Part shown: one piece after another, positions 1 through 64,000 of the stretch
How positions within the stretch are numbered: the first letter of the stretch is position 1
Layout of the letters: each line of letters begins with the position of its first letter
Origin: an uncultured Planctomycetales bacterium
GTDB taxonomy: Bacteria; Omnitrophota; Gorgyraeia; Zapsychrales; JANLHA01
Length of the DNA: 64,000 bases
NCBI GenBank assembly: GCA_964374105.1
Contig: CAYJXI010000001.1
Location: forward strand, 135,743 to 199,742
Direction of reading: 5' to 3'
The notes under the pieces: generated by a model
What the model was told of the DNA's origin: nothing
What the model saw: the letters and a program-made list of their open reading frames with translations, nothing else
Databases searched by the model: none
Position numbers and translations under genes: made by a program

Positions 1-2
1 GA

Positions 3-3000
3 GTGGCTAGGGAGCTAAGGACCCGTACTCGTGCCGAGATAGTGGAAAGCCTGCGGCAGAGAAAGATAGAAATTGGGAAACACGATGACTCGCTTAATAC
101 GCTCGAGTTATATTTCAAGGTCGGTTCAATGAGTAGTAAACCGAAAGGTTCATATCATATTCTCACTATCCGATATCCTTTGGAAGATAACGTTATCGAG
201 AAGGTGGAACTTCGATATGCCTATGCGAACGACGATTCGTCAGATGCATTCATCGCAACAAGTGTCTGGACCCTCAGCTCTATTCGGGACGTAGCTATTG
301 TTGAGGGGAATGATAGACACCAAGTGCGGGTCGTGATGATACTCAAGGCAGGTGCTACCGAAGGCTTGAATTTAATCGGGCATCCTATTTCTGAGGACAT
401 CGTGAATCCGGATGGTTCTCATTTTAAGCGGACCTTTGAAGTCATGAGGGAAGAGGATATTGTTAAAGATGAAGGCCTGATCCGTCAGGCTGGTTTAAGC
501 GTCTGGAAGAGGATGACTCAATCACTTAACCGTATTGAATGGTTGGGCAGCCTGCCGCATACAGCTCAGGTCAATGCGCTTGCTTTCTCTTATGACGGAC
601 TTTATCTGGCGGCAGGCACACAGAACGGCGAGGCGCCGGTCTGGAGCGTAGATGTCGGTATGAAACGCCACACTAACAAGAATCCCGATGGCAAGCCCAT
701 TCATGATGTCCTTATTACCGGTACAGGAGAAGAGGCCCTGACCACCGGTGAGAGCCAGTCCGTCCAACAAGGGGAAGGGCAGGAAGAACACAACGATGAC
801 GATGATGACTTTGATGATGAAGATGATGATGTTTCTGATCGCAACGCGGATAAATATCCGGCCACGATGCCAACAACCAATGAACTCGACCGCGCACCGA
901 TAAAAGAAAAACTAGAGACAATTAGAACAGCCTTGGGTGGTAGAAAGGCCTTGGTTGAGAACGGCATCAACCTTAGTGGAATTAATGTGGTAATGAGCCC
1001 AACGCTCGCTGCGCCAGCCGAGGTAAGGGGTGGGATCCTGTATATTAACCCGATTACATTGCGTGCACCCCAAGAGCAGTTAATGGTCATATTCGAAGGT
1101 CATGAACTGTATCACCTTTTGGGTCGCAATGAAGAAGAGACCCGCCATCTCACCCTGCAGTATCTCATTGAACACAATCTCTTATTAAGACACATCGCCT
1201 TCCTTGAAAATAATGATCTCGGTTTAACTGCTCATCAGGGATGGTTAAAGCAACTCCAAAGGACTTTACAACAACTCGCAAATGAGAGTTTACTGAATGA
1301 AGAAAGAGAAGGGGTCTTTTTACTTAAGAAACTCAAAGGGCTTATGGTGGCTGTGTCCCTCATGGATATTGGGGCGGAAGTTAGTTCAGAGGGCCGTATT
1401 GATTATCGAGAAAGTCTTAACAAGACTAGAGAACTTCTAGCCATTTTAGCCGAGCAGGGTGTAAGTAGTATTTACCTTTACGGCGGGTTATATGCAATTG
1501 GCGGAATATCTATACAGCTTCACCAAGTGCCCAATCCAGGCCTCCATATATTAACAAATAGGCAAGCAATGATTGGCATTGAAAATTACCAAACCAAGAG
1601 CCAGACCTTGGAAGGCAAGATCAATGTTGAACTGAAAGATTATTTTGGTAATCCGTTCTCCATTTACAGTATGCAAGTTTTGAATCCTAAATTATCGAAT
1701 GGGAATGTTGAGGAAAACTTAACAGCATTAATCCAGACGGCACAACGTTTTGGATTAGACGTGACAGTTGATTTTATCCCATGGTTGGCGCCGGATGCGA
1801 TTAACGAAGGGAATTATCGCTGGACGATTTATCGAGAGATGAATGATTATGAACAACGCCATCCAGAAAATGTCTTGGGTGAATATTTTGCAGTTAAGAT
1901 TAATGAAGATGGTAAACAACGCTATGTGGCTGTTCGACATTTGCTGGGCTTCGGTACGCCTAATGTGGATGAGACCATCCTCAATGCATTTGATCCGCAA
2001 ACACAGAAATATTATATCGATTCCTTAAAATCATTGATGGATAGAGGAATATACAGTGTACGGGTGGATTTGGCGCACAACCTCCTTATGAATCATTTGA
2101 TTCATTATTTTCCAGAAGGCCGACAATTGGAACTAGAGGGTGAACCTGAACCATGGTCGATTATCTTTAAGGCCGTCAAAGAGTATGCCGATAAAAAGGG
2201 GAGAAGATTTAAATTTATTATGGAAACATATGATCAAGCCGATCGGGATAATCTGCGTTCGTTAGGAAAATATGCAGATGTTGATGTGCAGGTTTATTAT
2301 AAAAATGTTTATGATGATTTTAATAAACCTTCCACTGATGACTTATCCTGGTCGGTTAATTATGCGATAACTGTAAGTCCGCAGACAATCGTATTTCCGT
2401 CCAATTTTGATGAACCGTCCTTAAAATTGCTAAATGGATCTCGATATGGATTTATGCGATTGTTACTGGTGATGGCTTATTTGGGAGTGCCGGTGATGGT
2501 AGATTTAAGAGAATGGGTGGATCATACTGGTCAAATTAACACGATAGTGGGAGGAAGAGATCCGAGTGGATATATCCGGCATCCGTTTGTGACAGCCGAT
2601 GAATTATTAAGAAGAAGAGATTGGAATGGTCTAAAAACAGCAGTTTTGAGATCTCCCTGGACAAATTTTGTCAGAGAATTACAGGAGACATCTTTAGAAT
2701 CTCAGCCGGATTCGATTATTGAGGAACATCGGGTTTCAGCTTGGTATTTATTTAATTACGCAGATATACAATATCAGGGACGATTTATCAGTCTCGGTTG
2801 GTTATTAGCAGATCGGCTGAACATCTTTATCTATAATGCCCGACCAAAGGAAATTGAACAAACAATTACCGTGAAGTTGCCTTTTGACTTATTGGATGTT
2901 TTAAAGGACGTTGGTCAAGAGACATTGGGAGTATCCTTTGCCTCCGGTGAGGAAAGCCGCTTGATTTCTATTTCGTTAATAGGACTTAAAAAGAAGAGAT

Positions 3001-6000
3001 CTTCTTATGAAATTGCACTGAGTATGATTCAACATGATTCCTTCACCTGGGCCAATGAATTTTATCAATATTACTTAAGGTATGATAGCGAAAAATTATC
3101 TGACTTTAAGAATGAATATGAGGACGCATTAAGAAAATTATTGTTCTATTACGATCAAGATTATGCTAAAGCCAAAAATATTGTCAAAGGGGTTGCTTGG
3201 ATTTTAGCCAAACCTGAATTTTTAGGTCCAGTCAATCATGAGGCTTTGAAGGACTGGGGAGAAGATTTAAGAACAGTCTTTAACATTCTTGATACTTTTG
3301 AAGGAAACACAGAAGGAATCGTTGAGATTCTCATTAACTATCTCAAAGCTAAGGATAACAGTCGTTGGGTCATTTATCAAATTTATAGAGCTTTGGATAT
3401 TTACTTAATGAGTGGCAAAGATAAGAAAGAAGAGCATCTGTTTAAGCGAAGCGTTGCTATTTTAAGATCTGACGAGGTTAAACACGTAGCCCAAGAAACA
3501 TTGATAGAAGAAGCTGAAAGAACAAAGAGATTGGCAGAAATAGCCAGGAGTCTTGAGCAACTATTCTTCCCGTCAGAGCCAGAAAATGACGAAAAGGAAA
3601 AGCCAACCCAAGGTTTCAATGGAGCATACCAAGGGACAAGAGAAGAATTGGTAAAGGCCATTTTAAAGAGTCAGAGGATCGATGTGTCTCCCAAGTTAGC
3701 TTCGATGATCGGTCGCCAGTTTAATAAAGGAAGTCCGGTTTATGAGGCAATCGCCAAATCTCACGGATTAAGGGCGCCACCTAGAAGGATTGACAGAATT
3801 GATGTTGTTGATTTAGGCATCGATTATCGATCCGTCCTTGTTGCTCTCGGATTTTATGAACCTCAAATTACATTTGTCTTAACTCCATCCTATTATCGTC
3901 GTTTAAGAATTTTATCTCTCCTACAATTTATTTTTGGTGTAAAGCACATTTTTGATTCTCATTTGAAGATTGTATTGCGGCATGAAGTCATTGAATTCCT
4001 TGTAAGGGATCATCTGAAGGCTAAACAGATTGAGGAGGGCTATCAGTTAGCAATAAAGTCTTCAAAACTTATTGATTTTGTAAAAGGGCCGCAGCGAACG
4101 ATGCTCATTCACTTCCCGTGGCAGGTGATGAGCAAACTGAGTCGTACGTTCACTGCGGCCTTAAATTTAATGAAAGGGCTGTTACAAAAACTGCTCAATA
4201 CCATTCCGTGGCTGGTGAGGGGCAGGCTATCAGCTGTTAGTTATCAGCTGTTAGCTAAATTTGTAACAGCCCTTAGATTTGCTAAGTTCCCATTGCTTTT
4301 GTTTATTTTCATTAGTCTTTCCTTTCCAACGAAATTATTGGCCCAAGGTGTTTTTGAAGAATTTGCATCCACTCAAAGTTCAATGCCATTAGTCTTTAAG
4401 CTAATTTTGGTCGGGGTGGCATTAGGTTTGATAGGTATCGGATTAATGGTTTATCTGGCTTCAAATGATGCAAAAGGATATCTCAAACAAATAGATCACT
4501 CTCAGATCAAAGAGGGTAAACCCAGAATCCTAAGGATCATTCATTCTCTTAGAATAGGTGGGATGGAAAATAAGTTATTAGAACTGGCTAAGCATATTGA
4601 TACAAATGAATTCAACCTCATTATCTTGACGCACGAGAGTCAGGAGCAATATTCGGAGGATATTGAAAGGGCCCGGAGCCGAGGCATCCAATTTATTTTC
4701 AAACGTCCACAAGTTAATATTAGAGGGTATTCAGGGAAGGTGAAGATCATGAGGTTATTCCTACGATTGATTCCTTACCTTAAATCTACCCTAGTTGAGT
4801 TGATGTTGTATAGGGCCCTTAAGGCCGAGGTGATCCACTTTAGCGGTCCCGGCGGGTTAAGTTACCTGATTAAGAAAATATTGGCGAGATTCTTGGCCCG
4901 TATCCCGATTCTTTTAACAACCTATCATGGATTCCCGGTCATTAAGAGAGAAGGTTATCTTGAGCGATTTGGTAAGACGATAGTCCTGCTTTATACGATT
5001 TTGACTGTCTTTGGCATGCGTTATTTGGATCATGCCTTGATTGCCTTAACGGAAAAAGAAAGGAAAGCCCACATCGAAACAGGTGTCCCTCCCCAAAAGA
5101 TCTACGTGATCCCCAATGGGATTGATTTAAGAAACTTTGAGAATATTGCAATGCCAACGGGAATCTCTTCGTTAGATTCGCGGCTGATCGAAATCCTTGC
5201 AAACGAGAACAACTTGATTATAGGAACTGTGGGAAGGCTCCATTTTGTTAAAGGCCATGAATATCTGATCACGGCAGCTAAGCAGATTTTGGCAGAGATT
5301 CCGAATGCCTATTTCTTTATCTTCGGAGAAGGAGAGATAAGAGGGAAACTTGAAAGCCAAATCAAAACTTTAGGTTTAGCGGATCGATTCTTTATCCCAG
5401 GGAATATTTCCCATGATGATGTGCCCAAAGTCCTTTCTTTAATAAATATCTTTGTTCTTCCCTCTTTGAGTGAAGGGATGCCGACCGTCGCTATGGAAGC
5501 CATGGCTGCGGGACTTCCCATTGTTGCCAGTCGTGTTGATGGGATTCCGGATACAGTTGGACAAGAGGCAGGAATCTTAGTTTCCCCCAAAGATTCATTG
5601 GCTTTGGCGAAAACGATCATTCATCTTGCAAAGAATAAAGAAGAAAGAGAAAGAAGAGGTGTACTGTTAAAACAACGAGCCTTGGAATTATTCAGTATAG
5701 AAAGGATGACACGACAATATGAGGAGCTGTATAAAAGATTATTAAGGATTCAATATTTAAAGAGTCAGGAAGGGTGGATCAACCGTTGGTTTGGCCGAGG
5801 AGTGGCTGGTTTGATGTTAATCCTTGCCTTGCCAGTGATGGGCTTGATTGCCTTAGCTATCAAACTGGATAAGCGACATTCTGGAACGGTTATCTTTAGA
5901 CAAAATAGAATCGTTGGATACTACACCGATGGAAAGCCGATCACCCAAGAAATCATCAAATTCCGTACTTTGACAGTGAGTCCCACCGAAGGATTGGGTG

Positions 6001-9000
6001 CTATTCAAGGAATCGAAAATCGCATTACACCTTTAGGTCGTTTCCTGCGTTATCTGCATTTAGATGAATTGCCGCAGTTATGGCAGGTTGTGAAAGGGGA
6101 TTTAAGGTTAACCGGCTTCCGGCCACGGGCCTTGGCCGTAGAAAAAGAAACCGGTACAAATATTTTCCAGGAATGGCGTGAACTGTTGATTCAAAATAAT
6201 CTGTGGGCCGGGGTGATTCCCCCTGGCATGCTTCGAAAATACAGGTTGCTAAAGAGAAGTCAAAGGAGAGAAGATCCGCATCTACACAAGGTAGAGATCG
6301 AGGCGATCACGCATTCGGCCTTTTTGAATCATTTATTCATCTTGGGAGAACTTGGGATTTATATCATCTTAAAGGTCTTTAATGGCTTGATTGCAAGTAG
6401 GGCAAGTGATGTAGGGGTGCTTCGGTTAGAGGAGAGGGAATTTGCAACAGCTTTGGCGGATCGTCGTAAGTCAGGGGTAACTGAAGAAAGTATCATACAA
6501 GCGCAAATGAAGTTGAAAGAGTACGGGATCGTTTCTACCCCAACTCCACTTAATGGAATCGTAGGATTAAATGATTTTGTCAATCAAGTCCTCGGCCGCA
6601 ACAAGGAAAACGACGTGAAGGTCTACCTCAAAGACGAAACCGTTAATCCAACCGGTTCTTTCAAGGACCGTGCCCCCATTCAAGTATATCTTGACGTTGA
6701 ACTGGTGCTTAACGGTGAGATCAAGAAAATGTTTGTCCTGTCTGTCTCTACTGGCAACCACGGCCTGGCCGTTGCCCATGCGGTGAAGACTGTTATTGAA
6801 CATTTCAAGAAAGAATATCCAGACATCAAGGACCGGGTTGAGGCCCGGGTTTATATGTCCCAGGGTACGTTGGTTCATAAACGCGAGAATATCCGCAAAG
6901 AGGACGGAATCGTAGTGACCGAAATTAACGGCCAGAAGATCAGAAGTTATGAGGACGGAGAAACTGAGGTCTTCCGCCTCGTGAAGGAAAACGGCAAGGG
7001 TTATATCCAAATCCGTCATGCCGACAAGTACGTGGTTTCCGGCTATGCCACCATTGCGGTTGAAATCTTGAAACAACTCGAAGATCGCGGTATCAAGCTG
7101 GCACAAATCCAAAATGGCGAGGTTGTCGTGATTTCACCGATGGGATCAGGGGGACTTCTGGCTGGTCTTCTTCAGATGACAGCCCGTTATCCGGCGGTTC
7201 ATGGGTATGGCATCACCGCCAAGCCAGCGGACATGACCTTTCGCTCGCTATTAATCGGGGAGGCGATCCGCGAGGTGGTGGAGTTGGATTACGAGGTTGT
7301 GGTTGACGGCAATATGGCCACAACGGAAGAATTTGCTTTGAAACTGATTCAAGGTTTGGGTAAAGGAGCGTTTCTGGTCAGCGAACAGGATGCCCTCATG
7401 GCCACCGCCTTGTTGAGGCACTTTGGGATTGTGGTTGAACCCACCTCGGGATTACCTTTGGCCGGGCTTTTAATATTCGCCGATCAAAAAGAACAATTGT
7501 TAACCGAAGCTCGTCATCTTATCATGCCGCTCACCAGTAAGAATTTAAGTGAAGAAATGAATGAAAAAATTAAAGGCCTCTCTAAAGATTTAGGAAAGAT
7601 TTATGAATATTTCCTTGAGCGCAGGAAACAGGTAAAGGACGAAAGCAGGGACAGCCCCTACTTTTCAGCTGGAAAAGTAGGAACAGCCCCTACTTTCCAC
7701 AAATATTCAACATTATACTCTATGGATGCTTTTGTATTGCTGGCTGTTGCAAGCATAATGGCGCTGGTTGGTCTGGGACTTTTTGCAAAATGGATTTTAA
7801 CAAAGAGAATCAAAAATCTTATTGGGAAAGATAATGCCCTCTTAAAACGACTCAATCAATTAATGACTTTGAAAGACAAGATTGTCTTTGTTCCCTTCCG
7901 GCGAAAATTACAAGAGCTTTATACGCAAGGTAAAATTACATTCTCCAAAGGTTTAGGACAGTATTCGCAATTTATCTTAAACCGCATGGCCTTTGAGTTA
8001 GTGATGATTTATCCCAAACCGCCTTTGCAGGAGATGAGGGTTAACTGGACTTCTAGAGAAGCATCTGGATTTTCCGGACAGTTTGACCGATTGGGTCGGT
8101 TCCATTATCAGGTGACCATTGCTCAAAAAAGAATTCCCCAATCAGGTGTTTATGACAAAAAGTTTGATTACACCGTTGGTGCTGCCGAGTCTGGCCATTT
8201 GGCGCAAGCGTATTTGCAGGATGTTTTGAATTATCCCGAAACATATCAAGGTCCCGGGGCGGTTTATATGACGGGATTGTCTGAGGCAATTGAACATTTA
8301 TCCATCAGATTGTACAAATCCCTTAATTTCAAAGTCGAAGACTTCTTTAAAGATGACACTGAGTTTGATCCACATCTCTTCCTGGCCCTAAGACAGATTA
8401 ACGAAGGGTCTCTGCTTGATCCAACGTTGGTGGGTGTTGGAGCCCATGCCTATGGGATTATTATCGCCAATAAGATCAGCGAGAAACTTAATATATGGAA
8501 GCAACCTCATCAATATCGTTATAGAAAACTGACAAGATATCTGAGAGCTTATATGCAGCTTTTAATCACGGTGGATTCTTCGGTTTTAGTGAAACCCGCG
8601 GATGCGGAGTTGCAATTATTAGTTGGATTTCTGTCAGCTGTTCAAAAGGCTATCGAGAGGATTTTTGAAGGGCAAGTTGCCAAGATACAAATTTTGAAGT
8701 TAATCAAGAAACTTGACAGAGTGAATTTTGAAAAGTTGTTTGAAAAACCGCAAGTTCAAAGACTCTTTGAGCGAGGGATTAAAGAATCGGAATTGACAGA
8801 ACTTAAGACCCTGTATCAAGAGCTGAAAGAGATTGATTGGGAGGCTTCCGAAGCCAAAATACAAGCGATACTGGAATTACAAAACATTAAGAGAGTAATG
8901 GAAGAGATTCACCAAAGGGTGATTGCCCCATTCCAACAAAAAGCGAGAGATTTTGTGGAGGATGAAGTCAACAAAATCCTTGCCATCGATTCACCTAAGG

Positions 9001-12000
9001 TGTTGTTGACAAGGGCAAAGAAGGTTCTTCAAGAAAAATCCGCATCCCATGACAAGGATGAACCGAAGGCTAGAGAGGCGGCGGAGGTATCAGGCAACCT
9101 TGACGACCAAAAGGTACATTTGGGCGCCTGGTCAGGTGAACCGCTCTTTAAGGATCTCGAAGCTGAGGGTTATGTTAAGGCCAAGGTTAAGGTCGGACCG
9201 TTTGAGTATCCTGTTTATCAAAAGGGTGAACAAAGGCTTATCGTCAAGACAAGATCACACATGTGGTTTGAGGCGTTTATTGAACGCATTGCCTTTGAGG
9301 TGGCGCAGCGCGTTCGTATCGAGACAGCCGGTATTTGGTTTGTGAAAGATAAAGAAGAACGTATCTTACGTGCCCGAGAATACTGGCCAAACAGCGAGGT
9401 CCTTTCCCATCGAGACCCGATATCTGAGGAGATTATTCATGAAAGCGAATTAGCGAAAATACAGCCGGAACTTAAAATGGTGTTCCCATCACAGGTCAAT
9501 TATCCGGCCTGGCTGCCGCATTTGGCCCGGCCAGAACAATTTATTGGTTCTGATATTTTAAGACAATTTATGCAGGTTGGGGATTCCTGGGATCCGAAAC
9601 AAGTACTCATAAAACCAGTGAGTCGATCTGCCGAAGGCAAGCAATTTTATGAAGCCAGGTTTATCGATTTTGAACATGGGATGGTCATGATTATTCTGGG
9701 TCCGGAGACATTGGTCGCTTTCTTACAGGAGAATAGTTTATTATTGAAACACCACACCCGGCCTGTCTTAGAAAGGTTAGCCAATATTACGGATGAGGAA
9801 ATTGACCGTTTGATCTCTTCGGTTTTCCCTGATGAATTAGCCTCGGTAGCACAGGGTGAAGACATGAGATCATACGCGGATGTTAAGTCAACAGTAGCCA
9901 GCGGCTTAAAGACCAGCCGCGATATTGTGCGTAAATATCTGCCACAGATTAAATCGGTACCGGACATAATCGTTGATGGGACACAAAGGCCGCAAGATGC
10001 CAAGGGCTCGATCGCAGAAGGCTTAAGAACATTCCTAAAAGAGTTTAAAGATCGCTCAGTCACTTTACAAGAGTTCCGTTATAAACGTTTAACCCCTCAA
10101 GGCAGTCCGTACAGTGACACCACCATTCGTATGGAATTGAAGATGCTTGAGTTGTTGGGATTGATCTTTGTTGATCGATCGCTAAGATCTTATCGCTACC
10201 AATTGATTGAGGAGGTGCGCAATCTCTCACCGCCAGATTTGGAAGAAATACTGCAGGCCCAATGGTTGCAAAAATACAAGCTTTCTAGTCTTGGTTTGGT
10301 GGCCGCAAGACGCGATGTTCATAAAATCCTTAACCGTAATCGTCCTGCCGATTGGATTCCTGTCTGGCCAAGACAAATCCCTCGTAAGACCAAAATCGAT
10401 CGAGAAGAATTAGAGCAAATCACCTCTAAATTAAAGATGCATATTGAAAATTTGGTTAAGAATCATGATAGCCAAATGAAATTCAGCCACGATGAGACTA
10501 TTGAGATTCTTGTCTCTGCTGCTGATATTGGTTTCCATTTTGGTTTAACCGCGCCAGAGATGAAAGAACTGTTAGAAATGGCAGAATTTTTTGTAGATGC
10601 TACCGAGAAACCAAAGGGAGAATGGATCCCGCTTGACTTTATCAGTCTGATACGAATGACCCTCATCATCCTTAATCAAGTGAGGCTTGTTTACTTGGGC
10701 TGGATTATTGATTTACATCCTAAGGAAGGAGGAATACAAATTCATGAAGTCATGTCTTTTGATTTGATTTATTCTGAAAATCTCCCGCTTATTTTGGCTA
10801 CGATAAAAGATTATAGACCGGAACATCACCTTGCTGCATTCGAGTCTCCCCTTTATATCTTTTTGGATCAAGATGTCTTTGTTCATGGAAAACTTATCAA
10901 AGAAGAAAAAGAAAAATTAGAGAATCTCCCGAATTACATAAGGATGGAATATCCTCAATTGTCTCAATTCGTCGATTGGGTGAAAAATTTTAGTAAGGAA
11001 GAATTTATGGCCTTGGAAAGAAAACGGGTTTTATTTGAAGAATGGACGCATTATTTACAGTATCTAAGGATTAAAGATAAGCAGGATTACTATTTAAAGA
11101 ATCAACTGACAAGGGAGGAGCGAGGCGAACTTATCGAGAGAATCTTTAGTCTTGAGCAAAAAATAAAATTAGTCCGTTCGGTTAAAGAGGAACTTTTGGA
11201 AACAGTTGAGAATCTTTCTTTAACTGGTCAAGAACTCTTCAGTCTCATAGACGAAACCCATTTGGCCCTTGTTCGGATCTTATATGCTCAGTCGATAAAT
11301 GATTTCTATCTTACTTTATTAGAATTTATTATCAAGAGTCGAATTTATGAGGGGATTCAGTACCGGACAGATGAGAATTATATTACCGCTGCCCAGATTG
11401 TCTTAAAGAACCTGGTTCTTCACCTTTTTAGGAAAGAGTCTTACCATCGACCGATGATCGAACTGGTTAATGAGATGATCTCTATACCTTTGGAACAATT
11501 ATGGAAGAGAGTGAGAAGACTTACTAAACTGAGTCACAAGTCATCCCTCGCTAGCGCTCCCCGGCCCGCCAGTCACGAAAGCCGGGGCGGGCGGGACAGG
11601 CAAGTCAGACCCGCCCGCCGGACGGGCAGGAGTCAGAAGATCACAGGTCACCTGCCTCGCCGGCAGGCAGGCGAGCCACGGGTCACGGGACATGGAAGTG
11701 ATCCTGCTAAACCCAGAAATGGTTATCGGCCCAGCCAGGTTATAAGAGAATTTAGCAGGTTTAAGAGAAATCATTTTAAAGGCTTTAAACCAAATTATAA
11801 GTTTGATGATAAACAAATAGAGACTTGGATTAACACCAATATTGAACTGGCGGCGGTCTATTTCCGCAGTAAAGAGAATTATGCCACAGTGGAAAGACTC
11901 CTAAAGGCGGTCTTTGAGGAAAGGCTGCTTTGGGGTGAAAATCATATCTTCTATGGCGCTAATAATTACAACGGTCGCAACGAGGATGGGGCGATTTATT

Positions 12001-15000
12001 TGGTTGCGATCAATGACAATCCTTATTTAGCCGAAACCCTAGTGCATGAATTTTCTGGTGGTCGCCACAAGCAAAATCGGAAAGCCGAAGAAGATTTTCG
12101 TGATTGGTATCGCAGACAATCGCAGAAAGAACGCCCGCAATTTATCGAAATCAAAGGCGGCGATTACGATCCCGAGGCTTGGGCCAATCAACCTTTAACT
12201 TTGGCGGTTGTGGCTTGGTCTCATTACCAGGAGTCTAAAGAAATATTATCCTTCAAGCCAGGCGAGGGTATTAAGAAGCCTAGGCCGTCTCAACAATCGG
12301 AACTTTTGATCAGTAAGAAGGCTTTAACTTCAATTCGAGAGCAAATTGATCAAAAGCTACAAAGTGCTCAAAATAGCATAACCCTTGCGGTTGCCGATGG
12401 ACGAGAAATTGAATTTACAATACACGAAATTGCTGGACAAAAGTTTCTCATTCAAAAAGATTGGGGTGCGCAGGTAGGCCTCTCTGTGGAGATGTTGGTT
12501 TTGGCGATTCAAGATATTGCTTCAAGCAATCGGTATTGGAAAAAGGTAAGAAATCATCAACCCTTTGTCATTATGCCTCTTAATCATATCTATATCTTTG
12601 ACCATCAAACGGGAAATCTGCGTGAGGCCTTGGCGGCCAGCATTACCAGTCACAAGGTCATTGTATTACACGAAAAATTGCCCGAGATATTGGTTGAAAT
12701 TCAGAATAACTCTGCCGCCAAGAAGGTGCTGGGGACATTGGTGTGGCATTTATTGCGTTATGAATTTGTGGAAGAAATTATGAAAGCGGAAACTGATTTT
12801 ATGCTCGCTCAGGAGGACTTTAAATATTTAATGGGAAGGAGTCCAAGATCATCCCAACTTTCCGGTGCGCGAACAATCAGATCTCTCAATAAATTAGGTG
12901 TATTGAATCTCACTTATGTCCCCGTAGATATTCTGGGAGACATTTTGGGATTTAGCTCTGCCTACAATAAACGGATTGTGACAGTTCTCAAACAACACGG
13001 CATGCGCACCATCCGTCAGGTTCTCGAAAGACCCTTAAAAGATTTAACGGAAATCCGGTTTGGCGGTAACAGCCAGGAGGCGGTTATGGCCATCATCCAG
13101 GCCTTAAGATTCTATGGCTGGGTCTTGCCCAGTGATTTAGGCCAATGGTGGGAGGTGATTGAAAAATTAGCGAGAAAAGAAGGCCGCCAGCGGATCCCAT
13201 CCTATCAATATGCAATCGTCCGTTTAGCCGAGATCGCTCCCGCATCCGTAGCCGTCCTGCGTGTCCTCAAAGAACACAAAGAGTATAATGTCTCAACTCG
13301 TTTGAGGGTTATTCACCGTTTAGGACGAATTGATCAAAAAAGCCTTGATGCATCACAAATCAAGATCATTGTTTATGTCTTGGGGCAGGCGCTTTATCAA
13401 GAAGAAAGAGATGATCTGAGACTGGAATTGGTAAGAAGCCTGGTTAATTACGGCAAGGATGCCTTAGAGATTTTAAAGACAATCCTTCGCACATCGGATA
13501 TGTTTTCAAGGGAGTTTATCATTCGGGCTTTATCAAGAAGCAAAGAGACGATTGATTTACAATCATTGCTAGGTGATAAGGAGGAAGATGAACCGCATGC
13601 CATTACCTCACAGTCGCAATTCCATGAAGTAATGAAAGCTATCCGAAAAGGAAATCTCAGACTCGCCAGATGGTTTGGCGTTTTGGGATATGCCTTGAAG
13701 ATTCTCGAGGAATGGATAGCCAAATCCGGACTCATGACTGGCCCGCCGGAATTCGGGAATTCAGTTGCCTATCGTACTTACGATGGGAAGATTATCAGAA
13801 GACTTTCCCACCAGCAGGTTCAAGAAATTCTTAAAACCCACCAGTTTGATGATGAATTAATCCGTATCATTCAAGAACAGATTGATCTGCACGAAGCACA
13901 ACCCACCGAACGCAAGGCTATTTTAGCCCAAAGAAGGACCTTACGAAGACTGATCAAAGAAAGGCGAGTAGAAGCAGTTTCAAAACCCCTTGATTCCCTC
14001 CCCCTTGTGGGGAGGGCTAGGGAGGGGGAGAATTTACAGGATTCACCCTCCCCTAACCCCTCCCATCAAGGGAGGGGAAATAAAAAGGAAGCACTTGATT
14101 TCGAGGTTATGAAACCAGTTCTAGTCACAAATTACCCTGGCCTGGCTGCCAGGACAGGCGGGTCATCCCTCGGCTTCGCTCGGGATAGGCAAGTCACAGC
14201 TCGGGGCTTCTTCGCTCAGAAACGTTTGAACGCCAAACTGCCCGTTCATCTCTGGGAGATTCCATTAGGAATAACACAAGAAGATAAGGTCGCTATTGAA
14301 TCTATCATTTCTAACAATGAGTTTGATGCGGTGACACTCACTGAGCGTCCGGTGAGTGATGCCTTTGCCTCGGTCCGGCGAGTTATTTGGCAGATGAGAG
14401 AGCACATGATTCAGGGACGCTGGGTTCAATTCAAGGAATTCTTATCCGCATTGAAGGAATCTTTGGTTAAAGTATTTAGTGAAAAGGCACGCCGCGACAG
14501 TCTCAATACATTAGTTGATCTCCCGCTAAACGTGGAGGCGGTGTTGCACCTCGGCGCCCAGATGCATGGACGCCAGTTCCTAAAGAAAAGAATCCTCAAG
14601 GCGCAAATATTGGGTGCGAAGGCTTTGCTGGTATTTTCTGGCGGTGGGTTCTTCCAGCGATATATCGTTAAGACTCCTATGGGTCGGTTACTTAAAGCCT
14701 CGGGGATTTATGATCTCTTCCAGCGCATGGATGCGGTAAGAATCATAAGACTTTTAGGTGAGATGCAATCACGAGGCGAGATCACAAACGATCTACCGAT
14801 TTGGATTGTGGTTAATCCCAACGAAAAAGACCAACAGCGGGAATTGGCAGCCCTTCAGGAGAAATTAGATGAATTAAAGAAATTCCGATTCCAAAATGGT
14901 CAGCTTGTTAATGTCGCCATATTAACCCAGCCCTCATTGTTTGCCTTAAATTGGAATACGGATCGAGGTCACTGGCAGCCGACATCTCAAGAGCAAGACG

Positions 15001-18000
15001 AATTTAAAAACTTCTTCTTAAAGGCTGAAGAGCGAGGATTGCTTAACAGCATTCCGGTGATCTTCGGCATGCCGAACTTTTTGTCCCTTTATAATGTCGA
15101 TTTCTGGATTTATCTGGTGGGAAGAAAGGTCAGCAAGGATCGTGCGGCTAAACAATTGTACGAGGTCTTTAAGGAGGCAGACTTAAAAGATGAGAGATTA
15201 GCACAATCAACAAGCCAGCCCAATGTTCATTACGAATTTATCCATCGCCGAAACCTCTGGGCACAGGCGGCCATTAACTACGCACAGGATTTGGCCAAAG
15301 AGCTAAGTTCCACTACCAGCGGCTTTATCTTCCAGCCGGCCACCCGCAAGGCCAATATCCCATCTGTTCAAAATCAAATGAGAGAAACCCAATTAACCGC
15401 GGTTGAGCGCGCCTATCCGGATTTGATGAGACTCACTTCTCTCTTAAAGGAGAAAGGAATTGAATTAAATCTCAATTTGGCTCATCTCGACACTAAGCGA
15501 TTAAGGACACTACGCAATTTGTTGATTGAACTTAATAACGAAAAGCCGAGATTCTTTGAGTTGAGCTTAAACGATAAGGCGGTCTTAAACATCTTACAGG
15601 CGAATCCGGTTTTGGTGGATGCGATCAGTGAAGCGATCAGTCATTTAGGCGTAAGGGTTGAATTTACCCCGCATCTTAAGGAATCAAAATATACAAAGAT
15701 CCTTTACGAGGCGCTTTATGTAGTCTGGCGGGCGCTGTATTTCTTAGAGGCTCAATACCGTCCAACGCGCATTCGTGTTGGGGTCATGACACATCCCCGG
15801 CAGACCTTCCAAATCAATGTGGCGGCCCGGCGGTTTATGGTCAGAAACGAAAAGGGTCAATTGAAAGATACCGGGCGCTGGGAATTGCCGATTAATCTTG
15901 AACCGTTTATTATCCATTTGAATGAAGAGGTCATGCTTAATAGTACAGTCTTCGGTGAGGAAATTGACAAGATTTTACAGCGCATTGTCAAGAATGAACC
16001 GATGAGTAAGGGTGGAACTTTTATCGGGAGCGGTCAACCCACGCGCCTCAAAGACAGTGTGATTTGGAAGATCGGCCAGTATTTCTGGGAACTGCACGAT
16101 GAATTCGTGAAGGTCACCAGCGGCAGGGAAGATTACCGCAGCCGTATCGGCGGCACACCGGATAGTGTTGAGGAATTTGTCCATTATCAGGTTGATGCGA
16201 TTTTTTCCGAGATGGTATTGCCGGCCTTAAGAAATAATCGGCAGGTATTTTTGCGCAGCATTGGTCCTGGCGTTCCAGACTTTGATCGCAAGGCCTTGGA
16301 TCGAATCGCGGCACTGGCTCAGAAAGAAGGAATAAGTCTTAAGAAGTTTGAATATGTCTTTGAAGATAAATCGGCAAAGGTCATCGAGAATATCAAGGCT
16401 GTTATCGGCTTAGAAAAAGATAAAAAGACCGGTATTCGTGTCAAGTATGTGACAAGGGACATCAAGGAAACATCTTCGGATATTATCGATCAAGAATCGG
16501 TCAGTGTGGTGCGTATGGCTAATGTCTTGGGTGTACTCGAAACCGACCGCATGGCCATTATTGACGGCAAGATGTATCAGCATGAGGTCATAACGCATCT
16601 GCCGCCAGGTTTTGACGAGGAGTTAGCCGCGGCTTATAGTTTAGACAAAGAAAAATTGATTCGTGACCTTAGAAAGCTAAACGATGAAGAAAGTGTTAAA
16701 TCATTCTTTACCGAGTATCGAGGTTTGATTGGCGATCATCACCGATTCTACCAGTTCTGGCAGGCGTTCTGGGGCCATGAGGATAAGCCGCATACCGGTA
16801 TCAAGAATGAAGAAATCTTGGTGGAGATCCCGCAAGAGAAACTCAAGGACTACGCTTTCCTCAACGATGAGGTGCTTAAAGATTCCGGTGAGATCTTGGT
16901 CGAACTCTTACAAGAGGTTCCCGAAGGGATTTCTGATATTCGGTTCTTGACTTCTAACGGGGCTATTGAGGCCCTGCTGAGACAATTAAATGTCGCAAAG
17001 TCGGTCAGGGAAACCAATGTCATCGTAACCGATCAGCGGTCGTTCTACAATGTCCGCCGCATAACGGTTCTGCATAAATATGATGCCTCGATGGCGGGAT
17101 GGATTAACGGTGTTACCTTGATTAAGGCTATTGAGCGTAAGTTTCAGAATAACGTCCTCATTAATATTCAGTCAGTGGCTAAGCTGATACCCGGCATGGA
17201 TTCCTTTAAACGCTGGTTGCATATACAAGTAACAAAAGATCCGCTTAATGTCAGCGAATGGTTGACAAGCTTTAACTTACCGGGCGGCCTGCGGGAGTGG
17301 ATCTTTGAAACAGGGACGGGATTTAATAGTCTTCGCACTTGGTGGAATGATAAGAAGCGTCGTTATCCGCATCAAGGGGTGGATTTGGCTAAGTATTTTG
17401 ATGGGGAAGGAAATATCCGGGCAGTTGTGCCTGGGACAGAGATCCCATTGATTGCGGATGGCGAGGTTGTCCGAATCATTGAAAATGGCAAGACGGAAGA
17501 ATTCGACTACATTGGTCAGACCGTGATTGTTCGCCATAATATTATGAATTATCACGGTGAGTTTTTACATTCGAGTTTCGGTCATATGAATCCAGTGGCT
17601 GGCTTGAGGTTAGGTCAGTCCTTAAAGCGGGGCGACACAATCGGCAACGTTGCCGATAGCAGAACCCGTGGCCTGCGTGTCGCCTCGCACCTGGATTTCA
17701 CTTTATTCTGGGCGAAGGCGGATGTGGATTATACAAGGATCAATTGGAAGGTGATTAATCAACGAGAACCAATCCTAGGGCTGGTGAATCCGCTGCCTCC
17801 AGATTCAAGCAACAAACCAATAGATCCTGCCAAGCCGCGTGAGGGAAGAACTGAGGCAGAGGTTGTAGCTAGGTTCAATGAATTAAAGAAAAGGAATTTC
17901 AAAGGATTCCCTGCGATTTATCCGCATAATATCCCGGATTGGGTCTTAATGGTTTTGGGTTATTACAACTATTCGGGTGATCTTGTTCGCTATGGAAAGT

Positions 18001-21000
18001 TAATTGAGCTCATCAAGTCAGGGAAACTGCGTGCTGGACCGGATAAAAAGGAAATATTCTATGGTGCCAATGACACTGAGACATATCTGATTGCCGCCAA
18101 TGATAATCCTTTCAAGGCTGAAACACTCATTCATGAGCTGCATGGCGGCACGCATGAAGAGAACGAAGAAGCGGAAAGAAAATATGAGAAATTCTTTATT
18201 GGAGTGGTTCATCCTTATCAAATGGCGATTGATGAATCTATCAATATTATTATTGAAAAGCTCATTGGGGAATTGGACAGTAAGACAGGCAGAGGGGACA
18301 GTCCCCCTGCGGGGACCACCGCTATCGCGGGGCAGGCAGTCCCCTCTGCCTCAGCCATCGAGGAATTTGACGCAACGAGAACCTCGCAAGAACCTTATCT
18401 CATCTGGCAGATCAACTATCCTTCCGAGAATGCCATTCTACTGAAGACTCGTCTGCGATCTGGGTTGAAGCTGACCATCCTACCGAGGGTTTCTGATGCG
18501 AATGATCTTTCTTCCCTTGGGGAAGGCGAAGCCGATATCTTAGCGATTCAGATCAAAGGTAAGGCAACGCTTGCACCTCATGAAATCATTCATTCCCTTT
18601 TTACAAAGATTCAAGAAGGCGGTTTTATTTTGATCCACAATGATCAAGTGATTTTGACATTGGAGAAGGTCAAAGGTGGACTTGAAGTTAGGGGCTTGTT
18701 TATTAAGATGAGCGTCGAACAGCAAAGAAGCTCCCAGTGGAATATTGATCGACCGACCATTTATCTTCACCGTCAGTCAGCTGGTTTACTGAAATCTCTT
18801 GGGCCTAAATTCTTCCTTAATCCTAAGCGGTTGAGCGATTATTTGATGCTTCATCATTCATTTGCTAAATATTATTTCATCATAAAGAAAATAGAGGCCA
18901 TCTTCAAAACTGCCTTTGCAAAGACCATGGATTGGCTCGAAGATCAGGATGAAGAATTGTTGAAGGCAAGGAGAGAAATCGATGAAGTGTATAGGGAAGA
19001 GAAATTCAAAGCCATGTTTAGGTATAAACGAGCGATTAAGGTGCACCTGTCTTTCAACACGGATCTTATTATAGCGAAACGCATGGTTTCGACTTTCAAG
19101 AGGTTAGGTTACGAATCAAAAATTGAGGGGCCGGTTGTTACCTTAACCCGATGGGGCAAGAAGGCCATTCATTATTATGTTTATATCGCCTTGCCGGCTT
19201 TCAGCATCTTAAAAGATCATCTTGTTATCAAAGAGATTTCATCGCCAGGATCTAACCCTGAACCCAAAGAAAAGGAGGTTTTGGAAGAGATTGAGAAAGA
19301 ACCTGCTAAGGAGGATCTTCGCTTGGCTGAGGCCAAGGCCGCCCATGAAAGAGTTAAGAGTCTTCTGGTTGTTGTCCAAGAAGAGCTCCTGAAGGAAGCC
19401 GATCAACTTATAAATAATCCTGATCCCTTCTGGCAAGTTAACGTTAGCATTATGCGAGGCTGGTTTGAGAACCTTGCAAAAGAGAATATCCAATTTAATC
19501 AGGCTATCATGCTAGAAAAACTGCGCTTTGATCGAAATTACTGGAAGTATGATTTGGTCAAGATCCCATTTTTTATTAAGCTCCTTCTTTCCCCACAAGA
19601 GGAAGAGGTGTACGAGGCCTTATTAGCCAATTTGATGTTTATTTGGTATCACCTTGAACCTAAGAAAGAGGAAAGAGAAACAAAAGAAAAGTCTGATTCG
19701 CTTCAAAGAAAGATTAAGGCCTTTGAATATTTACATAAATTGATTACCAAGATGATGATTGTTGTGAATATTCAGGAGATCATAAAGCAGACAGATAAAA
19801 AGGTGCGACAAAATTATTATGAAAAAGGGGACAGTCCCCCAAAGGGGACAGTCCCCAATGACAAAACTTATGAATTTTACAGCGGCGGTGAATTAAAGAA
19901 ATTGGTTGAGTTCTTTAAGGAAAGTTCAACCACTTATCAACTGGTTGAAGCCACAATGGGTTTGATTAAAGATTACAACGATGTTGAGGTTGTCTTCAAA
20001 GAAGACAAGCCAGATTCTGGTAACCTAAATCTTTCAAAAGGACTCGGAATATTATTGACTCTTGGTCTTATCCACAAGATTCTACAAGTCTTTACCAAAC
20101 AGCCTAAGGAGGAGGCAGTCAGAGTCGCTCAAGTTTTTGATTTTCCGTTGTTTGACTCTACGTTTTGGTTGACGGTTCTTGTTATTGGTGTCGCCTTTAT
20201 TGGAATTATAACCATAAAGAGCATGATAAAGAAGCAATGGATTCGTTCTTTGATGAAAACATTTAAAGATCAGAATCGAGATCTTAAAATCCGAGCCAAG
20301 GCTTTACGGAGATTATCCTTTTTATTCAGTGGAAGGAAAGAGGAAGTGATTTTAAAGACTTTCGTTAAAGCCCTCGAAGAGAAAAATCTTGAGATTCAAA
20401 TTGAAGCCGTCCGAGGTCTTGGGCTCATTGGAAGTGAACCAGACTATCTGCCTTATGTTTTAGATATCCTCACGGAGTTAATAGTGCGCAATGAAAGAAT
20501 CGTCAAAAGGGTAATGCCTGTTAGGGAATTGAGGCAATTCGTACCATATAAGCTTCTACAGGAAGTGGCGGTGAATATAGGTGAGATAGGGAAGCCCGCT
20601 TTATCCGAACTGGAAAGATATATGGGATTGTCGCTTGATACCTCTCGGACAATCATTGCCTGGGCGTTAGCACTCATCGGAAAACCGGCTTTAGCGATTC
20701 TCACCAAGGCCTTAAGCGAAAATGACCTCGCTAAGAGAGCCACTGCGGCCGAGGCCGTGTCTTACTTAAAACCACGAATAATTAAGAAGTCTATTCATGC
20801 TCTTCAATCTTCTCTCATCGACCAATATGATGATTATCATTACATGAGTTTAATTCATGTTTATGCTTCGCAGGCGTTGGTAAAGGTGGGAGATCGTGGG
20901 GTACAATTCTTAATTGATTTAGCCAGATTCCATCCCAAGATGATGACAAGATTCAGGGCCAGAGATGCCATTGAGGGGATTACAACACCCAAAGTTCTCG

Positions 21001-24000
21001 TACAAACCATTCAGGTATTGCTTGAGACATTGGCAAAGATAGATTCCCATCGAAAAGAAGTAGAGGCCTTCCCTATTGTTGCCTTTAAAGATTATCTTGT
21101 CCGATCGCTTGAAAATACTCCCCAAAAATTAAAGAGGGAGTTTAGAGCCTTATTAGATCAAAAGAAGGCAACAAAATATGTCAAAGAAGGATTAGCGCTT
21201 TTGATTAAGGCTTGGGCGAGTGGTGAAAAATATATAAAGGATCTTGCCGATGAGCTTTTATCGGAGGTTGAAGAAAAAGGGGACAGTCCCCAAAAGGGGA
21301 CAGTCCCCAATGATATGTTTGATGCTTTAATCTTTTTATCCCATCAAGAAAATTACAAAGAGTTTGTTAAAGATTTACACAGAATTGTCTGGGAGACCGA
21401 ACAGATCCGAAGCCTCAAAGAAAAGACTCGTGCCTTGAGATTCCTTTCCATTGCTCCAGGAGAAACAACACCGGAGGCCTTAAAGACATTATTACTTCAC
21501 GAAGATAAGGAAGAAATAAGAATAGAAATCTTAAAGACTTTAAAGCAAATCGAGGCTCGACAATTCAAGCGGCGGGATTTCTTTAAGGCCTCTTTGTTTG
21601 CTGTGGGTGCATTGGTTGGACTTTCCTTAAGAAAAGGTCAAGGTCAAGCCATTAATCCAGAAGAACCCTTAGATTCTAAGAAAGGCATTGGTTTCCATTA
21701 TGCAAAGAGAATTGAGTTCAAACCATTTGATGAAACCCAATTCGCAAAAGACACACTTGCCTTGGAGGTCTTTGTGGTTATGGGTGAGTTTATACTTGAA
21801 TATGCCTCCCTTTTAAAACAGAAGAATCCCAGTGATCTTGACCAAGCAGATCTCAATCAGTTTAGACAGCTTAAGGCAAGAACAGTCGATCGACTTTTGA
21901 ATATTGATTTACGAATCAGTCGAGAATTTGCGGGCTTTTTAGATCAACCGAGTTTAAGTCAGGAAGAAGAGACTCGCTTTAATCAGGTTGTCTACCATAT
22001 TTTGCCGCGTTACTTTGCCAAACGCGGAATTTATTTCTACACCGAATGGGAATTGGTCCGGCACAATCAAGGGTGGCTCGTTTTGGATCAATTTGGTCTT
22101 TATCGAGTTGATCAAGTCGAAGAATACAAGCAAACCCTTTGGGAAGGCCAAGAGGTTGTTTCATCAGAAATCCATATCTCGGAAACCATGCAACTCAAAG
22201 GTGTCCCAGTTGAGAGCAAAGCCAATATTTTGACTCCTCATGAGAAATATCTCAATGTCTTTATTCCCAGAGAATCGGTTTCTTCTGGGGTCATGAACAT
22301 ACAGACACTCCTTGACGTAACGCTTAAGCGATTCAAAGATGATCCAACGATAGGACCATATCTCACTAAGGATTGGGAGGTGATCTCAAAACAATGGAAG
22401 AAAGATCCTCTGCATTTTGCAATCTTAAAACTCCTTTTGGAGTATGAAAATATTCTTACAAACAAAAAGCTGGGAGAGCTTTTTGTCGAAACAAACAGGA
22501 TCCACGAGTCGTATCACATCTTAGAAATTCTTTTAGGCCGAAGACCCTTAAAGTCGGCCATCTCTGCCGATCAAGAACAAATGCGACGATACTTTGATCA
22601 AAGGATTGTGACCAGTGAAATGGGTGCTATGATCACTCAATTGCGATTTGCCTCGGCGGAACATTGGCGATGGGGATTCAATCGATTCCTGGATACATTT
22701 TATGAAGAAGAAGACTTCAACTGGCGGGTTCGGGTCTACAAACCTAAGTTTGCCATTATTGATTTTGTAATCAGTGCCATTGAGGATAACCTTCAAAGTT
22801 TCTCCAATATTGTTGTGGAGGATCCCTCGCCATGGACAAAACGAGCCCAGATTGCTGCCCAGCTCTACAAATTGGATTATGCTCAGTTTATCAAGCTGAT
22901 CAATGCCGCCCACCAGTGGCATGAAAGAAATTATAATAATCCGATTATCCCGGATGGTCTTCTTAGAAACGATCTTTATTCAAAACGGTTAATACAACAG
23001 AAAATCTATTTCCCCACTTGGTTTGAACAATGGGGGAAAATAGTATTAGGGGTTTCCGCTGCCATGGTTAGCCTCATTATTGGCGGATTAACAGTTTGGT
23101 ATTCCAGAATAAAACATAAGGCCAAGAAAGAAAAAGGGGACAGTCCCCAAATGGGGACTGTCCCCAAGGAAGGGGACGGTCATGATCCCACCCGAAGCAG
23201 CCGGCCGCTCAGTAAGGTAGAGAGAAAACGCCTCTCCCGCATCCTTGATCGATCTGCCGAAGAGATTCGCTCAAGCCAGCCCGCCTATGAAGACCAGAAA
23301 CAAAAGTTGGCATCACTGATCCCAGCCGAATTCAACCATGAATTGGAGATCCTCAAGTGGTCGAGGGTGATCAATGCACCGCCAGCATTGGTTGAGGCGG
23401 TCCTTACCCTTCAGTCAGAAAGTCCTGATAAGTTAGAGATCCAGGCCTTAAATACTCGCTTGGATGATCAAGATTACATCATCCTCCTGCCAATCAATCA
23501 AAACAACGAAGAGCAAGTCCTTCGCTCTATCCTTCATGAAGTTCGGGCGATCAGTCTGCGAGGCAAGGCTTCCACCGAGGAGATTCATCGCCAGGCGGAA
23601 GCCTTTGAGCAATGGGTCCAGACTTCATCTCTAAAGCAGGTGAGCGATGAATCCCAAAGACAAGATCAGACAGCGGAGGTATCGGATGAGAACAAGACCG
23701 ATCCGCATCAATGGAAAAATGCCGGAGATATCCGTTGGGCATTTGGTCTTACCAAGGGAGTTGCCGATCAGCTTTGGGAACTCTGGCAGCACATGCAAGG
23801 AAGGCATGGCGAGTATGCTGTTAAGGAATTAGACCGCGGCCTCAGCAAAGAGAATATTAAAGTCAGGGGACTTCCGGCAGAAAAATGGATTAGGGAGATA
23901 CGACCACAATTGAAAGGTTTGAGCATCGGTCGAGTTGTCCATTTTGCCTTTTTTCATATCTTAGCGAAGGACTTAACCCGCCACCTCCCTGTTCTTGAAC

Positions 24001-27000
24001 AATTGCGTCAGGAAGCTGAGGCGCATCATCAGGACTTTATCCTTTTCCTTGAAGATACAGGACCGAATATTCCTGAAGTCGAAGGCTATGAGAATTATGA
24101 TGATGACGAGCTTATTGAGGAGGCGCAAAAAGATAAAGAGTTAATGGCGCTATTGCTTGATTTCTTTATCAAGATGAAAAAAGTCAATCGGGGGTATGCC
24201 AGGAATCTCGAGAAAGGTATTGTTCCCAATGAATGGAAGAATCTTGTTGATGAGCGGATTCCTTTGGAAAAATTGCAGTCTTATGGTCAGGCGGTCAATG
24301 CCTATAGGGCACGGAATCGGATCAAAACAGAAGAAGAGGACATTTCCCCTGAAGACTGGCTGGAGAATGAATGGCAGACGGAAAAGGTTAAGAAATCCTA
24401 CGATCTTTATTTTGATGGTGATCTGAAAGAAAAAGAGGATCGTCAGCAGTTTGTTGAAGCACGGGTAACCCTTGAGCCACGTATTATGAAATTAATGAGA
24501 AGCCGAAACAGCCAGATAATCTCAAAAATTCTTTATCAAGTCTCGCTCGGCCGTGTGGTGGCTTCACTCATCGGAGCTTCGCACGATGGAATCGTGGAAG
24601 CCCTTCAAGCCCAAGGGGTGCATGTCGAGCGCTCTCCCACGGGTCAGGATCAATCCCGGATCTTAGAGCATATAGGCGGAGGCAGTATCGGAGGGATTTT
24701 AGCTGCAGGTAGATCTATCGATTTAGAGACAAGAGCCTTTTATTATCTGCGCATTCCGGTTATCGATTTATTGATGGGAATAGCCTACAAAAATGAATAT
24801 AAAGATACGCTGGCCAATTACAAGGTTATTGGACCGATGACTCACCGCTGGACGATCGAACACATGGCAGGTCTAGTTCAGGCCACCTATGAGAGTAAAC
24901 ATGAAGAGTATATTCAAGAATGGTTGCGTCAACATGCTTCCGAGGAAGAACGCATTATATTTACAACCCAAGGGCAAGCTCAAGGGGACAGTCCCCATTC
25001 GGGGACAGTCCCCTTGAGCAACGGTGGGGAACAAGCACTACACGAGAAAGGTGGCCAGGCTTACAAGCCGCAGGATCACGATGAGCCAACACCATCAGAG
25101 ATTCCGGAGGAATTCAAATCAGCAATCCAGCAAATCATCGGGAATCAGGTTGTGGATATGAAACCCGCACCGTGGCAAGCCTTATGGCTTCTGGTTTCTC
25201 AACAGACACCTGTTAAGGCAGTGGATGTAAAGAAGAAGATCAGCCGCGTTAAGGTTGGCAAAAAATCAGCGAATCTAGCGGAAACGCAGATTAATCAATT
25301 GGCGAAACTCATCAATGATGTTCGACAAAAGCAGGAATCTCAAAAAAGAAAAGAAGAAGGCTTCCTTGTTCTTAAAGAGGATCATCCTGGGTTGAAGTGG
25401 ATGATCAGGCAAATGCAAAACTATCAATTACTTGAAATCATGCAACTGGCTTTAGCCATTGTGCATCGTTATGATACGCAGACACCGTTTGTGGATGAAA
25501 AACAGCTTATGGCGACTTTCAAACGTTTCTATGAACTGGCCAGACGCGATGCCCTCCTCAACGCATACATCCATAGCCATTCTAGAATGGATATAAAAAT
25601 GGGATTGACACGTCTGGGTAAAGTTCTGATAGAGGAAAGGAAGCCCCTCGAAGCGCATGATCAAAGGAATATGGCTATTATAGCTCGAGTTGTGTTAAGT
25701 GTTCATAGTGAGATTGAGCTCGATCAGATTTTGCCAAGGGAACCCAGCAGGATGGAATTGCATATGTACAGTAACCGCCGGGCTAAAGCAGAACTTAAGA
25801 AAACAGAATTCAGCGATGAACAACAGAAATTGCTTTTGGCTGTCTATGTGGTCCTTGGCCTGGTGGCATTTGATGCGGCGACCAAGGAACCGTTGATCAG
25901 CGAGGCGGGGATGAAAGAGATGATAGATCAATTGGAAAAAGAGCAAGTATTAGAAAAAAGTCTTTTGGAGCTTTTCGCCGATTATATTAAGCAAGATAGA
26001 GCCAAAGCGCCGCAAGACAGACAAAGTCCAACATTACCGCAGCCTGAGCTGCGCAGGATCCTGCAGCAAGTTTCTTCCCGTTTAGCGTTAAAAGATCCAG
26101 AAGCCGTTGTTTGGTATTTAACACGTTTACTCTATCGCATTAATCGCGAAATCATGACAAGGTATGAAGTCTACCGCAAGAAGTGGCTCTTAGAATTGCT
26201 TAAAGTCTATCCTGGCGGCATGCATTTGGTGAGCGGTGGACCTTTCAGCCGGGAAGTCATGCGGCATAACCTCATGGCCGGGCAATTTGTGGCCGCCCTC
26301 GCTAAGATTCATGACTGGTTTATTTCCCAAAAGATACGGACAGACCGTGTCCTTTATGAATTCGGTGGAAGCGATATCACAACCGTGCTTTTCTTAACGG
26401 ACGCTCAGGTGATTGAAATCCGCGATGCCCTGCCTTTTGATTTAACGGCTCAACCGGAAGATCATGAAGAATTAAGAATGCTTTATTGGTTCGAGAAGGC
26501 GTTATGGAGTTATACCTCTTCGGAAGATTTATGGATGATTGGTAATGCTAGGGTGCCGCTCTTGTGGGAGATTGAAAGTTTAGGTGTGGAAAGAAAGGAT
26601 ATTACGATTGAAAAGGATGCCGGGCAGGAGAATACCTACATCATCCGTTTCCCTTGGGCTTATGACGGCCGCAGGGAGAATGAAGTACCACGGACCATCA
26701 TCTATCGGGAAATGGAAATTAAGGAACCGAAAGGCATCGTTGCAGCCACCCAACCAATAACGTCCGAAGAGGCATTTGATCTATACTTGCGCAAGGCCGA
26801 TGCCAATAATCCCAATCAGATCCCTCGATTACCGGTGATTATCAAGTTTGGCACTATTCCCGGAGGACTTTCCGGATACCATCGTATTCCCGTAATAGAC
26901 ATCCCCGAATTCCCCAGGGAAATGGTATTAACGGTCATGAAAGACGAAAGGGAATACGCGAATATCAAGCATGGGGAGATCTATATTAGAGAAGAAAGCT

Positions 27001-30000
27001 GGAAGGGGGCAAGGGGGGCAAGGGGGGCAAGGGGGGACAGTTCCCAAATGGGGACTGTCCCCAATGACAATGAACCCAATGAAGGGGGCGGCCATGACCC
27101 CACCCGCTCCAGCCGGCCGCTCCAGGATAGAGAAATTGAAAAAATTGAGGAAATCTTGGCTAAATATCAGGCCTTGATTAAGGGTGCTTCGTCTCTCTAC
27201 GAAAGGTTCAAACAAGCTGTCATTGACGTGTTAAGCAATAATCCTGGATACCGACAAGAAGTGGATATCCTTAAAGGCGCTAAGCTAATTAACGCCCCAC
27301 CTCAGATGTTGCCCGAAATTTATGCTCTTCAAGCAGAAAGCCAAGACCTGACCATTTATGCGTTGAATACAACTGTTGATGGTAAAAATGCTATTCTCCT
27401 TCTGCCTGCCACCCGCACAGATGAAACCCAGATCTTCCGTTCAATCCTCCACGAAATCAAGGCTATTCAATTATGGGGAACCGCAACCCTAGAACTCATC
27501 CACTCTCAGGCGCAAGCATTTGAAGAATTAGTAGAAAGAATTCCATGGCCATCCGTTCAGACTGTTATCCACGAATTCAACGGCGGTACCCACGAAGAAA
27601 ACGAAACAGTCAAAGCGGAATCTAAAGATTATCGACAGGCGGAAGCAGAAAGTTCGATCCCAGAGCCATCGGCTGCTCCTCACGGACAAACGAAGGGATC
27701 TAAGAAGAATAGGCAGCACGCCAGCATTCCCGAATTATTATCTGACTTATCGGATCCGGATGAATTTATACGTTCTGAGGCCGAGATTGAACTCAGCCTC
27801 AAGGATAGACTGCCATGGGATATGCTTTTGGGATATATCAAGAATCCTCCCATTCCTGTCAGGGATGATGAACGCTATTCAGCCGGCCAAGAATATAATC
27901 CGGAAGCCATTCGCAGAGATATTCGGATTTCAATCCTGAAAGTCCTGGGGGATAGCTTGAGCGATGAGGAAATAAGCGGCCTTAAGGGGAAAGCATCAAA
28001 ACGGGACAAGGTCAATAAAATCCTTCAGGGCATGGCTCAACAATGGAAACAACAGGACGACCTTTTACTCACCCAGTTGATCACGAAGAATCCTAATAAT
28101 CCTCTTGGCACAGAAGAATCGCTGAATTTATTGCAGGTGATGGCGCTTTTGATTCATTGGTATATCAAGTTAATGAATAAAGACAAAATTAGGTGGCATT
28201 ATGATTCCCCAGAGGAGATTCTCGATTATACCTTAGTTATTTACAGCAGAAATAATTGGTTTAGCCTGTACTATTTAGGTTATGTTTATGAATCTATCCG
28301 CAAGATTTATCCGGAAATTCAAGATGCCGTTGGTGAGATCCTATATGGTCTTGTCTTCAAGCAAATCAAAGGTTCACGGAAGGCCAAAGAGAAAGAAGAT
28401 CAGACTATTCAATTGAAGAGAAAATCTCCGAGACCTTCCGCAAAGGGCCGCAGAGGATCTAAGAAGGCTGACGAAGAGAATCTTCCGCCAGCCATGCAGC
28501 CAAAGTTCAAGGAGCAATTTGCGGAGGCGTTCGAGCACTCAGAAGAGAGGTTATTGGTTGAAGCGATTGTTCCGCGATTAGAAGAGCAAAAACGCGGTTT
28601 CTGGTGGCGGACTCCTCCCGAAAAATTCGTTGAGGATCACGAAGAGGTTTTTAATACCAAATTAGGAAAATGGCAACCACCTACTAAAAAGGAAAGAGAA
28701 ATCCTCCTTGAGCTTGCTAAAAAAACTGATCGCGCTTTCCACCGTGCCCGGCGGTTTGCGGTTTATCGAATAAAGAAAGAGATCGCCCAAAATGGAAGTT
28801 TATCGTTAATTATGCGATTGATTAATTCTATAAGATTGACTGTTTTATTGAGAATGGCCATTGCCTCTCGTGAATTTGGTCTTAAGGCCGCCATCCGCGT
28901 GCATCAAAGATTTAACCGCAAGCCCAAGTTTGGTTTCTATGCCATGGCTTCTGTTCCCAGTGATCAGAAAGATCATTCCTCCTTAACCTTTGAGGACATT
29001 TTAAGTGGCGAAAGGTTGCTGGACCATCCGGTGGTTCGGGAGCAATGGGAAAGGATTCTCCTTGATCAAAAGATCATTCATCATGTGACCAGTCGTTTAG
29101 CCAAGCTGTTGAAGAGATATAAGAGTTATTTTCGAATTCCGTTGTCTGAACGAACGGAGATTGAATCGCTGATCCCATTTGAGCAAAATCAAGAATATCT
29201 CCGGTATTTCTTAAGTTGGGCCTTTTTAAGATTCGAGGCAAAAGGCTTGGTGAGACTCCTGTCGGCTGGTTTTGATGATGCAGTCGACAAACAAGCCCGA
29301 CGTTTTGCCGCCACTCTTATCCTCGTCTTGGCAATCAAGAAGGCCGAACTTAGTGCACAACTTTTGGCAAGGAACAAAGCGACCCTTAAGATCATTGAAC
29401 AAACCCTCTCTTCGCCAGAGGTGTCTCTCCTTGTGATGCAGGAAGAAAAATCCCTCACAGCATTTAAGGAATATATCTCAGCCCAATGGGCCAAGATCCC
29501 TCATCTATCAGCCTCCTTGAAAGAACGACTGCTGAAACACGTGTTTGAGCTTTGGGAAGAAATTATTTTGAAACCGGCAAGGTTTACACCCTTAGCAGAA
29601 GAATATCAAAATAAGTTCTTTATCCGTAAGGATATTCAAGCTGCCTTACCAAAAGAATTTAAACAGAATCCTTTGGAATTCTTAACAAAGATTCAAAGAG
29701 TCACCCGGGATTCCCGATCTCCGGGGTTGGGGGATATTTCGATCTATAAATTCCCTCATGTTTACAGCCTGTTGTCGATTAAAAAGGATGTCTTGGAATA
29801 TCCTGATTATCGTTCAGACAAGGTTATGCGTTTTGAATTAAAGGATGATCGTACGCTCTTTTTGAAGCGGGTTGATTTTTTAAGAGTACTCCAACCGGAT
29901 GAGGAGATTCATGAGGCTCGTCGGTTCAATCTGGTTTTACGCGCCGCGGGTAATGAACGCTTTGCGGTCGAGGAATTTGTTGGGATTGTCATGATCGGCG

Positions 30001-33000
30001 GCTTGTTCTACACCCTGGCGGTTGGCGAGCTTAAGGGTTCCAATATGGAAGATTTTGATAAGAAGATCCTGCGCCGGATGGTTAATAAGGCCACCTGGGA
30101 TGAGGACGAAAACATGTACGACGCCTCAGTTTTAGGTAAGATCATTGAGGTGAATATTCCCGACTACAGTGATCGCTTCCGTATGATGAGGCGGAAATTC
30201 AATTCAGAAAATCAACTCTTTGATCCGAATACCTTTGCCATGCTGGCTGAGCCCTTCTTGACGGCCCTTTACGTCGCGGTCAAACGCGGCTATCGTGAAT
30301 TGCTTTCTATCGTGAATCCTCACGGCATTGAATTCGCACCTAGAGACATTATCTGGACCTTAGGTCCGCGTTATGAATTCCGGTTTATCCTCCTGGATTT
30401 CGAGACGTACTATAAACCGGATTTGACTTTAGAGACAGAGGATATTGAGAAATATCATTACTGGAGGCAGCGGTTGTCTTTATCTAAGGGAGAGGAGGGA
30501 CATCATCCTCAAGACCGCCACCCACCTGCCATGCAGCCGAAGTGGGAAGAGCGTTTTGAACGTGTGCAGACCGATAAACAAGGGGTGTACGATTATAAAA
30601 AACATAGGACGATGAGCCAAGAAGAGTGGTTCGTCACGGAGGTTGTCTCTCAACACGAAGAACGCGCCCGCGGATTCTGGTGGCGCGCCTCACCGGAAAA
30701 ATTCGTTCAAGATCACCCAAAAGTATTTTATCGCGCCCGCAACCGATGGGATACACCTACCCAAAAAGAACGTGCCATTCTTTTAGCCCTAGCTCAGAAA
30801 TCTGATCGTTTCTTCCATCGCGCCCGTAAGTTCGCGGTTTATAAAATGAAGCAAAATTTCTTCCATAAGCCGTTGATGCGAAGGTTGGTGCCGTTATTTT
30901 TGATCGGTCGAATGATTGATTTTGTGGTCAGTTTTGGAATTGCGTTTGATTCCCGCCAGTTCGCTTTAAGGGCGGCCGTTAATGTCCATAAGCGTTTTAA
31001 CCACCGGGTTTTCCAAAAGGGTGGTTTCTACGCAATGGCAGCCAAAAATGTGAAATATTCAATCTGGTCTAAACCCGTTAAAGAATTGTTCAATACCCAA
31101 TCTGGTATCGGTGACTCAGAAGCAAAAGGTAACAGTCACATTTTAGGAAGACAGACACTTGCCATGCAGCCGAAGTGGCGAGAGGCTTTTAAACAAATCA
31201 AGACGAAGGACCAAGCGGAAGAATTCTTATGGCAAACTGCTATTCAGGAAGAGACTGAACGTACTTTGGGTTTGAAACGTCTAGCATGGCAAGAATTTGT
31301 AGACAAACACACAGAGGTCTATGACGTGAAAACGGGTCACTGGCGTGAACCAACAAAACATGATCTCAGGGCGCTAGGCCGCCTAGCCCGTAAGATCAAT
31401 AAGATTTTTTATGAAGTCTTAAGCGATGCTCTTGTTTCCTTGTACGAAAATGTCCGAATAGATTATGAGGTCAACTATCCGCATATTGACAACGAAGAGC
31501 GTAAACGGCTTGTTGAGACTGAAGTCAAAGAAAAAGCACTCAAGGCTGCCCTGTATACCGCCATTGAGGAACATTACTTCTATAATCTCAATGTAATGCA
31601 AGCCGGCCAAGGCATCCTGGCGATGGTCAGTAGAGAAGGAGATAAGAATCGGAAAGATAAGAAAAAGATTCATAAAAAGGAAAAGAAAACTGAAAAGTTA
31701 ACGGCCAAAAAGGTACATGATCGCGCTTATGAAGCATTCGCTCAGTCTTTAGGCGAAGAAAGGTTTACTGAGCATAGCACGATCAGTGTTTTTAGTGAAA
31801 AAGGATGGATGGCAATATCCTTGAGCCTGGATGAATTAATTGATTGGTCCATCGCGACAACAGACGTTTTTTCCTCTGCCTTGGAAATCCTTGAGCCAAT
31901 CCTCGCTGAGGTTGGGAGCAAAAAGTCAGCCGAGGAGATTGTGGATTATTTTGTCGGATATTATGGAGAATATATAGCGAAGAAGGATGAACTCGATACG
32001 AAGGACGATTCCGCCTTGGAGCACGGGTTTAAAGATACCCTCCAGAAGAGACTTGGGCAGCCAGAAGAAGAAACTACGGAAGAAGTTGATGAATTAGATG
32101 ACATTGAAGACGATGATGATACTTATCCTTTCGCCATGCAGCCAAAGTGGCAACAAGCATTGAGCGAGGCCTTAAAAGCCGGGGATACCGAGCTGCTGGA
32201 ATTTCTAAGAGTGACCGCCCACCAAGAAGAAACATCCAGACACCGCGATACCCAGCCGGTCTCTGCCGAAGAATTTGCTAGATGGCATACCGAAGTCTTT
32301 GATGCTAATCTCATGGACTGGCGGCCGGCTCAGGAGGCGGATTACACGATCCTACTTGAACTCGGGTGGCAGACCGATACTATCTATTATCACACCTTCC
32401 AAGTAATTTATCGTTTCACCAGCGACATTGAGCGGGCGCATCATGTGGCCCTTAAGGTGGCCGCGGAAATTCATCTTCAACATAACCTGCATCAGTTTGA
32501 GGCAAGAGTTAACCCGAAAGAGCGGCCGCGCATTCTAGCTATTTCCGCAAGGGGTGTTGCCCATCAGTTTGTGGAGATTCCTCATCAGGTTTATGTGATT
32601 TCGGGTAACGCCTTGGTCGAGCAGAAAGGCCTTATCGATTTTGGAGTTGCCGAGGTTAGCCGTTATCCGAATGCGGTCGTAAAGAATGTTGCTGTTGAAA
32701 CAACCGGCGCTTTAATTCATGGCGGTACGATTTGGTGGGGTGTGAGGCCAGAGTTGAAAGATCGCCGCGATATCACCCTCGAATACCGCAAAGGCCAACC
32801 TTACCACGCTTGGGCCGGGGATCGGTATCCCACCAACTTCTTGCATCAGCCGGATAAGAATGTTCAAGAAATCACCGTTGAACCGGAACTGAGCAAGAAA
32901 GAAATTCTTTTGTGGGATAAAGGTGAATTGGTCTTGGCCTCCGGCCGCATGCGGCAGCAGCTTATATATTTCTCTATTTCTTATGGCGAAGAGCGGGCCT

Positions 33001-36000
33001 CCTTAGTTATTAGGCTTAAAGAGGAAGGTAGGGAATCTTTTAAGGTCAAGGCCTTTGTCATTCCCCAGGAATCTATCCCAGTTATCCGCCAGAAAGGGAT
33101 TCAGAGTTTAATCATGGCGACGTTTGCGGATGTCAATCACGGCCTGCTTTTAGGTTTATTTATTCCTGAGGAATACGTTAAATGGCTTCGTGGTGAAACG
33201 CCAGCTGTTCCGTTAGTCGTTTATGCCTATTCCAAGAAGCATAACTCCTCGCGGATCGCTGAACCGTTTATCTTGGATCTGCAGAAGATGATAAAGGGAG
33301 AGACGATTGAGCTAAGGCCTCAGGGAAGTCCTTGGTGGTACGGAAAGACAATTATGAATGTCTATCCTGATTCCCATAATCAGGCCATATTGCGCGGTCA
33401 TTTGAAATTTAGACTAGACGCCTTTGATCTTTTAGTCAATATGTCTGTCAAATTAGACCAGGAGTTTATTAAGAAATACGGCAGGGCCGACAAGTTTGAG
33501 GTCTACGCCGTTATCCAAAGGGATCCCAATCATGGTTTTGTGGTTACGGTTTATCACAAAGATGATTTTAATCCTGACAATCTTGAAAGTTCAAGGGATC
33601 CGTTGATGACCTATGCTTTGTTGGGAAGCAAATGGCGGCCGGTGGATTTGGCGGTGTTGGATATTATTGCCTTTAGTGAGGGGAGAAAAGACCTGGCGGC
33701 GACCGGCCGGAAAGTAAGGAGGAAAGCCTTTATCCTGAAAAATACTAAGTCAAGATTTTTAGGGAAAGGGATCGTGACGGTCAAGGCCGTTACGGATCAA
33801 AGATCCTTGGCCAAGACGGTGACCTTTGGTTTTACACCTGAGGAAGTCAGGCGCCATGATCTTGAGAATAATCCATTGATCTTTGAGTTAAAGGTTGATT
33901 CCGACTTTGGTTCCTACCTGAATATTTCTGTTGAAAGAAACGGTCAAGAAGAGTGGATGGCGACTTATTACTGGATCGCTGAGGCTAAACAGCAGCACCG
34001 GATGCGTGTTGATTTTAACCGGCTGGCCTTGATTGACCATGTTTCGGGGAAGCCCAATATTCACGGGCAGCCGGTTAAGCCGAGAGTCTACAGCCATGAC
34101 CTGCCTGTTCCTAACGGCGGATGGATTGTGCTGGGCGTCGGCCCCGAACGGCGGCTGAACGTTTATGGATTAGAACTGCTTAAAGGCAAGGTTCCGATAT
34201 TTATTCCTGAACCTCATGCGGAATACGGCTGGGTGTTCAACGTGCATGATGTTGAGGCCTACCTTAAGGATCGAAATCGCAAACCTGATGTTGTCTTGAT
34301 TAAGGACCGTAAGCGCCGGGACCCGAATGGATATGCCTTGGTTTTGAGGGAAGGATCCGGTATTGACTTGATTGACCCTCAGCGGGAGATTCCGATTACC
34401 AAGCGGGGATTAATAAAGCATTTTCATGATAAAGATGTTCGTGATCATTTCTTTGCCTTTAAAGAAATGATTGAGCAAAAGGCCGAGGGCAAAGATCTGG
34501 TTGTGATTGAAGGGATTCAGTTCTTGCAAAAACAGTATGTGGCAAGGGGGGCAAGGTATACGCAGTGGGTCTTTGCCCGAGGGGATATTGAGGCGGTGGC
34601 GCGGTTGACGGGCTGGCGGCTGAAGAGACAATCCGGCGGCAAAATCAAGGAGGACGAACAGGCGGAAGGCATGGCAAAAACTATCGGGCAGGCGAGTGTT
34701 GTGTACCAGATTTCCGGCAACCAACTCATCAAGGTGGGGGAGATGAACGCAGGGTTTGGGCCGGAAGAGGCAGCGAGTTATTCCGATGTTATTGTGAAGA
34801 ATGTCCGAACGGAGGTAACCGGTGCTCTTATCCACGGCGGCGTGATTTGGTGGGGGGCGATTGCAGATTTAAAAGACCGGCGTGATTTAACGGTTGAGTA
34901 CCGTGGCGGTCAACCCTTTCGCGCTTGGGCTGGCGATCGCTATCCCACCAACCGCCTGGATCAGCCGGATGAGGACATTGCCGCCATCATCATCCTTCCC
35001 GAATTGACACAGAGAGAGGTCATTTTATGGGATAGAAATCAATTACCCTTGGGATCCGGGCGCATGACGGAACGCGTGATTAAGTTTGAAGAAAGCCGCG
35101 GGGTCGAGCAGATCAATGTCAGATTCCACGATCGCGAAGTAGGGGTTAAGGTTCTGGTGATCCCTTATGAGTATGCGGTAAGAATTCGTGCACAGCGTAT
35201 CGAAAAGGCCGTTGTGGCTACCTTTGTTGATGAGTATTTAGGATTCTTTGTAGGAGTTTTTGTCCCCAATGATTATGAGAAATGGCTGAAAGGGGACGGC
35301 ACAGCCGCGCCTTTAAGTGTCTATGCGGTTGCGGGAAGACATCAGAGAGCAAGGATAGCTGATCCTTTTGTCATGGATATCCATAGACTGAGTACCGGTC
35401 GAGTGATTAAGGTGAGGCCTTCCGGCAGTCCTTGGCGGTACGGAAGATTTGCCTTGCGGCTGCAAAAAGATCATTCCGGAAAGAGCCAGTTATTTCTAGG
35501 ATCTATAAGACTTAGGTCATTGGCCTTTGATATTAATGTACGGATGTCATTTTCCATTAGCCCCGAAGAGGCCAAGAGACTTGGCATCAAAAATAAGGAT
35601 CAACTGTATGCGGTTATACAGGAGGACCCGAATCATGGTCCTATCGCCCAGATATATCGTTTAGAAGATTTTAATCCGAGCCAGCCGGAGAGTTCCCAAA
35701 ATCCGTTAAAAACGTATACCTTCTTTGGGGACAAGTGGATGGCCGTGGATTTAGCTGTGCTTGATATCCTGGCTTACGGCGAGGGAAGAAAGGACCTGAA
35801 AGCTTTAGGCCGGCAGGCCAGAAGAAATGTTGTCATCAAAAAGTCCGGGGATGAACGGACCGGTAGAGGGATAACGACCGTAGGGTTCTTCTTTTCAAAG
35901 CGAAAAGGTCAGAATGATGTTTTAGGTAATCGTGTGACCTTCGTATTCTCTCCGGCGGAGGTGAAACGGTTTAATTTAGAGAATAACCCGGTGATTTTAG

Positions 36001-39000
36001 AAGTGAAGGTCGATGATGATTTTGGCCCCTTTGTCGAGATCTCTGTGGAGAAGGATGGCAAGAGAAAAGTCATAGGAACGAATTATTGGATTGCCGAGGC
36101 CGTCAGGCAGCATAACATGCGTGTAAACTTAAACCGTTTGGCTTTAATTGATTTTGTTTTAGGCCGGACCAATATTCAGGGGTTGCCTATTAAACCTAGG
36201 CCGTATAGGCATTTTCGGCCTGTCATAGATGTTGGCCAGATTCAATTAAGGGCAGGGCCGAATCGTGCCATTTATATTTATGGGTTAAGAACATTACGCG
36301 GAAAGAAGCTGATATTTATTCCGAAGACAAGCCAGAAAATTCCCGGAAGGTTTTTTGCGGTCCATGATATCGAAGAATATAAAAAGAACAGGAAGCGTGA
36401 CCCTGACGTGATTCTGGTGAGGGATGCCTTGGCCAAGGCCCTGGTTCTGTTAGAGAGAAGAGAGGTGCAGTTTATTGATCCGCGCGAAGAGGTCATTGTG
36501 TCGAAACGGGGATTGGAGCCTTATTTTAATGCGAAGGCCGTCAAGGAAAGCGAGGTCTTATTAAGAAAGATTATTGCACAGGCGAAGGGAGAGGGTGAGG
36601 TTGTTATCGAAGGCATTCATTTTTATCAGAAAAGGAGACAACACCGCAGCAAGAAGGCGGTTATGGTCAAGTGGGTGTTCAAAAGGGCTGATATTCTCCG
36701 GGTGGCGGACATGATGGGCTGGGAGGTTAAGGGCAAGGTTATCGGCGCCTTCACACAGGAATTGAATGTTGATCGAAATATCGTGTATATCATTTTTGAA
36801 AATCAATTAATCAAACAAGAAGGTTCGTTTGCAGAGTTTGGTGCCCAGGAACTCCAAGGATATCCGAATGCGGTGGTGAAGAGCGTCTATACCGACACCC
36901 GCGGTGTGCTCATCCATGGGGGTGTTGTCTGGTGGGGCGCGAGACCAGATTTAAAGAACCGCCGCCATATTACCCTAGAATACCGGGAAGGGAAGCCGTA
37001 TCGGGCGTGGAACGGCGACCGTTATCCTACGGACCGGCTGGATCAGCCGGATGATCGTATTAAGTCGATTATCATCGAGCCCGAATTGACACCCCAGGAA
37101 ATTATCCTGTGGGATCAGGGGAAGATTGATTTGACGCCGGGCCGGATGATGGAGAAGGAGATTTCCTGGGTCAAATTTAAAGGAGAGGAAAAGGTCCAGC
37201 TGAGACTCCATGGCGGCAGCCTCGGAGAAAGGAATTTGATTGTTCCCGATGAACATCTGGCGAGGATGAGGCACGAGAAGATTGAGAGGATAGTTATCGC
37301 CACTTTTGCCGATGAGAATCTGGGATTGCTTTTAGGTCTTTTTGCTCCGGAAGATTATCGTCAATGGCTTAAAGGGGATCTGACGGTTGTGCCGCTCAGT
37401 GTCTATGCGTATTCTCAAAAGCGCAAATCTGCCCGGCTGGCTGAACCGTTTATTATGGATCTTTATCAGTTAAGTCAAGGGAAGCCCATTAAGGTTCGGC
37501 CGGACGGTAGTCCTTGGAAATATCGGAAGACCAAGGTCCATATTGTTATAAGCGATAGCCCCAAGAATCCCATGACTGTTTACTTAGATATGACGTTACG
37601 GAATTTTGATATCAAATCCATACGTTTGAGTATACCTCCCGAGAATATAAAGAAATTGAATGTTCATCGGGGAGACGAACTTATCGTGGCCATCATTGAG
37701 GACTTAAACCACGGTCCAGTGGCTTTAATTTACCGCGGCCAGGATTTTGATCCCGAGCATCCCGCATCATCAGCCAATCTGCTGTCGACTTATACCTTTG
37801 TTTATGGTAAATGGCGGACGGTTGATTTAGCGGTTCTGGATATTGTCGCCTTTACCGAAGGTCGGAAGGATCTTGTGGCTGCCGACCGACGGTTAATCAA
37901 AAAGGTTTTTATTTTTAAGGAAGGCAAAGGGGCTGTCCAGATCTATCTTTATGACAATAACAAGCGGATAAAAGATATCGTCTTTTCGTTTACGGCAGAA
38001 GATGTAAATCAATTTAATTTGAGGAACCAACCGGGTATTACTGAATTAAAGATAGATACGGATTACGGGCCTTACATTGAATTTTCTGTTGAGGAGGATG
38101 GGAAAACCATTGTGATTGGCACCAACATCTTCTTTGAAGAAGGCGAGAGGAGAATCGTCCGCATGGATTTAGACAAGCTGCGATTCATTGATTATATTTT
38201 AGGAAAAACAAATATTCATGGGCTTCCCATAAATCCGACGCTTTATCGTCATCCTTATGTTGTGCCTAAGGCAGGCGCAGTGAGTTTGCGCGAACGGGAG
38301 CAGACGGTCGTCATCCGCGACTTAAATTCGCTTATCGGCCGTCAAGTTATCTTTATCCCCGAGGTCCATCCTAAATACGGCTGGGTATTTAAGGTTCATG
38401 ACAGCCAGCAATACATCAAGAACCGTCTGCGTCACCCAGAGGCCATTTTAGTAAAAGCCCTTGAAGGAAATGCCTTGATCTCTCTTCAGAAACTGGAGGC
38501 TGATATCATCCATCCGGAAAGGGATGTGATAATCTCGCAGAAAGGATTGTCGGCTTATTACAGTAAAGCCGATACAGAAAATTTTGCAGCTCTCATCAAG
38601 AAGATCGAAGAAGCGGCGCAAGGAAAGACAGAAGTCACCCTAGAGGGTATCCCCTTTGTCAAGAAGCGATATGAGCATTATAAAGGACAAGGGTGGACTT
38701 TTGGCAAAGACGATATCTTCAATGTCGCTAAACTAATGGGCTGGAAGGTCAAGAAAGATATTATCCAAAAATCTTTAGAGGAAGAACTGCATAAGCTCTT
38801 TGAGGAGCAGGACCTTCTATTTTTGGCCAGTCGGTATTCCTTGGATATCAAGGACATCCTCTGGAAGCTGATCGGTTATCAGCTTAAGGGCCAATATGAT
38901 GAAAAGCAGATAGAATCTATTCTCAATCAGACGATTATTTCTATTATTAACCGTTATATCGAAACCAACGGCATTGATGAGGCCCTTAAGCACGCCCGGG

Positions 39001-42000
39001 AGCCGGAAGGAGAGATCGCCGCACCGCGGTTTTTAGAGGATGTTGATTTGTCGCAGGAAGATATTTCCAATATCGCCCGGCGCATGGATTACCGAATCAA
39101 ACGCCGGATTATTAATGAGGGTCTCAAAGGTATGGCGCGAAGCCAAGCGGTGGCGTTTATTAATAAGCTCGAGGAAAGGCATTTCTACAAGAATCATTTC
39201 AGTCCCCAGCCGGACCGCTTTACCTTGGAGAATGCCCGGCAGGCGGTTGAGGATACCCTGGCCCAAGAACAGGAGAGTATCGCCAAAGAAGCGCTGGCCC
39301 GGTTGCTGGAAGATGTCAAGGAGGCCTTGAGTCTGCAGTCCCAACTGCATGAAAAGGGCTTAAGCCGCAAAACCCATCTTAATCTTTATCAGCTGATGGC
39401 GGTCATGCGCATTGTTGAGAGAAGAAAGATTCTCTTATCCGATGAGATGGGCCTGGGCAAAACCTTGGAAACGATTGCCTCGTTTATCATATCCGATACT
39501 AAAGAGATGCTGGTTGTGGCGCCCAAGGCAGCTTTAAACCGTTGGATGGATGATCTGGCCAAACACACGGATATGGATATTGAACTGGTGAATCTGACCT
39601 ATGAACCGTTAGCGTTATCATTACAAGATAATGCCAGGATTAAAGTTGTGGAGATAGCGAAGGCTCGTAGCCGGTACAAATATCTTATGTCTCCACGTGC
39701 CCCACCCAAGAAAGGAAGAAGAGTTATCCTGATTAATTATCAAACCCTGCCGCGCCTGCAGAAGTTCAAGGAAAAAATAGGCCGCCACCAACCCATCACG
39801 ACAGAATTTGTTGCCCTGGATGAAGCCCACCTCATCAAACGCGCCAGCACCCGTACCGCCAAGGCTATTTTCGGTATCACGCAGATTCAGCAAGCCTTAC
39901 AGGCGGGCTATAAGGTCATGTTGACCGGGACTCCTCTTGAGAATGAACCTAAAGATTTATTTGTTTATTTGCGCTATCTGTCCCTCGGCGGCGATTCCCA
40001 TGCCGAGAAATTGTTCCAAAGCATATCGCAGAAGGAATTCGGCTTGATATTTAAGAAAACCGATATCGGCCGGCTGTCGATGCTTTCGGGATACTTGGCC
40101 GAGATGATGATACGACGCCTTAAAGATGATGTGGTTAAGGGCCTGCCGGAAAAACAATTCGTAAGGGTTAAGATTGAACCGTTGGCTAAGACGATGAATG
40201 TGGGGGGGCTCTTCAGCGTTGCCTTAGGCGGCGATTACCAAAAACAGATGGAACTCTATAACCTCGCCATGGACCGGCCGGATATCTTTGAGCATTATGT
40301 TGAGGAAGGGATATTCCAGAGGGAAGAGGAATTAAACGAGAATATGTTTGATGGTGATACCTCTGGTTTGTCTAAGGCCAGGACATCGCAGCTTTTGCGC
40401 CTGGAACAGACCGCGACTGATCCTTCGGTGTTTATCGAGAACGGGGTTATTGGAATCAAATTCGTTGCCGCGGCGCACCTGATTCAAGAACGGCTTAAAC
40501 AAGGAAGATTTATTCTAGTATTCACCGATTACAGAACAATTGCCGGGCATTTCCGTGACTATCTTCTTCGCCAGTTAGAGAAAGACACGAAATTCAGCCG
40601 CAATGACGTCGTTTATATCGATGGGACCATTACTGGACAGGCCCGTACACAACTCATGGCACGGTATCAGAAGGCTCAAGCCCATGTCATGATTGCCACC
40701 ACGGGCACCATGGGGGTCGCCAATGAACTGACCCAGACCGAAACAATTATCTTTTTGAACAATCCGTGGAAACCATCGAGTTTAGATCAGGCGATTGACC
40801 GGGCCCACCGTCTGGATCCCTTACGGAATTATCCTGGCAAGGTGTTAGAGATTATCCTTCTTGAATTAGATGTCGCGGTGTCGATAGATCATCTTAAAGG
40901 CATTGTCTTAAGAAGAAAGAGAATTTTATCCCGGATGATTGTTGACGGTGATCTTTCACCGGAGATCCTTAAGGCGTTTAAGGAAACAGATATCCGAAAG
41001 AGCATCATCCGCGAGATTGAAAAAGGTGACGTGGTTTCTCTCGATGAGCATGAGATGACGCTCTTACAGCAGTTCCGATTGCTTCTCTCGCAGGTTCTCC
41101 AAACCAAGGATCAGGCCGAAATGCGTGAGCTTTGGGATCAGGCCGCCCATATGTATCTTGAACTCTTGGAGCATAAAGGCTCCTTCTTTGCCAACATGGC
41201 TAACTTGGAGTATTTAAGTGATCCCAAGCACGGCGAATTAGAAAGACTCTTCCCGCAGGCCAAACAGCGGCCGCTGGTTGTGGTCGATTTAGGTTCAGGG
41301 CCTTCGACATTACAGCGGGCGTATGAACGCCTGAGCCAGCGCGAGAGCTTTAGGCAAAGAAGATTTACCCTGCGTATCAAGGATTACGATATCAGCCCCC
41401 GGATGCTGTCTTTGGGTATCCACCGTAAAGACGAGCAGATTGTCGGGACATTTGAAGATTTGGATAAGGCCTTTAAAGAGGAAAGCGTTGATATGGTCAA
41501 TATCTCTTTTGCCTATCGCTACATGTCTAATCCGGCTAAGGTCCTTAGGGCGGTACATAAGATTCTCATCGATAGTGGGATTTTAACTTTGATTTTGCCT
41601 AAGAGCAACAAGATTACAGAAGAATTTATCCAAGCCTTAGTTCAGCTTGGTTTTGTTATCAAGGTCGGCAAAGGCGCGAAACTACAGTCGCAGTTAGATC
41701 AGGAGACTTACAATAAACTCCGTCACGAGTTCGGCCAGGAATTTGCCAATGATCTGGCGGATGAGGTCAAGGGCGAGTTTACTTATCTGGTGGCCGGCAA
41801 GCAAGGGGTTCCTGCGCCAAATCTGTCCGTTGAAGAGTTGAATAAACAATTGGTATTGACCCGAAGAAAGCCGGTCGCGGTAAACAAAGAAAAGGTTAAG
41901 AAATTCATTTTTGATAAGGCCAAGACCATGATCCTGCCACCAGAAGGGGCTGTTGAAGGCAAAGTCGTTTATTACCAGGATTTGGTTAAGACAGAAATGA

Positions 42001-45000
42001 ATCAAGATATAGAGACGCAAGCAGGACAATCGGTGCCAGCCACCACCAATCATCTTTATCAAAAACTGGTTACGGCTATTAGCCGGATCTCGAAACTGGC
42101 CCATCGTTATCAGACATTAAATGCTATTGAACCGAGGTCCCTGCGAAAGAAAGAGGTTATCAATCAGAAGATTGAAAAGAAATTCGGTTTATTAAGACAG
42201 CAGATTTTAGAAGGGCTAAATATTCTGAAAGATGATGAAAGAAGGGATTTGTTAATTCGATTGGCTGCCTTAAAAGAACGCGACAGGGTTAGACAATGGT
42301 TTGAGGATTATCAGCCGCTTGTCGACTTGATGGATGTTGTTTCAGCCAGTACGACAGAGGAAAACGGTAAGGCATTGAGTGAGACAGAAGACGATAATAC
42401 CCGACCGGACGCTGATCCCAGCCCCTTCACTGGCATCCAGACACCTGGTCTTTTAGTGCGCTGGAAGGCTGAGTTTAAAGATATTCTTAAAAAGGGCGAT
42501 GAGAAGATTATCGAATATTTAAAAGAGCGCTCCTATGACGAGGAAGTCATGCGGCGTGTTTCGAGGCAGCCTGTGACACCGACCGAATTTGTGAAATGGC
42601 ACGCCCGTGTTTATGATGTCGCCAAAGGGAAATGGCGAAGACCGACTGTGGGGGATTTGTCTTATCTTTTCAGTCTGGCTAAGGAAACAGATCAGGCTTA
42701 TGAACATGGTAGGAACGAATTTTTTGAAACATATCTTTTTTCACCGATTATCGACATTGATCGAGAAAAGGTGTTGATGCAAGCCAACGAGGCCGGAATC
42801 CGGGCTGCTGCCCAAGTGCACTTTGATTACAACCAGCGTATCTTTAAATCCGGCCAAGGTATCCTGGCCATGAACCAAGATGGTTCATGGCTGGCGATGG
42901 CGGGGAAGAAAAAAGATAAAAAATATCGTAAGCAAAGACAACAAGATTTTCCTCACACATCTTCTTCAAAGGACCAATCCTTAGCTAATATTCAAAGCCA
43001 GTCACAGTCTCAACAATTTTCCACTTATCGACTGAGTGGAGGAGCAATCCTTTTAACCCGACTACTTCCAGAACAAATTCAAACTTTGGATAAGTATCCA
43101 GCCGTTGTCTATGAGGATAAGACAGGTCGTTTAAGAGTGAGACAACCCGTAAGAAGATACTTCATAGATGGAACTCCTTTAAGCAAGATTAATGAAATAC
43201 TAAGCACGCGTCTTGTAGAAACAATTACGGCCCTTGCTCAAAGATTCTCAAAACGAGTGGTTGTGGTTCTTGATTGGGGTGTGGGCAATGGAGTCGCATT
43301 ATCTCAGATAGCTGAGCAGCTTTTTCAGAATCTGACTAACGTACGATTAATAGGATATGCAAATCAGTATCTACCGGAGTGGCAATCTTATGATGAGCGA
43401 GTCACATTCGTTTTAGATGTCCTGGAAAAATTACCGATTTATTTCAATCCGGGAGAAATTGATATTATTTACAGTTCTTTTGGATTAGAGCAATTAAGAC
43501 CAAAGGCGCTTTCTGATCACCTTGTACAGTTAGCTCCACTCTTACATCCGGAAGGTGAGATTCGGATGACTAATCCTGGTCAACGTACCAGACGATATTT
43601 GGAACAACTACAAATTTACTTTACTATCGAGGGTGGTGAAAATGATTTAAAACAGCCACGCATTTCACCACTTGCACTCGTTTGGGCCCACGCGGTTCGC
43701 TTCACACTTAAGCAAAAACAACAAGAAGGTGACGGGCACTTGAAAGAGGGACAGGAAATGCAAGATAATACTCCGCCTGCCATGCAACCAAAGTGGCTCA
43801 TTAGGTTTAAATTTAACCGTGCCTTAAAACGCGCCGAGATTTCTCGGTTCCTTCAAGAAGCCGCATACAAAGAAGAAGCCAAGCGGACGGTCGGTTTTGA
43901 ACGTGCTCCACCGGAGAAATTCGTCAAAGCCCACAAACATGTCTACGATGTAAGAACAAGCAAATGGCGCAAACCCACCCAAGATGAAAAAGCACAACTT
44001 CTTGAACTGGCCCATCAAACAGACCAAACCTATCGAGAGGCCTTTGAAAAGGTTCTTCATGAAGCAAAACAAATGATCTTAACCGCGAGCACATTTAACC
44101 TTGGTTTCGAGATGTTCGCTAAGACCAGAGAAGTTGCGCGTGAAATCGGCATCGCCGCGGCGGCGAAGGTCCACTTTGACTACAACAACACTGTATTTAT
44201 GGCCCAGGAAGGCATCCTGGCCATGAACCAAGATGGTTCATGGCTGGCGATGGCGGAAGACCAACCTAAATACATAGAAGGTCAATTTTCTTTAGATCAA
44301 TGGAGTAGAGTGATGATTAACGGCAAAGAAAAAGACAGAGCGAGGGGATTGCGAAAGATGCGTTTGATTAATCTCCAAGATATAAGTCAGGAGGACTTCC
44401 TTTCCATTATCGCGGGATTAGTATCAACTATCACATCAAGGGCTGGCAAATCGAGAAACCGTATTGTTGCCGTTCGGTGGCTGAATAAGGTAATGGATAA
44501 TCTCGATTTCGCAAAATTTTCCTCTGAATTGAGAAAAAACATTGAAGGCTGGATCAATCTTTTGGGGGATGAACTGGAGCGTTATGGGCCGGTATCTTAT
44601 TATGTCCGAGGCGAGCTTGTTATTATTTTTGAGAAATACGGCACGATTTTAAGTGAAGAGTCTCAAGCGGTTTTATTCCACGTCATTTATCAGGCGATGT
44701 TAAAAGAACCACATCACCGAATACAGGAAAGAGAACTTTCAACGTTAATAACCTTGGTCCGCGGAACACCAAGGATTGGATTTCGATTTATGAACTCGGA
44801 TTTTGAGATATGGGTAGAAATGACAAGATCCGAGCTAATCGCGATATTATTCGGTCTAAATATTTTAGGCGAGGATAATCATTTCAGGCTTTTTGCGGCC
44901 TGGCTTTTGAGTTTTAGACAGGGCGATGATATTGCTCAAAAAGTAGCACTGTCAACTTTACCGTTGGCAAAAGAGGCTTTAAGTGACACAGATGAAAGAG

Positions 45001-48000
45001 GTCGATGGATAGCAAAAGAATTATTAAAAACTTATGAGGAGATGAAAGACATAGATTCGATTTCCCATATTCCACCCGCCCTGCAGCCGCACTGGCGGCA
45101 GGAATTCGATAAGCATCTAAAAATCGGGAATATTTTACAAATAATTGACTTGGCGGCTAATGTAGAAGAATGGAATCGCTCGCAGAATTTAACCCGCGGC
45201 CCGCCAAAAGAGTTTGTCCGGCCGCATGAGATGGTTTATTACGCAGACCGTGGCGTCTGGAACAAACTGACCTTCGGCGCCATCAGAGCGCTATTTAGAT
45301 TAGCCTATCAAACCGACAAAGCCTATTGGCAAGCCCGCAACGAATTCCTCAGTTACGCTAAAATTATTCTGAATCGTTCTACCGAAGATAAATTCGATCA
45401 AGAATCTGACCACCTCATTCTCGAAATCGCACATCGTCTCGGCGTTGAGGCCGCGATCGTTGTTCATCGGAATTATAATTTAGAGGTTCTGATAAAAAGT
45501 CAAGGCATCCTGGCCACCACGGCTTCGGAAGACGAAGCCAAGCGCGGTGGCTCCGGCAGCTCTGGTTCACATCGTGAACCAGCGGGAGCGATGGCGCAGA
45601 AGGATAAGAAGCGAACTCGGGATAAACGCTTTTCAGATGATACGCGAATCATCCAGTGGCGTCAGCGTCTAACTGAATCTGAAATTCTTGCTGTTAGTCA
45701 TCGATACAGTTCCTTTGAAAATAAAGGTAAAGGAGATGGACTCACGCCTGAGGGTGTTAACTATGTTAAGTTAGATCCAGAAGGAAGCTCCTTATTTCAT
45801 CTTGACTATTACTTGGAACGCATCAAAGCTAGATTTGGTGAAAAACTTGCTGCCAACAGAGAATCCTCGCTGGAAGTCTTGATGCTGGGGCCTGGGTATT
45901 TCTGGCAGGCAATTGTGGCGATGATCAAGGTGTTCCCACAAATTAGAGTTATCCATTTAGTGGAGCGTGATGCCAAAGCGCTAGAAGCTCTTGATCGCAA
46001 ATTGTCTGAGTATTCGGCTGTTGAAACCATGCCGGATCTTTTAGCTTATCAGATCAATCTGCTTGAATTGCCAGCGAAACTTACCAACCGTATCCATTTG
46101 GTGTTTGATGCAGAGCTTTTTGATCCAAATCATTTTTCACCAGGACATATCTTGCAGGCGCAAAAAGAATTAGTGAGGGTGCTAAAGCCAGGAGGGCTTC
46201 AGATCAGCTGGGACGTGCAACGCATGCCCGCTTATCATGACACGTTGCCTGTCGAATCAATGTTTGATTTGATGGCCAACCTTCATTTACGGCAACCAGA
46301 AATGGAAAAAGGTGACAGTCATCTTGGGGATGAGGATAAAAGAGACCATCCCCCCGCCATGCAGCCGCGCTGGGCGACGGAATTTGATACGACACTGAAA
46401 GAAGGCCGAGGATTAGCATTCGTTGAGGAAGTGGCTTACCGTGAAGAGATGGAAAGAACGACCCAGTGGATACGCGCCCCACCGAAAGATTTTATAAATA
46501 ACCACAAGGTCAAAGGTGTAGTGAGAGTCTACGATACCGCCCTTCACTATTGGCGAGGTGCCACCCGCTGGGACATTGGCCAGCTTCATATGTTGGCCTA
46601 TCTGACCGATGCCGAATATTATCTGGCCTTTTTGGAGGCGTTAAAGTCTAGAGAGAATGTTGAGTCCGCCCGCCGGGCCGGGATCAAGGTGGCCGCAGAA
46701 AGACATGCGCAATTCAATAGGGATGCCTTCTTAGCCAAGAAAGGCATCTTGGCGATGGCCGATTCATTTAAGCGAAGCTCGCTTAAGAGGCGCAAGGCGA
46801 TGGCCAATAACGGGCGCTTATCCAAAACTCATCAACTTCAGATTGATAGTGCAAAGTATCGAGATGATCTGGATTCCCTGCAAGCGAAGGTTGACTTATC
46901 TCTATCTCAAGGTCAAGAGGTTATGCTAAAAGTGGGCACGAAACGTTACCTTCTCCTTAAGTCTATAGGAAAGGCAATCTACACTGTGCAAAGAAGGAAT
47001 CCCAATGGGACCTTGGAGCGAAAATCGGTGCTGAGGCTTATCACTTCTTATCACGATGGCTTTGATATGGATCATCTGACTTATTATTATCAACGGATAC
47101 AGCCTAAAATCAAAAAAGATCCTCATCTTATCAATCCGTTTGTGGAAATCCTGTATCTCAATAAGAGATTGAAGATTTATGAGATGGAATGGGTGGAAGG
47201 GCAGCCGGCTTCTTTCCTTGATGACAGGATTCAACAATTGAATATTATCCTTCGATTGATGAAAACATTGGCTTACATTCATAAGCAGTATAAGGTCTTT
47301 ATGGGTGATGTGAATATGGCGGGGAATGTCTTTGTGACACCTTCAGGAACCATTAAACTGATCGATTTTGGAGAAATGCGTTTGTATCTTGGACGAAAGC
47401 AGAACATAGAAAGAATACATACCGCTAAGAAATTTTATGAGATTTTAAGCATCGCTGAAGATATTTATAAATTAATTTTTGGAAGATCTCCGAGAATTGA
47501 TCAGCATTTGATAACAGTGCTGTTTAACGAAGGCGAGATAGAGCCACGTCATTACCTATATCTTAGTTATGATGAGATCGAAAAAAAGACATTGAGCAAA
47601 GGAGAAAAACTGATCTTGAATGCTCTTCGTAAGGCGATCTTTGCCCAAGGGACATATTATAAATCCATGGAGGCATTTTATGATGATCTGGTTAATACCT
47701 TGGGTAACAGGGATCAAGAAAAATATGGGAGTCACGATCGGCAACACCCTCCTGCCATGCAATCCTTATGGCGTAAGGGATTTGAAGAGGCGGTGAAATA
47801 TCAAGAGGTGCAGGAATTCTTAGAAGAGGTGGCTTATCATGAGAAAGCCAATCGATCTGAAACCTTTGAACGGGCACCCCCCAGAGAATTTGTCGCTGGT
47901 CATCTTAAGGAAGTTTATGATGTGGCTTTACGCATTTGGCGCAAACCTACCCTTTCCGAATTGAAGACTCTTTATCGGCTGGCGAGGGAAACCGATAAAG

Positions 48001-51000
48001 CCTATGAAAGAACCTATCAAAGACATTACAATGAATTCCTTTCTTTAGTGCATTTCTTTAGGCCGTTGCTTAATGTGTTAGGGGTTGAAAAACGTACTCG
48101 TGAGCAAGCGATGAACATAGCCCGAGCCTTTGGTATCAGGGCGGCAACCAAGGTGCATGCGGCTTACAACGCCAAAGTCTTCGCAGCCAAGCAAGGCTTT
48201 TTGGCGATGGCTTACCAGAATGAAGAAGACAAAGTAATAAGGTTCACAAATATCTCAGAGGAGAATCTCACCCAAGGAAACGAAAATTCAAAAGCGACCT
48301 ACGCTGTCACCCTCAAGCAGATTGATGCTCACACCTGGATCGCCCAAAGCAGAAAAGGAATTTATCGATATCAACTAACGCCAATGTCATTGTCCGATTT
48401 AATACGATTGAAAAAACAAATCATCGAGTCTGCGAAGAATGGTGAAAGCATATCAGATCTCGCCAGCTATATCGATTCGCTCATAAACTTCAATTGGAAA
48501 AAGACCAGTGTGATTGTAGGGTTGTTCCTCAATGATCGGATCGTTGGTTTCTATGAATTTGATAAAGCCACCAATTACCTAGGCTTTATTATTGTTCATC
48601 ATCGATTTAGAGGGACAGGCGCTGTGGATATCCTTCTTGAAGACTTGGAAAGGAGAATATTTAACGGAGATAAAAAAGTAAAGTTGAATGCCTCCATTAT
48701 TCGTTTCTCTTTAAGAGCCGATGAGACCTTCGAAAGCGGCACGATCATGGAATTTAAGAAAGCGTTAGGGGTCTTGAGTGAGGTCACCCTATCCGTAAAA
48801 GATGAAAGTCAGCTTCCAGTGGGACAGCCGACAGCGATGTTACCTCGCTTCCGGAAACGATTAAAGCAAGCGATTGAAGGAGGGACACTCAAGGAATTCT
48901 TAAAAGAGGTGGCTTATTGGGAAGAGTCCAAGCGGAGAAATTATCCGGCCTCAGTGAGTCCGATTGAGTTTGTGCGCTGGCATAAACGAATTTTTGATGT
49001 TTCCACTGGCAAATGGCGAAAGCCAGATGAAAGCGACAAATTCCATCTTTTGAAATTAGCGCTTCAGGCGGATAGAGCCTATGAAAGGGCCATGATCAAG
49101 TTCTATGAAAAATACAAGGGGAATATCGACAAATCTCTTTGGGAAAGACCACTGTGGAGAATTTCTGCAGAGAAGATGAAGACCACTTTATTGATCTTGG
49201 CCGGAATGGCCCATGAGGAAGGACTTAAAGCCGCCAGTAGAGTCCATACTCAATATAATCTTCGTATTATGAAATCAAGAATAGGCATCCTGGCGATGGC
49301 GAATGGAGAGGATAAGAAGAAAAACTCTAAACCTTCGTTTGGCTTTTCTTATCCTGTGACATTGATCCAGATGGATTCTGTCACTTGGATGGTGGAAAGT
49401 AAAAAAGGTCGATATCTATTGAAGGTCTTAGGTTCAATTCATGATGGTATAGTTACCGTCCGTTTGATTTACAAAGGCGAATATGTCGGTTACTACGAAA
49501 TTAATTCTCACGATTTTTTTATAAAACATGTTCGTGTTGATGAACAATTCCAAGGGACAGGAGCATTTGATGTTCTTCTGGAGGATATGTTGATCAGAGT
49601 CTTACACGATGATCCCATAAGAGAGGTCCAAGCGATTATCATGCGGGACTCAGAAAGAACGGACCGGACCTTTAGGCGGGGAACATTGGCCGAATTTAAA
49701 CGAGCTTTAGGGGTTCTCAGTAAAGTCAAGGTTAAAAGGAAAGGTGACAACCACCTTAAAATGATGATGAAGAAATATAGGCTCAAATTGAAGACATCCG
49801 TTGCTCAAGAACATAAAGTGAATGATCCCGAACTTCCTGGCCTGCTTCCTATCTGGAAAGGGGAATTTGAACAACACAAAAAACAAGGACGAATTTTGGA
49901 ATTCTTGGCGATGGCGGTCTATTATGAAGAAAGCAAACGATCGATCAATCAAACCCGGGCGCCGTCCAAAGAGTTTGTGAAGGCGCATCGGCGTGTTTAT
50001 GATGTCACAAAAGGCAAATGGCGGAGGCCAAACTTCAGTGACAAAAAATCCCTCTTTAAACTCGCTAAATTAACCGACCAAGCTTATTGGCTAGCCTATG
50101 ATCAATTTTTAAAACGTGCTAAGACTTTTATTGATATTGCCAGTGATTTTGGAAATATTGCAGAAGTTGAAAAAGAAGCCAAAAATTTTGCCCATCGGCA
50201 AGGGGTTGAGGCGGCAACAAAGGTGCATCTTGAATACAATCTTAATATTTTAACATCGGGTGTAGGAATCTTTGCTCTGGAAGACGAACAACATTTGATT
50301 CATGGTTCCCAATGGGATGGATTCAAAGGAGTCATTTTTGATCTCGATGGTGTCATTGTTGACACAGGACATCTTCACAGACGTGCCTGGGAATTAACTT
50401 TGGATAGGCCCGTGGATGAGGTGATGGCCAAACGATATTTCCGCGGCAAGAGTGCTTTGGAGGCGGTAAGGGCCCTGATTGAGGCAGACCTGTTAACCGG
50501 GCTCGATGAATCTTCCATCCGGTATCTCAGCCATAAAAAAGTATCGATCTTTAATGATCTTTTCAGGACAGAAGGTGTTCAACCCTATGCGGGTAGCGTG
50601 AAATTCATTAATGAATTAAGACATGAGAATATTGTTCTGGGGGTTGGTTCTTCCAGTCCTATTGCCGAGGAAATCTTAAAGAGCATTGGATTAAGAGATT
50701 ATTTTAAGGCGGTTGTGGGAGGACGCGGCATCACCCAAGGCAAACCCCATCCGATGATCTTTCATCTGACAGCGGAAAAGATGGGATTGAATCCCGAAGA
50801 TATCGTGGTCGTGGGGGACTCTGTCCCGGATGTGCAGGCCGCGGTTCAAGGAGGATTTGGATTTACCATTGGGATCATTCGCGATGGGGAAGACAATAAT
50901 TATCAAGCGCTCCTTGAGGCCGGGAGTGATTTGGTTGTCAATGACTTAAAAGATATCAGTGTTGATCAAGTCAACAGACTCTTTATTGATAAGAGAAAGA

Positions 51001-54000
51001 GGATTGACATTATTAAAAATCAGAAAGAAGAAGATGACAGCCGTCTTGAAGTCTCAACGATAACTCTATTATTCAGGGATGTTGAGCAAATATTGAATTC
51101 GGGTCTGGATTACGAAGCCAGATTGCAGACCTTACGGCAGTACCATGACCGGCTTTTGGCTCAATCCATCCTGGATGTAAAGCAAAATCTGGATGCGCCG
51201 GTCGAAAAATTTGAGCATGAGATCCTGATGGCCGTTATCCGGCTGGCAGAAGAAAAAATCGGAAGATTCCCTGGCCGTTACGCCGTAACGATTGTGGGCA
51301 CCAAGACCACCCCATTTGCTGATTTAGATGTTTTGATTTTTGCCAACAGAAACAGACCCAAATATTTTAAGAAATTCATAGCGGAGATCCGAGCATCCGC
51401 AGAAAAGGTGGGATTGGTTATTGACCCTGTTCCGTTTAGGGTCATTCCAATAAGAAGGTTGAAGAAATATTACCAATACTTTGATGAGCGGGCTTTGTTT
51501 GTCGATATGGTTATCCGCTGGAATGTGGATTTTGTGGCACTCACACATCTTATGTCCATGCAGTTTATCGGTGGAGCAGAAAAATTCTACCAACGGGTTC
51601 AAAGAAAGGTGAGATCAAAGATTTACCGGTTAAGGCCTAAGAAAATCCATTTGATTGCCGAAGAGCATCTTACCCCGATATTCGGATACGAGGATAACAA
51701 GCGTTTCCACATCAAAGATGCCATGCACAATATCCACGACATTATCTTTTTCTATCGCCTGGTTTATGGCCATCGTGAACACAGGCTTAGGGAAGCCCAT
51801 AATGGCATGGACACACTAGAAGTGCTTAAAGACTTAAGTTTGATCTTGTTGGAGGAATACCAAATCCTGAAAGAGTTTTATGCATTGTTGATCCATCTGT
51901 TTAGGATTATTCAATTGAAGCACCAAAAAATTGTCGATGTCCTTGAGCCAACGGATTTTGCTCTGGTTGCGGCAGGTCTGGGATTAAGCGAATCTCAATT
52001 GAAGGATCAATTGGTTTTTTATAGTCTGGCCTTGGAGAAGAGCCGTAAATTCATTCAAGAAAATGTTTCCTTCTTGATTTCTGGTGAGCAAAGCAAAAAA
52101 GGTGGCAGTCACATTGACAAAGAACATAAGGAAGATGAAAAGAAACAAGGTTACTTTGGTAATCTTACCTTAAAGGATATTGATGCAATCGAAAAGGCTG
52201 TTGAATACCGTTTGTTTAAGATCATTCCACAATTCTTAGGGAAGCCGAAGTCCCAGGACACAAAGTTCTATGTTTTCGAGATCCCCGCTCAATATTTTTT
52301 AGAAAATTATCCCAAAAAACTCTTTATCTGGGCCCGCCTGCCAATGAGAGCAAAGGGCGGGCAGGCCAGGAGAAATCAAAGGGATGAGTTAGAGATCTTC
52401 TTCTCCTGCTCTCAATTCCTAAAACAGTTTGAAGAGAAGGTGGCCGGTCAATTAGCATTAGCCCTTGAGGCTGTTGCCTTGCATGAAACTTTAGAGCTCA
52501 GTTACCGAGAATTCTATCAATGGGATGATGCGCATCGAATGGCAGTTGGGTTTATGAAACAACAAAGTAGATTTGTGAAGATGATGGGACTCTTAGAAGA
52601 ATTATTTGCCGAGGTCACCGAACCCAAAGAATCTTTAGCCATGGGAACACATGAGGCTCAGGAATCCCGCGATCTAAGCCAACTCACCCTTAAACAACAA
52701 AGAGGTAGAAAATCAAAGATTGAAATAAGATTAGAAGACAAGGAAATGCTTGAGAAGATCAAGGGTAAAAATATGACCGAGGCCGCTTGGATCTTGGATG
52801 TCTCAGTGGCGGGCTTAAGGCTCTATTTAAAGAGAAATCCAGGGAAAGAGCAGGAACTAGGACTCCATAAGCAACGCGGAAAGAAGCCCAGACACCAGCC
52901 AGCCCCCATCGTTATTCAGAAAAAAGAATTGAGGGTAGAAGAATTATATCCTCTTATTTCCTCCTCACTGAAGTTCAATATTAATAAAGAAGAATATTCT
53001 AGGGCATTGAGATTGGTTGAGGAAATTCTTCTTCTGCCGGTTGAGAAGATTATGGTGGTTGAAGACGGACTCGAGTATCTAGCGGTCATGTTGACCTTAC
53101 TGGGCAAAGACGTTACCTATGTAGCCGAAACAAAGGTGGAAGCAGAGAATATGGTGATGTATATGCAGATCTTCCAAGACCGGGCGTTAGAAAAGGGATG
53201 GGATTTAAGTCTTAAATTTACGGCGATTGGGGGTGTCCAGCAAACCCCGTATGGTTTGGATATGTCTCCCGATGTCAATGATCTGGACATCGAAGCGGAA
53301 TTGGAGAGCTTCTTAGATATTAAGAGAACTCTGACCTTAGATTTACAGAAAGTCAATTTAGGCCTGGGGACGTTTGATTTTATCACCTTTGTAGATTTCA
53401 TGAGCCAGGGTATCCGACGTCCTTACAAGACTTGGCTTAAAGGTGCTAAGAGACATTTAAAAGAAGAGGGCTTTATCCTCATTGACGAATATAAACCCGG
53501 CCGGGATCAACAAGCCATGATTGATGATTTTAAAGTCATCTTCCCCCACCGCCAATTACTCACGAAGGAATCTTTCTTAGGGAGGGATGAGAAATCCAAA
53601 GCAAACCGATTTTACCGCATCACCCAGAATTCGCAAGGAAGATCACCGAAAGGCCAAGGTTATTTCGGCAATTTGCATAAAGACCATATCAGCGAAATCA
53701 AAGCCATCGTTAAGGCTGGAAAGAAAATCAATGTCATTCCAAAATTCAATAGACTCTTGCGCGCCATCGAAGGCGTGCCGGTTTTGTTCTTTGTCTTAAC
53801 CGAAAACATTGCCCGTGCGCCACCGGAAGGCTTTATTTGGGCACGGTATCATTTGGGTGTTATCCAAATATTTTTCTCTTTTGATTTAGTCGGACGATTC
53901 CATGATCGACTCCAAAACAATCTCAGCCAGGCTTTAGAGATTGTGGCCGTCCACGAATATCAGGAGATTATCCTCAAAAAATCCCATGAAGAGACAGACA

Positions 54001-57000
54001 GGGAAACCGTAAAGGTCTATGGTCAGCGGTTCCCGCAGATTTTAGAGACCTTGGCGGGATTATTGAATAGCGATATTGGTCATTATGTGGCTATGCAAGA
54101 ATTAGGCTCATGGATTATCCTTGAGGAAAAGACAGGGAGAATCCGCTTGCGATCTGAAAGTCCAGCCATGAAATTATCGTTTACTCTTTGGGCGGTCCGC
54201 CATGGCCAGACAAAAGGGAACATCAAAGGGATATTCCAAGGCGCGGTGGATAAAGAAGTCAATCAGCTCGATAAGACAGGACACAAGCAGGCTCAGACAG
54301 CTGCCCGGAAGTTGTTCAAAGAGCTTAAAGATGAGATTCATTCCGGCCGAGAGATTGTTGTGGTGACCAGTCAGTTTGCCCGGGCCAGAGATACCGCAGC
54401 CGCGTTTATTAATCTTGTTAAAGAAAAAGCAGGACTGATCATTCATCCCATTTTAGACAAAGGGGCCAATGAGATATCCTTTGGGATTTGGGACAACAAA
54501 ACCGAAGAGCAATTGCGCCGCGAACAAGAAAGGATATCTCGTTATCGCAAAGGACTGGATGCCGCAATCCGGCCGCAGGGCGGGGAGAGTTTTCTGGATG
54601 TTGTCAGGCGCGCACGATATTGGCTTCTTGAATTAAACAATCGTTATCGCGGCAAGACCGTTATCGTTTTTAGCCACGGAACGCTTCTAAGCGCGGTGCG
54701 GGTTTTGTTAGGCGACACGTCCCTCCATGATGAGAGCGGCCAGATTGACTGGCGTAACAAAATGATCCCGCATGCCGAACCGGTATTGCTGGCAAAACCC
54801 CGGGTGTTAACTAACACAGATATCGAATTAGGCTACTCTCATCAAGATCCTGCTAAAAGCAACCGTCCCTTAACGAATAAGGAAATTTCAAGGATCAAGG
54901 GAATTTTAGATCAACACAAAAAGATAATTCAAGAGGCCCCTATCAGCCATGATGCTGAAAAACAAAAGCTGATTCGTTTAATACGAAAGAAGTTTGAAAA
55001 AGAATCAGACATCTTAAATCGAGCTAAAGTGATCGAGGCTCCTTCAGAAGTCGCTGAGGCTATCGATGAGCTTAAGAATACAAGTCCGGATCTTACCCTC
55101 TCTGCCCTAAATACGGAATGGGAAGGTCAAGACTATATCATTCTCTTTGAAGAAACAACAAACCAGCGAGAACTTCTGTGGCGTGCAGTTCTGCATGAGG
55201 CAAAGGCTATTCAACTAAAAGGGACAGCCACCTCCAAGCAGATCCATACCCGCTCCGAGATTTTTGAAAATGATTTCTTCAATTTCCAGAGAAGAAGAAA
55301 GATGATCCTTTGGGGTATACCTACGACATTGGCCATTTTGGGCGGTGGGTTTATGTTAGGTGAGTTCTTGAAGCTTAGCCCAATGGAAGAGGATACCTTG
55401 GAAATTTTCTATGGCCGGCACAGCACTAAAGAAGATTTTGAAAAATATAAGAAATATCTTGCTCGACAAATCAAAAGAGCCAAGCTCGCAGGAAAGAAGA
55501 TGATCTTCCTTCATGAATACAATGGCCTGGAGGCGCATTTCAATCATCCGTGGGTGAGAAGAATCTACAACTTATACCTCACCAATCTTCAAGAGGCGCA
55601 GAAAGAACTGGACTCAGAAAGAGAGCAATCCGAAGCCGCGGCCAACCGGTATATCCGCGGGATATCAAAAGGATTGATGGTGGGTGGTCTCGCAGAAGGA
55701 TTTTTAAGAGACACAATTGAATTCCTCAAAGAACATCAGATTGAGATTGTCTATGAAAAGCTGAAAGTCGAAGATTGGGTTTTAAGTGTCCAAGCGAGCG
55801 TTGAATTGCAAAACGCCACCGACCATTTTCTAGCAGGAAACATCAATAGCTACTTAGAGAGTATGCGAAACAAATGGTTGTTCAATCAAAGAAGCACCGA
55901 AGGCCGAGACCAGAAATTAAGGCAGCAGATTAATGACTTTATGGCCCCCGGGAATGTTTATCTTATCAGCCATCGCGGGACATACCATGTGGGAATGGAG
56001 AAAGTCTTGACCCAAGCCAATTATAAAGTCAAAGCTCATCATGAGCCTTTAGCCGAATTGTTAACGAAACAGCATGGCTGGTCTATCATCACACTCAAAG
56101 AAAGACTCGGGGTTGTGGTTACTGAGCAAGAACGCCGTCTTAGGCTCTATCAGGAGATGGTTGGACAACTGCTGCATAATTATTTCATCAATAAGAAGAT
56201 AACTCAAGATGACCGCGAAAAAATGGTGAATGCCATTTTGAGTTCTGAGAAAGTTACCGAAGAGATGGTGATGGAGTTGTCTCAATATTTAGCTGTCTTG
56301 GGGAATCAAAGTTATTCCTTCCTTACCCAGAGGGCTTATCAATGGCTTGAAAAGGAGGGTTTGATTCCCGAATCAGTTAAAGCGAGGCTTAAAGACAACA
56401 CCAGAAGCAGCCGGCTGCTGACGGATAAAGAGAATGAATACATTCAAAAGGTAATGATGGAACACAAAGAGCAAATCGCTCTGGCGGCCCGAGAGGCTAT
56501 CGGGGATGATCCCTTTAAAGATAAGAAAGAACTTATCATTAAGATTCTTAAGGACAATCAATACCAGGATCTGGCTGAGCGTTTAAGGAATGCAGTTGTC
56601 ATCACGGCACCTCTTCATGGGATCAAAGATCACATTTTAAGAGGATTGATCCAAGATATTTCCCTCCTTGAAGGAGTAGCCAGAACAAAAGACGAACCGT
56701 TAATTGTCTATGCCCTGAATAGCCAAGTTGCCATTGAAGAAAAAGATTTTGATGTGATCATTCTTCTTTCTGTCAGCCAAATCAATGAATTGGAAATCAT
56801 CAAATCTCTTGTTCATGAAACAGTGGCTATGTCTAAGGTAGGAGAGGATTACACAAAGGTGCACGCAGCTGCATTGGAATTAGAAAATTGGATTGAAGAA
56901 CAATTAACAAATCTTTCTGCCTCTAAGTCTAAGAAAGGGAAGAAAAATCCTAAGGAAGATAAGACCAAACGAAGAAGGAAAGGAAAGAAAAGTATCAACG

Positions 57001-60000
57001 ATCTTTTCTTTGACTTAAGCGATCCCGATGAGTTTATTGCCTCTGAGGCCGCCATTGAGTTAAGTCTAAGGGACGATCTCTCCATAGAACAGTTACTCGA
57101 TTTCTTAAATGATCCTCAATTGCCCGCCAGCCATGATCCCCGTTGGGAAAGGGAAGTTTACAAAGAAGATGTTGTTTTAAGAAACCTTCGTGTGGCTGTT
57201 TTGGAAATCCTGAAAGATACCTTAAGTGATGAGGATTCATTACCTCAAGCCCATAAACATAAGCGAATATATATTGATCAAATCCTCAATCAATTGGCAG
57301 CGGAATGGACTGACAAAGATGACGATCTTCTTTCAACTATCATTAAGAAGAACCCTAAGAATCCGTTGGGGGCTAAGGAAAAATTATCGTTACTGCATGT
57401 CATGACCTTGACGATTCGTTGGTACATTGGTCTGCTTAAGAGTTTTCCCGCCCTGTGGTTTTTGGATACGCTTGAGGAGATTTTAGACTTTTCTTTAGAA
57501 TCCATGGCTCGCCGGTTATGGTTAGATCGCTACTATTTAAGTGATGCTTGTGCGGCGATTCGTATGATTCATCCTTCTATCGATACCCGGCCCGGCCAGA
57601 TCGTTTACGGTGGTATTTTATCGAAAGTGAAATCCGGCAAGCGGCATACCCCGAAAATAAAAGGCCCACAAACACCAAAAGGAAAAACTTCAAAAAGAAC
57701 CTCAAAAGAAAAATCAAAGAAGGAATCTCAGGCAGAAGATCTGGGCCCCGCAGAGGATGTGGATACATATTTAGATCCAACCAGAAGCAGCCGGCCGCTC
57801 ACTCGCAGAGAATATGATTATGTCAACAAGGTACTTAAGGACAATAAGGATTTAATTCTTAAAGAAGCCAAAGAAGCCCTTCAATATCCTCCTTACAAAG
57901 AAATAAAAGAATTCATCGCCAAAATTTTAGAGGATCAAGAGAAAGTTGATATCGCCAAACGATTACGGCATGCGATTGTCATCCATGCCCCGCCTGCGGT
58001 TGTTGAGGCCATTGTTTCTCTTCAAGAAAAATCCACCCACACCCCGCTCGTTGTGTCGGCCTTAAATACTCAAATCAAGATCAAGTACAAAGTCCATGAT
58101 GTGATTCTCCTTATGCCGGTGAGTCAAAATGACGAAATCGTGTTGGCCCGGACTTTGGTGCATGAGACGATCGCCATGAGTTTACAGGATCAAGTATCGT
58201 ATCGAGAAGCCCATTACCAAGCGATGATCGCTGAATTGATGGTCGATTTTTACATGAAACCGACCATTGCCGTTTATACGGATAACAACAGTCCTGAAGC
58301 CCAAAGAGAGATTGTGCGAGATTGGAATATTCTTAAATATCCTCAAAATTCCGTGAATGTTGTATTATTCGAAAGTTATCCGGCGGATTATGAGAATCTG
58401 ATTATTCACGACGGCCGTGTCTTTATCAAGAAAGCCTTAGTATATTCTGCTGTCTTGGATCATTTCTTTGCGTTTGAATTTAGAGAAAGACCGGTTGAAA
58501 TTCATTATCTCTATTTAAGAGTCCAGACCTTTAGTTTATCAACTAGGGAAGAACTCCAGCAAATTCAATTCCCCATGGATTCGAGCCCGCTGGTCTATTA
58601 TTTGGAAATTAATAAGAAACTCCAAGTGGATTTAGTCAAAGAACTGGGAATCCCCACCAAAGATATCAAGCTCATCTTTAAAGGGCAAGACACAGAGGAA
58701 TCCTTTGTAGTTAAGGGATTAGAGGGACTCCTTAGCCAGGGGATCCACAAGGTATTTATCCAGCCCTCCAACATGGCAAATCAGAAATTTACAAGTGTCT
58801 ATGACTTACGCGATCCAAGCCAATTTGAGCATGCCGTGACTTTGATCTTGAAGGGAGTTAAGCACCCAACCAAACCGATGATGCTGGTTGAGGATTATAT
58901 TCCTCATTTGCAGAGTTTCGGCAGAAATACAATGATCCGTTTAGTTGTGACACAAAAAGACACAGGAGAATTCATTGTGGATCCTATTGCCATATCGGTT
59001 TTCGAGGAAGTGGAAGGGACATTTGATTATGTGAAAGAAGGATTCAAGGCTTGGATTTTACTGCCCCTGGAGGGTCATAGTGTTCCTGAGGTTTATTTAA
59101 AGCCTCAGCCCACAAAGGAATTCTTAGAAACAATCGAGGATATAAGGCTTAAGGATCCCAAGGTGATCGAGGCCTTTTATAACAAGGTCGTTCATACAGT
59201 GCTTAGAATCGAAGAATACTTGACAAAGAAAGGGTTCGGGGCGCAAAGCCGAGCTTATGATTTTATTATCTCTCAAGAATGGGAACGTAATGAGACAACC
59301 GGTTTAGATTTACCAAAACTCTATTTTGCCGAGGCCTCAACCGCCTATCGCGGCTTAACCAGAATTTTCCGCAAACATCTCATAGAAACGGCGACCTCAA
59401 TGGCCATCGAGCGCTTTAAGAAAATCAATGATTTGCAAAAAACAGATGATTCTCAGGGACATCTGAAAGAGGATAGCGCCCTTTATGTTAAGTGGATTGA
59501 AAGTTTAAGAAGGAGCCTCAAGGAGCAATTGGAATTACCCACGGGTCAAATCGACAATGAGGAAATCCGAAGGCAACGCGAGGCCCTTTTCAATGGAATC
59601 AGAGGACATTTAACCAACGATGGTCAGTTGATCCTGGATGAGGCGCTTGATTACTATGGCCATTATGGAGTGAGTGAATCAAAGCCCCATGTCTTAAAGG
59701 GAAGATCCGATATTCGATCAGTCCTTTTTGCCATTGAGATCTATATCATCACGCATCAGGTGAGTTTGGAGGAAATGAAAGGCTTAGAAGAAGTTTTGGA
59801 GGTTTACAACCGACTGCGAAAGAAGCTCAATCAAGCGGATCCGCAAAATGAACACGGATATGATTCTCTCCTCCTTTCGATGATGATGGCGATAACGGCC
59901 TTCCATAATGAGAAACAAATTCCTGCATATTTGCGTTTGGTGAAACAGTTAGAGAATCTTCCCGGGGAATACAGATATTTGGCGGTGACCTTACACCTGT

Positions 60001-63000
60001 TGTTTAATGCCATGCATGCCAGAAGCGGATTCACTAGTCCCGATGAATTGGATGTGCAATCAAATATTCCTGGCCTGAAATTTATCTTGAAGGCTATCCA
60101 GCAAGGGATTGATGATCCCGCCATCGAGGAATCATTCAGGCCCAAAATCATCCTGAGCCTTAAGTTGGCCTTGGTGTATTATCTTAAGAACTATGCCTCG
60201 TGGCTCGCCCAGACATATCTTGAAATTAAGGAGTATGAGCATGGGGTGTCCTCTGAGCTTAGGATGTCAGATTCGTTAAGGGAACTAAAGGAGTGGATAT
60301 TTAAAAACAAAGAACACATCCTTGCGATTGTGAAAGAAATCAAAGAACTGGAAAAGACAATCGGCTTTTCCTTGGCCTTTGCCGGCTGGGGATGGTTCGG
60401 CTCTTATTATTTTGAGGGACTTGATAAACTCCTTATTTTTGAGGATACAGAGGGACATCCGGTTAGCTTTGCTGAGGTTCTGTTAAATCCCTATGAGAAA
60501 AGACACAGGCTTTGGCTTATTAAATTCTTCTATCCCCAAGTGCAGGGGTTGATTGAGGCATTGCAAAACAAAAAGATCAAGATTCCTGATGATTTACTGA
60601 GATTTATTTTAGCGGATGAGTGGAATCGTAATTATCTTGATGCCATTCAAAAGAAAGATCCCAAGAGATACGAGAAATACATGCAGTCCTTCCATCAAGA
60701 TGAACTGAAAGGTTTACTTCTTAAATTACACGCAAAAGATTTGGATTTAGCCGACCAAATTCCGGATCTCTATCGACTCTTCCTGATGATAGGATTTCCT
60801 TTCCGGATGTTTCTCTTACAGGATTCTCAAGAGTTTTTCGAAGTCTTGATCAAGCGCATTGAAGACATTGAGGAAATAGAATCATTGGCAGAAAAGCCAA
60901 TCTTTAAGATCAAGGACACAGAAAAAGTGCGGGTTTCCGAAGAGTTTGCTAAAGAAGTCTTAATCGCAACCGAAGTTTTGGATTATCCCCAAGCTCGAAT
61001 TTATCCTTATGCGGAGGTGATTTTCGAGGATTACAGGGATGTGAACATTATTATTTACAGTGAACCTAAGGATTATCTTCGTGTCCTTCAATTTATGAAA
61101 GAAGCCTCCACCCACAGGGGTGTTAATGTCTTGTTGATTGAGAAAGGAAGTCTTAAGGAATTCGAGCATCGCGGCAAAAAGTATTTGGCAATCAAATCCG
61201 CAGTAACCTTTAAGTATGGGATTCCCATCTTTGTCAAATTCAAATACTTTACCCAATTGCACGCCATGATTGACCTGACCGATGAATTTGCTTCGAAATT
61301 CCAAGACATAGGTATCCCCATCTTCACGGATCTTGAGACCAAAATTAAGGAGATGATCAAAAAAGCCAAAAGATATAAACATCCCAAACAGGATGAAGAG
61401 TCAGAGGAAGAAAAGAGTGACCCGGCCAGAAGCGATCGGCCGCTTAATGATGAGAAAAGAAGAGATTTAAGAGAACTCCTTAAACAACACCAGCAGGAAA
61501 TCCGTTCCTATTTTAAAAACGAGATTGCGCAAGAGGAAAAACACATCGTTGCCTCAATATTGGAAGAGAAAGGGCATCGTCATTTAGCGGATATTCTCAA
61601 AGGGGCACTTGTCATTAACGCCCCCCCCGGATTACTTAAGGATATCATGGCCTTTGAAAAGAAATATCAAATTAAGATTTATGCCTTGAATACATTCCTT
61701 GATAAACAACATATCATTATTCTTTTTGATATCAGCTTGGAAAATCAAATCGAACCTGCCAAATCCCTGACCCATGAAGCTGTTTCGATCTATTTAAGTC
61801 AGAAGAAAAATATCAAGCCGGAGGAAATTCATACAGAAGCTGAGCACATGGCTTATGAGGTATCCTTAGAGATTCGGTACGTCTTACAGGGACCTCTCTT
61901 GGATGTTGTGGCCCAGGAACTGAAGACCATTAATGAGCAATTATTGAGTCTTTCCAAGGAGGCCCCACCTGAATTGAGACTTAAAAATCCGTTGCATGTG
62001 CTTTCTCCGGGGCTTGGGTTTGGCAAGGTCTTGACGTTTGATCGAAAGACGATTCTTAGCTTCCTTAAGGATTATCTCCATAAAAAGTTTATTAGAACGG
62101 TTGCTTTTGCTAAAAAATTGAGATGGTTGGGTGGATTGATTTTGGTCAGTATTCGCCTATTGTTGATGATTCAAATACTTTTATCATCCAAGAAACGATG
62201 GGAGGTCTTTAAGAACTATGTCAATAATTCGGTGGTTGTTGCTTATGCACTCAATATTTATGAGGTCAATGCATTGATTGATTATGGGGCCAGGTCCTTT
62301 ATCACCCAGCGTGGAAATACGTTAAGCTTTTCCGCCATCTCTGCAGAACGGCGGGATATCCCTTGGGTTATCATGGAACCCGAGGATATTGATACGTTGA
62401 AGGCCGATCAAATCCTCGTGGTTGATAGTCGATTAGGAAAAGTGGTTTCTTTTGAGGAATATGATCTTGAGGCTTCCATTGTTAAACGTTTGAATGAGGC
62501 CACCTCTTTAATCAAAATGGCCGAAACTCCCGAGGAGATTGTTATTATCCGCAATTGGCTGAAATTTGAACTTGCCAAGATTAAAGATATGGCAAAGATG
62601 CGGCAGTTAATTATCCCAGAGACTACCGTTCGGTTGGGAGAAATTTATTTGCGTTCAGAAGCAAAATTAGAATTATTCCGGCGAGAGATCAGCCAACAAC
62701 TTCAGGAAATGATTGAGCGTGTCCGTCAAAGCCATGATGAATATTTGGGGGATGCCTTAAGACTCTTACGCAGAGCCCGCCGTTTGGGAATTGTCAATAG
62801 AGAATTGGAGATGGAAATCGAGAAGATTATCCGGGAAAAAGAGGAGATCCATCGTAGCCAATTTGCCAAACGATATGTTATACCTTTTGATTATAGCGTT
62901 ATGCCGGATTTAGCCAAATGGGTAGGCCAAAGGGCTATCCGTCAGGCCGAATTACAAAAGATCTCATTAAAATATGGGTTTAAGATCGCCAGTGGATTTG

Positions 63001-63998: not shown

Positions 63999-64000
63999 CT

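What the first reader, a model, noticed from the sequence alone, without database searches (positions are those of the whole stretch)
1..64000. The whole window is a single stop-free reading frame: at least 21,332 codons of one giant gene
Frame 3 of the + strand contains no TAA, TAG or TGA over 64 kb, whereas the other five frames are littered with stops. The ORF track lists nothing in frame 3, and its longest ORF elsewhere is 181 aa. For a sequence of this composition, chance predicts about 1,000 stops in a frame this long. Conserved enzyme motifs (GT4, PglC-like, PLP, M23, SNF2, MTase, kinase DFG, His phosphatase RHG) all fall in this same frame at hand-indexed checkpoints from 5.4 kb to 54 kb, so it is coding rather than an artefact. 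The gene continues beyond both window edges and is therefore longer than 64 kb. That puts it among the largest bacterial or archaeal genes known; genes of tens of thousands of codons have so far been reported mainly from uncultivated Omnitrophota.
Basis: partly seen in the sequence, partly recalled or inferred. Interest (0 to 1): 0.95.

Follow-up and report, generated by a model that had tools for sequence, protein, structure and literature searches.

The report
Internal slice of a giant gene
The whole 64-kb window is an internal slice of one enormous bacterial gene that strings many enzymes onto a single membrane-tethered protein. Thousands of such genes are now known from uncultivated Omnitrophota, but this one is almost entirely free of cysteine.

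Summary
Observation confirmed. Frame 3 of the + strand (nt 3-63998) has 0 stops in 21,332 codons. The other five frames have 872-1,693 stops. Chance expects 826-1,303 (P about 1e-366 or less).

The frame is coding throughout. Codon usage favours it in 42 of 42 sub-windows. At least 14 enzyme or repeat families hit in this frame, with catalytic motifs intact. No nucleotide repeat is long or similar enough to cause assembly collapse.

Interpretation supported but less exceptional than claimed. The ORF matches the multi-enzyme, membrane-tethered giant proteins of Omnitrophota (Archaeovorin type). These now number 3,650 proteins of 10,000 aa or more, up to 147,155 aa. Omnitrophota origin is inferred only: a Pfam-less 190-aa helical module, present 11 times here, was found elsewhere only in two Omnitrophota MAG proteins, both pieces of long, contig-truncated multi-enzyme ORFs. 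No close relative exists in any collection searched.

Features not mentioned in the three giant-protein papers checked:
- Only 2 cysteines in 21,332 residues (about 213 expected at 1%).
- Six in-frame copies of a 30-nt palindromic hairpin, conserved at nucleotide level. The same element occurs in at least 120 unrelated metagenome contigs.

Verdict: new member of a known kind, with moderate interest.

The parts
3..63998 (+). Single stop-free reading frame of 21,332 codons, open at both window edges.
   Evidence: 0 stops, against 872-1,693 in the other frames; 826-1,303 stops expected; codon-usage likelihood best in this frame in 42 of 42 sub-windows.
4401..4466 (+). Hydrophobic transmembrane-type helix (aa 1467-1488) with a K/R-rich C-flank.
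   Evidence: Kyte-Doolittle 19-residue mean 2.62; flank charges.
4554..5654 (+). GT4-family glycosyltransferase (Glyco_transf_4 plus Glycos_transf_1), with EX7E motif at aa 1824.
   Evidence: E 1.7e-14 and 2.5e-38; motif; best public homologues are about 30% identical stand-alone GT4 proteins.
5784..6149 (+). PglC-like phosphoglycosyl transferase (Bac_transf), with its N-terminal hydrophobic helix at nt 5805-5870 and a DE dyad at aa 2021.
   Evidence: E 6.7e-24..
6600..7475 (+). Fold-type II PLP-dependent enzyme domain (PALP), with the lysine motif NPTGSFKDR.
   Evidence: E 5.3e-33..
7728..7793 (+). Hydrophobic helix (aa 2576-2597).
17421..17729 (+). M23 peptidase domain (peptidoglycan endopeptidase family). 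The Pfam match starts at aa 5807; an HxxxD string was found only at aa 5790, upstream of the match, and no HxH.
   Evidence: E 1.1e-07, 32.4 bits against a cut-off of 28.7..
18294..18306 (+). Hairpin element copy 1. Only the first palindromic half is intact; it encodes GRGDSP.
19827..19856 (+). Hairpin element copy 2: GGGGACAGTCCCC-N4-GGGGACAGTCCCC, in frame, encoding GDSP..GTVP.
   Evidence: -25 kcal/mol, z -4.8; reads as an intrinsic terminator on the minus strand.
21279..21308 (+). Hairpin element copy 3.
   Evidence: -25.5 kcal/mol, z -5.5..
20160..20225 (+). Hydrophobic helix (aa 6720-6741).
20277..20756 (+). HEAT repeats. A further HEAT_2 hit lies at nt 13380-13571.
   Evidence: E 5.7e-12..
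23040..23105 (+). Hydrophobic helix (aa 7680-7701), followed directly by hairpin copy 4.
23136..23165 (+). Hairpin element copy 4, with a perfect 13-bp stem and 4-nt loop.
   Evidence: -30.6 kcal/mol, z -5.9..
24984..25013 (+). Hairpin element copy 5, with the stem extended by six further pairs on each side.
   Evidence: -38.5 kcal/mol, z -7.8.
27033..27062 (+). Hairpin element copy 6, preceded by a 9-nt tandem repeat (GGGGGCAAG, 3.6 copies) at nt 27005-27036.
28401..32567 (+). Copies 1-4 of the Pfam-less 190-aa helical spacer module (aa 9467, 10146, 10353, 10678). Motifs: PPAMQPKW, EFVxxHxxVYDVxxGxWRxPT, LAxxTDxAY, AAxxVHxxYN, GILAM.
32589..38786 (+). Three tandem repeats of about 695 aa (43-48% identity in the three-way alignment), beta-rich, with no Pfam or PDB match.
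   Evidence: model pLDDT 54.5, not usable.
39417..40814 (+). SNF2-family ATPase plus Helicase_C (GLGKT, DEAH).
   Evidence: E 1.7e-27 and 2.6e-09..
41277..41633 (+). SAM-dependent methyltransferase domain 1.
   Evidence: Methyltransf_11, E 1.4e-11; public hits to a query spanning methyltransferase 2 (nt 42300-45602) include long Omnitrophota proteins.
42321..50297 (+). Copies 5-11 of the 190-aa spacer module, alternating with enzyme domains: methyltransferase 2 (nt 43266-43556), ABC1 kinase-like with DFG (nt 47091-47387), GNAT (nt 48498-48695).
50325..50954 (+). HAD-superfamily phosphatase (DLDGV, GDSVPD).
   Evidence: E 7.4e-27..
52407..52409 (+). One of the only two cysteine codons in the ORF. 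The other is at nt 57549-57551.
54186..54716 (+). Histidine phosphatase (branch 1), with RHG at aa 18066.
   Evidence: E 7.2e-30..
62127..62192 (+). Hydrophobic helix (aa 20709-20730).
62226..63791 (+). PEP-utilising mobile domain (nt 62226-62432) followed by a PPDK_N ATP-grasp domain (nt 62946-63791).
   Evidence: E 4.1e-05 and 1.6e-24.

Best explanation
The window is an internal 64-kb segment of one real protein-coding gene of at least about 21,300 codons. It belongs to the class of giant, membrane-tethered, multi-enzyme proteins described from uncultivated Omnitrophota (Archaeovorin type of West-Roberts 2023; class 1 'multi-enzyme metabolic clusters' of Nielsen & Lui 2026).

Shown here:
- One uninterrupted frame with uniform codon usage.
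- At least 14 recognisable domain families, with intact catalytic motifs in most of those checked.
- A beads-on-a-string layout. Enzyme domains are separated by HEAT repeats, three 695-aa tandem repeats and 11 copies of a novel 190-aa helical spacer module.
- About six hydrophobic helices.
- Near-total avoidance of cysteine.

Inferred: the gene is transcribed and translated as one unit into a polypeptide anchored to the cytoplasmic membrane at intervals.
- Its N-terminal third carries a glycan-initiation block (GT4, PglC-like transferase, PLP enzyme) and a peptidoglycan endopeptidase (M23).
- Its C-terminal half carries small-molecule and phosphotransfer enzymes: SNF2 ATPase, two methyltransferases, an atypical kinase, GNAT, HAD, histidine phosphatase and a PPDK-like domain.
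- The likely role is remodelling the cell envelope or the host interface in a host-dependent ultra-small bacterium.
- The spacer modules would act as structural separators or docking units.
- The cysteine avoidance suggests that much of the chain must be exported unfolded, or must function outside a reducing cytoplasm.
For: Frame and coding signal:
- 0 stops in 21,332 codons.
- 826-1,303 stops expected.
- this frame is best in 42 of 42 sub-windows.
- GC and AT skew are positive throughout.
- domains and catalytic motifs.
- in-frame ATGs with a Shine-Dalgarno motif are depleted (1 of 402, against 12 of 710 out of frame), which argues against internal genes.

Architecture and assembly:
- modular repeat architecture.
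- no nucleotide repeat longer than 117 nt or above 77-85% identity, so assembly collapse is unlikely.
- hydrophobic helices.

Kinship to Omnitrophota giant ORFs:
- the 190-aa module was matched by only two of the 150 listed hits (185 in all) from 1.84 billion representative proteins. Both are NCBI Omnitrophota MAG proteins.
- one of them is the frameshifted tail of a multi-enzyme ORF of at least 5,620 aa that carries four or more copies of the module.
- the other (P0126, 4,914 aa) fills its whole 14,742-nt contig and shares two further Pfam-less regions with the window ORF.

Literature:
- the domain repertoire (GT, methyltransferase, GNAT, HAD, HEAT, peptidase, PPDK, many TM helices) matches the published class.
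- reports proteomic detection of the V. archaeovorus giant protein.
Against: - No start, stop, promoter, neighbouring gene or marker gene lies in the window. Gene length, taxonomy and genomic context are therefore not directly shown.
- No close relative was found in 5.8 billion proteins, in GTDB representative genomes or in JGI metagenomes.
- No SecA-DEAD, NUDIX, glycosyl hydrolase or C39 domain was found in the window. These are frequent in Archaeovorins.
- Membrane topology rests only on hydropathy. Four strong helices all have K/R-rich C-flanks, which does not give a simple alternating topology.
- The enzymes need cytoplasmic cofactors (ATP, SAM, UDP-sugar, acetyl-CoA, PEP). This conflicts with an exported location suggested by the cysteine avoidance.
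- The module-sharing Omnitrophota relative is not cysteine-poor (0.89%).
- No expression evidence exists for this gene.
Confidence: 0.85

Rival explanations
1. The giant gene is real but encodes a polyprotein. The chain is cut at recurring linker motifs into many separate enzymes rather than acting as one giant protein.
For: - Each 190-aa module starts with a highly conserved short motif (PPAMQPKW) after an acidic, poorly conserved linker.
- Another nucleotide-conserved linker motif (DPTRSSRPL) recurs three times (family D7).
- Other long cysteine-poor multi-enzyme proteins found through the methyltransferase domain show recurring linker strings such as RSEMR, RSELR, GARLA and DAASLG..TDAAGL.
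- West-Roberts et al. raise cleavage by C39 or S8 peptidase domains as a possibility.
Against: - No processing protease domain (C39, S8) was found in the window. M23 is a peptidoglycan peptidase family.
- No cleavage data exist.
- The conserved motifs could equally be structural parts of the module. In the AF2 model the motif region has low confidence.
Confidence: 0.25
2. The stop-free frame is an assembly or bioinformatic artefact: a chimeric concatenation, a collapsed repeat or a generated sequence, not a gene that exists in a cell.
For: - No identical or near-identical sequence was found in any public collection searched.
- Read support cannot be checked here.
Against: - Chimeric joins would not keep one frame open for 64 kb (P below 1e-366).
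- Codon usage is uniform.
- Internal repeats are old and divergent: 23-61% amino-acid identity in self-BLAST, with nucleotide repeats of 117 nt or less.
- Catalytic motifs are intact.
- The Pfam-less module recurs in independent Omnitrophota MAG assemblies within the same module-plus-enzyme architecture.
- Sequencing errors break long ORFs rather than create them.
Confidence: 0.04
3. It is a real giant gene, but from a lineage other than Omnitrophota, such as another PVC-group or candidate phylum, or a mobile element.
For: - The window holds no phylogenetic marker, tRNA or rRNA.
- The best GT4 homologues are from Nitrospirota and others at about 30% identity.
- Proteins of 30 kAA or more also occur in Verrucomicrobiota, Firmicutes and Actinobacteria.
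- GTDB r232 representative genomes gave no hit.
Against: - Both public proteins seen to share the 190-aa module, and two of the named top methyltransferase hits, are from Omnitrophota MAGs.
- Three different Pfam-less regions are shared with an Omnitrophota giant-gene fragment.
- The hairpin element was not found in IMG/VR viral contigs; the ORF's protein was not searched against viral collections.
Confidence: 0.2

Closest known systems
Archaeovorin-type giant proteins of Omnitrophota. The type is the giant protein of 'Candidatus Velamenicoccus archaeovorus' LiM (West-Roberts et al. 2023, bioRxiv 10.1101/2023.11.21.568195).
   Same: - A single ORF of tens of kilobases.
- Many different enzyme domains: glycosyltransferases, SAM methyltransferases, a peptidase, a pyruvate-phosphate-dikinase domain.
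- HEAT repeats and several transmembrane helices.
- Long stretches with no Pfam match.
   Different: - No SecA-DEAD, NUDIX, glycosyl hydrolase, TPR or GT5 domain in this 64-kb slice.
- It carries an SNF2 ATPase instead.
- Only 2 cysteines in 21,332 residues. That paper does not mention cysteine.
- The N-terminus and the T2SS-like neighbourhood cannot be examined.
Class 1 'multi-enzyme metabolic cluster' giant proteins (Nielsen & Lui 2026, bioRxiv 10.64898/2026.06.07.730766), for example KR0015B_u4168876_114 at 147,155 aa.
   Same: - Many distinct Pfams tile the chain and none dominates.
- Methyltransferase (PF08241), GNAT, HAD (PF13419), GT1 (PF00534) and HEAT are among that catalogue's typical families.
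- TM helices are spread thinly along the chain.
- The sequence is unique at the clustering level, as 80% of that catalogue is.
   Different: - Only a lower bound of 21,332 aa is visible here.
- TM density (about 6 strong helices per 21 kAA) is lower than the roughly 1 per 370-1,000 aa reported for the largest examples.
- Cysteine avoidance and in-frame hairpins are not described there.
Giant ORF on Omnitrophota MAG contig JAHJCZ010000056.1 (GCA_018812705.1; locus L121), and the fragment MFO8053229.1 (P0126).
   Same: - They share the 190-aa helical spacer module in the same 'module then enzyme' arrangement.
- P0126 shares two further Pfam-less regions with the window ORF.
   Different: - Identity is only 23-39%.
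- The enzyme cargo differs (HATPase_c, Glucosamine_iso, NTP_transf_3, LMWPc, LOG).
- Cysteine content is normal (0.89% and 0.73%).
- GC is 0.38 against 0.44, and no hairpin element is present in L121.
Rickettsia palindromic elements (RPEs) and REP-type palindromes. These are short palindromic repeats, some inserted in frame in coding genes. Own knowledge: Ogata et al. 2000, Science. This comparison concerns the hairpins only.
   Same: - A short palindromic DNA element occurs many times, including in frame within an ORF at permissive linker positions.
- Conservation is at nucleotide level, not protein level.
   Different: - It is much shorter (30-41 nt against roughly 100-150 nt for RPEs).
- The identical core occurs in contigs spanning GC 0.32-0.73.
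- No transposase link is known, and mobility was not tested.

Membership tests
Omnitrophota giant multi-enzyme proteins (Archaeovorin type / class 1) | Single ORF of 10,000 aa or more (Nielsen & Lui catalogue threshold). | tested here: met
   21,332 stop-free codons, open at both ends.
Omnitrophota giant multi-enzyme proteins (Archaeovorin type / class 1) | Gene longer than 90,000 bp (the 'giant' set of West-Roberts et al.). | not testable with these tools
   The window is 64 kb and the ORF leaves both edges. The source contig was not found.
Omnitrophota giant multi-enzyme proteins (Archaeovorin type / class 1) | Many distinct enzyme Pfams with none dominating, including glycosyltransferases, methyltransferases and peptidases. 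| tested here: met
   GT4, Bac_transf, PALP, M23, SNF2, two methyltransferases, ABC1, GNAT, HAD, His_Phos_1, PEP-utilizers, PPDK_N.
Omnitrophota giant multi-enzyme proteins (Archaeovorin type / class 1) | HEAT repeats (the most frequent Archaeovorin domain). | tested here: met
   HEAT_2 at three places, best E 5.7e-12.
Omnitrophota giant multi-enzyme proteins (Archaeovorin type / class 1) | Numerous transmembrane helices. | tested here: inconclusive
   six strong hydropathy peaks plus five weaker ones. No dedicated topology predictor was available.
Omnitrophota giant multi-enzyme proteins (Archaeovorin type / class 1) | Divergent SecA DEAD-like domain (present in most full-length giant genes). 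| tested here: not met
   no PF07517 hit in the window, only SNF2/DEAD. The feature is 'most', not 'all', and could lie outside the window.
Omnitrophota giant multi-enzyme proteins (Archaeovorin type / class 1) | NUDIX hydrolase and glycosyl hydrolase domains. | tested here: not met
   none within the 21,332 aa seen.
Omnitrophota giant multi-enzyme proteins (Archaeovorin type / class 1) | Encoded in an Omnitrophota genome. | tested here: inconclusive
   No marker genes in the window. Indirect support: the module and two other regions are shared only with Omnitrophota MAG proteins.
Omnitrophota giant multi-enzyme proteins (Archaeovorin type / class 1) | N-terminal signal peptide or C39/S8 peptidase, and T2SS-like or carbohydrate-import neighbours. 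| not testable with these tools
   The N-terminus and flanking genes lie outside the window.
Dockerin-type / tandem-repeat-scaffold giant proteins | Many dockerin (PF00404) or TSP3 (PF18884) repeats, or one Pfam dominating by copy number. | tested here: not met
   no such hits. TRF finds only five short arrays.
NRPS/PKS megasynthases | Condensation, adenylation, carrier, KS or AT domains in repeating modules. | tested here: not met
   none of these Pfams hit.
Giant repetitive surface adhesins (RTX/Bap-like) | Dozens of near-identical Ig-like, cadherin or BIg tandem repeats, plus a C-terminal RTX/T1SS signal. | tested here: not met
   only three 695-aa tandem repeats (35-61% identity in self-BLAST) and dispersed modules, with no Ig-like Pfam. 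The C-terminus was not seen.

The most novel reading that the evidence does not exclude
This ORF could represent a distinct, almost cysteine-free sub-type of Omnitrophota giant protein. On this reading, the whole string of cytoplasm-type, cofactor-dependent enzymes is threaded unfolded out of the producer and works in or on the host cell as an effector array, which is why cysteine has been purged (2 of 21,332). Its six nucleotide-conserved, in-frame palindromic hairpins would be functional RNA or DNA elements. They might act as antisense-strand terminators or pause or recombination sites that make a gene over 64 kb expressible or evolvable. They would belong to a widespread, undescribed mini-element that is stop-free in all six frames.
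Probability: 0.12. Interest if true: 0.8.

Novelty: new member of a known kind. Interest (0 to 1): 0.45.

Why it matters
- **Catalogue.** It adds a sequence-unique member to the catalogue of giant bacterial genes. It also supplies three concrete handles that the three giant-protein papers checked here do not mention.
- **Spacer module.** The conserved 190-aa module is shared with other Omnitrophota giant ORFs. It could serve as a family marker and as a boundary guide for cutting these proteins into foldable units.
- **Cysteine avoidance.** Near-total avoidance in a chain of more than 21,000 residues is also seen in other long multi-enzyme proteins, but not in the closest module-sharing relative. 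This gives a testable clue to where such proteins fold and work.
- **Hairpins.** The palindromic hairpins embedded in frame bear on how a cell transcribes, or shuffles, a gene of this length.

None of this changes the basic picture that giant multi-enzyme genes exist and are common in this phylum.

Tried and rejected
**Source contig and close relatives: all negative**
- Word-indexed protein search with aa 14100-15200.
- The same search with the module alignment.
- JGI metagenome scan with aa 1-700.
- The GT4-PglC-PALP block found only ordinary glycosyltransferases at about 30% identity.

**Other searches that led nowhere**
- The exhaustive HMMER search hit mostly through the methyltransferase domain.
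- The hairpin is absent from IMG/VR, from Rfam and from the literature library.
- PDB sequence searches with the module profile and with the 695-aa repeat found nothing significant.
- The AF2 model of the 695-aa repeat was too poor to search (pLDDT 54.5).
- afdb50 was unavailable.
- A relaxed Pfam scan of the dark regions added nothing.

**Ideas rejected**
- General avoidance of stop-adjacent 'fragile' codons as the cause of cysteine loss. TGG, TAT/TAC and TTA are used normally.
- Internal translation starts.
- Cysteine avoidance as a shared trait of all module-bearing Omnitrophota giant ORFs. L121 has 0.89% and P0126 has 0.73%.
- The hairpin-bearing metagenome contigs as relatives of this gene.

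The Kizina et al. 2022 paper could not be read.
Full report
**1. The observation**

Frame 3 of the + strand (nt 3-63998) contains no TAA, TAG or TGA in 21,332 codons. The other five frames contain 872 to 1,693 stops, and none stays open for more than 188 codons.

From base composition, 1,303 stops are expected. From the frame's own codon-position composition, 826 are expected. The chance of none is about 1e-584 or 1e-366 respectively.

The ORF lister reports a single ORF of 150 aa or more, 6567..7112 on the minus strand at 181 aa. It omits the frame-3 ORF because that ORF runs off both ends.

**2. Is the frame coding throughout?**

- Composition at codon positions 1, 2 and 3 is 0.526, 0.334 and 0.460 GC, a typical coding pattern.
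- A leave-window-out codon-usage likelihood prefers frame 3 in all 42 consecutive 1.5-kb windows.
- GC skew and AT skew are positive in every 2-kb window, as expected for a single transcription direction.
- No tRNA, tmRNA or Rfam family is present.

Pfam scans of overlapping 1,000-aa pieces give clear hits, all in this frame:
- GT4 glycosyltransferase (E 2.5e-38).
- PglC-like Bac_transf (6.7e-24).
- PLP-dependent enzyme (5.3e-33).
- M23 peptidase (1.1e-07).
- HEAT repeats.
- SNF2 (1.7e-27) with Helicase_C.
- Two SAM methyltransferases.
- An ABC1-like kinase domain (weak: E 1.7e-04, below the curated cut-off).
- GNAT.
- HAD (7.4e-27).
- Histidine phosphatase (7.2e-30).
- A PEP-utilising mobile domain and a PPDK_N ATP-grasp domain (1.6e-24).

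Catalytic signatures are intact in most of the domains checked: RHG, DLDGV with GDSVPD, GLGKT with DEAH, NPTGSFKDR, EX7E, DFG and the PglC DE dyad. For M23, only an HxxxD string upstream of the Pfam match was found. About half of the chain has no Pfam match even at E 0.1.

**3. One gene, or something else?**

- In-frame ATG codons preceded by a Shine-Dalgarno motif are rarer (1 of 402) than out-of-frame ones (12 of 710). There is no sign of hidden internal genes.
- The longest nucleotide repeats are 110-117 nt at 70-77% identity.
- Tandem Repeats Finder reports only five short arrays.
- Assembly collapse or mis-joining through repeats therefore has no substrate, and random joins would not preserve a frame.

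**4. Architecture**

A protein self-comparison shows old internal duplications.
- A module of about 190 aa occurs 11 times, at aa 9467, 10146, 10353, 10678, 14107, 14563, 14994, 15421, 15893, 16247 and 16583. Domain E-values are 1e-52 to 1e-70.
- In the second cluster the copies alternate with the enzyme domains: methyltransferase, kinase-like, GNAT, HAD.
- Three tandem repeats of about 695 aa (43-48% identity) fill nt 32589-38786. Their model was too poor to use.

Hydropathy gives six strong membrane-helix candidates at aa 1467, 1935, 2576, 6720, 7680 and 20709. The one at aa 1935 is the N-terminal helix of the PglC-like domain. Four of the six have K/R-rich C-terminal flanks. This does not give a simple alternating topology, so topology is left open.

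**5. Relatives and origin**

The sequence has no close relative in any collection searched.
- An exhaustive HMMER search of 1.84 billion representative proteins found 185 hits, none below 1e-30. Nearly all came through the methyltransferase domain.
- Only two of the listed hits matched the 190-aa module. Both are NCBI proteins from Candidatus Omnitrophota MAGs.

The first, MFO8053229.1, is a 4,914-aa partial protein that fills its entire 14,742-nt contig. It shares two further Pfam-less regions with the window ORF.

The second, MBU0468216.1, is annotated 'LOG family protein'.
- It lies directly after, and overlaps by 64 nt, a multi-enzyme ORF of at least 5,620 aa on contig JAHJCZ010000056.1.
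- That ORF carries at least four more copies of the module.
- Its last copy is split between the two gene calls. The 'LOG family protein' therefore appears to be the frameshifted tail of the giant ORF.

Two of the named top methyltransferase hits are also from Omnitrophota. This is indirect but consistent evidence that the window comes from an Omnitrophota-type giant gene.

**6. Comparison with what is known**

West-Roberts et al. (2023) describe 46 Omnitrophota genes above 90 kb, up to 85,804 aa. They define Archaeovorins by glycosyltransferases, methyltransferases, peptidases, HEAT repeats, frequent PPDK domains, many TM helices and large unannotated stretches.

Nielsen & Lui (2026) report 3,650 proteins of 10 kAA or more and 348 of 30 kAA or more, with a maximum of 147,155 aa. 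Their class of 'multi-enzyme metabolic clusters' has typical families that include PF08241, GNAT, HAD and GT1. They note that 80% of long proteins are sequence singletons.

The window ORF fits this class. It lacks the SecA-DEAD, NUDIX and glycosyl hydrolase domains within the part visible. It is not a dockerin-type protein, an NRPS/PKS or a repetitive adhesin. It is therefore a new member of a known kind, and its visible length is not exceptional by 2026 standards.

**7. Cysteine avoidance**

The translation has normal composition except for cysteine: 2 residues in 21,332, with TGT once and TGC once.
- About 300 Cys codons are expected from codon-position composition.
- At a typical 1% frequency, 213 are expected, and P(2 or fewer) is 2e-89.
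- TGG (288), TAT/TAC and TTA are used normally. This is not a general avoidance of codons one step from a stop.

Controls:
- Stand-alone GT4 homologues have a median of 1.08% Cys.
- Short stand-alone methyltransferases have 0.92%.
- The 50 long (1,000 aa or more) multidomain proteins that share this methyltransferase type have a median of 0.11%. Several have 0-2 Cys in 4,000-6,200 residues.
- The module-sharing Omnitrophota relatives have 0.89% and 0.73%.

Cysteine purging is thus a recurrent property of some very long multi-enzyme proteins, but not of all. At least one of the cysteine-poor ones starts with what reads as a signal peptide (read by eye, no predictor run). None of the three giant-protein papers I could read mentions it.

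My inference, not shown, is that it reflects export in an unfolded state or function outside a reducing cytoplasm. This sits awkwardly with enzymes that need ATP, SAM, UDP-sugars, acetyl-CoA or PEP.

**8. In-frame hairpins**

Six copies of GGGGACAGTCCCC-N4-GGGGAC(A/T)GTCCCC lie at nt 18294 (half decayed), 19827, 21279, 23136, 24984 and 27033.
- The spacings are all multiples of three.
- The 13-mer has 21 matches against 0.03 expected.
- The five intact copies fold as RNA hairpins of -25 to -38.5 kcal/mol, with z-scores of -3.7 to -7.8.
- All copies sit in the same frame, encoding (K/R)GDSP..GTVP.
- They use the same minor codons each time (P about 1e-5 per copy given the peptide), while their flanks are mostly unalignable. 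Conservation is therefore at nucleotide level.
- By eye, they lie in linker-like or juxtamembrane segments.
- Three copies read as intrinsic terminators on the minus strand only.

The exact 30-nt element occurs in at least 120 metagenome contigs with GC from 0.32 to 0.73. These contigs are unrelated to this gene.
- Sometimes it forms 17-nt tandem arrays.
- Sometimes it sits at gene ends.
- In five divergent contigs it sits in frame at the same site of a C-terminal domain that resembles a T9SS sorting domain (weak Pfam hit, E 0.006).

It is in no Rfam family and not in the literature library. I did not resolve what it is. A palindromic mini-element that is stop-free in all six frames, and so tolerated inside ORFs, is the simplest reading.

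**9. Verdict**

The feature is a real, sequence-unique member of the known class of giant multi-enzyme genes, most likely from Omnitrophota.

The gene's mere size now merits only moderate interest. The near-absence of cysteine, the shared spacer module and the in-frame hairpins deserve follow-up.

Noticed in passing
window 3-63998 (Cys codons only at 52407-52409 and 57549-57551): Only 2 cysteines in 21,332 residues (0.009%), with Trp, Tyr and Met normal. Other long multi-enzyme proteins sharing the methyltransferase type are also Cys-poor (0-2 Cys in 4,000-6,200 aa). The module-sharing Omnitrophota relatives are not (0.73-0.89%). Not mentioned in three giant-protein papers.
   Followed up: partly
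window 18294-18306, 19827-19856, 21279-21308, 23136-23165, 24984-25013, 27033-27062: Six in-frame copies of a doubled 13-nt palindrome form stable hairpins. They are conserved at nucleotide level (same minor codons) while the flanks are unalignable. Three copies look like intrinsic terminators on the antisense strand only.
   Followed up: partly
loci L001-L120 (for example L003, L009, L033, L060, L070; L001 and L010 carry tandem arrays): The same exact 30-nt element occurs in at least 120 metagenome contigs of GC 0.32-0.73 that are unrelated to this gene. It appears at gene ends, in 17-nt tandem arrays, and in frame (GDCPRTGTVPK) at the same site of a T9SS-sorting-like C-terminal domain in five divergent contigs. 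It has no Rfam family, no literature hit and no IMG/VR hit.
   Followed up: partly
[not shown]
   Followed up: yes
L121 9900-11698 (NCBI JAHJCZ010000056.1, GCA_018812705.1): The protein annotated 'LOG family protein' (MBU0468216.1) overlaps the end of an ORF of at least 5,620 aa by 64 nt, and the two calls split one copy of the 190-aa module. It appears to be the frameshifted C-terminal part of a giant gene, not a separate gene.
   Followed up: partly
window 32589-38786: Three tandem repeats of about 695 aa (43-48% identity), beta-rich, have no Pfam or PDB sequence match. The AF2 model was too poor (pLDDT 54.5) to search.
   Followed up: partly
window 23163-23210, 27075-27122, 57753-57800: A short motif encoding DPTRSSRPL recurs with 60-85% nucleotide identity. 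Twice it lies just downstream of a hairpin copy, and once 30 kb away. It may be a linker or processing motif.
   Followed up: no
window 18288-18305 and 27027-27044: Two hairpin copies are read as GRGDSP and ARGDSS, and the others as KGDSP or QGDSP. GRGDSP is the classic integrin-binding peptide of fibronectin (own knowledge). This is probably a by-product of the palindrome's sequence.
   Followed up: no
window 4401-4466, 7728-7793, 20160-20225, 23040-23105: Four strong hydrophobic helices all have K/R-rich C-terminal flanks (5-6 basic residues). They would all point the same way, which a simple alternating membrane topology cannot accommodate.
   Followed up: no
window 3-63998: In-frame ATG codons almost never follow a Shine-Dalgarno-like motif (1 of 402, against 12 of 710 in the +1 offset). 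This suggests selection against internal initiation.
   Followed up: partly
window 2001-4000 versus 34001-36000: GC content inside the one ORF ranges from 0.379 to 0.495 between 2-kb windows. This may reflect a mosaic origin of modules or differences in amino-acid composition.
   Followed up: no
proteins P0001, P0047, P0061, P0080, P0108, P0119, P0147: Long Cys-poor multi-enzyme proteins found through the methyltransferase domain carry short linker strings that recur many times within each protein (DAASLG..TDAAGL, RSEVR, RSEMR, RSELR, GARLA, SSSP). These may be module boundaries or processing sites.
   Followed up: no

Follow-up and report, generated by a model that had tools for sequence, protein, structure and literature searches.

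A 39,678-aa protein of Velamenicoccus archaeovorus is a known giant multi-enzyme protein of the Omnitrophota. Such proteins have been reported as 'archaeovorins' (West-Roberts et al. [quoted passage not shown] At a smaller scale, bifunctional monotopic phosphoglycosyl transferases (Bi-PGTs) are treated as a recognised class in the passage of PMC10312794 that cites O'Toole et al. 2021. Here, we analysed a stretch of 64,000 nt (the window), which carries a giant stop-free ORF on the plus strand (nt 3-63998; 21,332 codons) with both ends outside the window. Its frame contains 0 stops, versus 872-1,693 per frame in the other five; TAA, TAG and TGA each occur 151-933 times per other forward frame and never in this one. 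A frame that stays open over the whole window cannot be produced by chance. The GC fractions at codon positions 1, 2 and 3 (0.526, 0.334 and 0.46) are of a coding type, and dozens of significant Pfam domain matches are scattered along the ORF, all in the same frame.

The ORF resembles the Omnitrophota giants in its length (>20,000 codons), dispersed transmembrane helices, diverged internal repeats and long unannotated stretches, most of it having no domain recognisable by Pfam. It also shares with them islands of GT group 1, methyltransferase, GNAT, HAD and PPDK-like domains together with HEAT scaffolding. HEAT repeats, an SNF2 helicase, methyltransferases and PPDK-like, kinase-like, GNAT, HAD and histidine-phosphatase domains all lie downstream of the region described below, and this content fits the published catalogues (10.1101/2023.11.21.568195, 10.64898/2026.06.07.730766, PMC12419801). 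Unlike the described giants, the window lacks SecA-DEAD, C39/S8 peptidase, NUDIX and dockerin domains and has an SNF2 helicase instead; SecA-DEAD, peptidase and dockerin domains are common in the published giants, and that Pfam found none of them within the 21,332 residues counts against the giant-protein reading. Nielsen and Lui do not name PF02397 or PF00291, both present here, in their main text, and the terms 'sugar transferase' and 'pyridoxal' are absent from West-Roberts et al.

The initial annotation had placed a GT4 glycosyltransferase, a phosphoglycosyl transferase (PGT) and a fold-type II PLP enzyme in one stop-free frame at nt 4518-7490. Translation and Pfam confirmed this arrangement. 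The translation of nt 3003-9002 shows KPRILRIIHSLRIGGMEN from nt 4518 (aa 1506) and then NPTGSFKDR with no stop between, and Pfam recovered all three domain types above their gathering cut-offs, again without intervening in-frame stops. Both the open frame, which spans nt 3-63998, and the PLP module, which ends at about nt 7649, extend beyond these limits. Structure prediction with AlphaFold2 and Foldseek likewise gave canonical folds for the modules, with low confidence in the C-terminal part of the PGT. Core catalytic motifs (E-x7-E, DE dyad, PLP lysine and GSGG loop) are intact in all three modules, whose identity to any homologue is 44% or less. All NCBIfam scores of the block are far under the equivalog cut-offs, so no substrate can be assigned to the modules. 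We consider it probable that the block, with about 1,000 residues or roughly 5% of the ORF, is an island of enzymes within a giant protein of the Omnitrophota type ('archaeovorin'/'multi-enzyme metabolic cluster'), one that combines many enzymes and is threaded through the membrane. The three-enzyme fusion would then be a new example of a known Omnitrophota oddity and not a collapsed sugar operon.

The GT4 module (GT-B fold, retaining) is complete and covers aa 1506-1908 (nt 4518-5726, plus strand). Glyco_transf_4 (PF13439) matches aa 1518-1709 (E 6.5e-14) and Glycos_transf_1 (PF00534) aa 1732-1884 (E 8e-38), and the E-x7-E motif reads SEGMPTVAME (E1824 and E1832; nt 5472-5498). The AlphaFold2 model has pLDDT values >90 and superposes on MshA, BshA, HepE and PglA in Foldseek with TM scores of about 0.8. 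Its N-terminus had been called standalone-like, and rightly so: residue 9 of P0330, a free-standing 434-aa GT4 with 44% identity, aligns to aa 1506, and TIGR03088 (NCBIfam) covers the module end to end (2-374/374), yet under its cut-off. Such a start is accounted for by the first β-strand of the Rossmann fold, which is necessary in any intact GT4 domain. The module is 41-44% identical to P0330 and P0331, both without PGT fusion. P0331, from Omnitrophota, is the closest embedded GT4, and there a cpYpsA domain follows; the gene directly after the closest free-standing GT4 gene does not encode a PGT.

The PGT module (aa 1925-2105; nt 5775-6317, plus strand) is a PglC-like small monotopic PGT. Bac_transf (PF02397) matches aa 1928-2048 (E 4e-23, 82 bits), covering only profile positions 2-116 of 179, and a PDB sequence search aligned the module to PglC residues 21-121. 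The re-entrant helix (aa 1931-1956, LALPV) retains its proline, and the Asp-Glu dyad D2021-E2022 (nt 6063-6068) is intact. In a second AlphaFold2 model, pLDDT values drop from 87-97 in the first 130 residues to 52-72 beyond. PglC and WbaP are the only significant Foldseek matches. As in Campylobacter, where PglC and PglA (PDB 8e37/8g1n, 8dqd) are encoded by separate genes as separate proteins, a small monotopic PGT lies beside a GT4 that would attach the second sugar; the Foldseek matches to the Campylobacter proteins have a TM score of 0.61 (probability 1.0) for PglC and 0.83 for PglA, whereas the sequences are no more than 17-23% identical. The C-terminal third of the module has lost near-invariant residues, including R, the T-G and Q of PGxTGxAQ, and later D residues. 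The corresponding part of PglC, which contributes to sugar recognition, is not alignable to it. Judged from these replacements, the activity or substrate may be altered. The last helix of the PGT, which is hydrophobic (aa 2106-2131; nt 6318-6395, plus strand; hydropathy 1.79), is lengthened by an 8-residue insertion relative to aligned homologues and is modelled, at low confidence, as a 44-residue helix; it may span the membrane, its flanking charges being ambiguous.

GT4 and PGT are joined by a linker of about 10-20 residues and plausibly form a pair that initiates a lipid-linked glycan. Free-standing GT4-PGT fusions of 601-604 aa exist in the same order (P0399 and P0439) and align colinearly over aa 1499-2086 with about 30% identity. 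Like these proteins and Bi-PGTs, the pair here runs from GT4 to Bac_transf with a short linker and retains the re-entrant helix and DE dyad. It differs in lying within a giant ORF, with a transmembrane hairpin before it and a PLP enzyme after it, and in its divergent PGT C-terminus and lengthened last helix. Because the GT4 is closer to P0330 and P0331, neither of which has a PGT fused to it, the alignments suggest that this fusion arose independently of the P0399/P0439 type.

The third module (aa 2140-2549; nt 6420-7649, plus strand) is a fold-type II PLP enzyme of the serine/threonine dehydratase or racemase type. PALP (PF00291) matches aa 2200-2491 (E 9.7e-32, 110.9 bits), and homologue alignments extend to aa 2546-2549, or about nt 7649. 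K2221 (nt 6663-6665) in NPTGSFKDR provides the Schiff-base lysine, with MGSGG as the phosphate loop. The best NCBIfam matches are EutB and Ser/Thr dehydratases, and the PDB sequence matches are serine racemases and a threonine deaminase. The AlphaFold2 model (pLDDT about 95) gives a Foldseek TM score of 0.82 to human serine racemase 3l6b. The module has the fold of serine racemase and threonine/serine dehydratases (3l6b, 6lut, 1ve5; EutB, IlvA and TdcB models) and shares with them the Schiff-base lysine in SFK as well as two loops, S-x-GNHG and GSGG (phosphate loop), but it scores under every equivalog cut-off and is embedded between hydrophobic helices. It is 39-41% identical to the free-standing P0090 and P0334. 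Members of the small subfamily to which it belongs share an N-terminal extension, about 60 residues long and conserved. Signal-peptide-like N-termini occur in two free-standing members, and a HopBF1-type kinase is fused to one member.

The block is bracketed by hydrophobic helices, as predicted from hydropathy and charge counts only. Directly upstream of GT4 lies a predicted transmembrane hairpin (aa 1427-1446 and 1463-1488; nt 4281-4466, plus strand; hydropathy peak 2.62), whose flanking K/R counts give a charge pattern compatible with an in-out-in path. A predicted transmembrane helix closes the block (aa 2573-2597; nt 7719-7793, plus strand; hydropathy 2.59), with 4 K/R on its C-terminal side. 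In the related giant fragments P0331 and P0332, transmembrane helices likewise directly precede GT4, and the P0332 alignment crosses the hairpin. In the arrangement we propose, the hairpin would anchor the chain at the membrane, and GT4, about 15 residues from the PGT, would attach the next sugar, so that the pair would correspond to PglC plus PglA, or to a bifunctional PGT, on a single chain. The PLP module would be a separate serine/threonine dehydratase or racemase-like unit, with no detectable pathway link to GT4 and PGT. CAD, AROM and PKS/NRPS proteins also combine, on one polypeptide, several catalytic domains whose counterparts elsewhere have genes of their own. The present chain resembles them in this respect; it differs in having no carrier domains, assembly-line logic or single recognisable pathway, and its scale and membrane threading go far beyond theirs.

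The closest named relatives of three separate ORF modules are proteins from Omnitrophota MAGs (P0211, P0331 and P0366), and 48% is the highest identity among all homologues. The best taxonomic anchor is an SNF2 helicase-methyltransferase module of the same ORF (aa 12912-14109; nt 38736-42329, plus strand), which is 48% and 44% identical over the full query to P0210 and P0211, the latter named 'Candidatus Omnitrophica bacterium' in NCBI. Both are encoded by separate genes (1,167 and 1,345 aa, in L003 and L004), indicating that a module of the ORF can be its own gene elsewhere. Moreover, the downstream partners of modules differ between relatives. Together, these observations are compatible with module shuffling, and shuffling among giant genes, not a recent collapse of a polysaccharide operon, is the most likely origin of the arrangement.

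The separate SNF2-methyltransferase genes in two Omnitrophota MAGs, together with the full-length, self-contained modules, would also suit a polyprotein, a precursor cut into separate enzymes and fused at the gene level only. C39 and S8 peptidase domains have been proposed to cleave such proteins (West-Roberts et al., bioRxiv 10.1101/2023.11.21.568195), but Pfam found no peptidase domain in the window's 21,332 residues. Furthermore, the GT4-PGT junction is too short to resemble a linker that is processed, and uncleaved free-standing fusions have it as well. We therefore regard processing as unlikely.

The initial annotation had interpreted the block as a polysaccharide, O-antigen or glycosylation operon with its stops and intergenic regions erased, so that the three enzymes of a pathway became fused in the order of their genes. 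This agrees with the completeness of each module, N-termini included, with the very short GT4-PGT linker, with the common adjacency of GT4 and PGT genes and the PglA-like GT4 among the fold matches, and with the existence of the SNF2-methyltransferase module as a separate gene in relatives. However, of the supposed neighbours in polysaccharide loci, only GT4 and PGT are a natural pair. PLP enzymes of O-antigen, EPS and glycosylation loci are fold-type I DegT/PglE aminotransferases. Pfam reported no DegT (PF01041) match at E <= 0.01, and the role of a sugar aminotransferase of O-antigen loci was rejected for the PLP module, which is of the fold-type II dehydratase/racemase type by NCBIfam, PDB and Foldseek. 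No polysaccharide genes are among the genes listed near the free-standing PALP homologue in L001, and in L091, with another such homologue, nothing else matched the giant protein. Synteny did not bear out the trio either: GT4, PGT and PALP were found together in no relative, fused or neighbouring, among 1.84 billion representatives, nor was the three-enzyme block matched in genome and metagenome contig collections, and the neighbours of the closest GT4s differ. The block forms a small part of a far larger ORF, and its codon usage, typical of the ORF and free of a compositional seam, gives no sign that it might be a recent insertion. Promoter- and terminator-like sites occur at chance level only, leaving no relics of erased intergenic regions. 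Operon collapse is accordingly quite improbable.

We give similarly little credence to the view that the modules are catalytically dead folds serving as spacers or binding surfaces of a structural or adhesive giant protein. The lost near-invariant residues and partial profile match of the PGT, NCBIfam scores far under every cut-off and the largely domain-free ORF would fit decay, but core catalytic residues persist in all three modules despite the low identity, and the very confident GT4 and PALP models superpose on active enzymes. Misassembly, sequence errors removing stops or reassigned stop codons are hardly credible, as one frame is free of all three stop codons across 64 kb and the other forward frames contain them often, reassigning one would leave the other two to explain, and the ORF frame has coding-type codon-position composition and dozens of significant domain matches.

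As a separate feature of the composition of the encoded chain, only 2 of its 21,332 residues are cysteines.

The initial annotation had described a GT4 glycosyltransferase, a PglC/WbaP-type phosphoglycosyl transferase (PGT) and a fold-type II PLP enzyme joined in one frame at nt 4518-7490 (+), and had read this block as a polysaccharide operon whose stop codons and intergenic regions were erased. For an apparent fused operon, the extent of the open frame is the first thing to check. A six-frame count revealed no stop in the 21,332 codons of nt 3-63998 (+), compared with 872-1,693 stops in each of the other five frames. The frame is open at both ends of the window, so the gene exceeds 64 kb, and an ORF scan of the 64 kb found no complete ORF longer than 181 aa elsewhere in the window. 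Residue n of this giant frame corresponds to nt 3n to 3n+2. The unbroken translation of nt 3003-9002 contains both strings quoted in the annotation, NPTGSFKDR and KPRILRIIHSLRIGGMEN, the latter with its first codon at nt 4518, and the three enzymes are covered by four Pfam matches above gathering thresholds with no stop in between. The frame was therefore correctly described as unbroken, but its extent was missed, as it never closes across nt 3-63998. The observation is confirmed; the interpretation is partly supported.

With at least 21,332 codons, the ORF has the size of an Omnitrophota-type giant protein (a single ORF of at least 10,000-20,000 aa). Pfam analysis of the whole translation identified about 15 distinct families along the forward strand in addition to HEAT repeats, including an SNF2 helicase with Helicase_C followed by methyltransferases, a HAD hydrolase, a histidine phosphatase, PEP-utilisers and PPDK N-terminal domains, and weak matches to ABC1/kinase-like and GNAT domains. 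Thousands of residues between the annotated domains carry no Pfam annotation. Hydropathy analysis located 22 hydrophobic peaks, 6 of them at 2.3 or above.

The GT4 module occupies aa 1506-1908. Its profile matches, Glyco_transf_4 (PF13439, aa 1518-1709, 52.8 bits against a cut-off of 28.5) and Glycos_transf_1 (PF00534, aa 1732-1884, 130.1 bits against a cut-off of 26.4, E 8e-38), span both Rossmann halves above the curated threshold. Structure prediction with AlphaFold2 and Foldseek recovered the folds of the GT4 and PLP modules with high confidence. For GT4, this is a GT-B two-domain fold with pLDDT > 90 and a TM score of about 0.8 to MshA, BshA, HepE and PglA. The E-x7-E motif of the C-terminal domain, SEGMPTVAME, aligns with the equivalent motif in eight homologues. 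The best NCBIfam match, TIGR03088, covers the module end to end (positions 2-374 of 374) yet reaches just 163.5 bits, well below its cut-off of 409, and no named equivalog that would give donor or acceptor specificity was reached among the NCBIfam models.

The PGT module (aa 1925-2105) matches Bac_transf (PF02397) at aa 1928-2048 with 82.3 bits against a cut-off of 27 (E 4e-23), covering only profile positions 2-116 of 179. The predicted re-entrant helix AGLMLILALPVMGLIALAI has a hydropathy of 2.58, and its LALPV aligns to LTSPI of PglC. AlphaFold2, run on the PGT on its own, draws this helix straight, so the proline kink is predicted from the sequence and absent from the model. A PDB sequence search matched the module to PglC residues 21-121, including the re-entrant helix and LDELPQL. 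The motifs LDELPQL (the Asp-Glu dyad), IKFRT, KGD and FRPR are kept relative to 48 homologues and to PglC. The C-terminal third departs from this pattern. In the homologues, the R..PGxTGxAQ motif and the D..Y and LD positions beyond it show conservation of at least 90%; here most of these residues are replaced. P-G alone is retained, with substitutions at R, T-G and Q as well as at the D residues further on. The last helix (aa 2106-2131) carries an 8-residue hydrophobic insertion relative to the homologues. Model confidence follows the same division, with pLDDT of 87-97 over the first 130 residues and 52-72 beyond. The sole significant Foldseek matches were PglC (8e37/8g1n, TM 0.61-0.62, probability 1.0) and WbaP (8t53). 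Given the kept KFR, DE, GD and RP residues, the replaced C-terminal residues and the fold matches to PglC and WbaP only, we assign the module, from sequence and model, to the monotopic PGT fold with an intact catalytic core and an atypical C-terminus.

The PLP module (aa 2140-2549, nt 6420-7649) matches PALP (PF00291) at aa 2200-2491 with 110.9 bits against a cut-off of 35 (E about 1e-31). Homologues share its Schiff-base lysine K2221 (SFKDR) and MGSGG phosphate loop. With a pLDDT of about 95, the model superimposes on human serine racemase 3l6b with TM 0.82 and on the threonine deaminases 8zkv_B and TdcB 2gn0 with TM 0.80-0.82, and the PDB sequence matches are likewise serine racemases and threonine deaminase. 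NCBIfam models rank EutB and serine/threonine dehydratases first, all below cut-off. The named equivalogs EutB, IlvA, TdcB, ThrC and CysK were not reached, the best being EutB at 76 bits against a cut-off of 413. PLP enzymes accompanying sugar pathways are fold-type I aminotransferases; no Pfam match to the fold-type I DegT/DnrJ/EryC1 profile was obtained in this module at E <= 0.01. Based on the NCBIfam, PDB, fold and motif evidence, the module is predicted to be a fold-type II enzyme of the dehydratase or racemase type rather than a sugar-pathway aminotransferase. The earlier view of it as a usual member of polysaccharide loci did not hold, as it is a PF00291 protein of dehydratase/racemase type and the genes listed around its homologue in locus L001 include none for polysaccharide synthesis. 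A PLP enzyme of the wrong kind argues against operon collapse, as does this L001 context. At L091 the comparison covered matches to the giant protein, and apart from the PALP gene there was none.

Among free-standing homologues of the PLP module, the closest two, P0090 and P0334, have signal-peptide-like N-termini, that of P0334 with a cleavage-type site ANA-Q. Another homologue, P0371, lacks cysteine and is fused to a HopBF1-type effector kinase. These features of P0090, P0334 and P0371 (loci covered: L001 and L086) hint that part of the subfamily may be exported, while other members look cytoplasmic.

We then considered how the block is placed relative to the membrane. Upstream of GT4, two hydrophobic segments, aa 1427-1446 and aa 1463-1488, have flanking charges compatible with an in-out-in hairpin (hydropathy and charge counts). 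Basic residues flank the PGT re-entrant helix on either side, which fits a cytoplasmic location of its two ends. After the PLP module, a strong hydrophobic helix at aa 2573-2597 is followed by four basic residues, and the lengthened terminal helix of the PGT at aa 2106-2131 has an ambiguous charge pattern. The safe reading of these sequence features is that GT4 and PGT would sit at the cytoplasmic side of the membrane, held between anchors. A block split across the membrane, with GT4 and PGT cytoplasmic, the helix at aa 2106-2131 leading the chain outward and the PLP module outside until aa 2573-2597 returns it, seems to us improbable. The signal-peptide-like starts of the two closest free-standing PALPs, the HopBF1-kinase fusion and a charge bias past aa 2597 favouring the cytoplasmic side there are consistent with an exported PLP module. 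However, the subfamily also has cysteine-containing members that look cytoplasmic, and the helix at aa 2106-2131 is modelled at low confidence. A TM-PALP-TM cassette was absent from the homologues P0366 and P0371, neither of which has a TM helix ahead of its PALP domain. If the block were split, the PLP module would be an exported fold-type II dehydratase or racemase, for example one supplying the cell surface or a prey interface with D-amino acids or keto acids, and the near-total lack of cysteine would mark a giant-protein lineage built for threading or export unfolded.

To place the block among its relatives, several collections were searched. A word-indexed search of the whole block against 5.8 billion clusters returned GT4 matches only, with at most 34% identity over substantial coverage. 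A PGT-plus-PALP query found no fusion of the two; its matches were a single free-standing PALP (P0090, 39%) and numerous catalytic domains of ordinary Lg-PGTs. An exhaustive HMMER scan with aa 1506-2566 of 1.84 billion representatives contained no protein with all three modules among the best 150. Neither the source contig nor close relatives of the block were found in the genome and metagenome contig collections, and self-comparison detected no paralogue of the GT4-PGT-PALP region within the window. Thus far, the triple arrangement appears unique in all collections searched, and the case is new relative to those protein and contig collections. Individual modules have relatives in differing contexts. 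The HMMER scan of the 1.84 billion representatives identified P0330, a free-standing GT4 with 44% identity, and P0331, a 2,859-aa partial giant protein from a Candidatus Omnitrophota MAG whose embedded GT4 (41-43% identity) is preceded by a TM helix and followed by a cpYpsA domain. The alignment to P0332, a 5,767-aa giant fragment, spans the TM hairpin and GT4; this fragment ends a few residues short of the usual GT4 C-terminus and is likely truncated at the contig end. P0399 and P0439 are free-standing proteins with GT4 followed by PGT as here, colinear at about 30% identity, and monotopic PGTs with two functions form a recognised class (PMC10312794). PALP homologues include P0366 (N-truncated, Omnitrophota) and the HopBF1-kinase-PALP fusion P0371. 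Scanning 241 million metagenome records with a PALP profile gave ten loci, the best of which (L091) is a free-standing cytoplasmic-type gene; no GT4 or PGT was found near any of the ten. The gene after the closest free-standing GT4 (locus L089) was considered as a PGT, an outcome that would have favoured the operon reading, and rejected, being unrelated to PGTs.

Since the contexts differ and no triple relative was found, the modules appear to travel independently. The GT4 here resembles unfused GT4s more closely than the GT4 parts of P0399 and P0439; the GT4-PGT junction therefore probably arose independently inside the giant-gene lineage. In the collections searched, no relative has the three modules adjacent or fused, and the neighbours of the closest GT4s differ.

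Outside the block, the SNF2 helicase-methyltransferase module (aa 12912-14109, nt 38736-42329, +) matches P0210 (48%) and P0211 (44%) over its full length. P0210 comes from GCA_964373555.1 and P0211 is named 'Candidatus Omnitrophica bacterium'. The best named matches of three modules (P0211, P0331 and P0366) are Omnitrophota MAG proteins, so these modules, namely SNF2-methyltransferase, GT4 and PALP, point to Omnitrophota; the window contains no marker gene. A profile of the SNF2-methyltransferase retrieved from genome contigs only generic SNF2 helicases of many phyla (at most 26% identity), with no taxonomic signal. In two MAGs the module is a separate gene, of 1,167 aa (L003, 10001-13504) and 1,345 aa (L004, 46-4083). 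In L003 its 5' neighbour, 27 nt away, is a gene that encodes intein and methyltransferase domains and is at least 3,908 aa long; the two are in the same frame with a single TAA between them, and the module is the last large gene ahead of ilv/leu/aro genes. This TAA was considered as a possible interruption of a giant ORF, but the 27-nt spacer and ATG suit an ordinary gene boundary.

Operon collapse, in which three adjacent genes lost their stops and intergenic regions, is favoured by the full length of the modules, by the short GT4-PGT linker and by the existence of one module of the giant ORF as a separate gene in relatives. Nevertheless, no relative holding all three modules was found, and the DNA itself lacks the expected traces. 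Codon usage over aa 1501-2500 does not stand out from the rest of the ORF (z = 0.3 for divergence and 0.6 for GC3), and promoter-like (9 versus 9.0 expected) and terminator-like sites (5 versus 5.2 expected) in nt 3500-8500 are at chance level. The proposed erasure of stops and intergenic regions therefore finds neither a compositional seam in codon usage nor relic signals in the promoter and terminator scans. The block is most likely an enzyme island in an Omnitrophota-type giant gene, a kind already known.

[quoted passage not shown] Archaeovorins contain glycosyl transferases, methyltransferases and pyruvate-phosphate dikinase domains together with many TM helices (10.1101/2023.11.21.568195). 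The 'multi-enzyme metabolic cluster' class, set up in a catalogue of 916 proteins, combines PF00534, PF08241, GNAT, HAD and HEAT scaffolding, with TM helices or a signal peptide in 94% and sequence singletons making up 80% (10.64898/2026.06.07.730766). Polysaccharide-biosynthesis enzymes and methylases have also been noted in such giant proteins (PMC12419801). The ORF studied here shares with Omnitrophota giant proteins the many enzyme domains, scattered TM helices, HEAT scaffolding and internal repeats. In contrast, SecA-DEAD-like and peptidase domains, common but not universal in the published giants, are absent from its 21,332 residues, the ORF extending beyond the window; an SNF2 helicase is present instead.

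From the folds, motifs and hydrophobic anchors recovered in the block, we infer the following transfer steps. The PGT would move a sugar-1-phosphate onto polyprenyl phosphate at the inner leaflet, and the tethered GT4 would attach the next sugar to this product. The PLP module would work apart from the pair, on a substrate resembling an amino acid. An active GT4-PGT pair would mean that the giant protein synthesises lipid-linked glycans and does not just break them down, which would bear on the idea of giant proteins building or remodelling the cell coat. Omnitrophota giant genes are among the longest known and their function is poorly understood; published catalogues list their domains without dissecting modules. 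The window may serve as a residue-level case of an enzyme island made from full-length, apparently competent enzymes between membrane helices, and islands of this type appear to be reshuffled between giant genes and ordinary genes.

Of the 21,332 codons of the giant ORF, 2 specify cysteine, one at aa 17469 (nt 52407-52409) and the other at aa 19183 (nt 57549-57551), compared with about 300 predicted from position-specific base frequencies. The other two forward frames have 446 and 815 TGT and TGC triplets. The homologues P0210 and P0211 (SNF2-methyltransferase) and P0366 and P0371 (PLP) are also cysteine-free, whereas other SNF2, GT4 and PGT homologues have about 1% cysteine. Housekeeping neighbours in L003 and L004 have mostly 0.5-3.6%, with two short ORFs having none. 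Cysteine content is normal in P0331 and P0332, both giant fragments, so the avoidance is not common to all giant proteins. The word 'cysteine' is not mentioned in three Omnitrophota giant-gene papers (10.64898/2026.06.07.730766, 10.1101/2023.11.21.568195 and PMC10066038). Cysteine avoidance is a simple signature that could help to classify giant proteins and constrain their mode of export.

Self-comparison also revealed several repeat families. Three tandem diverged copies of a unit of about 700 aa, with 37-54% identity across alignments and no Pfam match, occupy nt 32589-38786 (aa 10863-12928). The motif ATF(A/V)D..(L/H)G, which is weakly hydrophobic, recurs in each copy, and the region has the most deviant codon usage and highest GC3 of the ORF. 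More than 15 diverged copies of an unannotated unit of about 170 aa lie at nt ~28440-32505 and 42351-50286 (aa 9480-10835 and 14117-16762). At aa 14117-16762 they alternate, spacer-like, with methyltransferase, kinase-like, GNAT and HAD domains every 350-450 residues. A third family, with a unit length of about 150 aa and 27-43% identity, likewise lacks a Pfam match and is found on the forward strand at six widely separated sites: aa 7704-7873, 9028-9178, 18277-18422, 18798-18965, 19235-19442 and 20473-20614. Near the end of the window, nt 62226-63791 (aa ~20742-21263) encode a PEP-utilisers mobile domain and, after it, a PPDK N-terminal nucleotide-binding domain, with no PEP/pyruvate-binding domain detected between the latter and the window end. 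The order of the two domains is the reverse of that in canonical pyruvate phosphate dikinase.

Follow-up and report, generated by a model that had tools for sequence, protein, structure and literature searches.

A divergent His/Glu-rich domain superfamily, tentatively zincin-like, recurs along Omnitrophota-type giant multi-enzyme proteins

The 64 kb stretch of DNA analysed here (the window) is part of one Omnitrophota-type multi-enzyme giant protein, along which a compact domain recurs that, on profile comparison, belongs to an undescribed superfamily. We tentatively read this domain, as a possibility a little short of even, as a non-canonical zincin-like metallohydrolase, possibly a peptidase in giant-polyprotein maturation; the latter role is speculative.

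A single ORF (positions 3..63998, + strand, frame +3) runs stop-free through the window and is open at both of its ends. Frame +3 contains 0 stops across 21,332 codons, whereas the other five frames contain 872–1693. From its Pfam domains and a hydrophobicity scan, the product is an Omnitrophota-type giant that is anchored in the membrane and combines many enzymes. Over 12 different enzyme families are represented along it, with Pfam matches to GT4/GT1, Bac_transf, PALP, SNF2/Helicase_C, methyltransferases, GNAT, HAD, His_Phos_1, PEP-utilizers and PPDK_N, together with about 14 TM-like hydrophobic segments. The whole window translation has only 2 Cys. The ORF thus combines the features that define giant proteins, namely a single frame of at least 10 kAA (here >21,332 aa), many enzyme Pfams and TM helices, and it fits the 'multi-enzyme metabolic cluster', a giant-protein class of Nielsen & Lui 2026. 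All three motif sites reported in an earlier note lie in this frame.

The first full copy of the domain, named module A, spans aa 3899–4036 (nt 11697–12110, + strand; hmmsearch 256.8 bits) and carries, in order, DPAKPRNG ... FKGF ... FYGAN ... YLVAINDNP ... AETLVHEFSGGRHKQN..AE..F. The second spans aa 5940–6065 (nt 17820–18197, + strand; hmmsearch 211.4 bits) and follows, after a gap of ~30 aa, an M23 peptidase domain (aa 5807–5909, Pfam E = 5.7e−9). No recognisable enzyme domain was found directly after either copy. The earlier note had proposed a recurring module, to be abandoned if its copies failed to align in a proper pairwise aligner. They align significantly, with 32.7% identity over 147 aa (blastp, E = 1.9e−19) and a Smith-Waterman score of 209 versus 30 ± 5 in 1000 shuffles (z = 35), and the blocks it listed (RNxFKGF, FYGAN, NDNP, AETL(V/I)HE and GGxH(E/K)(E/Q)N) are all present in the translations. 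By these alignments, the two full copies are homologous and the motif is a real, compact domain of about 125–140 aa. The pattern HE..GG.H occurs exactly three times in the 21,332 aa, with ~0.003 occurrences expected from composition. The shared tails are only 52–59% identical in DNA, which points to old duplications and not recent repeats. The sites first given as 11745–12125 and 17864–18200 are real, but the domain begins ~15 residues further upstream; a conserved D-P-A-K-P-R-x-G block at its N-terminus precedes the starts first reported.

The third site (aa 9185–9209, nt 27555–27629, + strand) is an A-type C-terminal element only (VQTVIHEFNGGTHEENETVKAESKD; profile positions 114–138, i-Evalue 3.3e−5), that is, the HE-GG-H element alone, joined to the end of the second copy of a divergent module, module B. 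What had been described as a truncated copy at 27550–27615 does match the C-terminal element, but is a fragment fused to a distant paralogue and not a decayed full copy. Six B modules were located on the + strand through internal blastp repeats and alignment, with additional hhalign support for the first (to A' and A) and the second. Copy 1 (aa 7725–7882, nt 23175..23648) carries DPTRSSRPL ... VINAP ... IQALNT ... YIILL ... SILHEVRA ... EIHRQAEAFE and is preceded by a TM helix at aa 7680–7698 (TM scan). Copy 2 occupies aa 9029–9187 (nt 27087..27563), with its start alternatively placed at aa 9032, and copy 3 (aa 18279–18435, nt 54837..55307) comes just after the His_Phos_1 domain. Copies 4, 5 and 6 occupy aa 18795–18975 (nt 56385..56927), aa 19255–19424 (nt 57765..58274) and aa 20470–20628 (nt 61410..61886), respectively. 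No A or B module was found in aa 9500–18000 of the window. The earlier note had overlooked both these six distant members and the single giant ORF.

The A, A' and B subfamilies share 13–20% identity. Profile comparison with hhalign joined A to an intermediate subfamily, A' (E = 1.9e−17, 128 columns), and A' to B (E = 1.8e−7, 117 columns), while A and B also matched directly (E = 2.1e−5). On this evidence, the six B modules of the window are distant homologues of A, linked through A', and the three subfamilies form an undescribed superfamily confined, as far as sampled, to Omnitrophota-type multi-enzyme giants. A profile search of 1.84 billion representative proteins returned 51 matches, about 50 of them true and 28 at E < 1e−10. 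A degenerate DNA pattern picked out 31 GTDB loci and 11 metagenome loci, of which 27 and 7, respectively, held true module copies. Most loci were stop-free end to end in the frame of the module; stops interrupted a minority of them, among which were most of the short metagenome contigs. Nearly all family members sit inside huge ORFs, mostly of Omnitrophota MAGs, with one to several module copies per giant protein.

The suggestion that the module belongs to no known family was borne out. Neither window copy of A had a Pfam match at E ≤ 1, and 44 members scanned singly against Pfam and NCBIfam gave scattered single matches only, none of them to a curated family profile above its cut-off. The best match, and the only one in Pfam that hints at a peptidase, was a marginal one to DUF6782 'putative metallopeptidase' (E = 0.011) in 1/44 members. 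No sequence relative in the PDB was found by profile search, and no mention of the motif was found in the searchable literature. Foldseek, which the earlier note had advised, was run with the AlphaFold model (pLDDT 95) against PDB and BFVD and gave no significant match. Two recent giant-gene studies (West-Roberts et al. 2023, 10.1101/2023.11.21.568195; Nielsen & Lui 2026) left open the role of the 10,000–147,000-aa Omnitrophota proteins, and both surveys use Pfam-type annotation, which is blind to module A. The present analysis supplies a profile-searchable domain superfamily, four invariant catalytic-looking residues, a confident model and a repeatable position ahead of enzymes, which together single the module out as a testable candidate for a role in processing or regulating the giants. 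The module edges also provide natural boundaries for splitting giants into units for structure prediction.

Conservation was counted across 68 distinct full-length family members. Near-invariant positions were D4 (65/68), R9 (66/68), G82 (68/68), G89 (67/68), N108 (66/68), H119 (64/68) and E120 (66/68), followed by E133 (62/68) and H126 (58/68, missing in 15% of copies). D109 (39/68) and P111 (47/68) were variable. The motif once called invariant is so between the two window copies only, since its NDNP and AETL segments vary across the 68 members. When 19 sequences representing A, A' and B were compared, the sole invariant columns were D4, H119, E120 and H126. Loss of H119 was usually accompanied by loss of H126 (3/4 members versus 7/64, Fisher p = 0.009). 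The His/Glu core, proposed earlier as a metal-binding or catalytic site, is indeed the most conserved part, with a His pair that tends to be lost together; metal binding and catalysis themselves are putative. Positions 7 and 133 also co-vary: 56 members have a K–E pair, and the four with Trp7 all carry Val/Ala at 133, a signal that comes from one clade only (4 sequences, 3 proteins). From this covariation, the N-terminal strand would run next to helix 5, in a register that would bring Asp4 close to His126. E133 could also be considered as a ligand, but a salt bridge with K7 seems the likelier role for it.

The AlphaFold2 model of module A, built from a 44-sequence alignment (A3) with copy 1 as its first sequence, had a pLDDT of 95 and a pTM of 0.89. 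Its elements are E6–8, H14–26, H41–60, H64–75, E79–82, E87–91, E103–106, H113–121 and H126–145. The predicted order is therefore strand b1, three helices, a three-stranded sheet, a helix ending in L-[IV]-H-E, a tight turn and a helix that starts with His. The metallopeptidase core runs from a beta-sheet through a backing helix and an active-site helix to a ligand-bearing helix (PMC9262961), and in the model the predicted succession of sheet, HE helix and second helix would correspond to the order of these core elements.

In the zincin-like reading, Asp4, His119 and His126 would hold a metal ion, probably zinc, their closeness in space being deduced, and Glu120 would act as general base. The motif would correspond to the metzincin HExxHxxGxxH with its middle His changed to Ala/Gly and, in module A, cut down to HExxGGxH; the N-terminal Asp would supply the missing middle-His ligand. 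The module resembles zincins in its hydrophobic helix ending x-L-[IV]-H-E, the Gly turn, a conserved His at +10 in many members and an [FY]-G-A-N block that lies about 28 residues upstream and resembles an edge strand; the predicted sheet, HE helix and second, putatively ligand-bearing helix may be a further likeness, as may an Asp third ligand. Asp also serves as a ligand in the snapalysin-type HExxHxxGxxD and in aspzincins. Unlike in zincins, the candidate Asp comes from the extreme N-terminus, the second His is missing and there is no profile match. HE is kept in 64–66/68 members and the second His of HExxH is almost always absent, the residue at +4 being G/A in 69/91 members and His in 1/91. 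The next conserved His lies at +7 (50 members), +10 (20 members) or +12 to +19; in HEIGAVFGLDH, HEMLAAAGLDH and HEIGALLNFSH it is at +10. The His(0), Gly(+7), His(+10) spacing of HExxHxxGxxH/D occurs in a subset, for example HEIGAVFGLDH, with Ala for the central His, and the module A loop is 3 residues shorter than this spacing. No conserved Met (a Met-turn candidate) was found downstream in the alignments. If metal is bound, the centre would be an unusual zincin-like one, in which another residue stands in place of the second His and an N-terminal Asp is enlisted. The CphA1 N-domain, a cryptic metallopeptidase-like domain of roughly 160 residues, is a precedent for a previously unrecognised domain of this kind within a larger enzyme, but it has an inverzincin HxxEH with Cys as third ligand and no sequence relation to the module (PMC9262961).

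The lack of the second His in 90/91 members, and the persistence of some copies without the His residues, could be expected of a non-catalytic cap or adaptor: a structural, possibly metal-stabilised N-terminal head for docking, oligomerisation or regulation of the enzyme that follows, perhaps a pseudo-enzyme from a zincin-like ancestor. We regard this as rather unlikely, yet a serious contender. It would suit the fusion of the module 4–11 aa upstream of many unrelated enzymes, as with a generic accessory domain, and neither fold nor profile searches tied the module to active peptidases. Against it, E120 is kept beside H119, and D4, H119, E120 and H126 are invariant across divergent subfamilies, residues that a structural role would rarely need; the polar Asn108 and Arg9 are near-invariant as well. 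Even if non-catalytic, the module would count as a new component that is abundant in the largest bacterial proteins known.

The position of the module along giant chains bears on the possible peptidase role. In homologues, the module often ends 4–11 residues before an unrelated enzyme domain: at 214 before an NTP_transferase (225) and at 1318 before a methyltransferase (about 1328) in P0001, at 1370 before a GDPD (1381) in P0002, at 1257 before an Epimerase (1261) in P0024, and at 203 before a methyltransferase (about 208) in P0011. Modules are spaced at about 130–1500 aa along the chains, with tandem modules only 8 aa apart at locus L017, and the 40 residues flanking them show only a slight linker-like bias. 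Because modules punctuate the giants and often end right before enzyme domains, the zincin-like module becomes a candidate, speculatively, for machinery that might cut them. Among small protease-like domains in very long chains beside releasable cargo, the MARTX cysteine protease domain and the zincin-like releasing peptidases of polymorphic toxins are single-copy and some have demonstrated cleavage. The candidate module differs from them in its many copies per chain and in having metabolic enzymes, not toxins, as cargo. Peptidase domains of the C39 and S8 families have been proposed to process Omnitrophota giants (West-Roberts et al. 2023, 10.1101/2023.11.21.568195). These are Pfam-recognisable Cys/Ser peptidases near the N-terminus, occasionally the C-terminus; the module is embedded in the same giant-protein class as a possible cutter of the chain, but is internal, present in many copies, without a Cys or Ser nucleophile and invisible to Pfam-based catalogues.

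A narrower version would have each module act as a cis-acting autoprotease that frees the adjacent enzyme by a cut at its own edge, ahead of D-P-A-K-P-R or just after helix 5, in possible analogy to viral polyprotein leader proteases or the MARTX domain. The spacing of modules ahead of enzymes and the abrupt start of conservation at Asp4, after unconserved sequence, are consistent with it, and whether the giants function as a single chain or in pieces is treated as open in the literature, with no cleavage points known (10.1101/2023.11.21.568195). We nevertheless consider it quite improbable: neither the sequence before Asp4 nor that after Phe136 has a conserved residue to set the scissile bond, the N-terminal strand is integral to the predicted fold, Asp4 is more simply a ligand, the stretch at aa 9500–18000 lacks modules of either type, and the L017 tandem leaves 8 aa between modules. 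The boldest proposal, a long shot, is that A/A'/B are the missing giant-processing machinery, a new minimal metallopeptidase class with a split His-Glu...His and an N-terminal Asp, which, sitting ahead of each enzyme unit, would release individual working enzymes from a 20,000–147,000-aa precursor by cutting in cis or, at neighbouring linkers, in trans. Were the processing reading true, giant genes would be bacterial polyprotein operons.

It is very improbable that the module is a hydrolase of another class, for instance an SGNH/GDSL-like one in which FYGAND would be the 'GxND' of block III. The superfamily alignment matches PDB 1yzf (lipase/acylhydrolase; VIFFGAND ... MIHEIG) at E = 0.22 and Pfam Lipase_GDSL matches 1/44 members at E = 0.13, but these E-values are at chance level. 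Only the block-III-like FYGAN(D) is present, with neither a GDS(L) Ser block nor DxxH, A' and B-like members do not conserve the YGAN Asn, and the helix-rich N-terminal half of the model does not resemble flavodoxin-like alternation. Finally, chance likeness, low complexity or a known short repeat such as the GloVer 'LHEFAGG', to which weak profile matches were seen (P0048; TIGR03803, E = 0.024) over only about 40 residues around HEFxGG, has a negligible probability and is refuted by the 125–140 aa alignment (E = 2e−19, z = 35), the 68 full-length members and the confident AlphaFold model.

Frame +3 of the window was free of stop codons across all 64,000 bases (21,332 codons, nt 3-63998, + strand) and open at both ends, while the remaining five frames each carried 872-1693 stops. 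No other ORF listed for the window exceeded 181 aa. The entire window thus lies inside a single giant gene. Along the frame +3 product, strong Pfam matches occurred in the order GT4/GT1 glycosyltransferase (aa 1518-1884), Bac_transf, PALP, HEAT repeats, M23 peptidase (aa 5807-5909, nt 17421-17729, E = 5.7e-9), SNF2/Helicase_C, several methyltransferases, a kinase-like segment, GNAT, HAD, His_Phos_1, PEP-utilizers and PPDK_N. The product had ~14 TM-like hydrophobic segments and was extremely depleted in Cys, with only two residues (aa 17469 and 19183). Such a product fits two published accounts of Omnitrophota giants: the 'multi-enzyme metabolic cluster' protein class of Nielsen & Lui (2026) and the giant genes reported by West-Roberts et al. 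(2023; 10.1101/2023.11.21.568195).

The sequence blocks of the recurring module reported in the earlier note (module A) were all found in frame +3, and that observation is confirmed and extended here. Profile search and alignment placed the two full copies at aa 3899-4036 (nt 11697-12110, + strand) and aa 5940-6065 (nt 17820-18197, + strand). They aligned significantly to each other (32.7% identity over 147 aa, E = 1.9e-19), with a Smith-Waterman score of 209 against 30 ± 5 for shuffled sequences. The domain opens ~15 residues earlier than the starts given in the note, at a conserved D-P-A-K-P-R-x-G. The HE..GG.H pattern had exactly three matches in the whole window protein. A supposed truncated third copy, at aa 9185-9209 (TVIHEFNGGTHEENE), covers only the last 25 profile positions; this element directly follows the C-terminus of another repeated module, module B.

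We searched 1.84 billion representative proteins with a two-copy profile; 51 fell below E = 1e-3, 28 of them also below E = 1e-10. Most of the matched sequences were partial pieces of very long proteins (up to 7,087 aa), each carrying one to three copies. One candidate, P0048, was rejected as a false positive, the profile having matched a GloVer-type 'LHEFAGG' repeat. A degenerate DNA pattern for [LI]-I-A-x-N-x-N-x5-x-L-[IV]-H-E was also scanned over GTDB species genomes and metagenomes. The GTDB genomes yielded 31 loci, 27 with true copies by hmmsearch, and most of these 27 sat in 8-kb stretches that were stop-free in the module's frame. Hosts were mostly Candidatus Omnitrophota MAGs, and a few were labelled Planctomycetales/Planctomycetia, Brocadiia, Elusimicrobia, Nitrospiraceae or Clostridia. 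At least eight module A copies lay on one 251-kb Omnitrophota contig. In the metagenomes, seven of the 11 pattern matches were true copies, including one stand-alone occurrence, an ORF of ~215 codons from stop to stop (L038, identical to P0019). Homologous-protein searches, against an index that barely covers such giants, gave no match with the two-copy alignment and only two short proteins with a 44-sequence alignment, and a single-copy locus search found no close relative among GTDB genomes. That the family is real and homologous is, in our view, virtually certain.

At L017 (JAGUXD010000185.1, frame +2), two modules stood in tandem (aa 1040-1158 and 1166-1288) with eight residues between them; the second lacked the N-terminal Asp, had Tyr-Leu in place of His-Glu, and looks like a decayed copy. 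Three pattern loci (L025, L033 and L040) encoded the same 1,043-aa protein, P0008, where several long ORFs shared one frame with single stops between them and the module began 53 codons after one such stop. Here stops, errors or read-through could be interrupting one giant ORF. Two apparent ORF starts were discounted: that just upstream of the module in L028 was an artefact of masked N runs, and that in L025 was one among several in-frame stops.

Conservation was counted over 68 distinct full-length module A copies. The His-Glu core of the motif proposed as invariant proved nearly so (H119, 64/68; E120, 66/68), while NDNP and AETL were only moderately conserved. Also kept were D4 (65/68), R9 (66/68), G82 (68/68), G89 (67/68), N108 (66/68), H126 (58/68) and E133 (62/68).

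Module B, identified by internal BLAST, was present in six copies starting at aa 7728, 9032, 18282, 18798, 19258 and 20473, the first preceded by a TM helix and a Lys-rich stretch. Its motifs followed the same order as those of module A: D-P-T-R-S-S-R-P-L for D-P-A-K-P-R-x-G, V-I-x-A-P for L-R-A-G-P, Y-A-L-N-T for F-Y-G-A-N, I-I-L-L for L-I-A-T-N, S-[IL]-L-H-E for T-L-I-H-E, and I-H-x-x-A-E for H-x-x-N-x-x-A-E. In an intermediate subfamily, A', found in L004 and P0005, the N-terminus was B-like (K-D-P-T-R-x-L-P-G-Q-P-M) and the core A-like (V-R-A-G-P and L-S-L-I-H-E-I-G-A ... S-H-E-x-N). Profile-profile comparison linked A to A' (E = 1.9e-17, 128 columns), A' to B (E = 1.8e-7, 117 columns) and A to B (E = 2.1e-5), and B-type copies occurred in other genomes as well (L019 and L028). 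The six B copies thus join the two A copies in one superfamily, giving the window eight full members and one fragment. Across 19 A/A'/B representatives (13-35% identity), only Asp4, His119, Glu120 and His126 were invariant.

Module A corresponded to no known family, in agreement with the earlier note. Neither A copy matched Pfam at E ≤ 1, and the six B copies showed no consistent Pfam match. Scanning 44 module A members singly against Pfam and NCBIfam at permissive thresholds produced scattered single, unrelated marginal matches, the best being DUF6782 'putative metallopeptidase' (E = 0.011, 1/44 members). PDB profile searches with the 44-sequence and superfamily alignments returned chance-level matches only (a designed repeat protein, the SGNH lipase 1yzf at E = 0.22, and a Fas death domain). 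A literature search on the motif strings found nothing relevant, and the module is absent from both giant-gene papers. Module A is an undescribed domain superfamily and, as far as sampled, specific to Omnitrophota-type giant proteins. AlphaFold performed poorly with the two window copies alone (pLDDT 48), and AlphaFold2 with the 44-sequence alignment gave a confident model (pLDDT 95, pTM 0.89) comprising E6-8, H14-26, H41-60, H64-75, E79-82, E87-91, E103-106, H113-121 and H126-145. Foldseek comparison of this model with PDB and BFVD gave no significant match to a zincin fold.

The suggestion that the His/Glu core could be a metal-binding or catalytic site gains support from the invariant Asp/His-Glu/His set. 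At +4 from the first His, 69 of 91 members had Gly or Ala and a single one had His. In A, the next conserved His followed at +7 (HExxGGxH); many others had it at +10 (HEIGAVFGLDH, HEMLAAAGLDH, HEIGALLNFSH, HELKALSLGRH), and B had it at +16 to +19. The metzincin motif is HExxHxxGxxH; the +10 form has the same spacing and differs in having Ala for the middle His. In the model, the sheet is followed by the HE helix, a turn and the His-bearing helix, an order resembling that of metallopeptidase cores, in which a following helix provides the remaining ligand (PMC9262961). Copies without His119 mostly also lacked His126 (Fisher p = 0.009), which fits both serving one site. Insertion columns dominated the mutual-information analysis of 68 copies, which was informative only for the Lys7/Glu133 pair. 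This pair, checked by hand, co-varied: 56 members had K/E, and at position 133 all four Trp7 members had Val or Ala. This covariation would place the N-terminal strand along helix 5, and by register (three strand residues to about seven helix residues, ~10 Å) Asp4 would adjoin His126. From the +4 substitution, His spacings, element order, joint His loss and the K7/E133 pair we infer a metal site with His119, His126 and Asp4 as predicted ligands, at which Glu120 would act as general base.

This constellation most likely forms a non-canonical zincin-like metal centre. The lack of an HExxH, a profile match or a fold match means that module A would work like a zincin rather than belong to the zincin clan. 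The main rival reading is a pseudo-zincin, a cap or adaptor domain without catalytic activity. Against it stand the conserved polar residues (Asp, Arg, Asn, His-Glu, His, Glu), which look like an active or metal site and not a packing core. We hold the prediction of a metallohydrolase tentatively, at a little below an even chance. Asn-lyase or Asp-Pro self-cleavage at NDNP (Pro111 in only 47/68 members), Asp-Pro self-cleavage at the N-terminal D-P (Pro after Asp4 in only ~40-50% of 46 aligned copies), an HNH/beta-beta-alpha nuclease (no His in the first strand), a deaminase (no PCxxC) and a DPP III HExxGH (other spacing and second motif) were rejected.

In homologues, module A repeatedly ended just ahead of an unrelated enzyme domain. 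This included NTP_transferase from 225 (module at 96-214) and a methyltransferase from about 1328 (1198-1318) in P0001, GDPD from 1381 (1251-1370) in P0002, Epimerase from 1261 (1131-1257) in P0024, a methyltransferase from about 208 (65-203) in P0011 and Radical SAM from 216 (42-165) in P0032. A second P0002 module (1619-1745) preceded what by eye is an epimerase-like Rossmann start, without a Pfam match, the chain ending 40 aa on. Copies within one chain were ~130-1500 aa apart. Such partners (NAD-dependent epimerases, nucleotidyltransferases, radical-SAM enzymes and methyltransferases) point to the cytoplasm as the module's location. Neither window A copy was followed by a recognisable enzyme domain. 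Read by eye, one subgroup of homologues (P0010, P0012, P0017, P0020 and P0039) had a hydrophobic TM-like helix ~20-40 aa after the module, then LysM-like-looking domains and, in P0010, an M23-type-looking one, which suggests that these modules sit on the cytoplasmic face beside the membrane.

Whether giants are cleaved was raised by West-Roberts et al. (2023; 10.1101/2023.11.21.568195), with no cleavage points known. As a recurring protease-like module ahead of enzyme units, module A is a candidate, and a peptidase in giant-protein maturation is ranked its most likely role. The evidence for cleavage is circumstantial: flanks of aligned copies held no conserved residue beyond the module edges, long stretches of the window had neither A nor B modules, and the window's own A copies do not precede recognisable enzymes. 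Linker-like composition differed only by a small bias between upstream and downstream sides. A dedicated polyprotein-processing role appears unlikely.

Other features of the window product were also observed. A canonical HExxH module within aa 286-420 (motif region aa ~330-390, nt ~990-1170; GILYINPITLRAPQEQLMVIFEGHELYHLLGRNEEE) matched DUF5700 weakly (E = 0.16) and looks like a classical small zincin; a segment at the P0050 C-terminus resembled it, with DEIDH. A phmmer search with it detected no significant relatives in the collected sequences, making it unusable as a bridge to classical zincins, and neither module A nor module B could be linked to it significantly. M23 enzymes carry H-x-H at the C-terminal motif position. 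The window M23 domain, separated by ~30 aa from module A copy 2 downstream of it, has S-H-L-D there and may be inactive. A third repeated module, D, occurred in 11 copies (nt ~28410-32520 and ~42360-50280; aa ~9470-10840 and ~14120-16760), scattered among kinase-like, GNAT and methyltransferase domains; it is helical, with an N-terminal P-P-A-M-Q-P-K-W, a conserved V-H-x-x-Y-N and a C-terminal G-[IF]-L-A-M, and no Pfam match was listed for it. Three tandem units of ~700 aa each (37-49% identity), without Pfam annotation, spanned nt 32589-38786 (aa 10863-12928). Finally, a duplicated segment of ~210-250 aa (nt 27723-28493 and 56991-57752; aa 9241-9497 and 18997-19250; 43% identity, E = 2e-50) lay directly downstream of a B module in both copies.

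What the first reader, a model, noticed from the sequence alone, without database searches (positions are those of the whole stretch)
11539..14218. Three GC-rich, dyad-symmetric islands in an AT-leaning ORF, two of them sharing 10-11-mers
Islands at 11539-11690, 13986-14078 and 14136-14218 are far more GC-rich than their surroundings. All three are translated in frame as low-complexity Pro/Arg/Gly/Ser linkers. Islands 1 and 3 both contain GTCATCCCTCG and AGGCAAGTCA. Island 2 has two clean hairpins (CCCTCCCCC/GGGGAGGG and CCCCTCCC/GGGAGGGG) plus G4 and i-motif tracts. They look like small GC-rich repetitive elements, REP/MITE-like or remnants of inserted DNA, domesticated as interdomain linkers. 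They could also be structured sites in the DNA or mRNA.
Basis: seen in the sequence. Interest (0 to 1): 0.65.

Follow-up and report, generated by a model that had tools for sequence, protein, structure and literature searches.

The report
Repeat DNA translated inside giant gene
Three GC-rich patches in a giant (>64 kb) bacterial gene are copies of short repeated DNA elements that normally lie between genes in many bacterial phyla; here they sit in frame between protein domains and are read as flexible linkers.

Summary
The whole window is one open frame of 21,332 codons, a giant multi-enzyme gene. Island 1 is the strongest GC peak in it (72% against 44%). Its third-codon-position GC (0.73 against 0.48 expected) cannot come from amino-acid demand.

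Island 2 (13993-14081) is a full-length member of a double-hairpin, REPIN-like element family. A covariance model built only from copies in other bacteria hits the window once, here (E=3e-12). That family turned up in more than 120 genomes of many phyla, mostly between genes.

Islands 1 and 3 are arrays of 31-32-nt units that start with GTCA. The island 3 core is 31/32 identical to a unit found in 90 metagenome contigs of 37-74% GC. There it lies in frame inside QueC, QueF, NadC, ProS, RmlD, HisH and ComM, read in all three frames. Conservation is therefore in the DNA, not the peptide.

All islands fall exactly between homology-defined domains. Only island 2 folds better than shuffled sequence.

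Not testable here: other copies in the source genome, orthologue comparison, and how the elements move. The closest analogue is the Rickettsia palindromic elements. I found no description of these two families.

The parts
3..63998 (+). Host gene: one uninterrupted reading frame of 21,332 codons that runs off both ends of the window. It is a giant multi-enzyme gene.
   Evidence: No stop codon in this frame. Pfam domains in the same frame along its length: GT4, Bac_transf, PALP, HEAT, SNF2/Helicase_C, methyltransferases, HAD, His_Phos_1.
11533..11691 (+). Island 1: a 159-nt (53-codon) array of units that start with GTCA (starts at 11533, 11540, 11572, 11604, 11632, 11647, 11682), translated as a P/R/G/S/A-rich linker.
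   Evidence: GTCA occurs 7 times in 171 nt against 0.6 expected (P=3e-6), at spacings of 32, 32, 28, 15 and 35 nt. GC 71%; GC3 0.725 against 0.477 expected from its amino acids. Fold z only -1.25 and -1.8.
11540..11559 (+). Left half of a canonical GTCA unit (GTCATCCCTCGCTAGCGCTC).
   Evidence: Joined to 11593-11607 it aligns to the metagenome consensus unit with score 50, against a null maximum of 21.
11560..11592 (+). Nested 33-nt (11-codon) GC hairpin insert that splits the canonical unit. CCCCGGC pairs with GCCGGGG, with GTCA in the loop.
   Evidence: Present in island 1 and absent from island 3 and from the metagenome units. Inverted repeats I2, I3 and I6.
11593..11607 (+). Right half of the canonical unit (GGGACAGGCAAGTCA).
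   Evidence: Shares AGGCAAGTCA with island 3.
11586..11619 (+). Perfect 10-bp hairpin, GGCGGGCGGG pairing with CCCGCCCGCC, with GTCA in its 14-nt loop.
   Evidence: Inverted repeat I4, 100% complementary.
11651..11671 (+). Near-palindrome CCTGCCTCGCCGGCAGGCAGG.
   Evidence: Resembles the CCTGCCTGCCGGCAGGCAGG palindromes that sit in AT-rich intergenic flanks of the 39%-GC contig L133, also fetched as L181 and L205. Inverted repeats I1, I5 and I7.
11679..12128 (+). Protein domain that starts right after island 1 (DPAKPR...HExxGGxH). A paralogue at 17799-18197 is preceded by an ordinary short linker with no island.
   Evidence: phmmer hits to query residues 227-376. Internal paralogue at 33-34% identity, E=2e-18 in the self-BLAST and 2e-21 pairwise. 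Sequence upstream of the paralogue.
13563..13973 (+). Protein domain that ends just before island 2.
   Evidence: phmmer hits to query residues 855-991. 44% identity to P0002.
13993..14081 (.). Island 2: a full-length double-hairpin (REPIN-like) element. Layout: [C-block, loop, G-block], 3 nt, [G-block], spacer, [C-block], 3 nt, [C-block, loop, G-block].
   Evidence: Covariance model R1, built from 16 copies in other bacteria, matches only here, full length, 64.7 bits, E=3.3e-12. Fold -57 kcal/mol, z=-3.3 and -3.5. Arms 13990-14033 and 14041-14084.
14009..14028 (+). G-quadruplex motif GGGGAGGGCTAGGGAGGGGG.
   Evidence: Pattern scan found only 3 G4 motifs in 64 kb against 0.36 in shuffles. The identical 20-mer occurs in the Chelatococcus intergenic copy.
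14046..14064 (-). G-quadruplex motif on the minus strand (a C-run, i-motif-type tract on the plus strand).
14124..14217 (+). Island 3: a short array opening with the word GTCACAA. It holds a degenerate unit (14134-14159), an intact unit (14162-14193) and a degenerate partial unit (14193-14217).
   Evidence: Alignment scores to the canonical unit are 25, 60 and 20, against null maxima of 23, 24 and 20. Fold z=-0.2, not significant.
14162..14196 (+). Intact GTCA unit, GTCATCCCTCGGCTTCGCTCGGGATAGGCAAGTCA.
   Evidence: 31/32 identical to the unit in metagenome contigs L149, L199 and L208. The 27-nt core pattern matched in 90 metagenome contigs, with no gap in nearly all.
14241..14594 (+). Protein domain that follows island 3.
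   Evidence: phmmer hit to query residues 1081-1198. The LWEIPLG anchor aligns to P0002.

Best explanation
The three islands are copies of short, GC-rich, DNA-level repeat elements. These elements normally lie between genes and occur in many bacterial phyla. Here they have been inserted, and locally duplicated, inside a giant multi-domain gene.

Two kinds are present:
- a roughly 90-nt double-hairpin, REPIN-like element (island 2);
- arrays of 31-32-nt units that begin with GTCA, one of them split by a nested 33-nt hairpin (islands 1 and 3).

They persist because they keep the reading frame, carry no stop codon in that frame, and fall between folded domains. There they are translated as flexible Pro/Arg/Gly/Ser/Ala linkers.

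Shown: family membership, conservation at the nucleotide level, position between domains, and excess third-position GC.

Inferred: that they arrived by insertion rather than arising in place.

Speculative: the mobilising activity. It may be a hairpin-recognising single-strand transposase of the RAYT / IS200-IS605 kind, with replication slippage for the tandem units and GTCA as a recognition word. Any effect of the hairpin and G4 on transcription or translation is also speculative.
For: 1. Island 2 is a family member. A covariance model built only from 16 elements of other bacteria hits the window once, at 13993-14081, full length, E=3e-12.

2. The island 2 family is widespread and mostly intergenic.
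- It was found in more than 120 loci of Proteobacteria, Planctomycetota, Chloroflexi, Nitrospirae, Bacteroidota, Cyanobacteria, Actinomycetota and Omnitrophica.
- It is multi-copy in rhizobial replicons, up to 18 places per record.
- It lies in open frames less often than random positions do (37% against 75%).
- Example positions: after a stop codon in an Omnitrophica MAG, and between the binding-protein and permease genes of an ABC operon.

3. The island 1/3 unit is also widespread. Its 27-nt core matched in 90 metagenome contigs of 37-74% GC with unrelated flanks.

4. That unit inserts into genes. It lies in frame inside QueF, NadC, QueC, ProS, RmlD, HisH and ComM, with Pfam matches spanning both sides.

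5. The same DNA is read in all three sense frames (HPSTSLGTG, SSLGFARDRQ, IPRLRSGQA). The conserved thing is therefore DNA, not peptide.

6. Related units are dynamic. Closely related comM genes show presence/absence and copy-number polymorphism of a related 23-24-nt unit at one site.

7. Composition: GC3 of island 1 is 0.725 against 0.477 expected from its own amino acids (p < 1/3000).

8. Signs of insertion in the window:
- Island 1 has a nested 33-nt insert inside a canonical unit.
- The paralogous domain at 17799 has no island in front of it.
- The nearest homologue with the same domain order has a 40-aa linker where the window has 112 aa.
Against: - No copy could be sought elsewhere in the source genome. 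No orthologue exists in the databases, so there is no empty-site comparison for these three positions.
- Islands 1 and 3 do not fold better than shuffled sequence, so they are not REP-like palindromes.
- No target-site duplications, transposase or other mobilising gene was seen.
- Amino-acid composition alone already raises the expected GC to 0.57-0.62. For islands 2 and 3 the excess is only marginal (p=0.05-0.12).
- In GC-rich genomes some matches to the island 2 search pattern could be chance. This is my own estimate of tens at most if every genome were 68% GC. The mirrored right halves and the low-GC hosts argue against chance for the family as a whole.
Confidence: 0.75

Rival explanations
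1. The islands are selected nucleic-acid structures of the giant gene itself. Stable hairpins and G-quadruplexes at domain boundaries would slow ribosomes or RNA polymerase to help domain-by-domain folding, or protect a very long mRNA from exonucleases as intergenic REP elements do. The repeat origin would then be secondary (exaptation).
For: - All three islands lie exactly at domain boundaries.
- Island 2 folds at -57 kcal/mol, z=-3.3, and carries a G4 motif on each strand.
- The same family sits in a classical REP position inside an ABC operon.
- Six more palindrome doublets lie 1.45-2.05 kb apart in the same gene.
Against: - Islands 1 and 3 have no structure beyond their composition.
- Position between domains is also what purifying selection on random insertions would leave.
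- No orthologues are available to test conservation.
- No expression data.
Confidence: 0.15
2. The islands are ordinary low-complexity protein linkers. Their GC richness follows from Pro/Arg/Gly/Ala codons, and the shared words are chance or reflect a shared peptide motif (SSL..RDRQV).
For: - Amino-acid composition alone predicts 57-62% GC for the islands.
- For islands 2 and 3 the excess over that is only marginal.
Against: - Island 1 GC3 is 0.725 against 0.477 expected (p < 1/3000).
- The same DNA unit is read in three different frames in other genes, so no peptide is conserved.
- Island 2 matches a nucleotide and structure model built from intergenic elements of other phyla.
Confidence: 0.05
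3. The islands are assembly or sequencing artefacts: chimeric joins or technical sequences incorporated into contigs.
For: The same short sequences recur in many unrelated metagenome assemblies.
Against: - The frame stays open for 64 kb across all islands.
- Insertions in QueC, ProS, RmlD and the other genes preserve the frame.
- Units vary at defined positions and form arrays of different copy number.
- Island 2 relatives occur in finished genomes of cultured rhizobia.
Confidence: 0.02

Closest known systems
Rickettsia palindromic elements (RPEs; Ogata et al. 2000 and 2002, as reviewed in PMC10969869)
   Same: Both are short repeat elements inserted in frame into unrelated protein-coding genes and translated as extra peptide segments compatible with the host protein. 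Here this holds for the giant gene, and for QueC, QueF, NadC, ProS, RmlD, HisH and ComM in metagenome contigs.
   Different: - RPEs are about 150 bp, restricted to one genus, and each family encodes a conserved peptide in one frame.
- Here the units are 31-32 nt or about 90 nt and occur in many phyla.
- The GTCA unit is read in all three frames and is not a significant palindrome.
- Sequence relationship to RPEs was not tested.
REP / REPIN elements mobilised by RAYT transposases (Bertels and Rainey 2011, PMC3116915; PMC3337134)
   Same: - Island 2 has the REPIN layout: two inverted units, each with its own small hairpin, around a short spacer, folding into one long hairpin.
- The family is multi-copy and mostly extragenic.
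- One copy sits between the binding-protein and permease genes of an ABC operon.
   Different: - Here the copy is inside a coding sequence.
- REPINs are described as lineage-specific and vertically inherited, whereas this family has near-identical cores across phyla.
- No RAYT gene and no conserved GTAG-type 5' word was seen.
- The family also carries G4 motifs.
Bacterial MITEs found within genes (ERIC, BOX, Correia, Nezha; review PMC10969869)
   Same: Small non-autonomous repeats that sometimes form in-frame fusions with host ORFs.
   Different: No target-site duplications or matching parent insertion sequence were identified. The GTCA units are direct arrays rather than elements bounded by inverted repeats.
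GC clusters and translational-bypass elements of yeast mitochondrial genomes (from my own knowledge, not checked here)
   Same: GC-rich, partly palindromic mobile islands in an AT-leaning genome that can land inside coding sequence.
   Different: Those are organellar and some are skipped by the ribosome. Here every island is stop-free in the host frame, so no bypass is needed.
Giant multi-enzyme genes of Omnitrophota (bioRxiv 10.1101/2023.11.21.568195; 10.64898/2026.06.07.730766)
   Same: The host gene has a >21,000-codon ORF tiling many unrelated enzyme domains with HEAT repeats, which is the 'multi-enzyme metabolic cluster' architecture.
   Different: Term searches of these papers for linker, palindrome and hairpin found nothing, and GC-rich or low-complexity sequence was not discussed. 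The taxon of this window is not established: no homologue above 44% identity was found.

Membership tests
G/C-block double-hairpin element family (defined here hits) | Full-length match to a sequence and structure model built from members in other genomes | tested here: met
   Model R1 (16 sequences, window excluded) matches 13993-14081, model positions 1-104 of 104, 64.7 bits, E=3.3e-12. It is the only hit in 64 kb.
GTCA-unit family (31-32-nt unit GTCATCCCTCGrCTTCGCTCGGGACAGGCAAG, defined here hits) | Near-identity to the consensus unit, including the flanking GTCAC(A)A(G) word | tested here: met
   Island 3 core is 31/32 identical. Island 1 units u1+u2, once the nested 33-nt insert is removed, score 50 against a null maximum of 21. 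GTCACAA opens both islands, as in L149, L199 and L208.
REP / REPIN | Two inverted REP-like units forming one long hairpin | tested here: met
   Island 2 only: 44-nt arms that are 73% complementary, each with an 8-bp perfect inner hairpin; z=-3.3.
REP / REPIN | Many dispersed copies within one genome | not testable with these tools
   The source genome was not available. Relatives are multi-copy in other genomes (up to 18 places per rhizobial replicon). Within the window each element type is local.
REP / REPIN | Extragenic location | tested here: not met
   All three islands lie inside the open frame. The families as a whole are depleted in open frames.
REP / REPIN | Cognate RAYT (Y1 transposase) gene in the genome | not testable with these tools
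   The 64-kb window holds only the giant ORF. No Y1/IS200-type domain appeared in the Pfam scans of codons 1-19,999. The last 1,333 codons (nt 60000-63998) were not scanned.
REP / REPIN | Lineage-specific, vertically inherited sequence family | tested here: not met
   The same core occurs in at least 8 phyla.
Rickettsia palindromic element-like coding insertions | In-frame insertion in protein-coding genes without disrupting them | tested here: met
   The giant ORF stays open. The GTCA unit lies in frame in 7 conserved genes, with Pfam matches on both sides.
Rickettsia palindromic element-like coding insertions | Palindromic element encoding a conserved peptide in one frame | tested here: not met
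   The GTCA unit is read in three frames. Islands 1 and 3 are not significant palindromes.
Rickettsia palindromic element-like coding insertions | Sequence homology to a described RPE family | not tested
   No RPE sequences were compared.
MITE | Terminal inverted repeats plus target-site duplication | tested here: inconclusive
   The island 2 arms could count as terminal inverted repeats. No duplication is evident, and there is no empty site to compare.
Rfam RNA families | Match at or above a family's gathering score | tested here: not met
   Only sub-threshold generic long-hairpin (miRNA-precursor) matches in the window and in six related loci.
G-quadruplex-forming sequence | Four G-runs of at least 3 with loops of 1-7 nt | tested here: met
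   14009-14028 on the plus strand and 14046-14064 on the minus strand. Actual folding cannot be tested here.

The most novel reading that the evidence does not exclude
A shared vocabulary of short GC-rich DNA modules circulates across bacterial phyla. It includes the G/C-block double hairpin, the 31-32-nt GTCA unit and its 24-nt relatives, and palindromes such as GGGGACAGTCCCC and CCTGCCTGCCGGCAGGCAGG. A still unidentified mechanism would move these modules and insert them in frame into housekeeping genes. Giant genes, with their many linkers, would act as major reservoirs. This would be a phylum-spanning equivalent of the Rickettsia coding palindromes. The GTCA word, enriched at unit starts and in hairpin loops, could mark the cleavage or recognition site of a single-strand (HUH/Y1-type) nuclease.
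Probability: 0.3. Interest if true: 0.8.

Novelty: new variant of a known kind. Interest (0 to 1): 0.6.

Why it matters
- Linkers in at least one giant gene are partly built from repeat DNA rather than evolved protein sequence. This bears on how such genes grow and tolerate change, and on how to annotate them.
- It exposes two apparently undescribed element families with near-identical cores across phyla. One of them inserts in frame into housekeeping genes. Coding-sequence colonisation of the kind known from Rickettsia may therefore be far more widespread in uncultivated bacteria.
- These elements create spurious peptide similarity and odd composition, which can mislead homology searches, horizontal-transfer detection and gene calling.
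- If the hairpin and G4 features act on the 64-kb-plus transcript, they would link repeat elements to the expression of giant genes.

Tried and rejected
Searches for relatives of the host gene:
- A word-indexed protein search with the 1,267-aa region around the islands found nothing.
- A full phmmer search against 1.84 billion representatives found only single-domain relatives at 28-43% identity.
- A second word-indexed search with the GT4/sugar-transferase/PALP region gave at best 26-37% identity.
- Result: no orthologue comparison is possible and the taxon is unknown.

Known-family and literature checks:
- Rfam scans of the islands and of six related loci gave only sub-threshold miRNA-like long hairpins.
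- Literature searches for the element sequences and their peptide read-outs found nothing relevant. A search on rhizobial intergenic mosaic elements was not followed up.

Other searches:
- A viral-contig scan for the GGGGACWGTCCCC doublet gave 0 hits.
- Fuzzy searches for the island 1 and island 3 motifs in the first 120 loci gave none.
- The GTCA unit against plasmids gave only two weak Sphingomonas hits.

Ideas considered and dropped:
- Chance sharing of the 10-11-mers. Within 64 kb a repeated 11-mer is common, but not between two short islands, collinear, and matching an external family.
- A protein-level motif (three frames are used).
- A technical artefact (frame-preserving insertions, and copies in isolate genomes).
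- Recoding or bypass (no stop codons to skip).

Full report
**Setting**

The 64,000-nt window is one stop-free reading frame from position 3 to 63998 (21,332 codons) that runs off both ends. The ORF listing shows nothing there only because it omits ORFs that reach the window ends.

Pfam domains lie along the same frame: GT4 glycosyltransferase, bacterial sugar transferase, PLP-dependent enzyme, HEAT repeats, SNF2 helicase, several methyltransferases, HAD hydrolase and histidine phosphatase. This is the architecture described for giant multi-enzyme genes of Omnitrophota (bioRxiv 10.1101/2023.11.21.568195; 10.64898/2026.06.07.730766).

The taxon is an inference only. No protein in the databases is more than 44% identical to any part I queried. 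Term searches of the two papers for linker, palindrome and hairpin found nothing, and GC-rich or low-complexity sequence was not discussed.

**Checking the observation**

- Mean GC is 44% (sd 7.4% in 60-nt windows).
- Island 1 is the longest and strongest GC island of the window. It spans 11527-11717 at 66% GC, with 100-nt windows up to 72%.
- Islands 2 and 3 reach 55-63%, no more than about twenty other short peaks.
- All three are translated in frame as P/R/G/S/A-rich peptides.
- GTCATCCCTCG and AGGCAAGTCA occur exactly and only in islands 1 and 3. Composition-matched shuffles of the two islands share an 11-mer in 1.2% of trials.
- Island 2 also holds two of the only three G4 motifs in the window, one per strand; shuffles give 0.36.
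- Only island 2 folds better than dinucleotide shuffles: -57.2 kcal/mol, z=-3.3 (plus strand) and -3.5 (minus strand), 0 of 200 shuffles as good. Island 1 gives z=-1.25 and -1.8, island 3 gives -0.2 and -0.35.

So 'dyad-symmetric' is justified for island 2 only.

**Is the GC just codon demand?**

I re-drew synonymous codons for each island from the gene's own usage. Amino-acid composition predicts 57-62% GC, so it explains part of the effect.

- Island 1 has GC3 of 0.725 against 0.477 expected, and total GC of 0.712 against 0.615. None of 3,000 draws reached either value.
- Islands 2 and 3 lean the same way: GC3 0.61 and 0.64 against 0.45 and 0.49, p about 0.05-0.07.

**Position in the protein**

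A full phmmer search found only domain-level relatives. In query residues these cover 227-376, 443-600, 855-991 and 1081-1198.

- Island 1 ends exactly where the first of these domains begins. Islands 2 and 3 fill the gap between the last two.
- The domain after island 1 has a paralogue at 17799-18197 (33-34% identity, E=2e-18 in the self-BLAST and 2e-21 pairwise). That paralogue is preceded by an ordinary short linker with no island.
- P0002, the nearest homologue with the same two-domain order (44% identity), has 40 residues between the HExQPTER and LWExPLG anchors. The window has 112, and the extra residues are where islands 2 and 3 lie.

**Island 2 is a member of a widespread element family**

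I scanned one genome per species for CCCTCCCC-N3-7-GGGGAGGG-N1-6-GGGAGGGG. Hosts included:
- Alpha-, Beta-, Gamma- and Deltaproteobacteria
- Planctomycetota
- Chloroflexi
- Nitrospirae
- Bacteroidota
- Cyanobacteria
- Actinomycetota
- an Omnitrophica MAG

Many loci show the whole island 2 layout: [C-block, loop, G-block], 3 nt, [G-block], spacer, [C-block], 3 nt, [C-block, loop, G-block]. They often have the same CTTGTG loop.

Some matches in very GC-rich genomes could be chance. The mirrored right halves and the hosts of 41-50% GC cannot be.

A covariance model built from 16 such elements, with the window excluded, hits the window once. The hit is at 13993-14081, full length, 64.7 bits, E=3.3e-12.

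The family is mostly intergenic:
- 37% of copies lie in a frame open for at least 200 nt on both sides, against 75% of random positions in the same loci.
- The Omnitrophica copy follows a stop codon.
- A Chelatococcus copy, sharing the exact 20-mer GGGGAGGGCTAGGGAGGGGG, lies in the 186-nt gap between the binding-protein and permease genes of an ABC operon. This is a classical REP position.
- Rhizobial replicons carry up to 18 copies each, mostly with no CDS beneath.
- At least one half-element lies inside a 1,068-aa ORF of a 42%-GC Planctomycetales MAG.

**Islands 1 and 3 are arrays of a second element**

A metagenome scan for CATCCCTCG-N4-CGCTC-N0-30-GGGAYAGGC found 90 contigs, nearly all with gap 0. 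It is a conserved 27-mer in contigs of 37-74% GC with unrelated flanks.

In three low-GC contigs (L149, L199, L208) the full unit is GTCATCCCTCGrCTTCGCTCGGGACAGGCAA(G). It is single or tandem and is bracketed by GTCACAAG words.

Island 3:
- The core (14162-14193) is 31/32 identical to the unit.
- It is flanked by degenerate units.
- It is opened by GTCACAA at 14124.

Island 1:
- It also opens with GTCACAA, at 11533.
- Its first two units equal one canonical unit split by a nested 33-nt (11-codon) hairpin (score 50 against a null maximum of 21).
- GTCA occurs 7 times in 171 nt against 0.6 expected (P=3e-6), at 28-35-nt spacing, and tends to lie in hairpin loops.
- Its right part resembles CCTGCCTGCCGGCAGGCAGG palindromes that sit in AT-rich intergenic flanks of a 39%-GC contig.

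**The unit behaves as inserted DNA**

In low-GC contigs it lies in frame inside QueF, NadC, QueC, ProS, RmlD, HisH and ComM. Pfam matches span both sides of the insert.

The same nucleotides are read as HPSTSLGTG, SSLGFARDRQ or IPRLRSGQA depending on the host gene. What is conserved is therefore DNA, not peptide.

Seven verified coding insertions in low-GC contigs are in sense orientation and one is antisense. The sample is small, so this is only noted.

An alignment of closely related comM genes shows a related 23-24-nt unit at one site in three states: absent, single, or in 5-7 tandem copies. All of them carry the island-3-type module in frame at a second site.

Overall the family is less often in open frames than random positions are (33% against 57%).

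**Interpretation**

The best-supported reading is that normally extragenic repeat elements have entered the giant gene and locally multiplied. They survive where they keep the frame and fall between domains, and they end up as flexible linkers.

- Shown: family membership, nucleotide-level conservation, inter-domain position and excess GC3.
- Inferred: insertion at these three sites. The support is the nested insert, the island-free paralogue and the shorter linker in P0002.
- Unknown: the mobilising mechanism. A hairpin-recognising single-strand transposase with GTCA as recognition word, plus slippage for tandem units, is speculation.
- Not excluded: a secondary role of the island 2 hairpin and G4 in transcription, translation or mRNA stability. 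There is no specific evidence for it.

**Comparison with known systems**

- The closest functional analogue is the Rickettsia palindromic elements, which insert in frame into unrelated genes (PMC10969869). Those are about 150 bp, confined to one genus and conserved as peptides.
- Island 2 has the REPIN layout (PMC3116915). It fails the extragenic and lineage-specific criteria, and no RAYT could be sought.
- No Rfam family matches.
- No paper in the searchable library contains these sequences.

I therefore rate it a new variant of a known kind.

**Limits**

- Neither the source genome nor a close relative was found, so dispersal within the genome and empty-site comparisons for the three islands remain untested.
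- The taxonomy of the metagenome contigs is unknown.

Noticed in passing
window 18294-27062 (18294; 19827/19844; 21279/21296; 23136/23153; 24984/25001; 27033/27050): The 13-nt perfect palindrome GGGGAC(A/T)GTCCCC occurs ten times (an eleventh copy at 27033 has one mismatch), mostly as doublets 17 nt apart, at six sites 1.45-2.05 kb apart. All are in the same frame (..GDSPxxGTVP..). The flanks are unrelated in both DNA and protein, except that the segments after 23136 and 27033 are 46% identical. They look like a third in-frame palindromic element type in the same gene. The doublet is absent from viral contigs.
   Followed up: partly
window 27005-27036: GGGGCAAGG repeated three times in tandem (read ARGARGARG) directly before a palindrome doublet. 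It is the third G4 motif of the window. The same 9-nt module type (GGGACAGGC / GGGGCAAGG arrays) follows GTCA-unit arrays in metagenome contigs L193 and L157.
   Followed up: partly
window 23163-23210 and 27075-27122: A GC-rich 48-nt stretch, 85% identical between the two places (read GHDPTRSSRPL), immediately after two of the palindrome doublets. A weaker third copy lies at 57753-57800.
   Followed up: no
window 11679-12128 and 17799-18197: Paralogous domain of about 145 aa with a DPAKPR start and an HE(F/L)xGGxH motif. It has no Pfam match and only about 20 distant relatives among 1.84 billion representatives. It may be an undescribed metal-binding or peptidase-like domain of giant proteins.
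   Followed up: partly
L145, L151, L180, L185, L201, L209 (metagenome comM loci): In closely related comM genes a stretch of native coding sequence is replaced by a mosaic of GGGGACAAGGAGACAAG-type repeats. A 23-nt unit or 5-7 tandem 24-nt units (tccttcggcaggctcaggacagg) are inserted at GCGGA^CCTGGC, in some cases breaking the frame. The gene appears to be decaying under repeat insertion.
   Followed up: partly
L183, L187, L206, L148, L174, L191 (flanks of the GTCA-unit core): The 27-mer is often bracketed by direct heptamer-like words (AGTCCAC, TGACAAG, CACGGAG) on both sides. These resemble the short tandem heptamer repeats of cyanobacteria (my recollection). They could be part of the element or preferred targets.
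   Followed up: no
L040 5880-6380 and L083, L091: Island-2-type half-elements in Bacteroidota are preceded by another small hairpin, CCCCTAAAtCCCCTaAAGGGGA. This suggests that different modules combine into mosaics.
   Followed up: no
L139 (metagenome contig, 50% GC): The only verified antisense coding insertion of the 27-mer (read ACPERGRGM), inside a GspE/PilT-like ATPase just before the conserved ...LRQDPEVLMIGEIRD motif. The protein family is named from the motif by eye, not from a Pfam scan.
   Followed up: no

Follow-up and report, generated by a model that had tools for sequence, protein, structure and literature searches.

A palindromic 13-mer, GGGGACNGTCCCC, recurs in closely spaced pairs within one reading frame of the 64-kb stretch of DNA analysed here (the window). 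The locus raises the question of what makes such copies inside a protein-coding gene, or keeps them alike, and whether the DNA, the RNA or the peptide is the object that is maintained.

Paired palindromes in a giant open reading frame

Frame +3 was free of stop codons across the entire window, which thus consists of a single ORF, and for this reason all hairpin copies in it are intragenic. Pfam domains along the ORF included GT1/GT4, Bac_transf, PALP, HEAT, SNF2, methyltransferases, HAD, His_Phos and PPDK_N, and the protein contains 2 Cys in 21,332 residues. A protein search returned no homologue, and a metagenome scan gave three matches, all unrelated.

Ten exact matches to GGGGACNGTCCCC were observed, all between 18294 and 27062, compared with 0.00 expected from dinucleotide-preserving shuffles, which confirms the initial observation; allowing up to two mismatches gave 11 matches compared with 1.55 expected. 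Among words of 10 to 16 nt in the window the motif is the most frequent. Copies separated by 4 nt form pairs at 19827/19844, 21279/21296, 23136/23153, 24984/25001 and 27033/27050 (n = 5). The initial annotation had given the first four correctly and had placed the last at 27031. Of the two diverged relatives that it listed, the one at 18288-18350 is a full sixth copy in nested form, its first 13-mer exact and its second split by 21 nt. The other, at 7647, is a weak relative, since no match to GGGGACNGTCCCC with two or fewer mismatches was detected there; it lies immediately 5′ of a TM helix, and its inner hairpin differs from that of the other units.

The six copies are clustered in 9 of the 64 kb, 1.45-2.05 kb apart and in one orientation throughout. 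Near identity between units extends over 30-41 nt; outside ∼41 nt the sequence is unrelated between copies, the likeness ending a few bases into the flanks. Translation agreed with the reading proposed earlier, GDSP for copy 1 (GDSS at 27033, where the first copy carries one mismatch, GGGGACAGTTCCC) and GTVP for copy 2. The two reading phases result from the 17-nt offset within one unit. All first copies are in one codon phase, which is attributed to the flanking GAAAAAG register; 23 of the 26 GAAAAAG words in the giant ORF are in phase 0. Codons were identical in every window copy, with zero synonymous variation, and copy 1 invariably has A at its centre, which gives Ser and never Cys. The pairs at 23136 and 27033 had been described as mutually inverted. 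This was wrong: copy 2 merely has T instead of A at its centre, a synonymous change (ACA to ACT, Thr) that perfects the 13-bp stem.

The units sit in variable linkers between modules, several at module boundaries, a location already suspected and now borne out by module alignment, a TM scan and the ends of homologues. The unit at 23130..23170 is bordered by a predicted TM helix (aa 7680-7698; TM scan) on one side and a PTRSSRPL module (module alignment) on the other. The hairpin at 27033 (query 761-771) lies at the junction of two homology blocks, with homologues that stop at 760-763 or begin at 770, and immediately 5′ of a PTRSSRPL module (module alignment); the two blocks occur separately in other proteins. 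Only two of the six paralogous PTRSSRPL modules have an upstream hairpin copy, and distant homologues of neighbouring modules are without the full paired signature. Segments that separate consecutive units are mutually unrelated and are not cassettes of one family.

Table 1. Position, organization, reading and predicted RNA fold of the features in the window
Feature	Position	Strand	Organization	Reading	Fold, kcal/mol (z)
Giant multi-enzyme protein ORF	3..63998	+	frame +3, 21,332 codons, open at both window ends		
Possible decayed relative	7647..7700	+	AGGGACAGCCCCT + hairpin spacer (CCTACTTTTC/GAAAAGTAGG) + AGGAACAGCCCCT	RDSPYFSAGKVGTAPTF	-24.4 (-5.2)
Nested long hairpin copy	18288..18350	+	GGCAGA + GGGGACAGTCCCC + CTGC + GGGGAC(21-nt insert)AGTCCCC + TCTGCC	GRGDSPPAGTTAIAGQAVPSA	-45 (-4.45)
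Hairpin unit	19821..19861	+	GAAAAA-GGGGACAGTCCCC-CAAA-GGGGACAGTCCCC-AATGA	EKGDSPPKGTVPND	-25 (-4.6)
Hairpin unit	21273..21313	+	GAAAAA-GGGGACAGTCCCC-AAAA-GGGGACAGTCCCC-AATGA	EKGDSPQKGTVPND	-25.5 (-6.1)
Hairpin unit, perfect 13-bp stem	23130..23170	+	copy 2 centre = T	EKGDSPQMGTVPKE	-30.6 (-6.1)
Hairpin unit, flank-extended stem	24978..25019	+	GCTCAA-...ATTC...-TTGAGC, 19 pairs, one A.A mismatch	AQGDSPHSGTVPLS	-38.5 (-8.9)
Tandem 9-nt repeat GGGGGGCAA x3	27005..27032	+	adjoins hairpin 27033, partly copying its 5′ arm	GARGARGAR	
Hairpin unit	27033..27062	+	GGGGACAGTTCCC-AAAT-GGGGACTGTCCCC, one G.U pair	GDSSQMGTVP	-27.6

Each pair as one stem-loop, in the window and elsewhere

The two palindromes of a pair fold together into one stem-loop, in which 13 bp of stem close a 4-nt loop. 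The stem arms are G+C-rich and each is itself palindromic; the pair units folded at -25 to -38.5 kcal/mol, with z values of -4.2 to -8.9 over all units. In two units, 24984 and 18288, the stem runs on into complementary flanks, which at 18288 (GGCAGA/TCTGCC) lengthen the outer stem. This flank complementarity has no peptide rationale and, together with compensatory changes between copies elsewhere, argues for one stem-loop and not two adjacent binding sites. Such changes were found at L137 13023 (AGGGTCAGTCCCC / GGGGACAGACCCT), at L107 899 (three paired changes) and in L138, L139 and L119 (an A...T outer pair). No Rfam family matched.

In other genomes the element occurs in frame, in all three codon phases, within conserved genes. 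Identical nucleotides in Omnitrophota miaB are read as GTVP..GQSP, GQSP..GDSP or GTVP..GDSP, and the miaB of Omnitrophota MAG E14 alone holds three copies, with the first two of these readings. The peptide signatures were present in 36 of 119 miaB orthologues, at three loop hot spots; the third site is filled in some orthologues and empty in others. At site 2 the stems were kept in all seven genomes, the phase of copy 1 shifts and the loops vary (AAAAAAA, AAAAGGC, AAAAAGC, TTT or 25 nt). Four-fold synonymous sites of miaB are saturated (identity 0.30-0.54). Common palindrome codons were 0.9-1.0 identical in the L012/L137, L012/L141 and L137/L141 comparisons, and 0.47-0.96 identical in the remaining ones, which involve different phases or the variant of L138. 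Since the stem nucleotides persist while loop length and phase change, it is complementarity that is maintained and not the peptide. The suggestion that conservation acts on DNA instead of peptide is therefore supported by the three phases used in other genomes, but not by the window, whose units are all in one phase.

In the 12-21 kb surrounding miaB, nearly all occurrences of the motif are in miaB itself, and the miaB copies carry a sense-strand T-run. Further in-frame hosts were MetRS, ValRS, AtpG, CobD-CobQ, a GT4 glycosyltransferase and a 2011-aa Omnitrophota ORF, those in MetRS, ValRS, AtpG and CobQ coming from phyla other than Omnitrophota; a 30-mer identical to that of the 24978..25019 unit is in frame in a WOR-3 ORF (L035). 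The spacer between copies ranges across genomes from 0 to 12 nt and more, and is 1 mod 3 in 15 of 18 coding copies compared with 39% overall. Intergenic copies were found 25-70 nt past stop codons in Omnitrophota (L017, L024, L072) and Aminicenantes (L041), as terminator-like hairpins preceded by an A-run and followed by a T-run. A control palindrome likewise formed pairs in viral contigs (11 loci versus 2), which counts against giving much weight to the recurrence of this exact 13-mer across phyla.

Association with Y1 transposases and comparison with known repeats

In Planctomycetota and Kiritimatiellae the repeat also borders transposase genes of the Y1 type (IS200-like, RAYT/TIRYT-type). 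The motif was present on both sides of Y1_Tnp genes in L044, L060 and L007 and of all fetched Y1 orthologues at 65-72% identity (L143-L147). It was absent from the flanks of a 50% homologue (L148), and the sole Omnitrophota Y1 gene seen (L137) was flanked by a different hairpin. These results show a repeat whose identity lies in its nucleotides and their complementarity; in other genomes it is read in all phases, is also intergenic and flanks Y1 genes.

These properties resemble those of REP/REPIN elements and their RAYT (TnpA-REP) transposases, including TIRYT (Di Nocera et al. 2013, PMC3733652): a multicopy, short, G+C-rich stem-loop, frequently in dimers or clusters and mostly immediately downstream of genes, with a single-copy Y1 (IS200-like) gene flanked on both sides (here L044, L060 and L143-L147). 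TIRYT genes are flanked by repeats with a common GGGGWSAS, some self-complementary and arranged in closely spaced dimers (PMC3733652); GGGGACAG fits this motif. In contrast to classical REPs, the present repeat has no GTAG or CGTC tag, its stem arms are themselves perfect palindromes, and its 13-mer is found in many phyla, whereas REP families are mostly species- or genus-specific. Within the 64-kb window, to which this comparison applies, all copies are intragenic, and the T-run that follows the hairpin in miaB and in intergenic copies is missing.

REPs lying in frame inside genes have been described and encode 20-30 residues (PMC3733652). In Opitutus terrae (Verrucomicrobiota, PVC group), many ORFs are interrupted in frame by GTAG REPs, either monomers or dimers, in some cases at two places in a gene, and that work contains no report of conservation at orthologous sites across species or of copies in giant genes (PMC3733652). 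Their in-frame intragenic position is shared with the present repeat; their GTAG/GTGG tags and sequence family are not. Rickettsia RPEs are referred to as ‘selfish DNA in protein-coding genes’ (as cited in PMC3733652). As reported by Ogata et al. in 2000, they are likewise palindromic repeats, inserted in frame in a wide range of unrelated genes, among them housekeeping genes, where they are translated in surface loops or linkers, and they have non-coding copies as well. They differ in being known only from Rickettsia, with no linked transposase known, and in sequence and size (RPE-1 ∼100-150 bp, compared with a unit of 30-47 nt).

Intrinsic (Rho-independent) terminators share the G+C-rich stem and short loop, as well as the A-run/T-run borders of the intergenic relatives, and three window copies match their pattern on the antisense strand; the window copies, however, have no sense T-run and lie inside a translated ORF. 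Yeast mitochondrial GC clusters, or double-hairpin elements, and byp elements are likewise short, palindromic, G+C-rich and mobile and enter coding regions, but they belong to organelle genomes, and ribosomes skip byps. The window units contain no stop codon and their length is divisible by three, so plain translation suffices.

Origin and retention of the hairpin units

We consider it probable that each pair represents a short non-coding hairpin repeat of the REP or RAYT-associated type, tolerated in linkers of the giant ORF. The family would exist as DNA, with a nucleic-acid process making the copies or keeping them alike. The likeliest such process would be the action of a Y1 (HUH, IS200-like, RAYT/TIRYT-type) transposase on the hairpin in single-stranded form, assisted by gene conversion between copies. 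The transposase would have moved the repeat into the giant ORF, where six copies would have landed, and miaB site 3 offers a model on which the giant-gene sites may have been entered. The translated product would be ∼10 small, flexible Gly/Pro/Ser/Thr-rich residues (GDSP-x-x-GTVP), expected to be harmless, and the copies appear neutral for the giant protein. They can persist because they are 30 nt long, a multiple of three, stop-free in the frame used and located in linkers. Among the roles listed by the initial annotation, a miniature element inserted in frame fits best, given the intergenic copies, the Y1 flanks and the use of all phases elsewhere; no support was obtained for operator or nucleoid-protein sites, restriction/modification or cassette shuffling, although some in-frame recombination between copies may have occurred. 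The clustering and uniform orientation of the six copies are not what random insertion predicts.

With the same origin, the hairpins could instead have been retained as selected cis-acting RNA or DNA structures, which we regard as possible although rather unlikely. They might terminate antisense transcription, protect or process the very long mRNA, or cause RNA polymerase or ribosomes to pause at the module junctions where the units lie. Retention of the miaB site 2 stem despite saturation and changing loops, and the scarcity of the motif around miaB, are explained by selection for a cis function no less well than by a purely selfish element. Intergenic copies resemble bidirectional intrinsic terminators. 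Three window units score as terminators on the antisense strand only, because they have an A-run upstream and no T-run downstream (19821..19861, as hairpin + TTTTTC; 21273..21313; and 23130..23170, the top match with 13 pairs); termination confined to the antisense strand would leave the sense transcription of the giant gene undisturbed. However, the terminator scan did no more than match a pattern, finding 17 where 11.7 were expected, the sense-strand T-run in miaB would be harmful if active, and gene conversion or re-insertion can also maintain a hairpin. The confinement of the units to 9 of 64 kb and the empty Rfam search also speak against such a role. It is improbable that the units are relics of former intergenic terminator or REP hairpins, read through as neighbouring genes fused. 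Their spacing is gene-like, the segments between them are mutually unrelated, the hairpin lies immediately downstream of genes in relatives, and 27033 is exactly between separately occurring homology blocks. Yet the sequence around the units shows no remnant stop codon, ribosome-binding site or start codon, the remaining module junctions in the 64 kb have no hairpin, a protein search found no unfused ancestor, and the element enters or persists in miaB, an undivided single-domain-boundary gene.

Exchange between any two units would stay in frame, since they share orientation and codon phase, and with their 30-41 nt of near identity and boundary location they could serve as signals for in-frame deletion, duplication or shuffling of modules, by a site-specific recombinase or by homologous exchange between the identical 30-mers. 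We find this very improbable: the GAAAAAG register already accounts for the shared phase, the units are direct and not inverted, the modules between them are not related cassettes, no recombinase gene is encoded in the 64-kb window, and the element occurs singly in miaB, in other housekeeping genes and between genes. Even less credence is given to each 13-mer as an operator, nucleoid-protein or restriction/modification site for a dimeric protein on double-stranded DNA. Such sites typically take the form of a perfect 13-bp palindrome whose central base is free, and some genomes show compensation within a copy (AGGGACTGTCCCT, TGGGACTGTCCCA, CGGGACAGTCCCG); but the variable spacer leaves no fixed protein geometry, compensation between copies breaks the symmetry of each 13-mer, the flanks are complementary, and the associated Y1 transposases act on single-stranded hairpins. 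A peptide linker, EKGDSPxKGTVPND with KGD/RGD-like triplets, selected in the protein and identical in nucleotides through recent duplication, is the least credible reading and is largely refuted by the identical codons in every copy, the other frames used for identical nucleotides, the non-coding copies and the complementarity in the flanks, as well as by unrelated flanks and homologous modules without the paired signature. The common frame of all six units, the likeness of GRGDSP and KGD to cell-adhesion peptides, and the invariant Ser in a protein so poor in Cys had pointed towards it.

A transposase-associated repeat tolerated in linkers is thus the reading that we prefer. In-frame REPs are already known from the Rickettsia RPEs and from Opitutus terrae, and the present repeat is a further case.

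Hairpin units in the window

The 13-bp palindrome GGGGACNGTCCCC was found in the window as 10 exact copies, compared with 0.00 expected from dinucleotide-preserving shuffles, and as 11 copies with up to two mismatches, compared with 1.55 expected. It is the most frequent word of 10–16 nt in the window. All units are intragenic and lie in one orientation and one codon phase, each being read as GGG GAC AGT CCC (GDSP) followed by G GGG ACA GTC CCC (GTVP). These two readings, described earlier as two codon phases, hold, but as all units share orientation and phase they only reflect the first and the second half of one 30-nt unit. The inverted orientation assigned to the pairs at 23136 and 27031 is absent. 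The sole difference is a T at the centre of copy 2 in units 23136 and 27033, which is synonymous (Thr) and converts a central A·A mismatch into an A-T pair. About 41 nt (GAAAAA-pair-AATGA) are common to three units and the flanks outside are unrelated; the flanks of window units are GAAAAA/AATGA, GCTCAA/TTGAGC and GGCAGA/TCTGCC.

Positions of the hairpin units and PTRSSRPL modules in the window
Feature	Nucleotide position	Amino acid position	Remark
Paired unit	19827		4-nt spacer
Paired unit	21279		4-nt spacer
Paired unit	23136		4-nt spacer
Paired unit	24984		4-nt spacer
Paired unit	27033		4-nt spacer
Sixth copy	18294		unit 18288-18350, partner interrupted by 21 nt
PTRSSRPL module		7713	
PTRSSRPL module		9012	
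PTRSSRPL module		18277	
PTRSSRPL module		18798	
PTRSSRPL module		19258	
PTRSSRPL module		20473	

As each 13-mer equals its own reverse complement, two copies in direct orientation are at once an inverted repeat, and every unit in the window folds into a stem of 13 bp closed by a 4-nt loop. The fold energy is −25 to −38.5 kcal/mol for the five simple units and −45 kcal/mol for the nested unit 18288, with z-scores of −4.2 to −8.9 across the six units, four of which have a central A·A mismatch in the stem. In unit 24984 the stem is prolonged into the complementary flanks GCTCAA/TTGAGC, and in unit 18288 the flanks GGCAGA/TCTGCC prolong it around a nested inner hairpin; neither a peptide motif nor a pair of protein sites would need such complementarity. 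With one stem-loop whose pairing runs between the copies and, in two units, into the flanks, the suggested operator or other protein-binding site was not upheld. On the sense strand, all window units lack the trailing T-run of an intrinsic terminator. A search of Rfam gave no family above its gathering score, the best match being an unrelated plastid 3′ UTR hairpin at 30 bits versus a cut-off of 53.1.

The preserved feature is complementarity, as individual variants in other genomes show. At locus L137, position 13023 (AGGGTCAGTCCCC / GGGGACAGACCCT), pairing between the copies is kept and the symmetry of each 13-mer is broken. Three paired changes at L107, position 899, likewise keep the pairing between copies and break this symmetry, as does an A...T outer pair at L138, L139 and L119, while a few single copies show compensation inside one copy instead. 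A pooled count of compensatory changes between and within copies (104/94 versus 98/100) was discarded as uninformative, since it also took in control loci and combinations of non-adjacent copies, and individual cases alone were used.

Other repeats were also seen in the window. A 9-nt tandem repeat, GGGGGGCAA in three copies (GARGARGAR, 27005-27032), adjoins and partly copies the 5′ arm of hairpin 27033, as if the G-run had seeded slippage. Another palindromic element in frame, unrelated to the units, occupies 13990-14085. Its inverted repeats are nested (CCCTCCCC.../...GGGGAGGG), its fold energy is −57 kcal/mol and it reads DSLPLVGRAREGENLQDSPSPNPSHQGRG. A perfect 25-nt hairpin, GCCATGAACCAAGATGGTTCATGGC, is identical at 42867-42891 and 44220-44244, in two paralogous modules (ILAMNQDGSWLAMA) whose surrounding flanks are 77% identical.

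Setting within the giant protein

Frame +3 has no stops over 21,332 codons (window 3-63998), compared with 872-1,693 stops in each of the other frames. It encodes a giant protein with many enzyme modules, in which Pfam recognises GT4/GT1 glycosyltransferases, a sugar transferase, a PLP enzyme, HEAT repeats, an SNF2 helicase, several methyltransferases, HAD and histidine phosphatases, and PPDK-like domains. This architecture agrees with the ‘multi-enzyme’ class of Omnitrophota giant proteins (bioRxiv 10.64898/2026.06.07.730766), suggesting a host in Omnitrophota or a neighbouring lineage. Only two cysteines (aa 17469 and 19183) occur in the 21,332 residues. Proteins distantly homologous to modules of this protein are almost devoid of Cys as well, with 0/7,439 in P0123, 0/5,942 in P0125 and 0/4,935 in P0128. 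Three tandem paralogous modules of ~700 aa, 37-61% identical, occupy aa 10863-12928 (nt ~32590-38786), and a long series of ~150-aa repeats lies within aa 9460-16760. A scan of the window for sigma-70 promoters gave background level only.

A predicted membrane helix on one side and a PTRSSRPL module on the other border unit 23136, and unit 27033 immediately precedes a second such module; at the remaining four paralogous modules of the window an unrelated linker takes the place of a unit. In a full HMMER search, unit 27033 corresponds to query residues 761-771, and homologues stop at 760-763 or start at 770, so that it marks a junction of modules found separately elsewhere. The initial placement of units at module boundaries was borne out for these two. 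The paired signature was present in 0 of 25 homologues of the flanking sequence. A decayed copy may be present in P0127, which carries KGDSSHFS...TPND at the linker equivalent to unit 27033. No homologue came from a protein search with aa 6401-7800, a full HMMER search with aa 8250-9449 yielded distant module homologues only (≤43% identity), none spanning a unit, and a metagenome scan for flanks of the window type returned three matches, all unrelated. Tandem duplication of a module with a conserved linker was excluded, as the stretches separating the units show no homology among themselves.

The single phase of the six units is probably set by the coding sequence itself: GAAAAAG precedes three units and occurs 26 times in this Glu/Lys-rich ORF, in phase 0 in 23 of the 26. 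Judged from the sequence, one other forward phase would turn the AATGA flank into a stop, and two of the reverse phases would bring in Cys, which the giant protein avoids; between them these constraints would leave few alternative placements. The centre of copy 1 is always A (Ser, not Cys) and that of copy 2 varies silently, a pattern that is consistent with the same putative purifying filter.

Copies in other genomes and in miaB

We scanned 185,579 species genomes for two copies of the 13-mer 0-12 nt apart and obtained at least 120 loci. Among the matches listed, seven are from Omnitrophota; other carriers are many Planctomycetota, Kiritimatiellae, Lentisphaerae, WOR-3, Aminicenantes/Acidobacteriota, CPR (Candidate Phyla Radiation: Patescibacteria, Saccharibacteria), Actinomycetes, Oxalobacteraceae, Coriobacteriia and others, and spacer length is characteristic of each genome. 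At three Omnitrophota loci (L017, L024, L072) and one of Aminicenantes (L041), the unit lies 25-70 nt past a stop codon with an A-run and a T-run on either side, like a bidirectional terminator. Viral contigs gave 2 paired loci for the motif, 0 for one control palindrome and 11 for the other, GGGGTCNGACCCC, counts too sparse to calibrate the recurrence of the motif across phyla. Since this control also forms pairs there, paired G4...C4 palindromes are a general class. At least six GGGGTCNGACCCC pairs with 4-5-nt spacers are on one giant-virus contig (L125-L127, L130, L132, L133; IMGVR GVMAG-S-404869-41), and thus make up a viral family of hairpin repeats analogous to the present one. Head-to-tail arrays of the 13-mer were seen in some genomes (L114 1529-1670; L027 5310-5397; L031 246-300), that of Allosphingosinicella having an 18-nt period and a GTAG tag and that of a Lachnospiraceae MAG a 25-nt period, its copies followed by AATGA as in the window. 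The exact motif words were matched in the literature only by one unrelated human antisense-oligonucleotide paper, and two papers on Omnitrophota giant genes mention neither palindromes nor hairpins.

Copies are also translated in conserved genes. The miaB gene of Omnitrophota MAG E14 (NCBIfam equivalog TIGR01574, above cut-off) has three units reading MGTVPKRRGQSP, GQSPKKGDSP and MGTVPKRRGQSP, in phases that differ from those of the window. At least two of the diagnostic tetrapeptides were present in 36 of 119 Omnitrophota orthologues, at three loop positions. We compared the DNA of seven. In all seven the linker before KIWETD (site 2) contains the stems with A5/T5 flanks; the loop varies (AAAAAAA, AAAAGGC, AAAAAGC, TTT or 25 nt), as does the phase of copy 1 (GQSP versus GTVP). 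The L138 gene has the variant AGGGAC...GTCCCT at all three sites. At site 3 some genomes have a unit and others lack it. Four-fold synonymous sites among the seven genes are saturated (identity 0.30-0.54). Palindrome codons shared by L012, L137 and L141 are 0.9-1.0 identical, and those of other pairs, with differing phases or variants, 0.47-0.96.

Further in-frame hosts are MetRS of Patescibacteria, ValRS and ATP synthase gamma of Saccharibacteria, CobD-CobQ of Planctomycetia, and a GT4 enzyme and a 2,011-aa ORF of Omnitrophota; a WOR-3 ORF contains, in frame, a 30-mer identical to window unit 24984. In MiaB, MetRS, ValRS and AtpG the family matches continue on either side of the insert. Among the matches listed, the spacer makes the unit a multiple of three in 15 of 18 coding copies, compared with 39% overall. 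A single codon phase throughout, by which peptide selection would explain the motif, is contradicted by the varying phases in Omnitrophota miaB, and the same nucleotides are read in all phases in other genomes. The unit is therefore a DNA element, and the earlier view that conservation acts on DNA rather than peptide stands.

Several other inserts were noted around these genes. The miaB loops that hold the hairpin in some Omnitrophota contain other simple repeats in others (L140 and L142 at site 1, L141 at sites 1-3), such as four copies of the heptamer CTACGAA, runs of CGAACGA and the CACAAGAG type, and many orthologues contain other palindrome-like inserts (LPAGQAGS, CLSGRQA, KSQIPNPKSQIPN). 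Small GIY-YIG nuclease genes adjoin miaB in two Omnitrophota contigs (L140 9577-9954, L142 7026-7325), and such a nuclease is fused to the MiaB N-terminus in P0037. The 3′ end of miaA at L137 (13000-13075) carries a nested four-copy variant of the motif. Two copies of KDPRVKPEDD are in the Saccharibacteria ValRS (L057 2556-5201, minus strand) and VIPAKAGIH is in AtpG (L084 4790-5731, minus strand); both look like more repeat families translated inside CPR housekeeping genes. A literature search with peptide words of other translated repeats gave no match.

Y1 transposases and the origin of the units

A Y1 transposase gene with units on both sides was found at L044 and L060 (Planctomycetota) and L007 (Kiritimatiellae), with PF01797 scores of 27-57 bits versus a cut-off of 23. 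All fetched orthologues of the L044 enzyme (L143-L147, from other samples; 65-72% identity) carry copies both upstream, at 78-106 nt, and downstream, at 16-20 nt, with more in adjacent intergenic regions; no copies flank a homologue of 50% identity. REP-associated tyrosine transposases have this arrangement, known as the REPtron/TIRtron layout. The Y1_Tnp gene beside an Omnitrophota miaB (L137 5806-6477) was rejected as the cognate enzyme since its flanking hairpin differs (AAATAGGGACACATCCTATTT and its complement), the AGGGACA core alone being common with the motif.

REP and REPIN elements are short (~20-40 nt) imperfect palindromes forming a stem-loop, as the 30-nt units do. A repeat-flanked Y1 (HUH) gene also belongs to such elements; the units flank one in other genomes (L044, L060, L007 and L143-L147), and the Omnitrophota gene at L137 has the other hairpin. 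REP copies are typically many, dispersed and mostly extragenic; the six units in the window are all intragenic, and relatives show copies of both kinds. The GTAG (or CGTC) end tag is lacking in the window units, and among the matches listed GTAG was found solely in the L114 tandem array. According to Di Nocera et al. (2013, PMC3733652), repeats flanking TIRYT genes share GGGGWSAS, some being self-complementary and closely paired; GGGGACAG fits this motif, and the repeat flanks Y1 genes in L044, L060 and L143-L147. The same paper reports REPs inserted in frame in genes of several bacteria, among them Opitutus terrae and Rickettsia conorii (RPEs), where a dimer codes for 20-30 residues. As with RPEs, insertion is in frame at permissive sites of functional ORFs: the window ORF is open and miaB site 3 is variable. 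The hosts differ from those of RPE-1 to -8 (Rickettsia), and the unit is 30-47 nt, compared with ~100-150 nt for RPE-1. Cyanobacterial HIP1/STRR-type repeats were rejected, HIP1 occurring once in the window.

A hairpin-forming repeat family defined by its nucleotides thus exists in intergenic DNA, within genes in all phases and around Y1 genes, and its units in the giant ORF are compatible with translation and located in linkers. Our best reading is an intragenic REP-like repeat. A RAYT/TIRYT-type enzyme would have brought the copies in, by cut-and-paste or copying of single strands directed by the hairpin, or they would derive from other copies by conversion. Only those in frame, free of stops and Cys and in tolerant linkers would have survived, probably neutral for the giant protein. 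They would be translated, giving peptides across GDSPQKGTVPND, with no skipping. On this reading the unit is not an operator, a restriction target, a new recoding signal or a shuffling signal. We did not accept the restriction/modification target and cassette-shuffling signal proposed initially, and the units do not resemble a shufflon or dif-like recombination site, since Pfam found no recombinase domain in the 21,332-aa ORF and all units are direct.

The hairpin may also act in cis. The miaB linker copy is kept across saturated divergence, and three window units (19827, 21279, 23136) match the intrinsic-terminator pattern solely for antisense transcripts. In a more extended form, which we regard as improbable, a cross-phylum transposase-linked element would have been domesticated as an intragenic cis-regulatory structure selected at fixed positions, such as the miaB domain linker throughout Omnitrophota. 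Within giant genes it would serve as a marker of module junctions, blocking antisense transcription or pacing expression there, and identical in-phase copies would permit in-frame gain or loss of modules. If true, it would be a tool for building and maintaining genes of >60 kb.

The REP-like reading accounts for a striking feature of the giant gene without a new mechanism. It also carries a warning for annotation: the GDSP..GTVP, GTVP..GQSP and GLSP..GDCP peptides in proteins of Omnitrophota, CPR (e.g. Patescibacteria, Saccharibacteria), Planctomycetota and WOR-3 come from repeat DNA that is translated, and are neither domains nor adhesion motifs. In-frame REP insertion, known in Rickettsia and Opitutus, now extends to housekeeping genes of Omnitrophota and CPR and to giant ORFs. 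One defined hairpin tied to a clade of Y1 transposases offers a tractable enzyme-substrate pair, and the hairpin held at its miaB position amid saturated synonymous sites provides a concrete case in which selection on intragenic REPs can be told from mere homogenisation.

Follow-up and report, generated by a model that had tools for sequence, protein, structure and literature searches.

The window analysed here, a stretch of DNA of 64 kb, encodes part of a giant protein in which one conserved module recurs in front of dissimilar enzymes. Does this module connect the enzymes, control them, mark the points at which they are cut apart, or serve their delivery into other cells?

A repeated adaptor domain in a giant open frame

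A single open frame fills the whole window (frame +3, 0 stops in 21,332 codons, at least 21,332 aa); the remaining five frames contain 872–1,693 stops each. Self-search of its product with jackhmmer and iterated HMMs revealed 11 strong copies of a module of ~150 aa, hereafter the adaptor, at nt 28,485–50,285 (Table 1). The original prediction of an 11-fold repeat between 28.5 and 50.3 kb was borne out, since the copies align significantly (domain E-values 1e-35 to 1e-50), and all sequence motifs that it listed were found in the 11-copy alignment. Pairwise identity of the copies is 19–48%. Outside the array only two sub-threshold partial matches, at aa 6292 and 21159, were detected. At the DNA level the copies are 60–79% identical over short stretches only, with the longest exact match of ~17 nt; judged by this identity, they are old. 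The 25 residues preceding the copies are 0.60–0.84 polar, compared to a protein mean of 0.58. Copy 2 carries a hydrophobic insertion within the loop joining two long helices.

Table 1. Location of features in the giant open frame (aa i corresponds to nt 3i..3i+2)
Feature	Position, nt	Position, aa	Strand	Remarks
Giant ORF	3..63998		+	overruns window at both ends; Pfam domains along full length
Zincin-like module X, copy 2	27090..27539	9030-9179	+	~300 aa upstream of adaptor 1
X modules, other five copies	23178-23624, 54843-55271, 56391-56900, 57768-58250, 61416-61850		+	zincin-like protease fold
Adaptor 1	28485..28952	9495-9650	+	starts PPAMQPKF; E 5e-41
Adaptor 2	30522..31043	10174-10347	+	starts PPAMQPKW; E 1e-39
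Adaptor 3	31158..31631	10386-10543	+	38 aa past copy 2; E 2e-44
Adaptor 4	32127..32546	10709-10848	+	E 1e-35
Triplication, three tandem units of ~700 aa	32589..38786	10863-11566, 11567-12260, 12261-12928	+	42-46% identical
SNF2-family ATPase core	39417..40814	13139-13604	+	Pfam SNF2-rel_dom 7e-27, Helicase_C 2.5e-10
Class I SAM methyltransferase, Methyltransf_11/UbiE type	41262..41645	13754-13881	+	Pfam
Adaptor 5	42441..42878	14147-14292	+	divergent N motif TPGLLVRW; E 3e-45
Adaptor 6	43773..44231	14591-14743	+	E 1.5e-50; copy used for AlphaFold2 model
Adaptor 7	45072..45524	15024-15174	+	HMM
Adaptor 8	46350..46763	15450-15587	+	HMM
Adaptor 9	47748..48215	15916-16071	+	HMM
Adaptor 10	48828..49304	16276-16434	+	HMM
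Adaptor 11	49836..50285	16612-16761	+	HMM; HAD starts 13 residues on
HAD hydrolase behind copy 11	50325-50954	16775-16984	+	Pfam 4e-27

The AlphaFold2 model comprises five helices and a small beta-hairpin, a confidently predicted novel fold, and no match to the adaptor was found in Pfam, NCBIfam, PADLOC, PDB sequences, PDB folds or viral folds. When 1.84 billion representative proteins were searched exhaustively with the HMM, 21 related proteins came up. Ten were looked up and six are named, all six being long fragments from Candidatus Omnitrophota MAGs; an additional locus with four adaptor copies lies in a MAG labelled Planctomycetales. The adaptor is limited to giants of Omnitrophota. The genes of its relatives are chromosomal and adjoin mutS and mutL; genes of this type were absent from the viral contigs searched. 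In these relatives the adaptor precedes HAD, LMWPc (LMW phosphatase), LOG, CheD, HTH_8 and Sigma70_r4 domains, with spacers of 3–13 residues to HAD in two genomes and of at most 11 residues to LMWPc. Since it has no database or fold match and its relatives in Omnitrophota giants carry other payloads, the adaptor is a new domain family of these giant multi-enzyme proteins.

Payloads and location of the array

The adaptors had been predicted to alternate with unrelated enzyme-like domains. What holds is that a conserved non-catalytic module heads variable enzymes, with other payloads in other genomes; the grammar is not strict. Copies 2 and 3 nearly adjoin, and copy 4 is the sole adaptor before a 3,298-aa stretch containing the triplication, the SNF2 ATPase and the methyltransferase. 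Tandem adaptors without payload (copies 2–3 here, and also in P0003) are expected if the adaptor is an independent bead.

Payload assignments stood in part. SNF2, Helicase_C, Methyltransf_11, GNAT (behind copy 9, aa 16163-16231, 2e-11) and HAD were identified by Pfam. The copy 5 payload matches Methyltransf_25 below the gathering score (aa 14422-14518, E 1.4e-4). Signs are weak for a third methyltransferase-like payload behind copy 7 (Methyltransf_25 E 0.03 and a VLKPGG motif) and for the kinase-like payload of copy 8 (aa 15697-15795; ABC1/Pkinase below cut-off at 1e-4, DFG motif). The payload of copy 6 spans 280 aa and gave no domain assignment. The predicted ARM-like region and payload 1 had no match in domain searches, and for the triplicated unit no known family and no homologues were found. 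The payloads are not all unrelated: the second GNAT-like domain, behind copy 10, is 33% identical to the copy 9 payload (7e-25), and three of the payloads resemble methyltransferases.

Hydrophobic helices at aa 7680 and 20709 flank the adaptor array and carry positive charges on their array-facing sides. By the positive-inside rule, applied to a hydropathy scan, this suggests that the array is cytoplasmic. In the relatives, a Lys-rich stretch and behind it a hydrophobic helix come after the last adaptor, and enzymes of the Pfam families found among the payloads need ATP, SAM or acetyl-CoA; both point the same way.

The arrangement had also been likened to the logic of MARTX and polymorphic toxins, with the adaptor delivering or processing effectors injected into prey cells. 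The alternation of a conserved module with variable enzymes is superficially similar, and predatory Omnitrophota such as Velamenicoccus archaeovorus are on record, as is a rise of their giant protein on prey contact (cited in the searched text of 10.1101/2023.11.21.568195). Membership in these toxin groups is, however, contradicted by the lack of RTX and RHS repeats and of a cysteine peptidase, by housekeeping-type payloads and by the chromosomal position of the relatives. Across the full window, three scans against Pfam gave neither RTX, RHS or filamentous-haemagglutinin repeats nor a Peptidase_C80 (CPD) domain. No toxin families are present among the payloads, no terminal arrangement of toxin and immunity gene was found, and no immunity genes were seen in the window, where no ORF besides the giant one exceeds 181 aa. 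The protein contains just 2 Cys in 21,332 aa (0 in the adaptors), and its array is probably cytoplasmic. We consider effector delivery very improbable.

Border motifs and conserved core

The N-terminal A-M-x-P-x-W and the C-terminal G-phi-phi-A-M-A motifs are border elements of the adaptor domain. The tripeptide [LP]AM occurs 18 times compared to 3.6 expected, nearly always at adaptor borders, and in copies 5–8 a second A-M-A follows G-I-L-A-M-A 10–25 residues downstream. The octapeptide PPAMQPKW, previously described as near-invariant, is a conserved border motif, but only two of the 11 copies match it fully; three copies have one mismatch and the other six have 2, 2, 2, 4, 5 and 6. None of the invariant columns of the 11-copy alignment (F55, H59, W70, L81, L84, A135, H139, N143, A155) falls within it. 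Its strict conservation on a divergent background was overstated: across 45 copies its best positions reach 0.73–0.89, below a core of Glu, two His and Asn (E33 ~0.9, H52 1.00, H126 0.93–1.00, N130 0.81–1.00).

The octapeptide, suggested earlier as a processing, recognition or docking site, may serve for processing or docking. Border motifs could be cleavage sites at which the giant is cut into adaptor-tagged enzymes. The N motif is predicted to be unstructured (pLDDT <50, copy 6) and sits in polar linkers. The same ORF holds six modules of zincin-like protease fold in the window, and these X modules occur together with adaptors also in P0003, P0001 and P0020. Zincin-like peptidases were proposed as processors of polyvalent proteins (PMC5512222), and in the searched text of West-Roberts et al. 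2023 (10.1101/2023.11.21.568195) proteolysis of the giants is proposed, with cleavage points unknown. The peptidase might be the X modules in cis or C39/S8 outside the window. However, all six X modules carry HExxA or HExxS in place of canonical HExxH, which makes their activity doubtful. They open with DPTRSSRPL; the adaptor motif is limited to one module family and is no universal inter-module site. The C-terminal motif belongs to the predicted fold, in a beta-bridge (mean pLDDT of its ten-residue block 87), and no experimental fragments are known. Processing at the borders appears unlikely.

We give hardly any credence to a signal at the level of nucleic acid, in which border Met codons would be internal translation starts, Pro-Pro pairs would cause programmed pausing, or cassettes would be exchanged by recombination at the repeats. 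Met is kept in both border motifs, and P0010 was called as its own gene starting at an adaptor border; no Shine-Dalgarno-like enrichment, however, precedes the conserved ATGs (duplex energies of +0.6 to −4.2 kcal/mol; the 402 in-frame ATGs as a whole average −2.5). With 7.9% of the residues, adaptors hold 12 of the 33 Pro-Pro pairs, but such pairs are not depleted elsewhere (33 observed, 30.7 expected across the protein). Codons of the octapeptide show a mild synonymous bias (GCC in 8 of 9, p = 0.004, uncorrected), while its Pro codons vary freely. The DNA shared between copies is insufficient for homologous recombination.

The conserved core raises another alternative, that the adaptor senses a small molecule or metal and allosterically controls the next output domain, so that one signal co-regulates the array. 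The four core residues are near-invariant in 45 diverged copies, and the adaptor is always N-terminal to signalling-type outputs (kinase-like, HAD, LMWPc, methyltransferases, GNATs, CheD, HTH, sigma region 4). Methyltransferase, GNAT, HAD and HATPase are classed together as a regulatory module of these giants in the searched text of Nielsen & Lui 2026 (10.64898/2026.06.07.730766). Against this, tandem adaptors lack an output, the whole stretch behind copy 4 would answer to one adaptor, no sequence or fold similarity to known sensor domains was found, and the conserved residues are equally explicable as structural. A sensing role is a lesser possibility, which we rate as low.

Our preferred reading, held with evenly balanced confidence, is that the adaptor is an autonomously folding module head, or connector, specific to the 'Archaeovorin'/multi-enzyme giants of Candidatus Omnitrophota. 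With a polar flexible linker in front and often also behind, it would be fused N-terminally to a catalytic or DNA-binding domain, sometimes with a spacer of <15 residues, and many unrelated enzymes would thus be strung on the cytoplasmic side of one membrane-anchored polypeptide. We infer that it functions without cleavage. Most likely Glu, both His and Asn come together in a buried polar or metal/ligand site, a clustering in space that is predicted from helix register. This site may stabilise the fold or provide a common regulatory input to the modules, and the adaptor possibly binds a metal or ligand. The array may owe its growth to old duplications of adaptors, alone or together with a payload, with payloads replaced later. 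Three points count against a connector: invariant His and Asn would be needless in a spacer of purely structural role, a conserved N motif that is predicted to be disordered is typical of recognition or cleavage, and the six zincin-fold modules leave room for processing.

Comparison with known systems

MARTX toxins likewise combine several unrelated enzymatic domains on a very long polypeptide with a recurring sequence in between. Their hallmarks are RTX-type repeats rich in glycine, type I secretion, and a cysteine protease that is activated by inositol hexakisphosphate and cuts the chain between effectors. The window shows none of them. The sequence that recurs in MARTX toxins is a cleavage linker; in the giant it is a folded 150-residue domain.

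In PKS/NRPS linker and docking domains and in cohesin-dockerin scaffolds, non-catalytic elements also fix the order of catalytic modules; the payloads here, however, form no assembly line with carrier domains, and Pfam scans of the window found no dockerin, cohesin, KS, A or C domains. PAS, GAF and four-helix-bundle sensors are similar in that one small conserved domain, with polar residues suggesting ligand binding, precedes many output types. They resemble the adaptor in neither sequence nor fold, and here up to 11 copies occur per polypeptide.

Polyvalent proteins of phages and conjugative elements (Iyer et al. 2017, PMC5512222) share with the giant many unrelated enzymes, a SNF2 ATPase beside a methyltransferase, and zincin-like modules. 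They have 2–15 domains, and the adaptor is not among the domains described. In contrast, the gene studied here is chromosomal and cellular, and its methyltransferase is of Methyltransf_11 type, lies C-terminal to SNF2 and lacks a DPPY-like motif ([DNS]PP[YFW]).

Closest are the Omnitrophota giants themselves, the 'Archaeovorins' of West-Roberts et al. 2023 and the 'multi-enzyme metabolic cluster' of Nielsen & Lui 2026. SecA and NUDIX domains are absent from this window, and the text searched of both papers says nothing of a recurrent non-catalytic connector, of linkers or border motifs, or of an avoidance of cysteine. As far as it describes them, the giants share with the window ORFs of tens of kb, scattered hydrophobic helices and a common domain vocabulary (GT4, methyltransferases, GNAT, HAD_2, HEAT_2, PPDK_N, peptidase). 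For these proteins the adaptor supplies the first sequence-defined module borders.

The adaptor array in a giant open reading frame

A six-frame stop count of the window revealed no stop codon in frame +3 over 21,332 codons, the frame being open at both window ends; each of the other five frames contained 872-1,693 stops. Apart from it, a single ORF reaches 150 aa: it encodes 181 aa and lies within the giant frame, on the opposite strand. Pfam scans of the whole window detected domains all along the giant ORF: the GT4 glycosyltransferase Glycos_transf_1 (E 2.5e-38), Bac_transf, PALP, HEAT_2, His_Phos_1, PEP-utilizers, PPDK_N, Peptidase_M23, SNF2 with Helicase_C, several class I methyltransferases, a kinase-like region, GNAT, HAD and a weak match to WD40. 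Since the frame lacks stops and carries domains throughout, the adaptor array sits within one giant gene.

The original prediction, that an adaptor module recurs eleven times, was borne out. Exactly eleven strong copies were counted in two ways, by a jackhmmer self-search seeded with a single copy and by an HMM iterated with outside relatives, and the two counts agree. The copies align far beyond chance, with pairwise identities of 19-48%, and all motifs named in the prediction are visible in the 11-copy alignment. The octapeptide (P)PAMQPKW that opens the adaptor is not near-invariant as had been claimed: it is exact in 2 of 11 copies, and copies 5, 10 and 11 depart strongly from it. The invariant columns of this alignment are F55, H59, W70, L81, L84, A135, H139, N143 and A155, none of them in the octapeptide. 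Neither profile nor fold comparison gave the adaptor a significant match in Pfam, NCBIfam, PADLOC or among solved folds.

An adaptor followed by its own payload (the domain or domains after a copy) is the usual pattern, but not a strict one. Copies 2 and 3 are just 38 aa apart, and copy 4 alone heads 3,298 aa comprising a triplicated unit of about 700 aa, an SNF2 ATPase and a methyltransferase. Distinct kinds of payload do occur, but the payloads are not all unrelated, since the two GNAT-like ones are 33% identical (E 7e-25) and three are methyltransferase-like. The fold assignments stand for SNF2, two of the methyltransferases, GNAT and HAD; support is weak for the kinase-like payload and the third methyltransferase-like one, and there is none for payload 1, the "ARM-like" region or the triplicated unit. 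The latter had no Pfam match and no homologue in a word-indexed search of 5.8 billion proteins.

Two non-catalytic modules are repeated in the same ORF. Module Y immediately precedes adaptor 1 and occurs again before an X module, a zincin-like repeated module present in six copies in the window; module Z was found also in an Omnitrophota protein (P0008). Only two of the 21,332 residues are cysteines, neither of them in or beside an adaptor. TGT and TGC are used once each in the giant frame, versus 621 and 642 occurrences, respectively, across any frame of the window. Cysteine content is 0.3-1.9% in most related Omnitrophota fragments, and one of 1,872 aa (P0016) has no cysteine.

Positions of features in the window and in related loci
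Feature	Nucleotides	Residues	Remarks
Canonical HExxH outside X modules	1101; 18579; 22503	367; 6193; 7501
Module Z	11700-12110; 17823-18197		~135 aa, 34% identity
Peptidase_M23	17421-17729	5807-5909
Module Y	27723-28493; 56991-57752		257 aa, 39% identity
Adaptor array, eleven copies	28,485-50,285	9495-16761	domain E 1e-35 to 1e-50
Octapeptide used for codon bias	28485-28508		with equivalent sites of copies 2-4, 6-10
Hydrophobic loop insertions	28800-28900; 30880-30940
Hydrophobic loop insertion, P0016		700-790
Triplicated unit	32589-38786		3 x ~700 aa, mutual identity 42-46%
Second A-M-A, copies 5-8	42879-42905; 44232-44250; ~45585; ~46795		SWLAMAGKKK; SWLAMAEDQ; GAMAQKDKK; RRKAMANNG
Cysteine codons	52407-52409; 57549-57551	17469; 19183
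Strong hydrophobic segments, six		1467; 1935; 2576; 6720; 7680; 20709
Hydrophobic helices bounding the array		7680-7698; 20709-20727	array-facing flanks, net charge +4; +6
Giant-gene 3' end and mutL-mutS, locus L011	16309-20827
Giant-gene 3' end and mutL-mutS, locus L013	17297-21525
Adaptor frameshift, locus L011	9880-10120
Adaptor frameshift, locus L012	820-1060

Relatives of the adaptor

Relatives of the adaptor were recovered by exhaustive profile search only: searching 1.84 billion representatives yielded 21 proteins, seven of them with E <1e-10, while word-indexed search of 5.8 billion proteins with the adaptor alignment found none. A word-indexed homologue search with the X-module alignment likewise found nothing. 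Most of the relatives are long but incomplete proteins, the largest of 5,747 aa, and several have 2-4 copies. Ten relatives were looked up; six of these have a name, and all six come from Candidatus Omnitrophota MAGs. Three further module families are common to the window ORF and the adaptor-bearing Omnitrophota proteins. A scan of GTDB genomes for the octapeptide as a DNA pattern gave five matches versus about four expected by chance, and only one of them was genuine: L003, from a MAG labelled Planctomycetales, with four adaptor copies in an 8-kb open frame. None of the five metagenome matches to this pattern was genuine, and the adaptor was absent from IMG/VR viral contigs, the pattern scan included. 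The adaptor repeat represents a new family of domains in the giant proteins of Omnitrophota.

As anticipated, the adaptor heads other payloads elsewhere, with HAD, LOG/Lysine_decarbox, CheD, HTH_8 and Sigma70_r4 found in relatives. In one related locus (L011) the adaptor is followed by LMWPc, starting 11 residues on, and by LOG. HAD begins 13 residues after copy 11 in the window and 3 residues after the adaptor in the related protein P0001. Tandem adaptors with no payload between them, such as copies 2-3 in the window, are seen also in the relative P0003.

A convergent mutL-mutS pair lies a few kb past the 3' ends of adaptor-bearing giant genes in two different Omnitrophota MAGs. This neighbourhood suggests a chromosomal setting and a conserved position for related giant genes. 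A frameshift interrupts the last adaptor of the giant gene in the assemblies of two Omnitrophota MAGs, where the adaptor tail and the LOG domain together are annotated as a gene of their own, 565 aa long; the same region is in frame in a third MAG (P0022). Either an indel or an error of assembly could account for the frameshift.

Conserved positions, border motifs and role

Conservation was scored over 45 adaptor copies, and the best-conserved positions lie in the adaptor core, in window and outside copies alike. In the numbering of this alignment, and with window and outside values separated by a slash, these are H52 (1.00/1.00), H126 (1.00/0.93), N130 (1.00/0.81), A142 (0.96-1.00), A122 (0.93-1.00), G139 (~0.91), V55 and E33 (~0.9 each). 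The octapeptide positions score 0.82-0.89 (P1, A3), 0.73 (M4), 0.59-0.82 (P6) and 0.47-0.82 (W8). From these values the N-terminal motif across the family is [AG]-[ML]-x-P-x-[WF] and the C-terminal one G-phi-phi-A-M-A. Judging by the helix register of the structural model, D89, H139 and N143 (11-copy numbering) should face one another near H59 and E40. A HEPN-like Rx4-6H motif was ruled out, as the Arg position is not conserved in the alignment.

The adaptor's two long helices are joined by a variable loop. In copies 1 and 2, as in several homologues, this loop contains insertions that are hydrophobic or even resemble transmembrane segments, and these may bring some copies into contact with the membrane.

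In the 25-residue stretches just ahead of the copies the polar or charged fraction is 0.60-0.84; for the protein as a whole the mean is 0.58 and the 90th percentile 0.68. The stretches downstream are often similar. The picture is of a folded bead amid flexible linkers, usually on the N-terminal side of an enzyme. A-M is common to both border motifs, and [LP]AM was observed 18 times in the giant protein versus 3.6 expected, nearly always at adaptor borders. In copies 5-8 a second A-M-A follows the G-I-L-A-M end motif by 10-25 residues, within Lys-rich linkers.

Explanations of these motifs at the nucleic acid level were rejected. No Shine-Dalgarno-like enrichment that would point to internal translation starts was seen ahead of the conserved Met codons, the long DNA identity between copies expected of recombination cassettes is absent, and Pro-Pro is not depleted overall, as selection against it with retention in adaptors would require. 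The octapeptide Pro codons vary freely. A mild synonymous bias was seen at other octapeptide positions (Ala GCC 8/9, p 0.004; Lys AAG 5/5, p 0.024; Gln CAG 6/8), with few sites and uncorrected p values.

At the protein level, the motifs might mark sites of cleavage at the adaptor borders, which we consider quite unlikely. Still more doubtful is an elaborate form of this idea, in which the giant gene would encode a bacterial polyprotein cut at A-M-x-P and A-M-A in flexible linkers, perhaps by the zincin-like modules of the same ORF; adaptor-tagged enzymes would be released, to be docked on a shared partner through the His/His/Asn domain. The three canonical HExxH sites outside the X modules, and Peptidase_M23, may represent additional peptidases of the giant protein. 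Pfam detected no divergent SecA DEAD-like domain and no C39 or S8 peptidase within the window, past both ends of which the gene extends.

A hydropathy scan of the giant ORF identified six strong segments and some weaker ones. The array occupies a 13,000-aa stretch bounded by two strong hydrophobic helices whose array-facing flanks are positively charged. The final adaptor of three relatives (P0001, P0006 and P0013) precedes a Lys-rich stretch, beyond which lies a hydrophobic helix. The payload families require ATP, SAM or acetyl-CoA. Together, hydropathy, flank charge, the pattern in relatives and the cofactor needs suggest that the array is on the cytoplasmic side. The adaptor might there act as a common sensor, a shared input to the enzyme modules, which seems unlikely. 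Most likely, with about even confidence, the adaptor is non-catalytic and serves as a connector or module head that bears a conserved His/His/Asn/Glu site and would organise cytoplasmic enzyme modules.

The adaptor domain recurs, folds confidently, is specific to its lineage and has sharp motifs at its borders, and it adds a new domain family to currently unannotated sequence. Its borders offer an objective way of dividing the giants into modules for structure prediction and expression, and the border motifs define specific peptides, including candidate cleavage peptides, for proteomics. Small and testable, with its invariant His/His/Asn/Glu, the domain may be the key to how the enzyme arrays are organised.

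Comparison with known systems

A conserved adaptor before variable enzymatic payloads had been likened to MARTX and polymorphic toxins. The arrangement itself generalises to relatives, but the toxin analogy is not supported, and membership fails on every defining feature examined. RTX-type glycine-rich repeats are absent from Pfam scans across the window, as is the Peptidase_C80 cysteine protease, which in MARTX toxins separates the effectors by cleavage (no Pfam match; 2 Cys in 21,332 aa). RHS, filamentous-haemagglutinin and pre-toxin domains, a terminal toxin and an immunity gene are likewise absent from the window. The payloads are internal and none is from toxin families.

Polyvalent proteins of phages and plasmids combine many enzymes, including SNF2 beside methyltransferase, with zincin-like peptidases proposed to process the chain (PMC5512222). 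The likeness to the window gene is in logic, with many enzymes in one chain and SNF2 beside a methyltransferase; the window gene, in contrast, is cellular and far larger. Phage records gave distant SNF2 matches only. A DNA adenine methylase beside SNF2 was rejected: the neighbouring methyltransferase is of Methyltransf_11/UbiE type, and the whole window lacks a [DNS]PP[YFWH] motif. Membership in a defence system was also rejected, as ZorD, DpdE and DrmD were matched only through the generic SNF2 core.

Giant genes of Omnitrophota, the largest reported at 147,155 codons, have been described but not explained. According to the papers on them, it is unknown whether the product acts as one chain or is cut, and no cleavage or module boundaries are known. 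Domain lists for the "Archaeovorin" and multi-enzyme classes are given by West-Roberts et al. 2023 (10.1101/2023.11.21.568195) and Nielsen & Lui 2026 (10.64898/2026.06.07.730766), whose text, as far as searched, contains no mention of cysteine for these giants. The window gene resembles them in being one ORF of tens of thousands of codons and in its mosaic of glycosyltransferase, methyltransferase, peptidase, HEAT, HAD, GNAT and PPDK_N domains, a content in keeping with the "Archaeovorin" or "multi-enzyme" giants of Omnitrophota. Giant multi-enzyme proteins are already known; the adaptor module and its border motifs are new.
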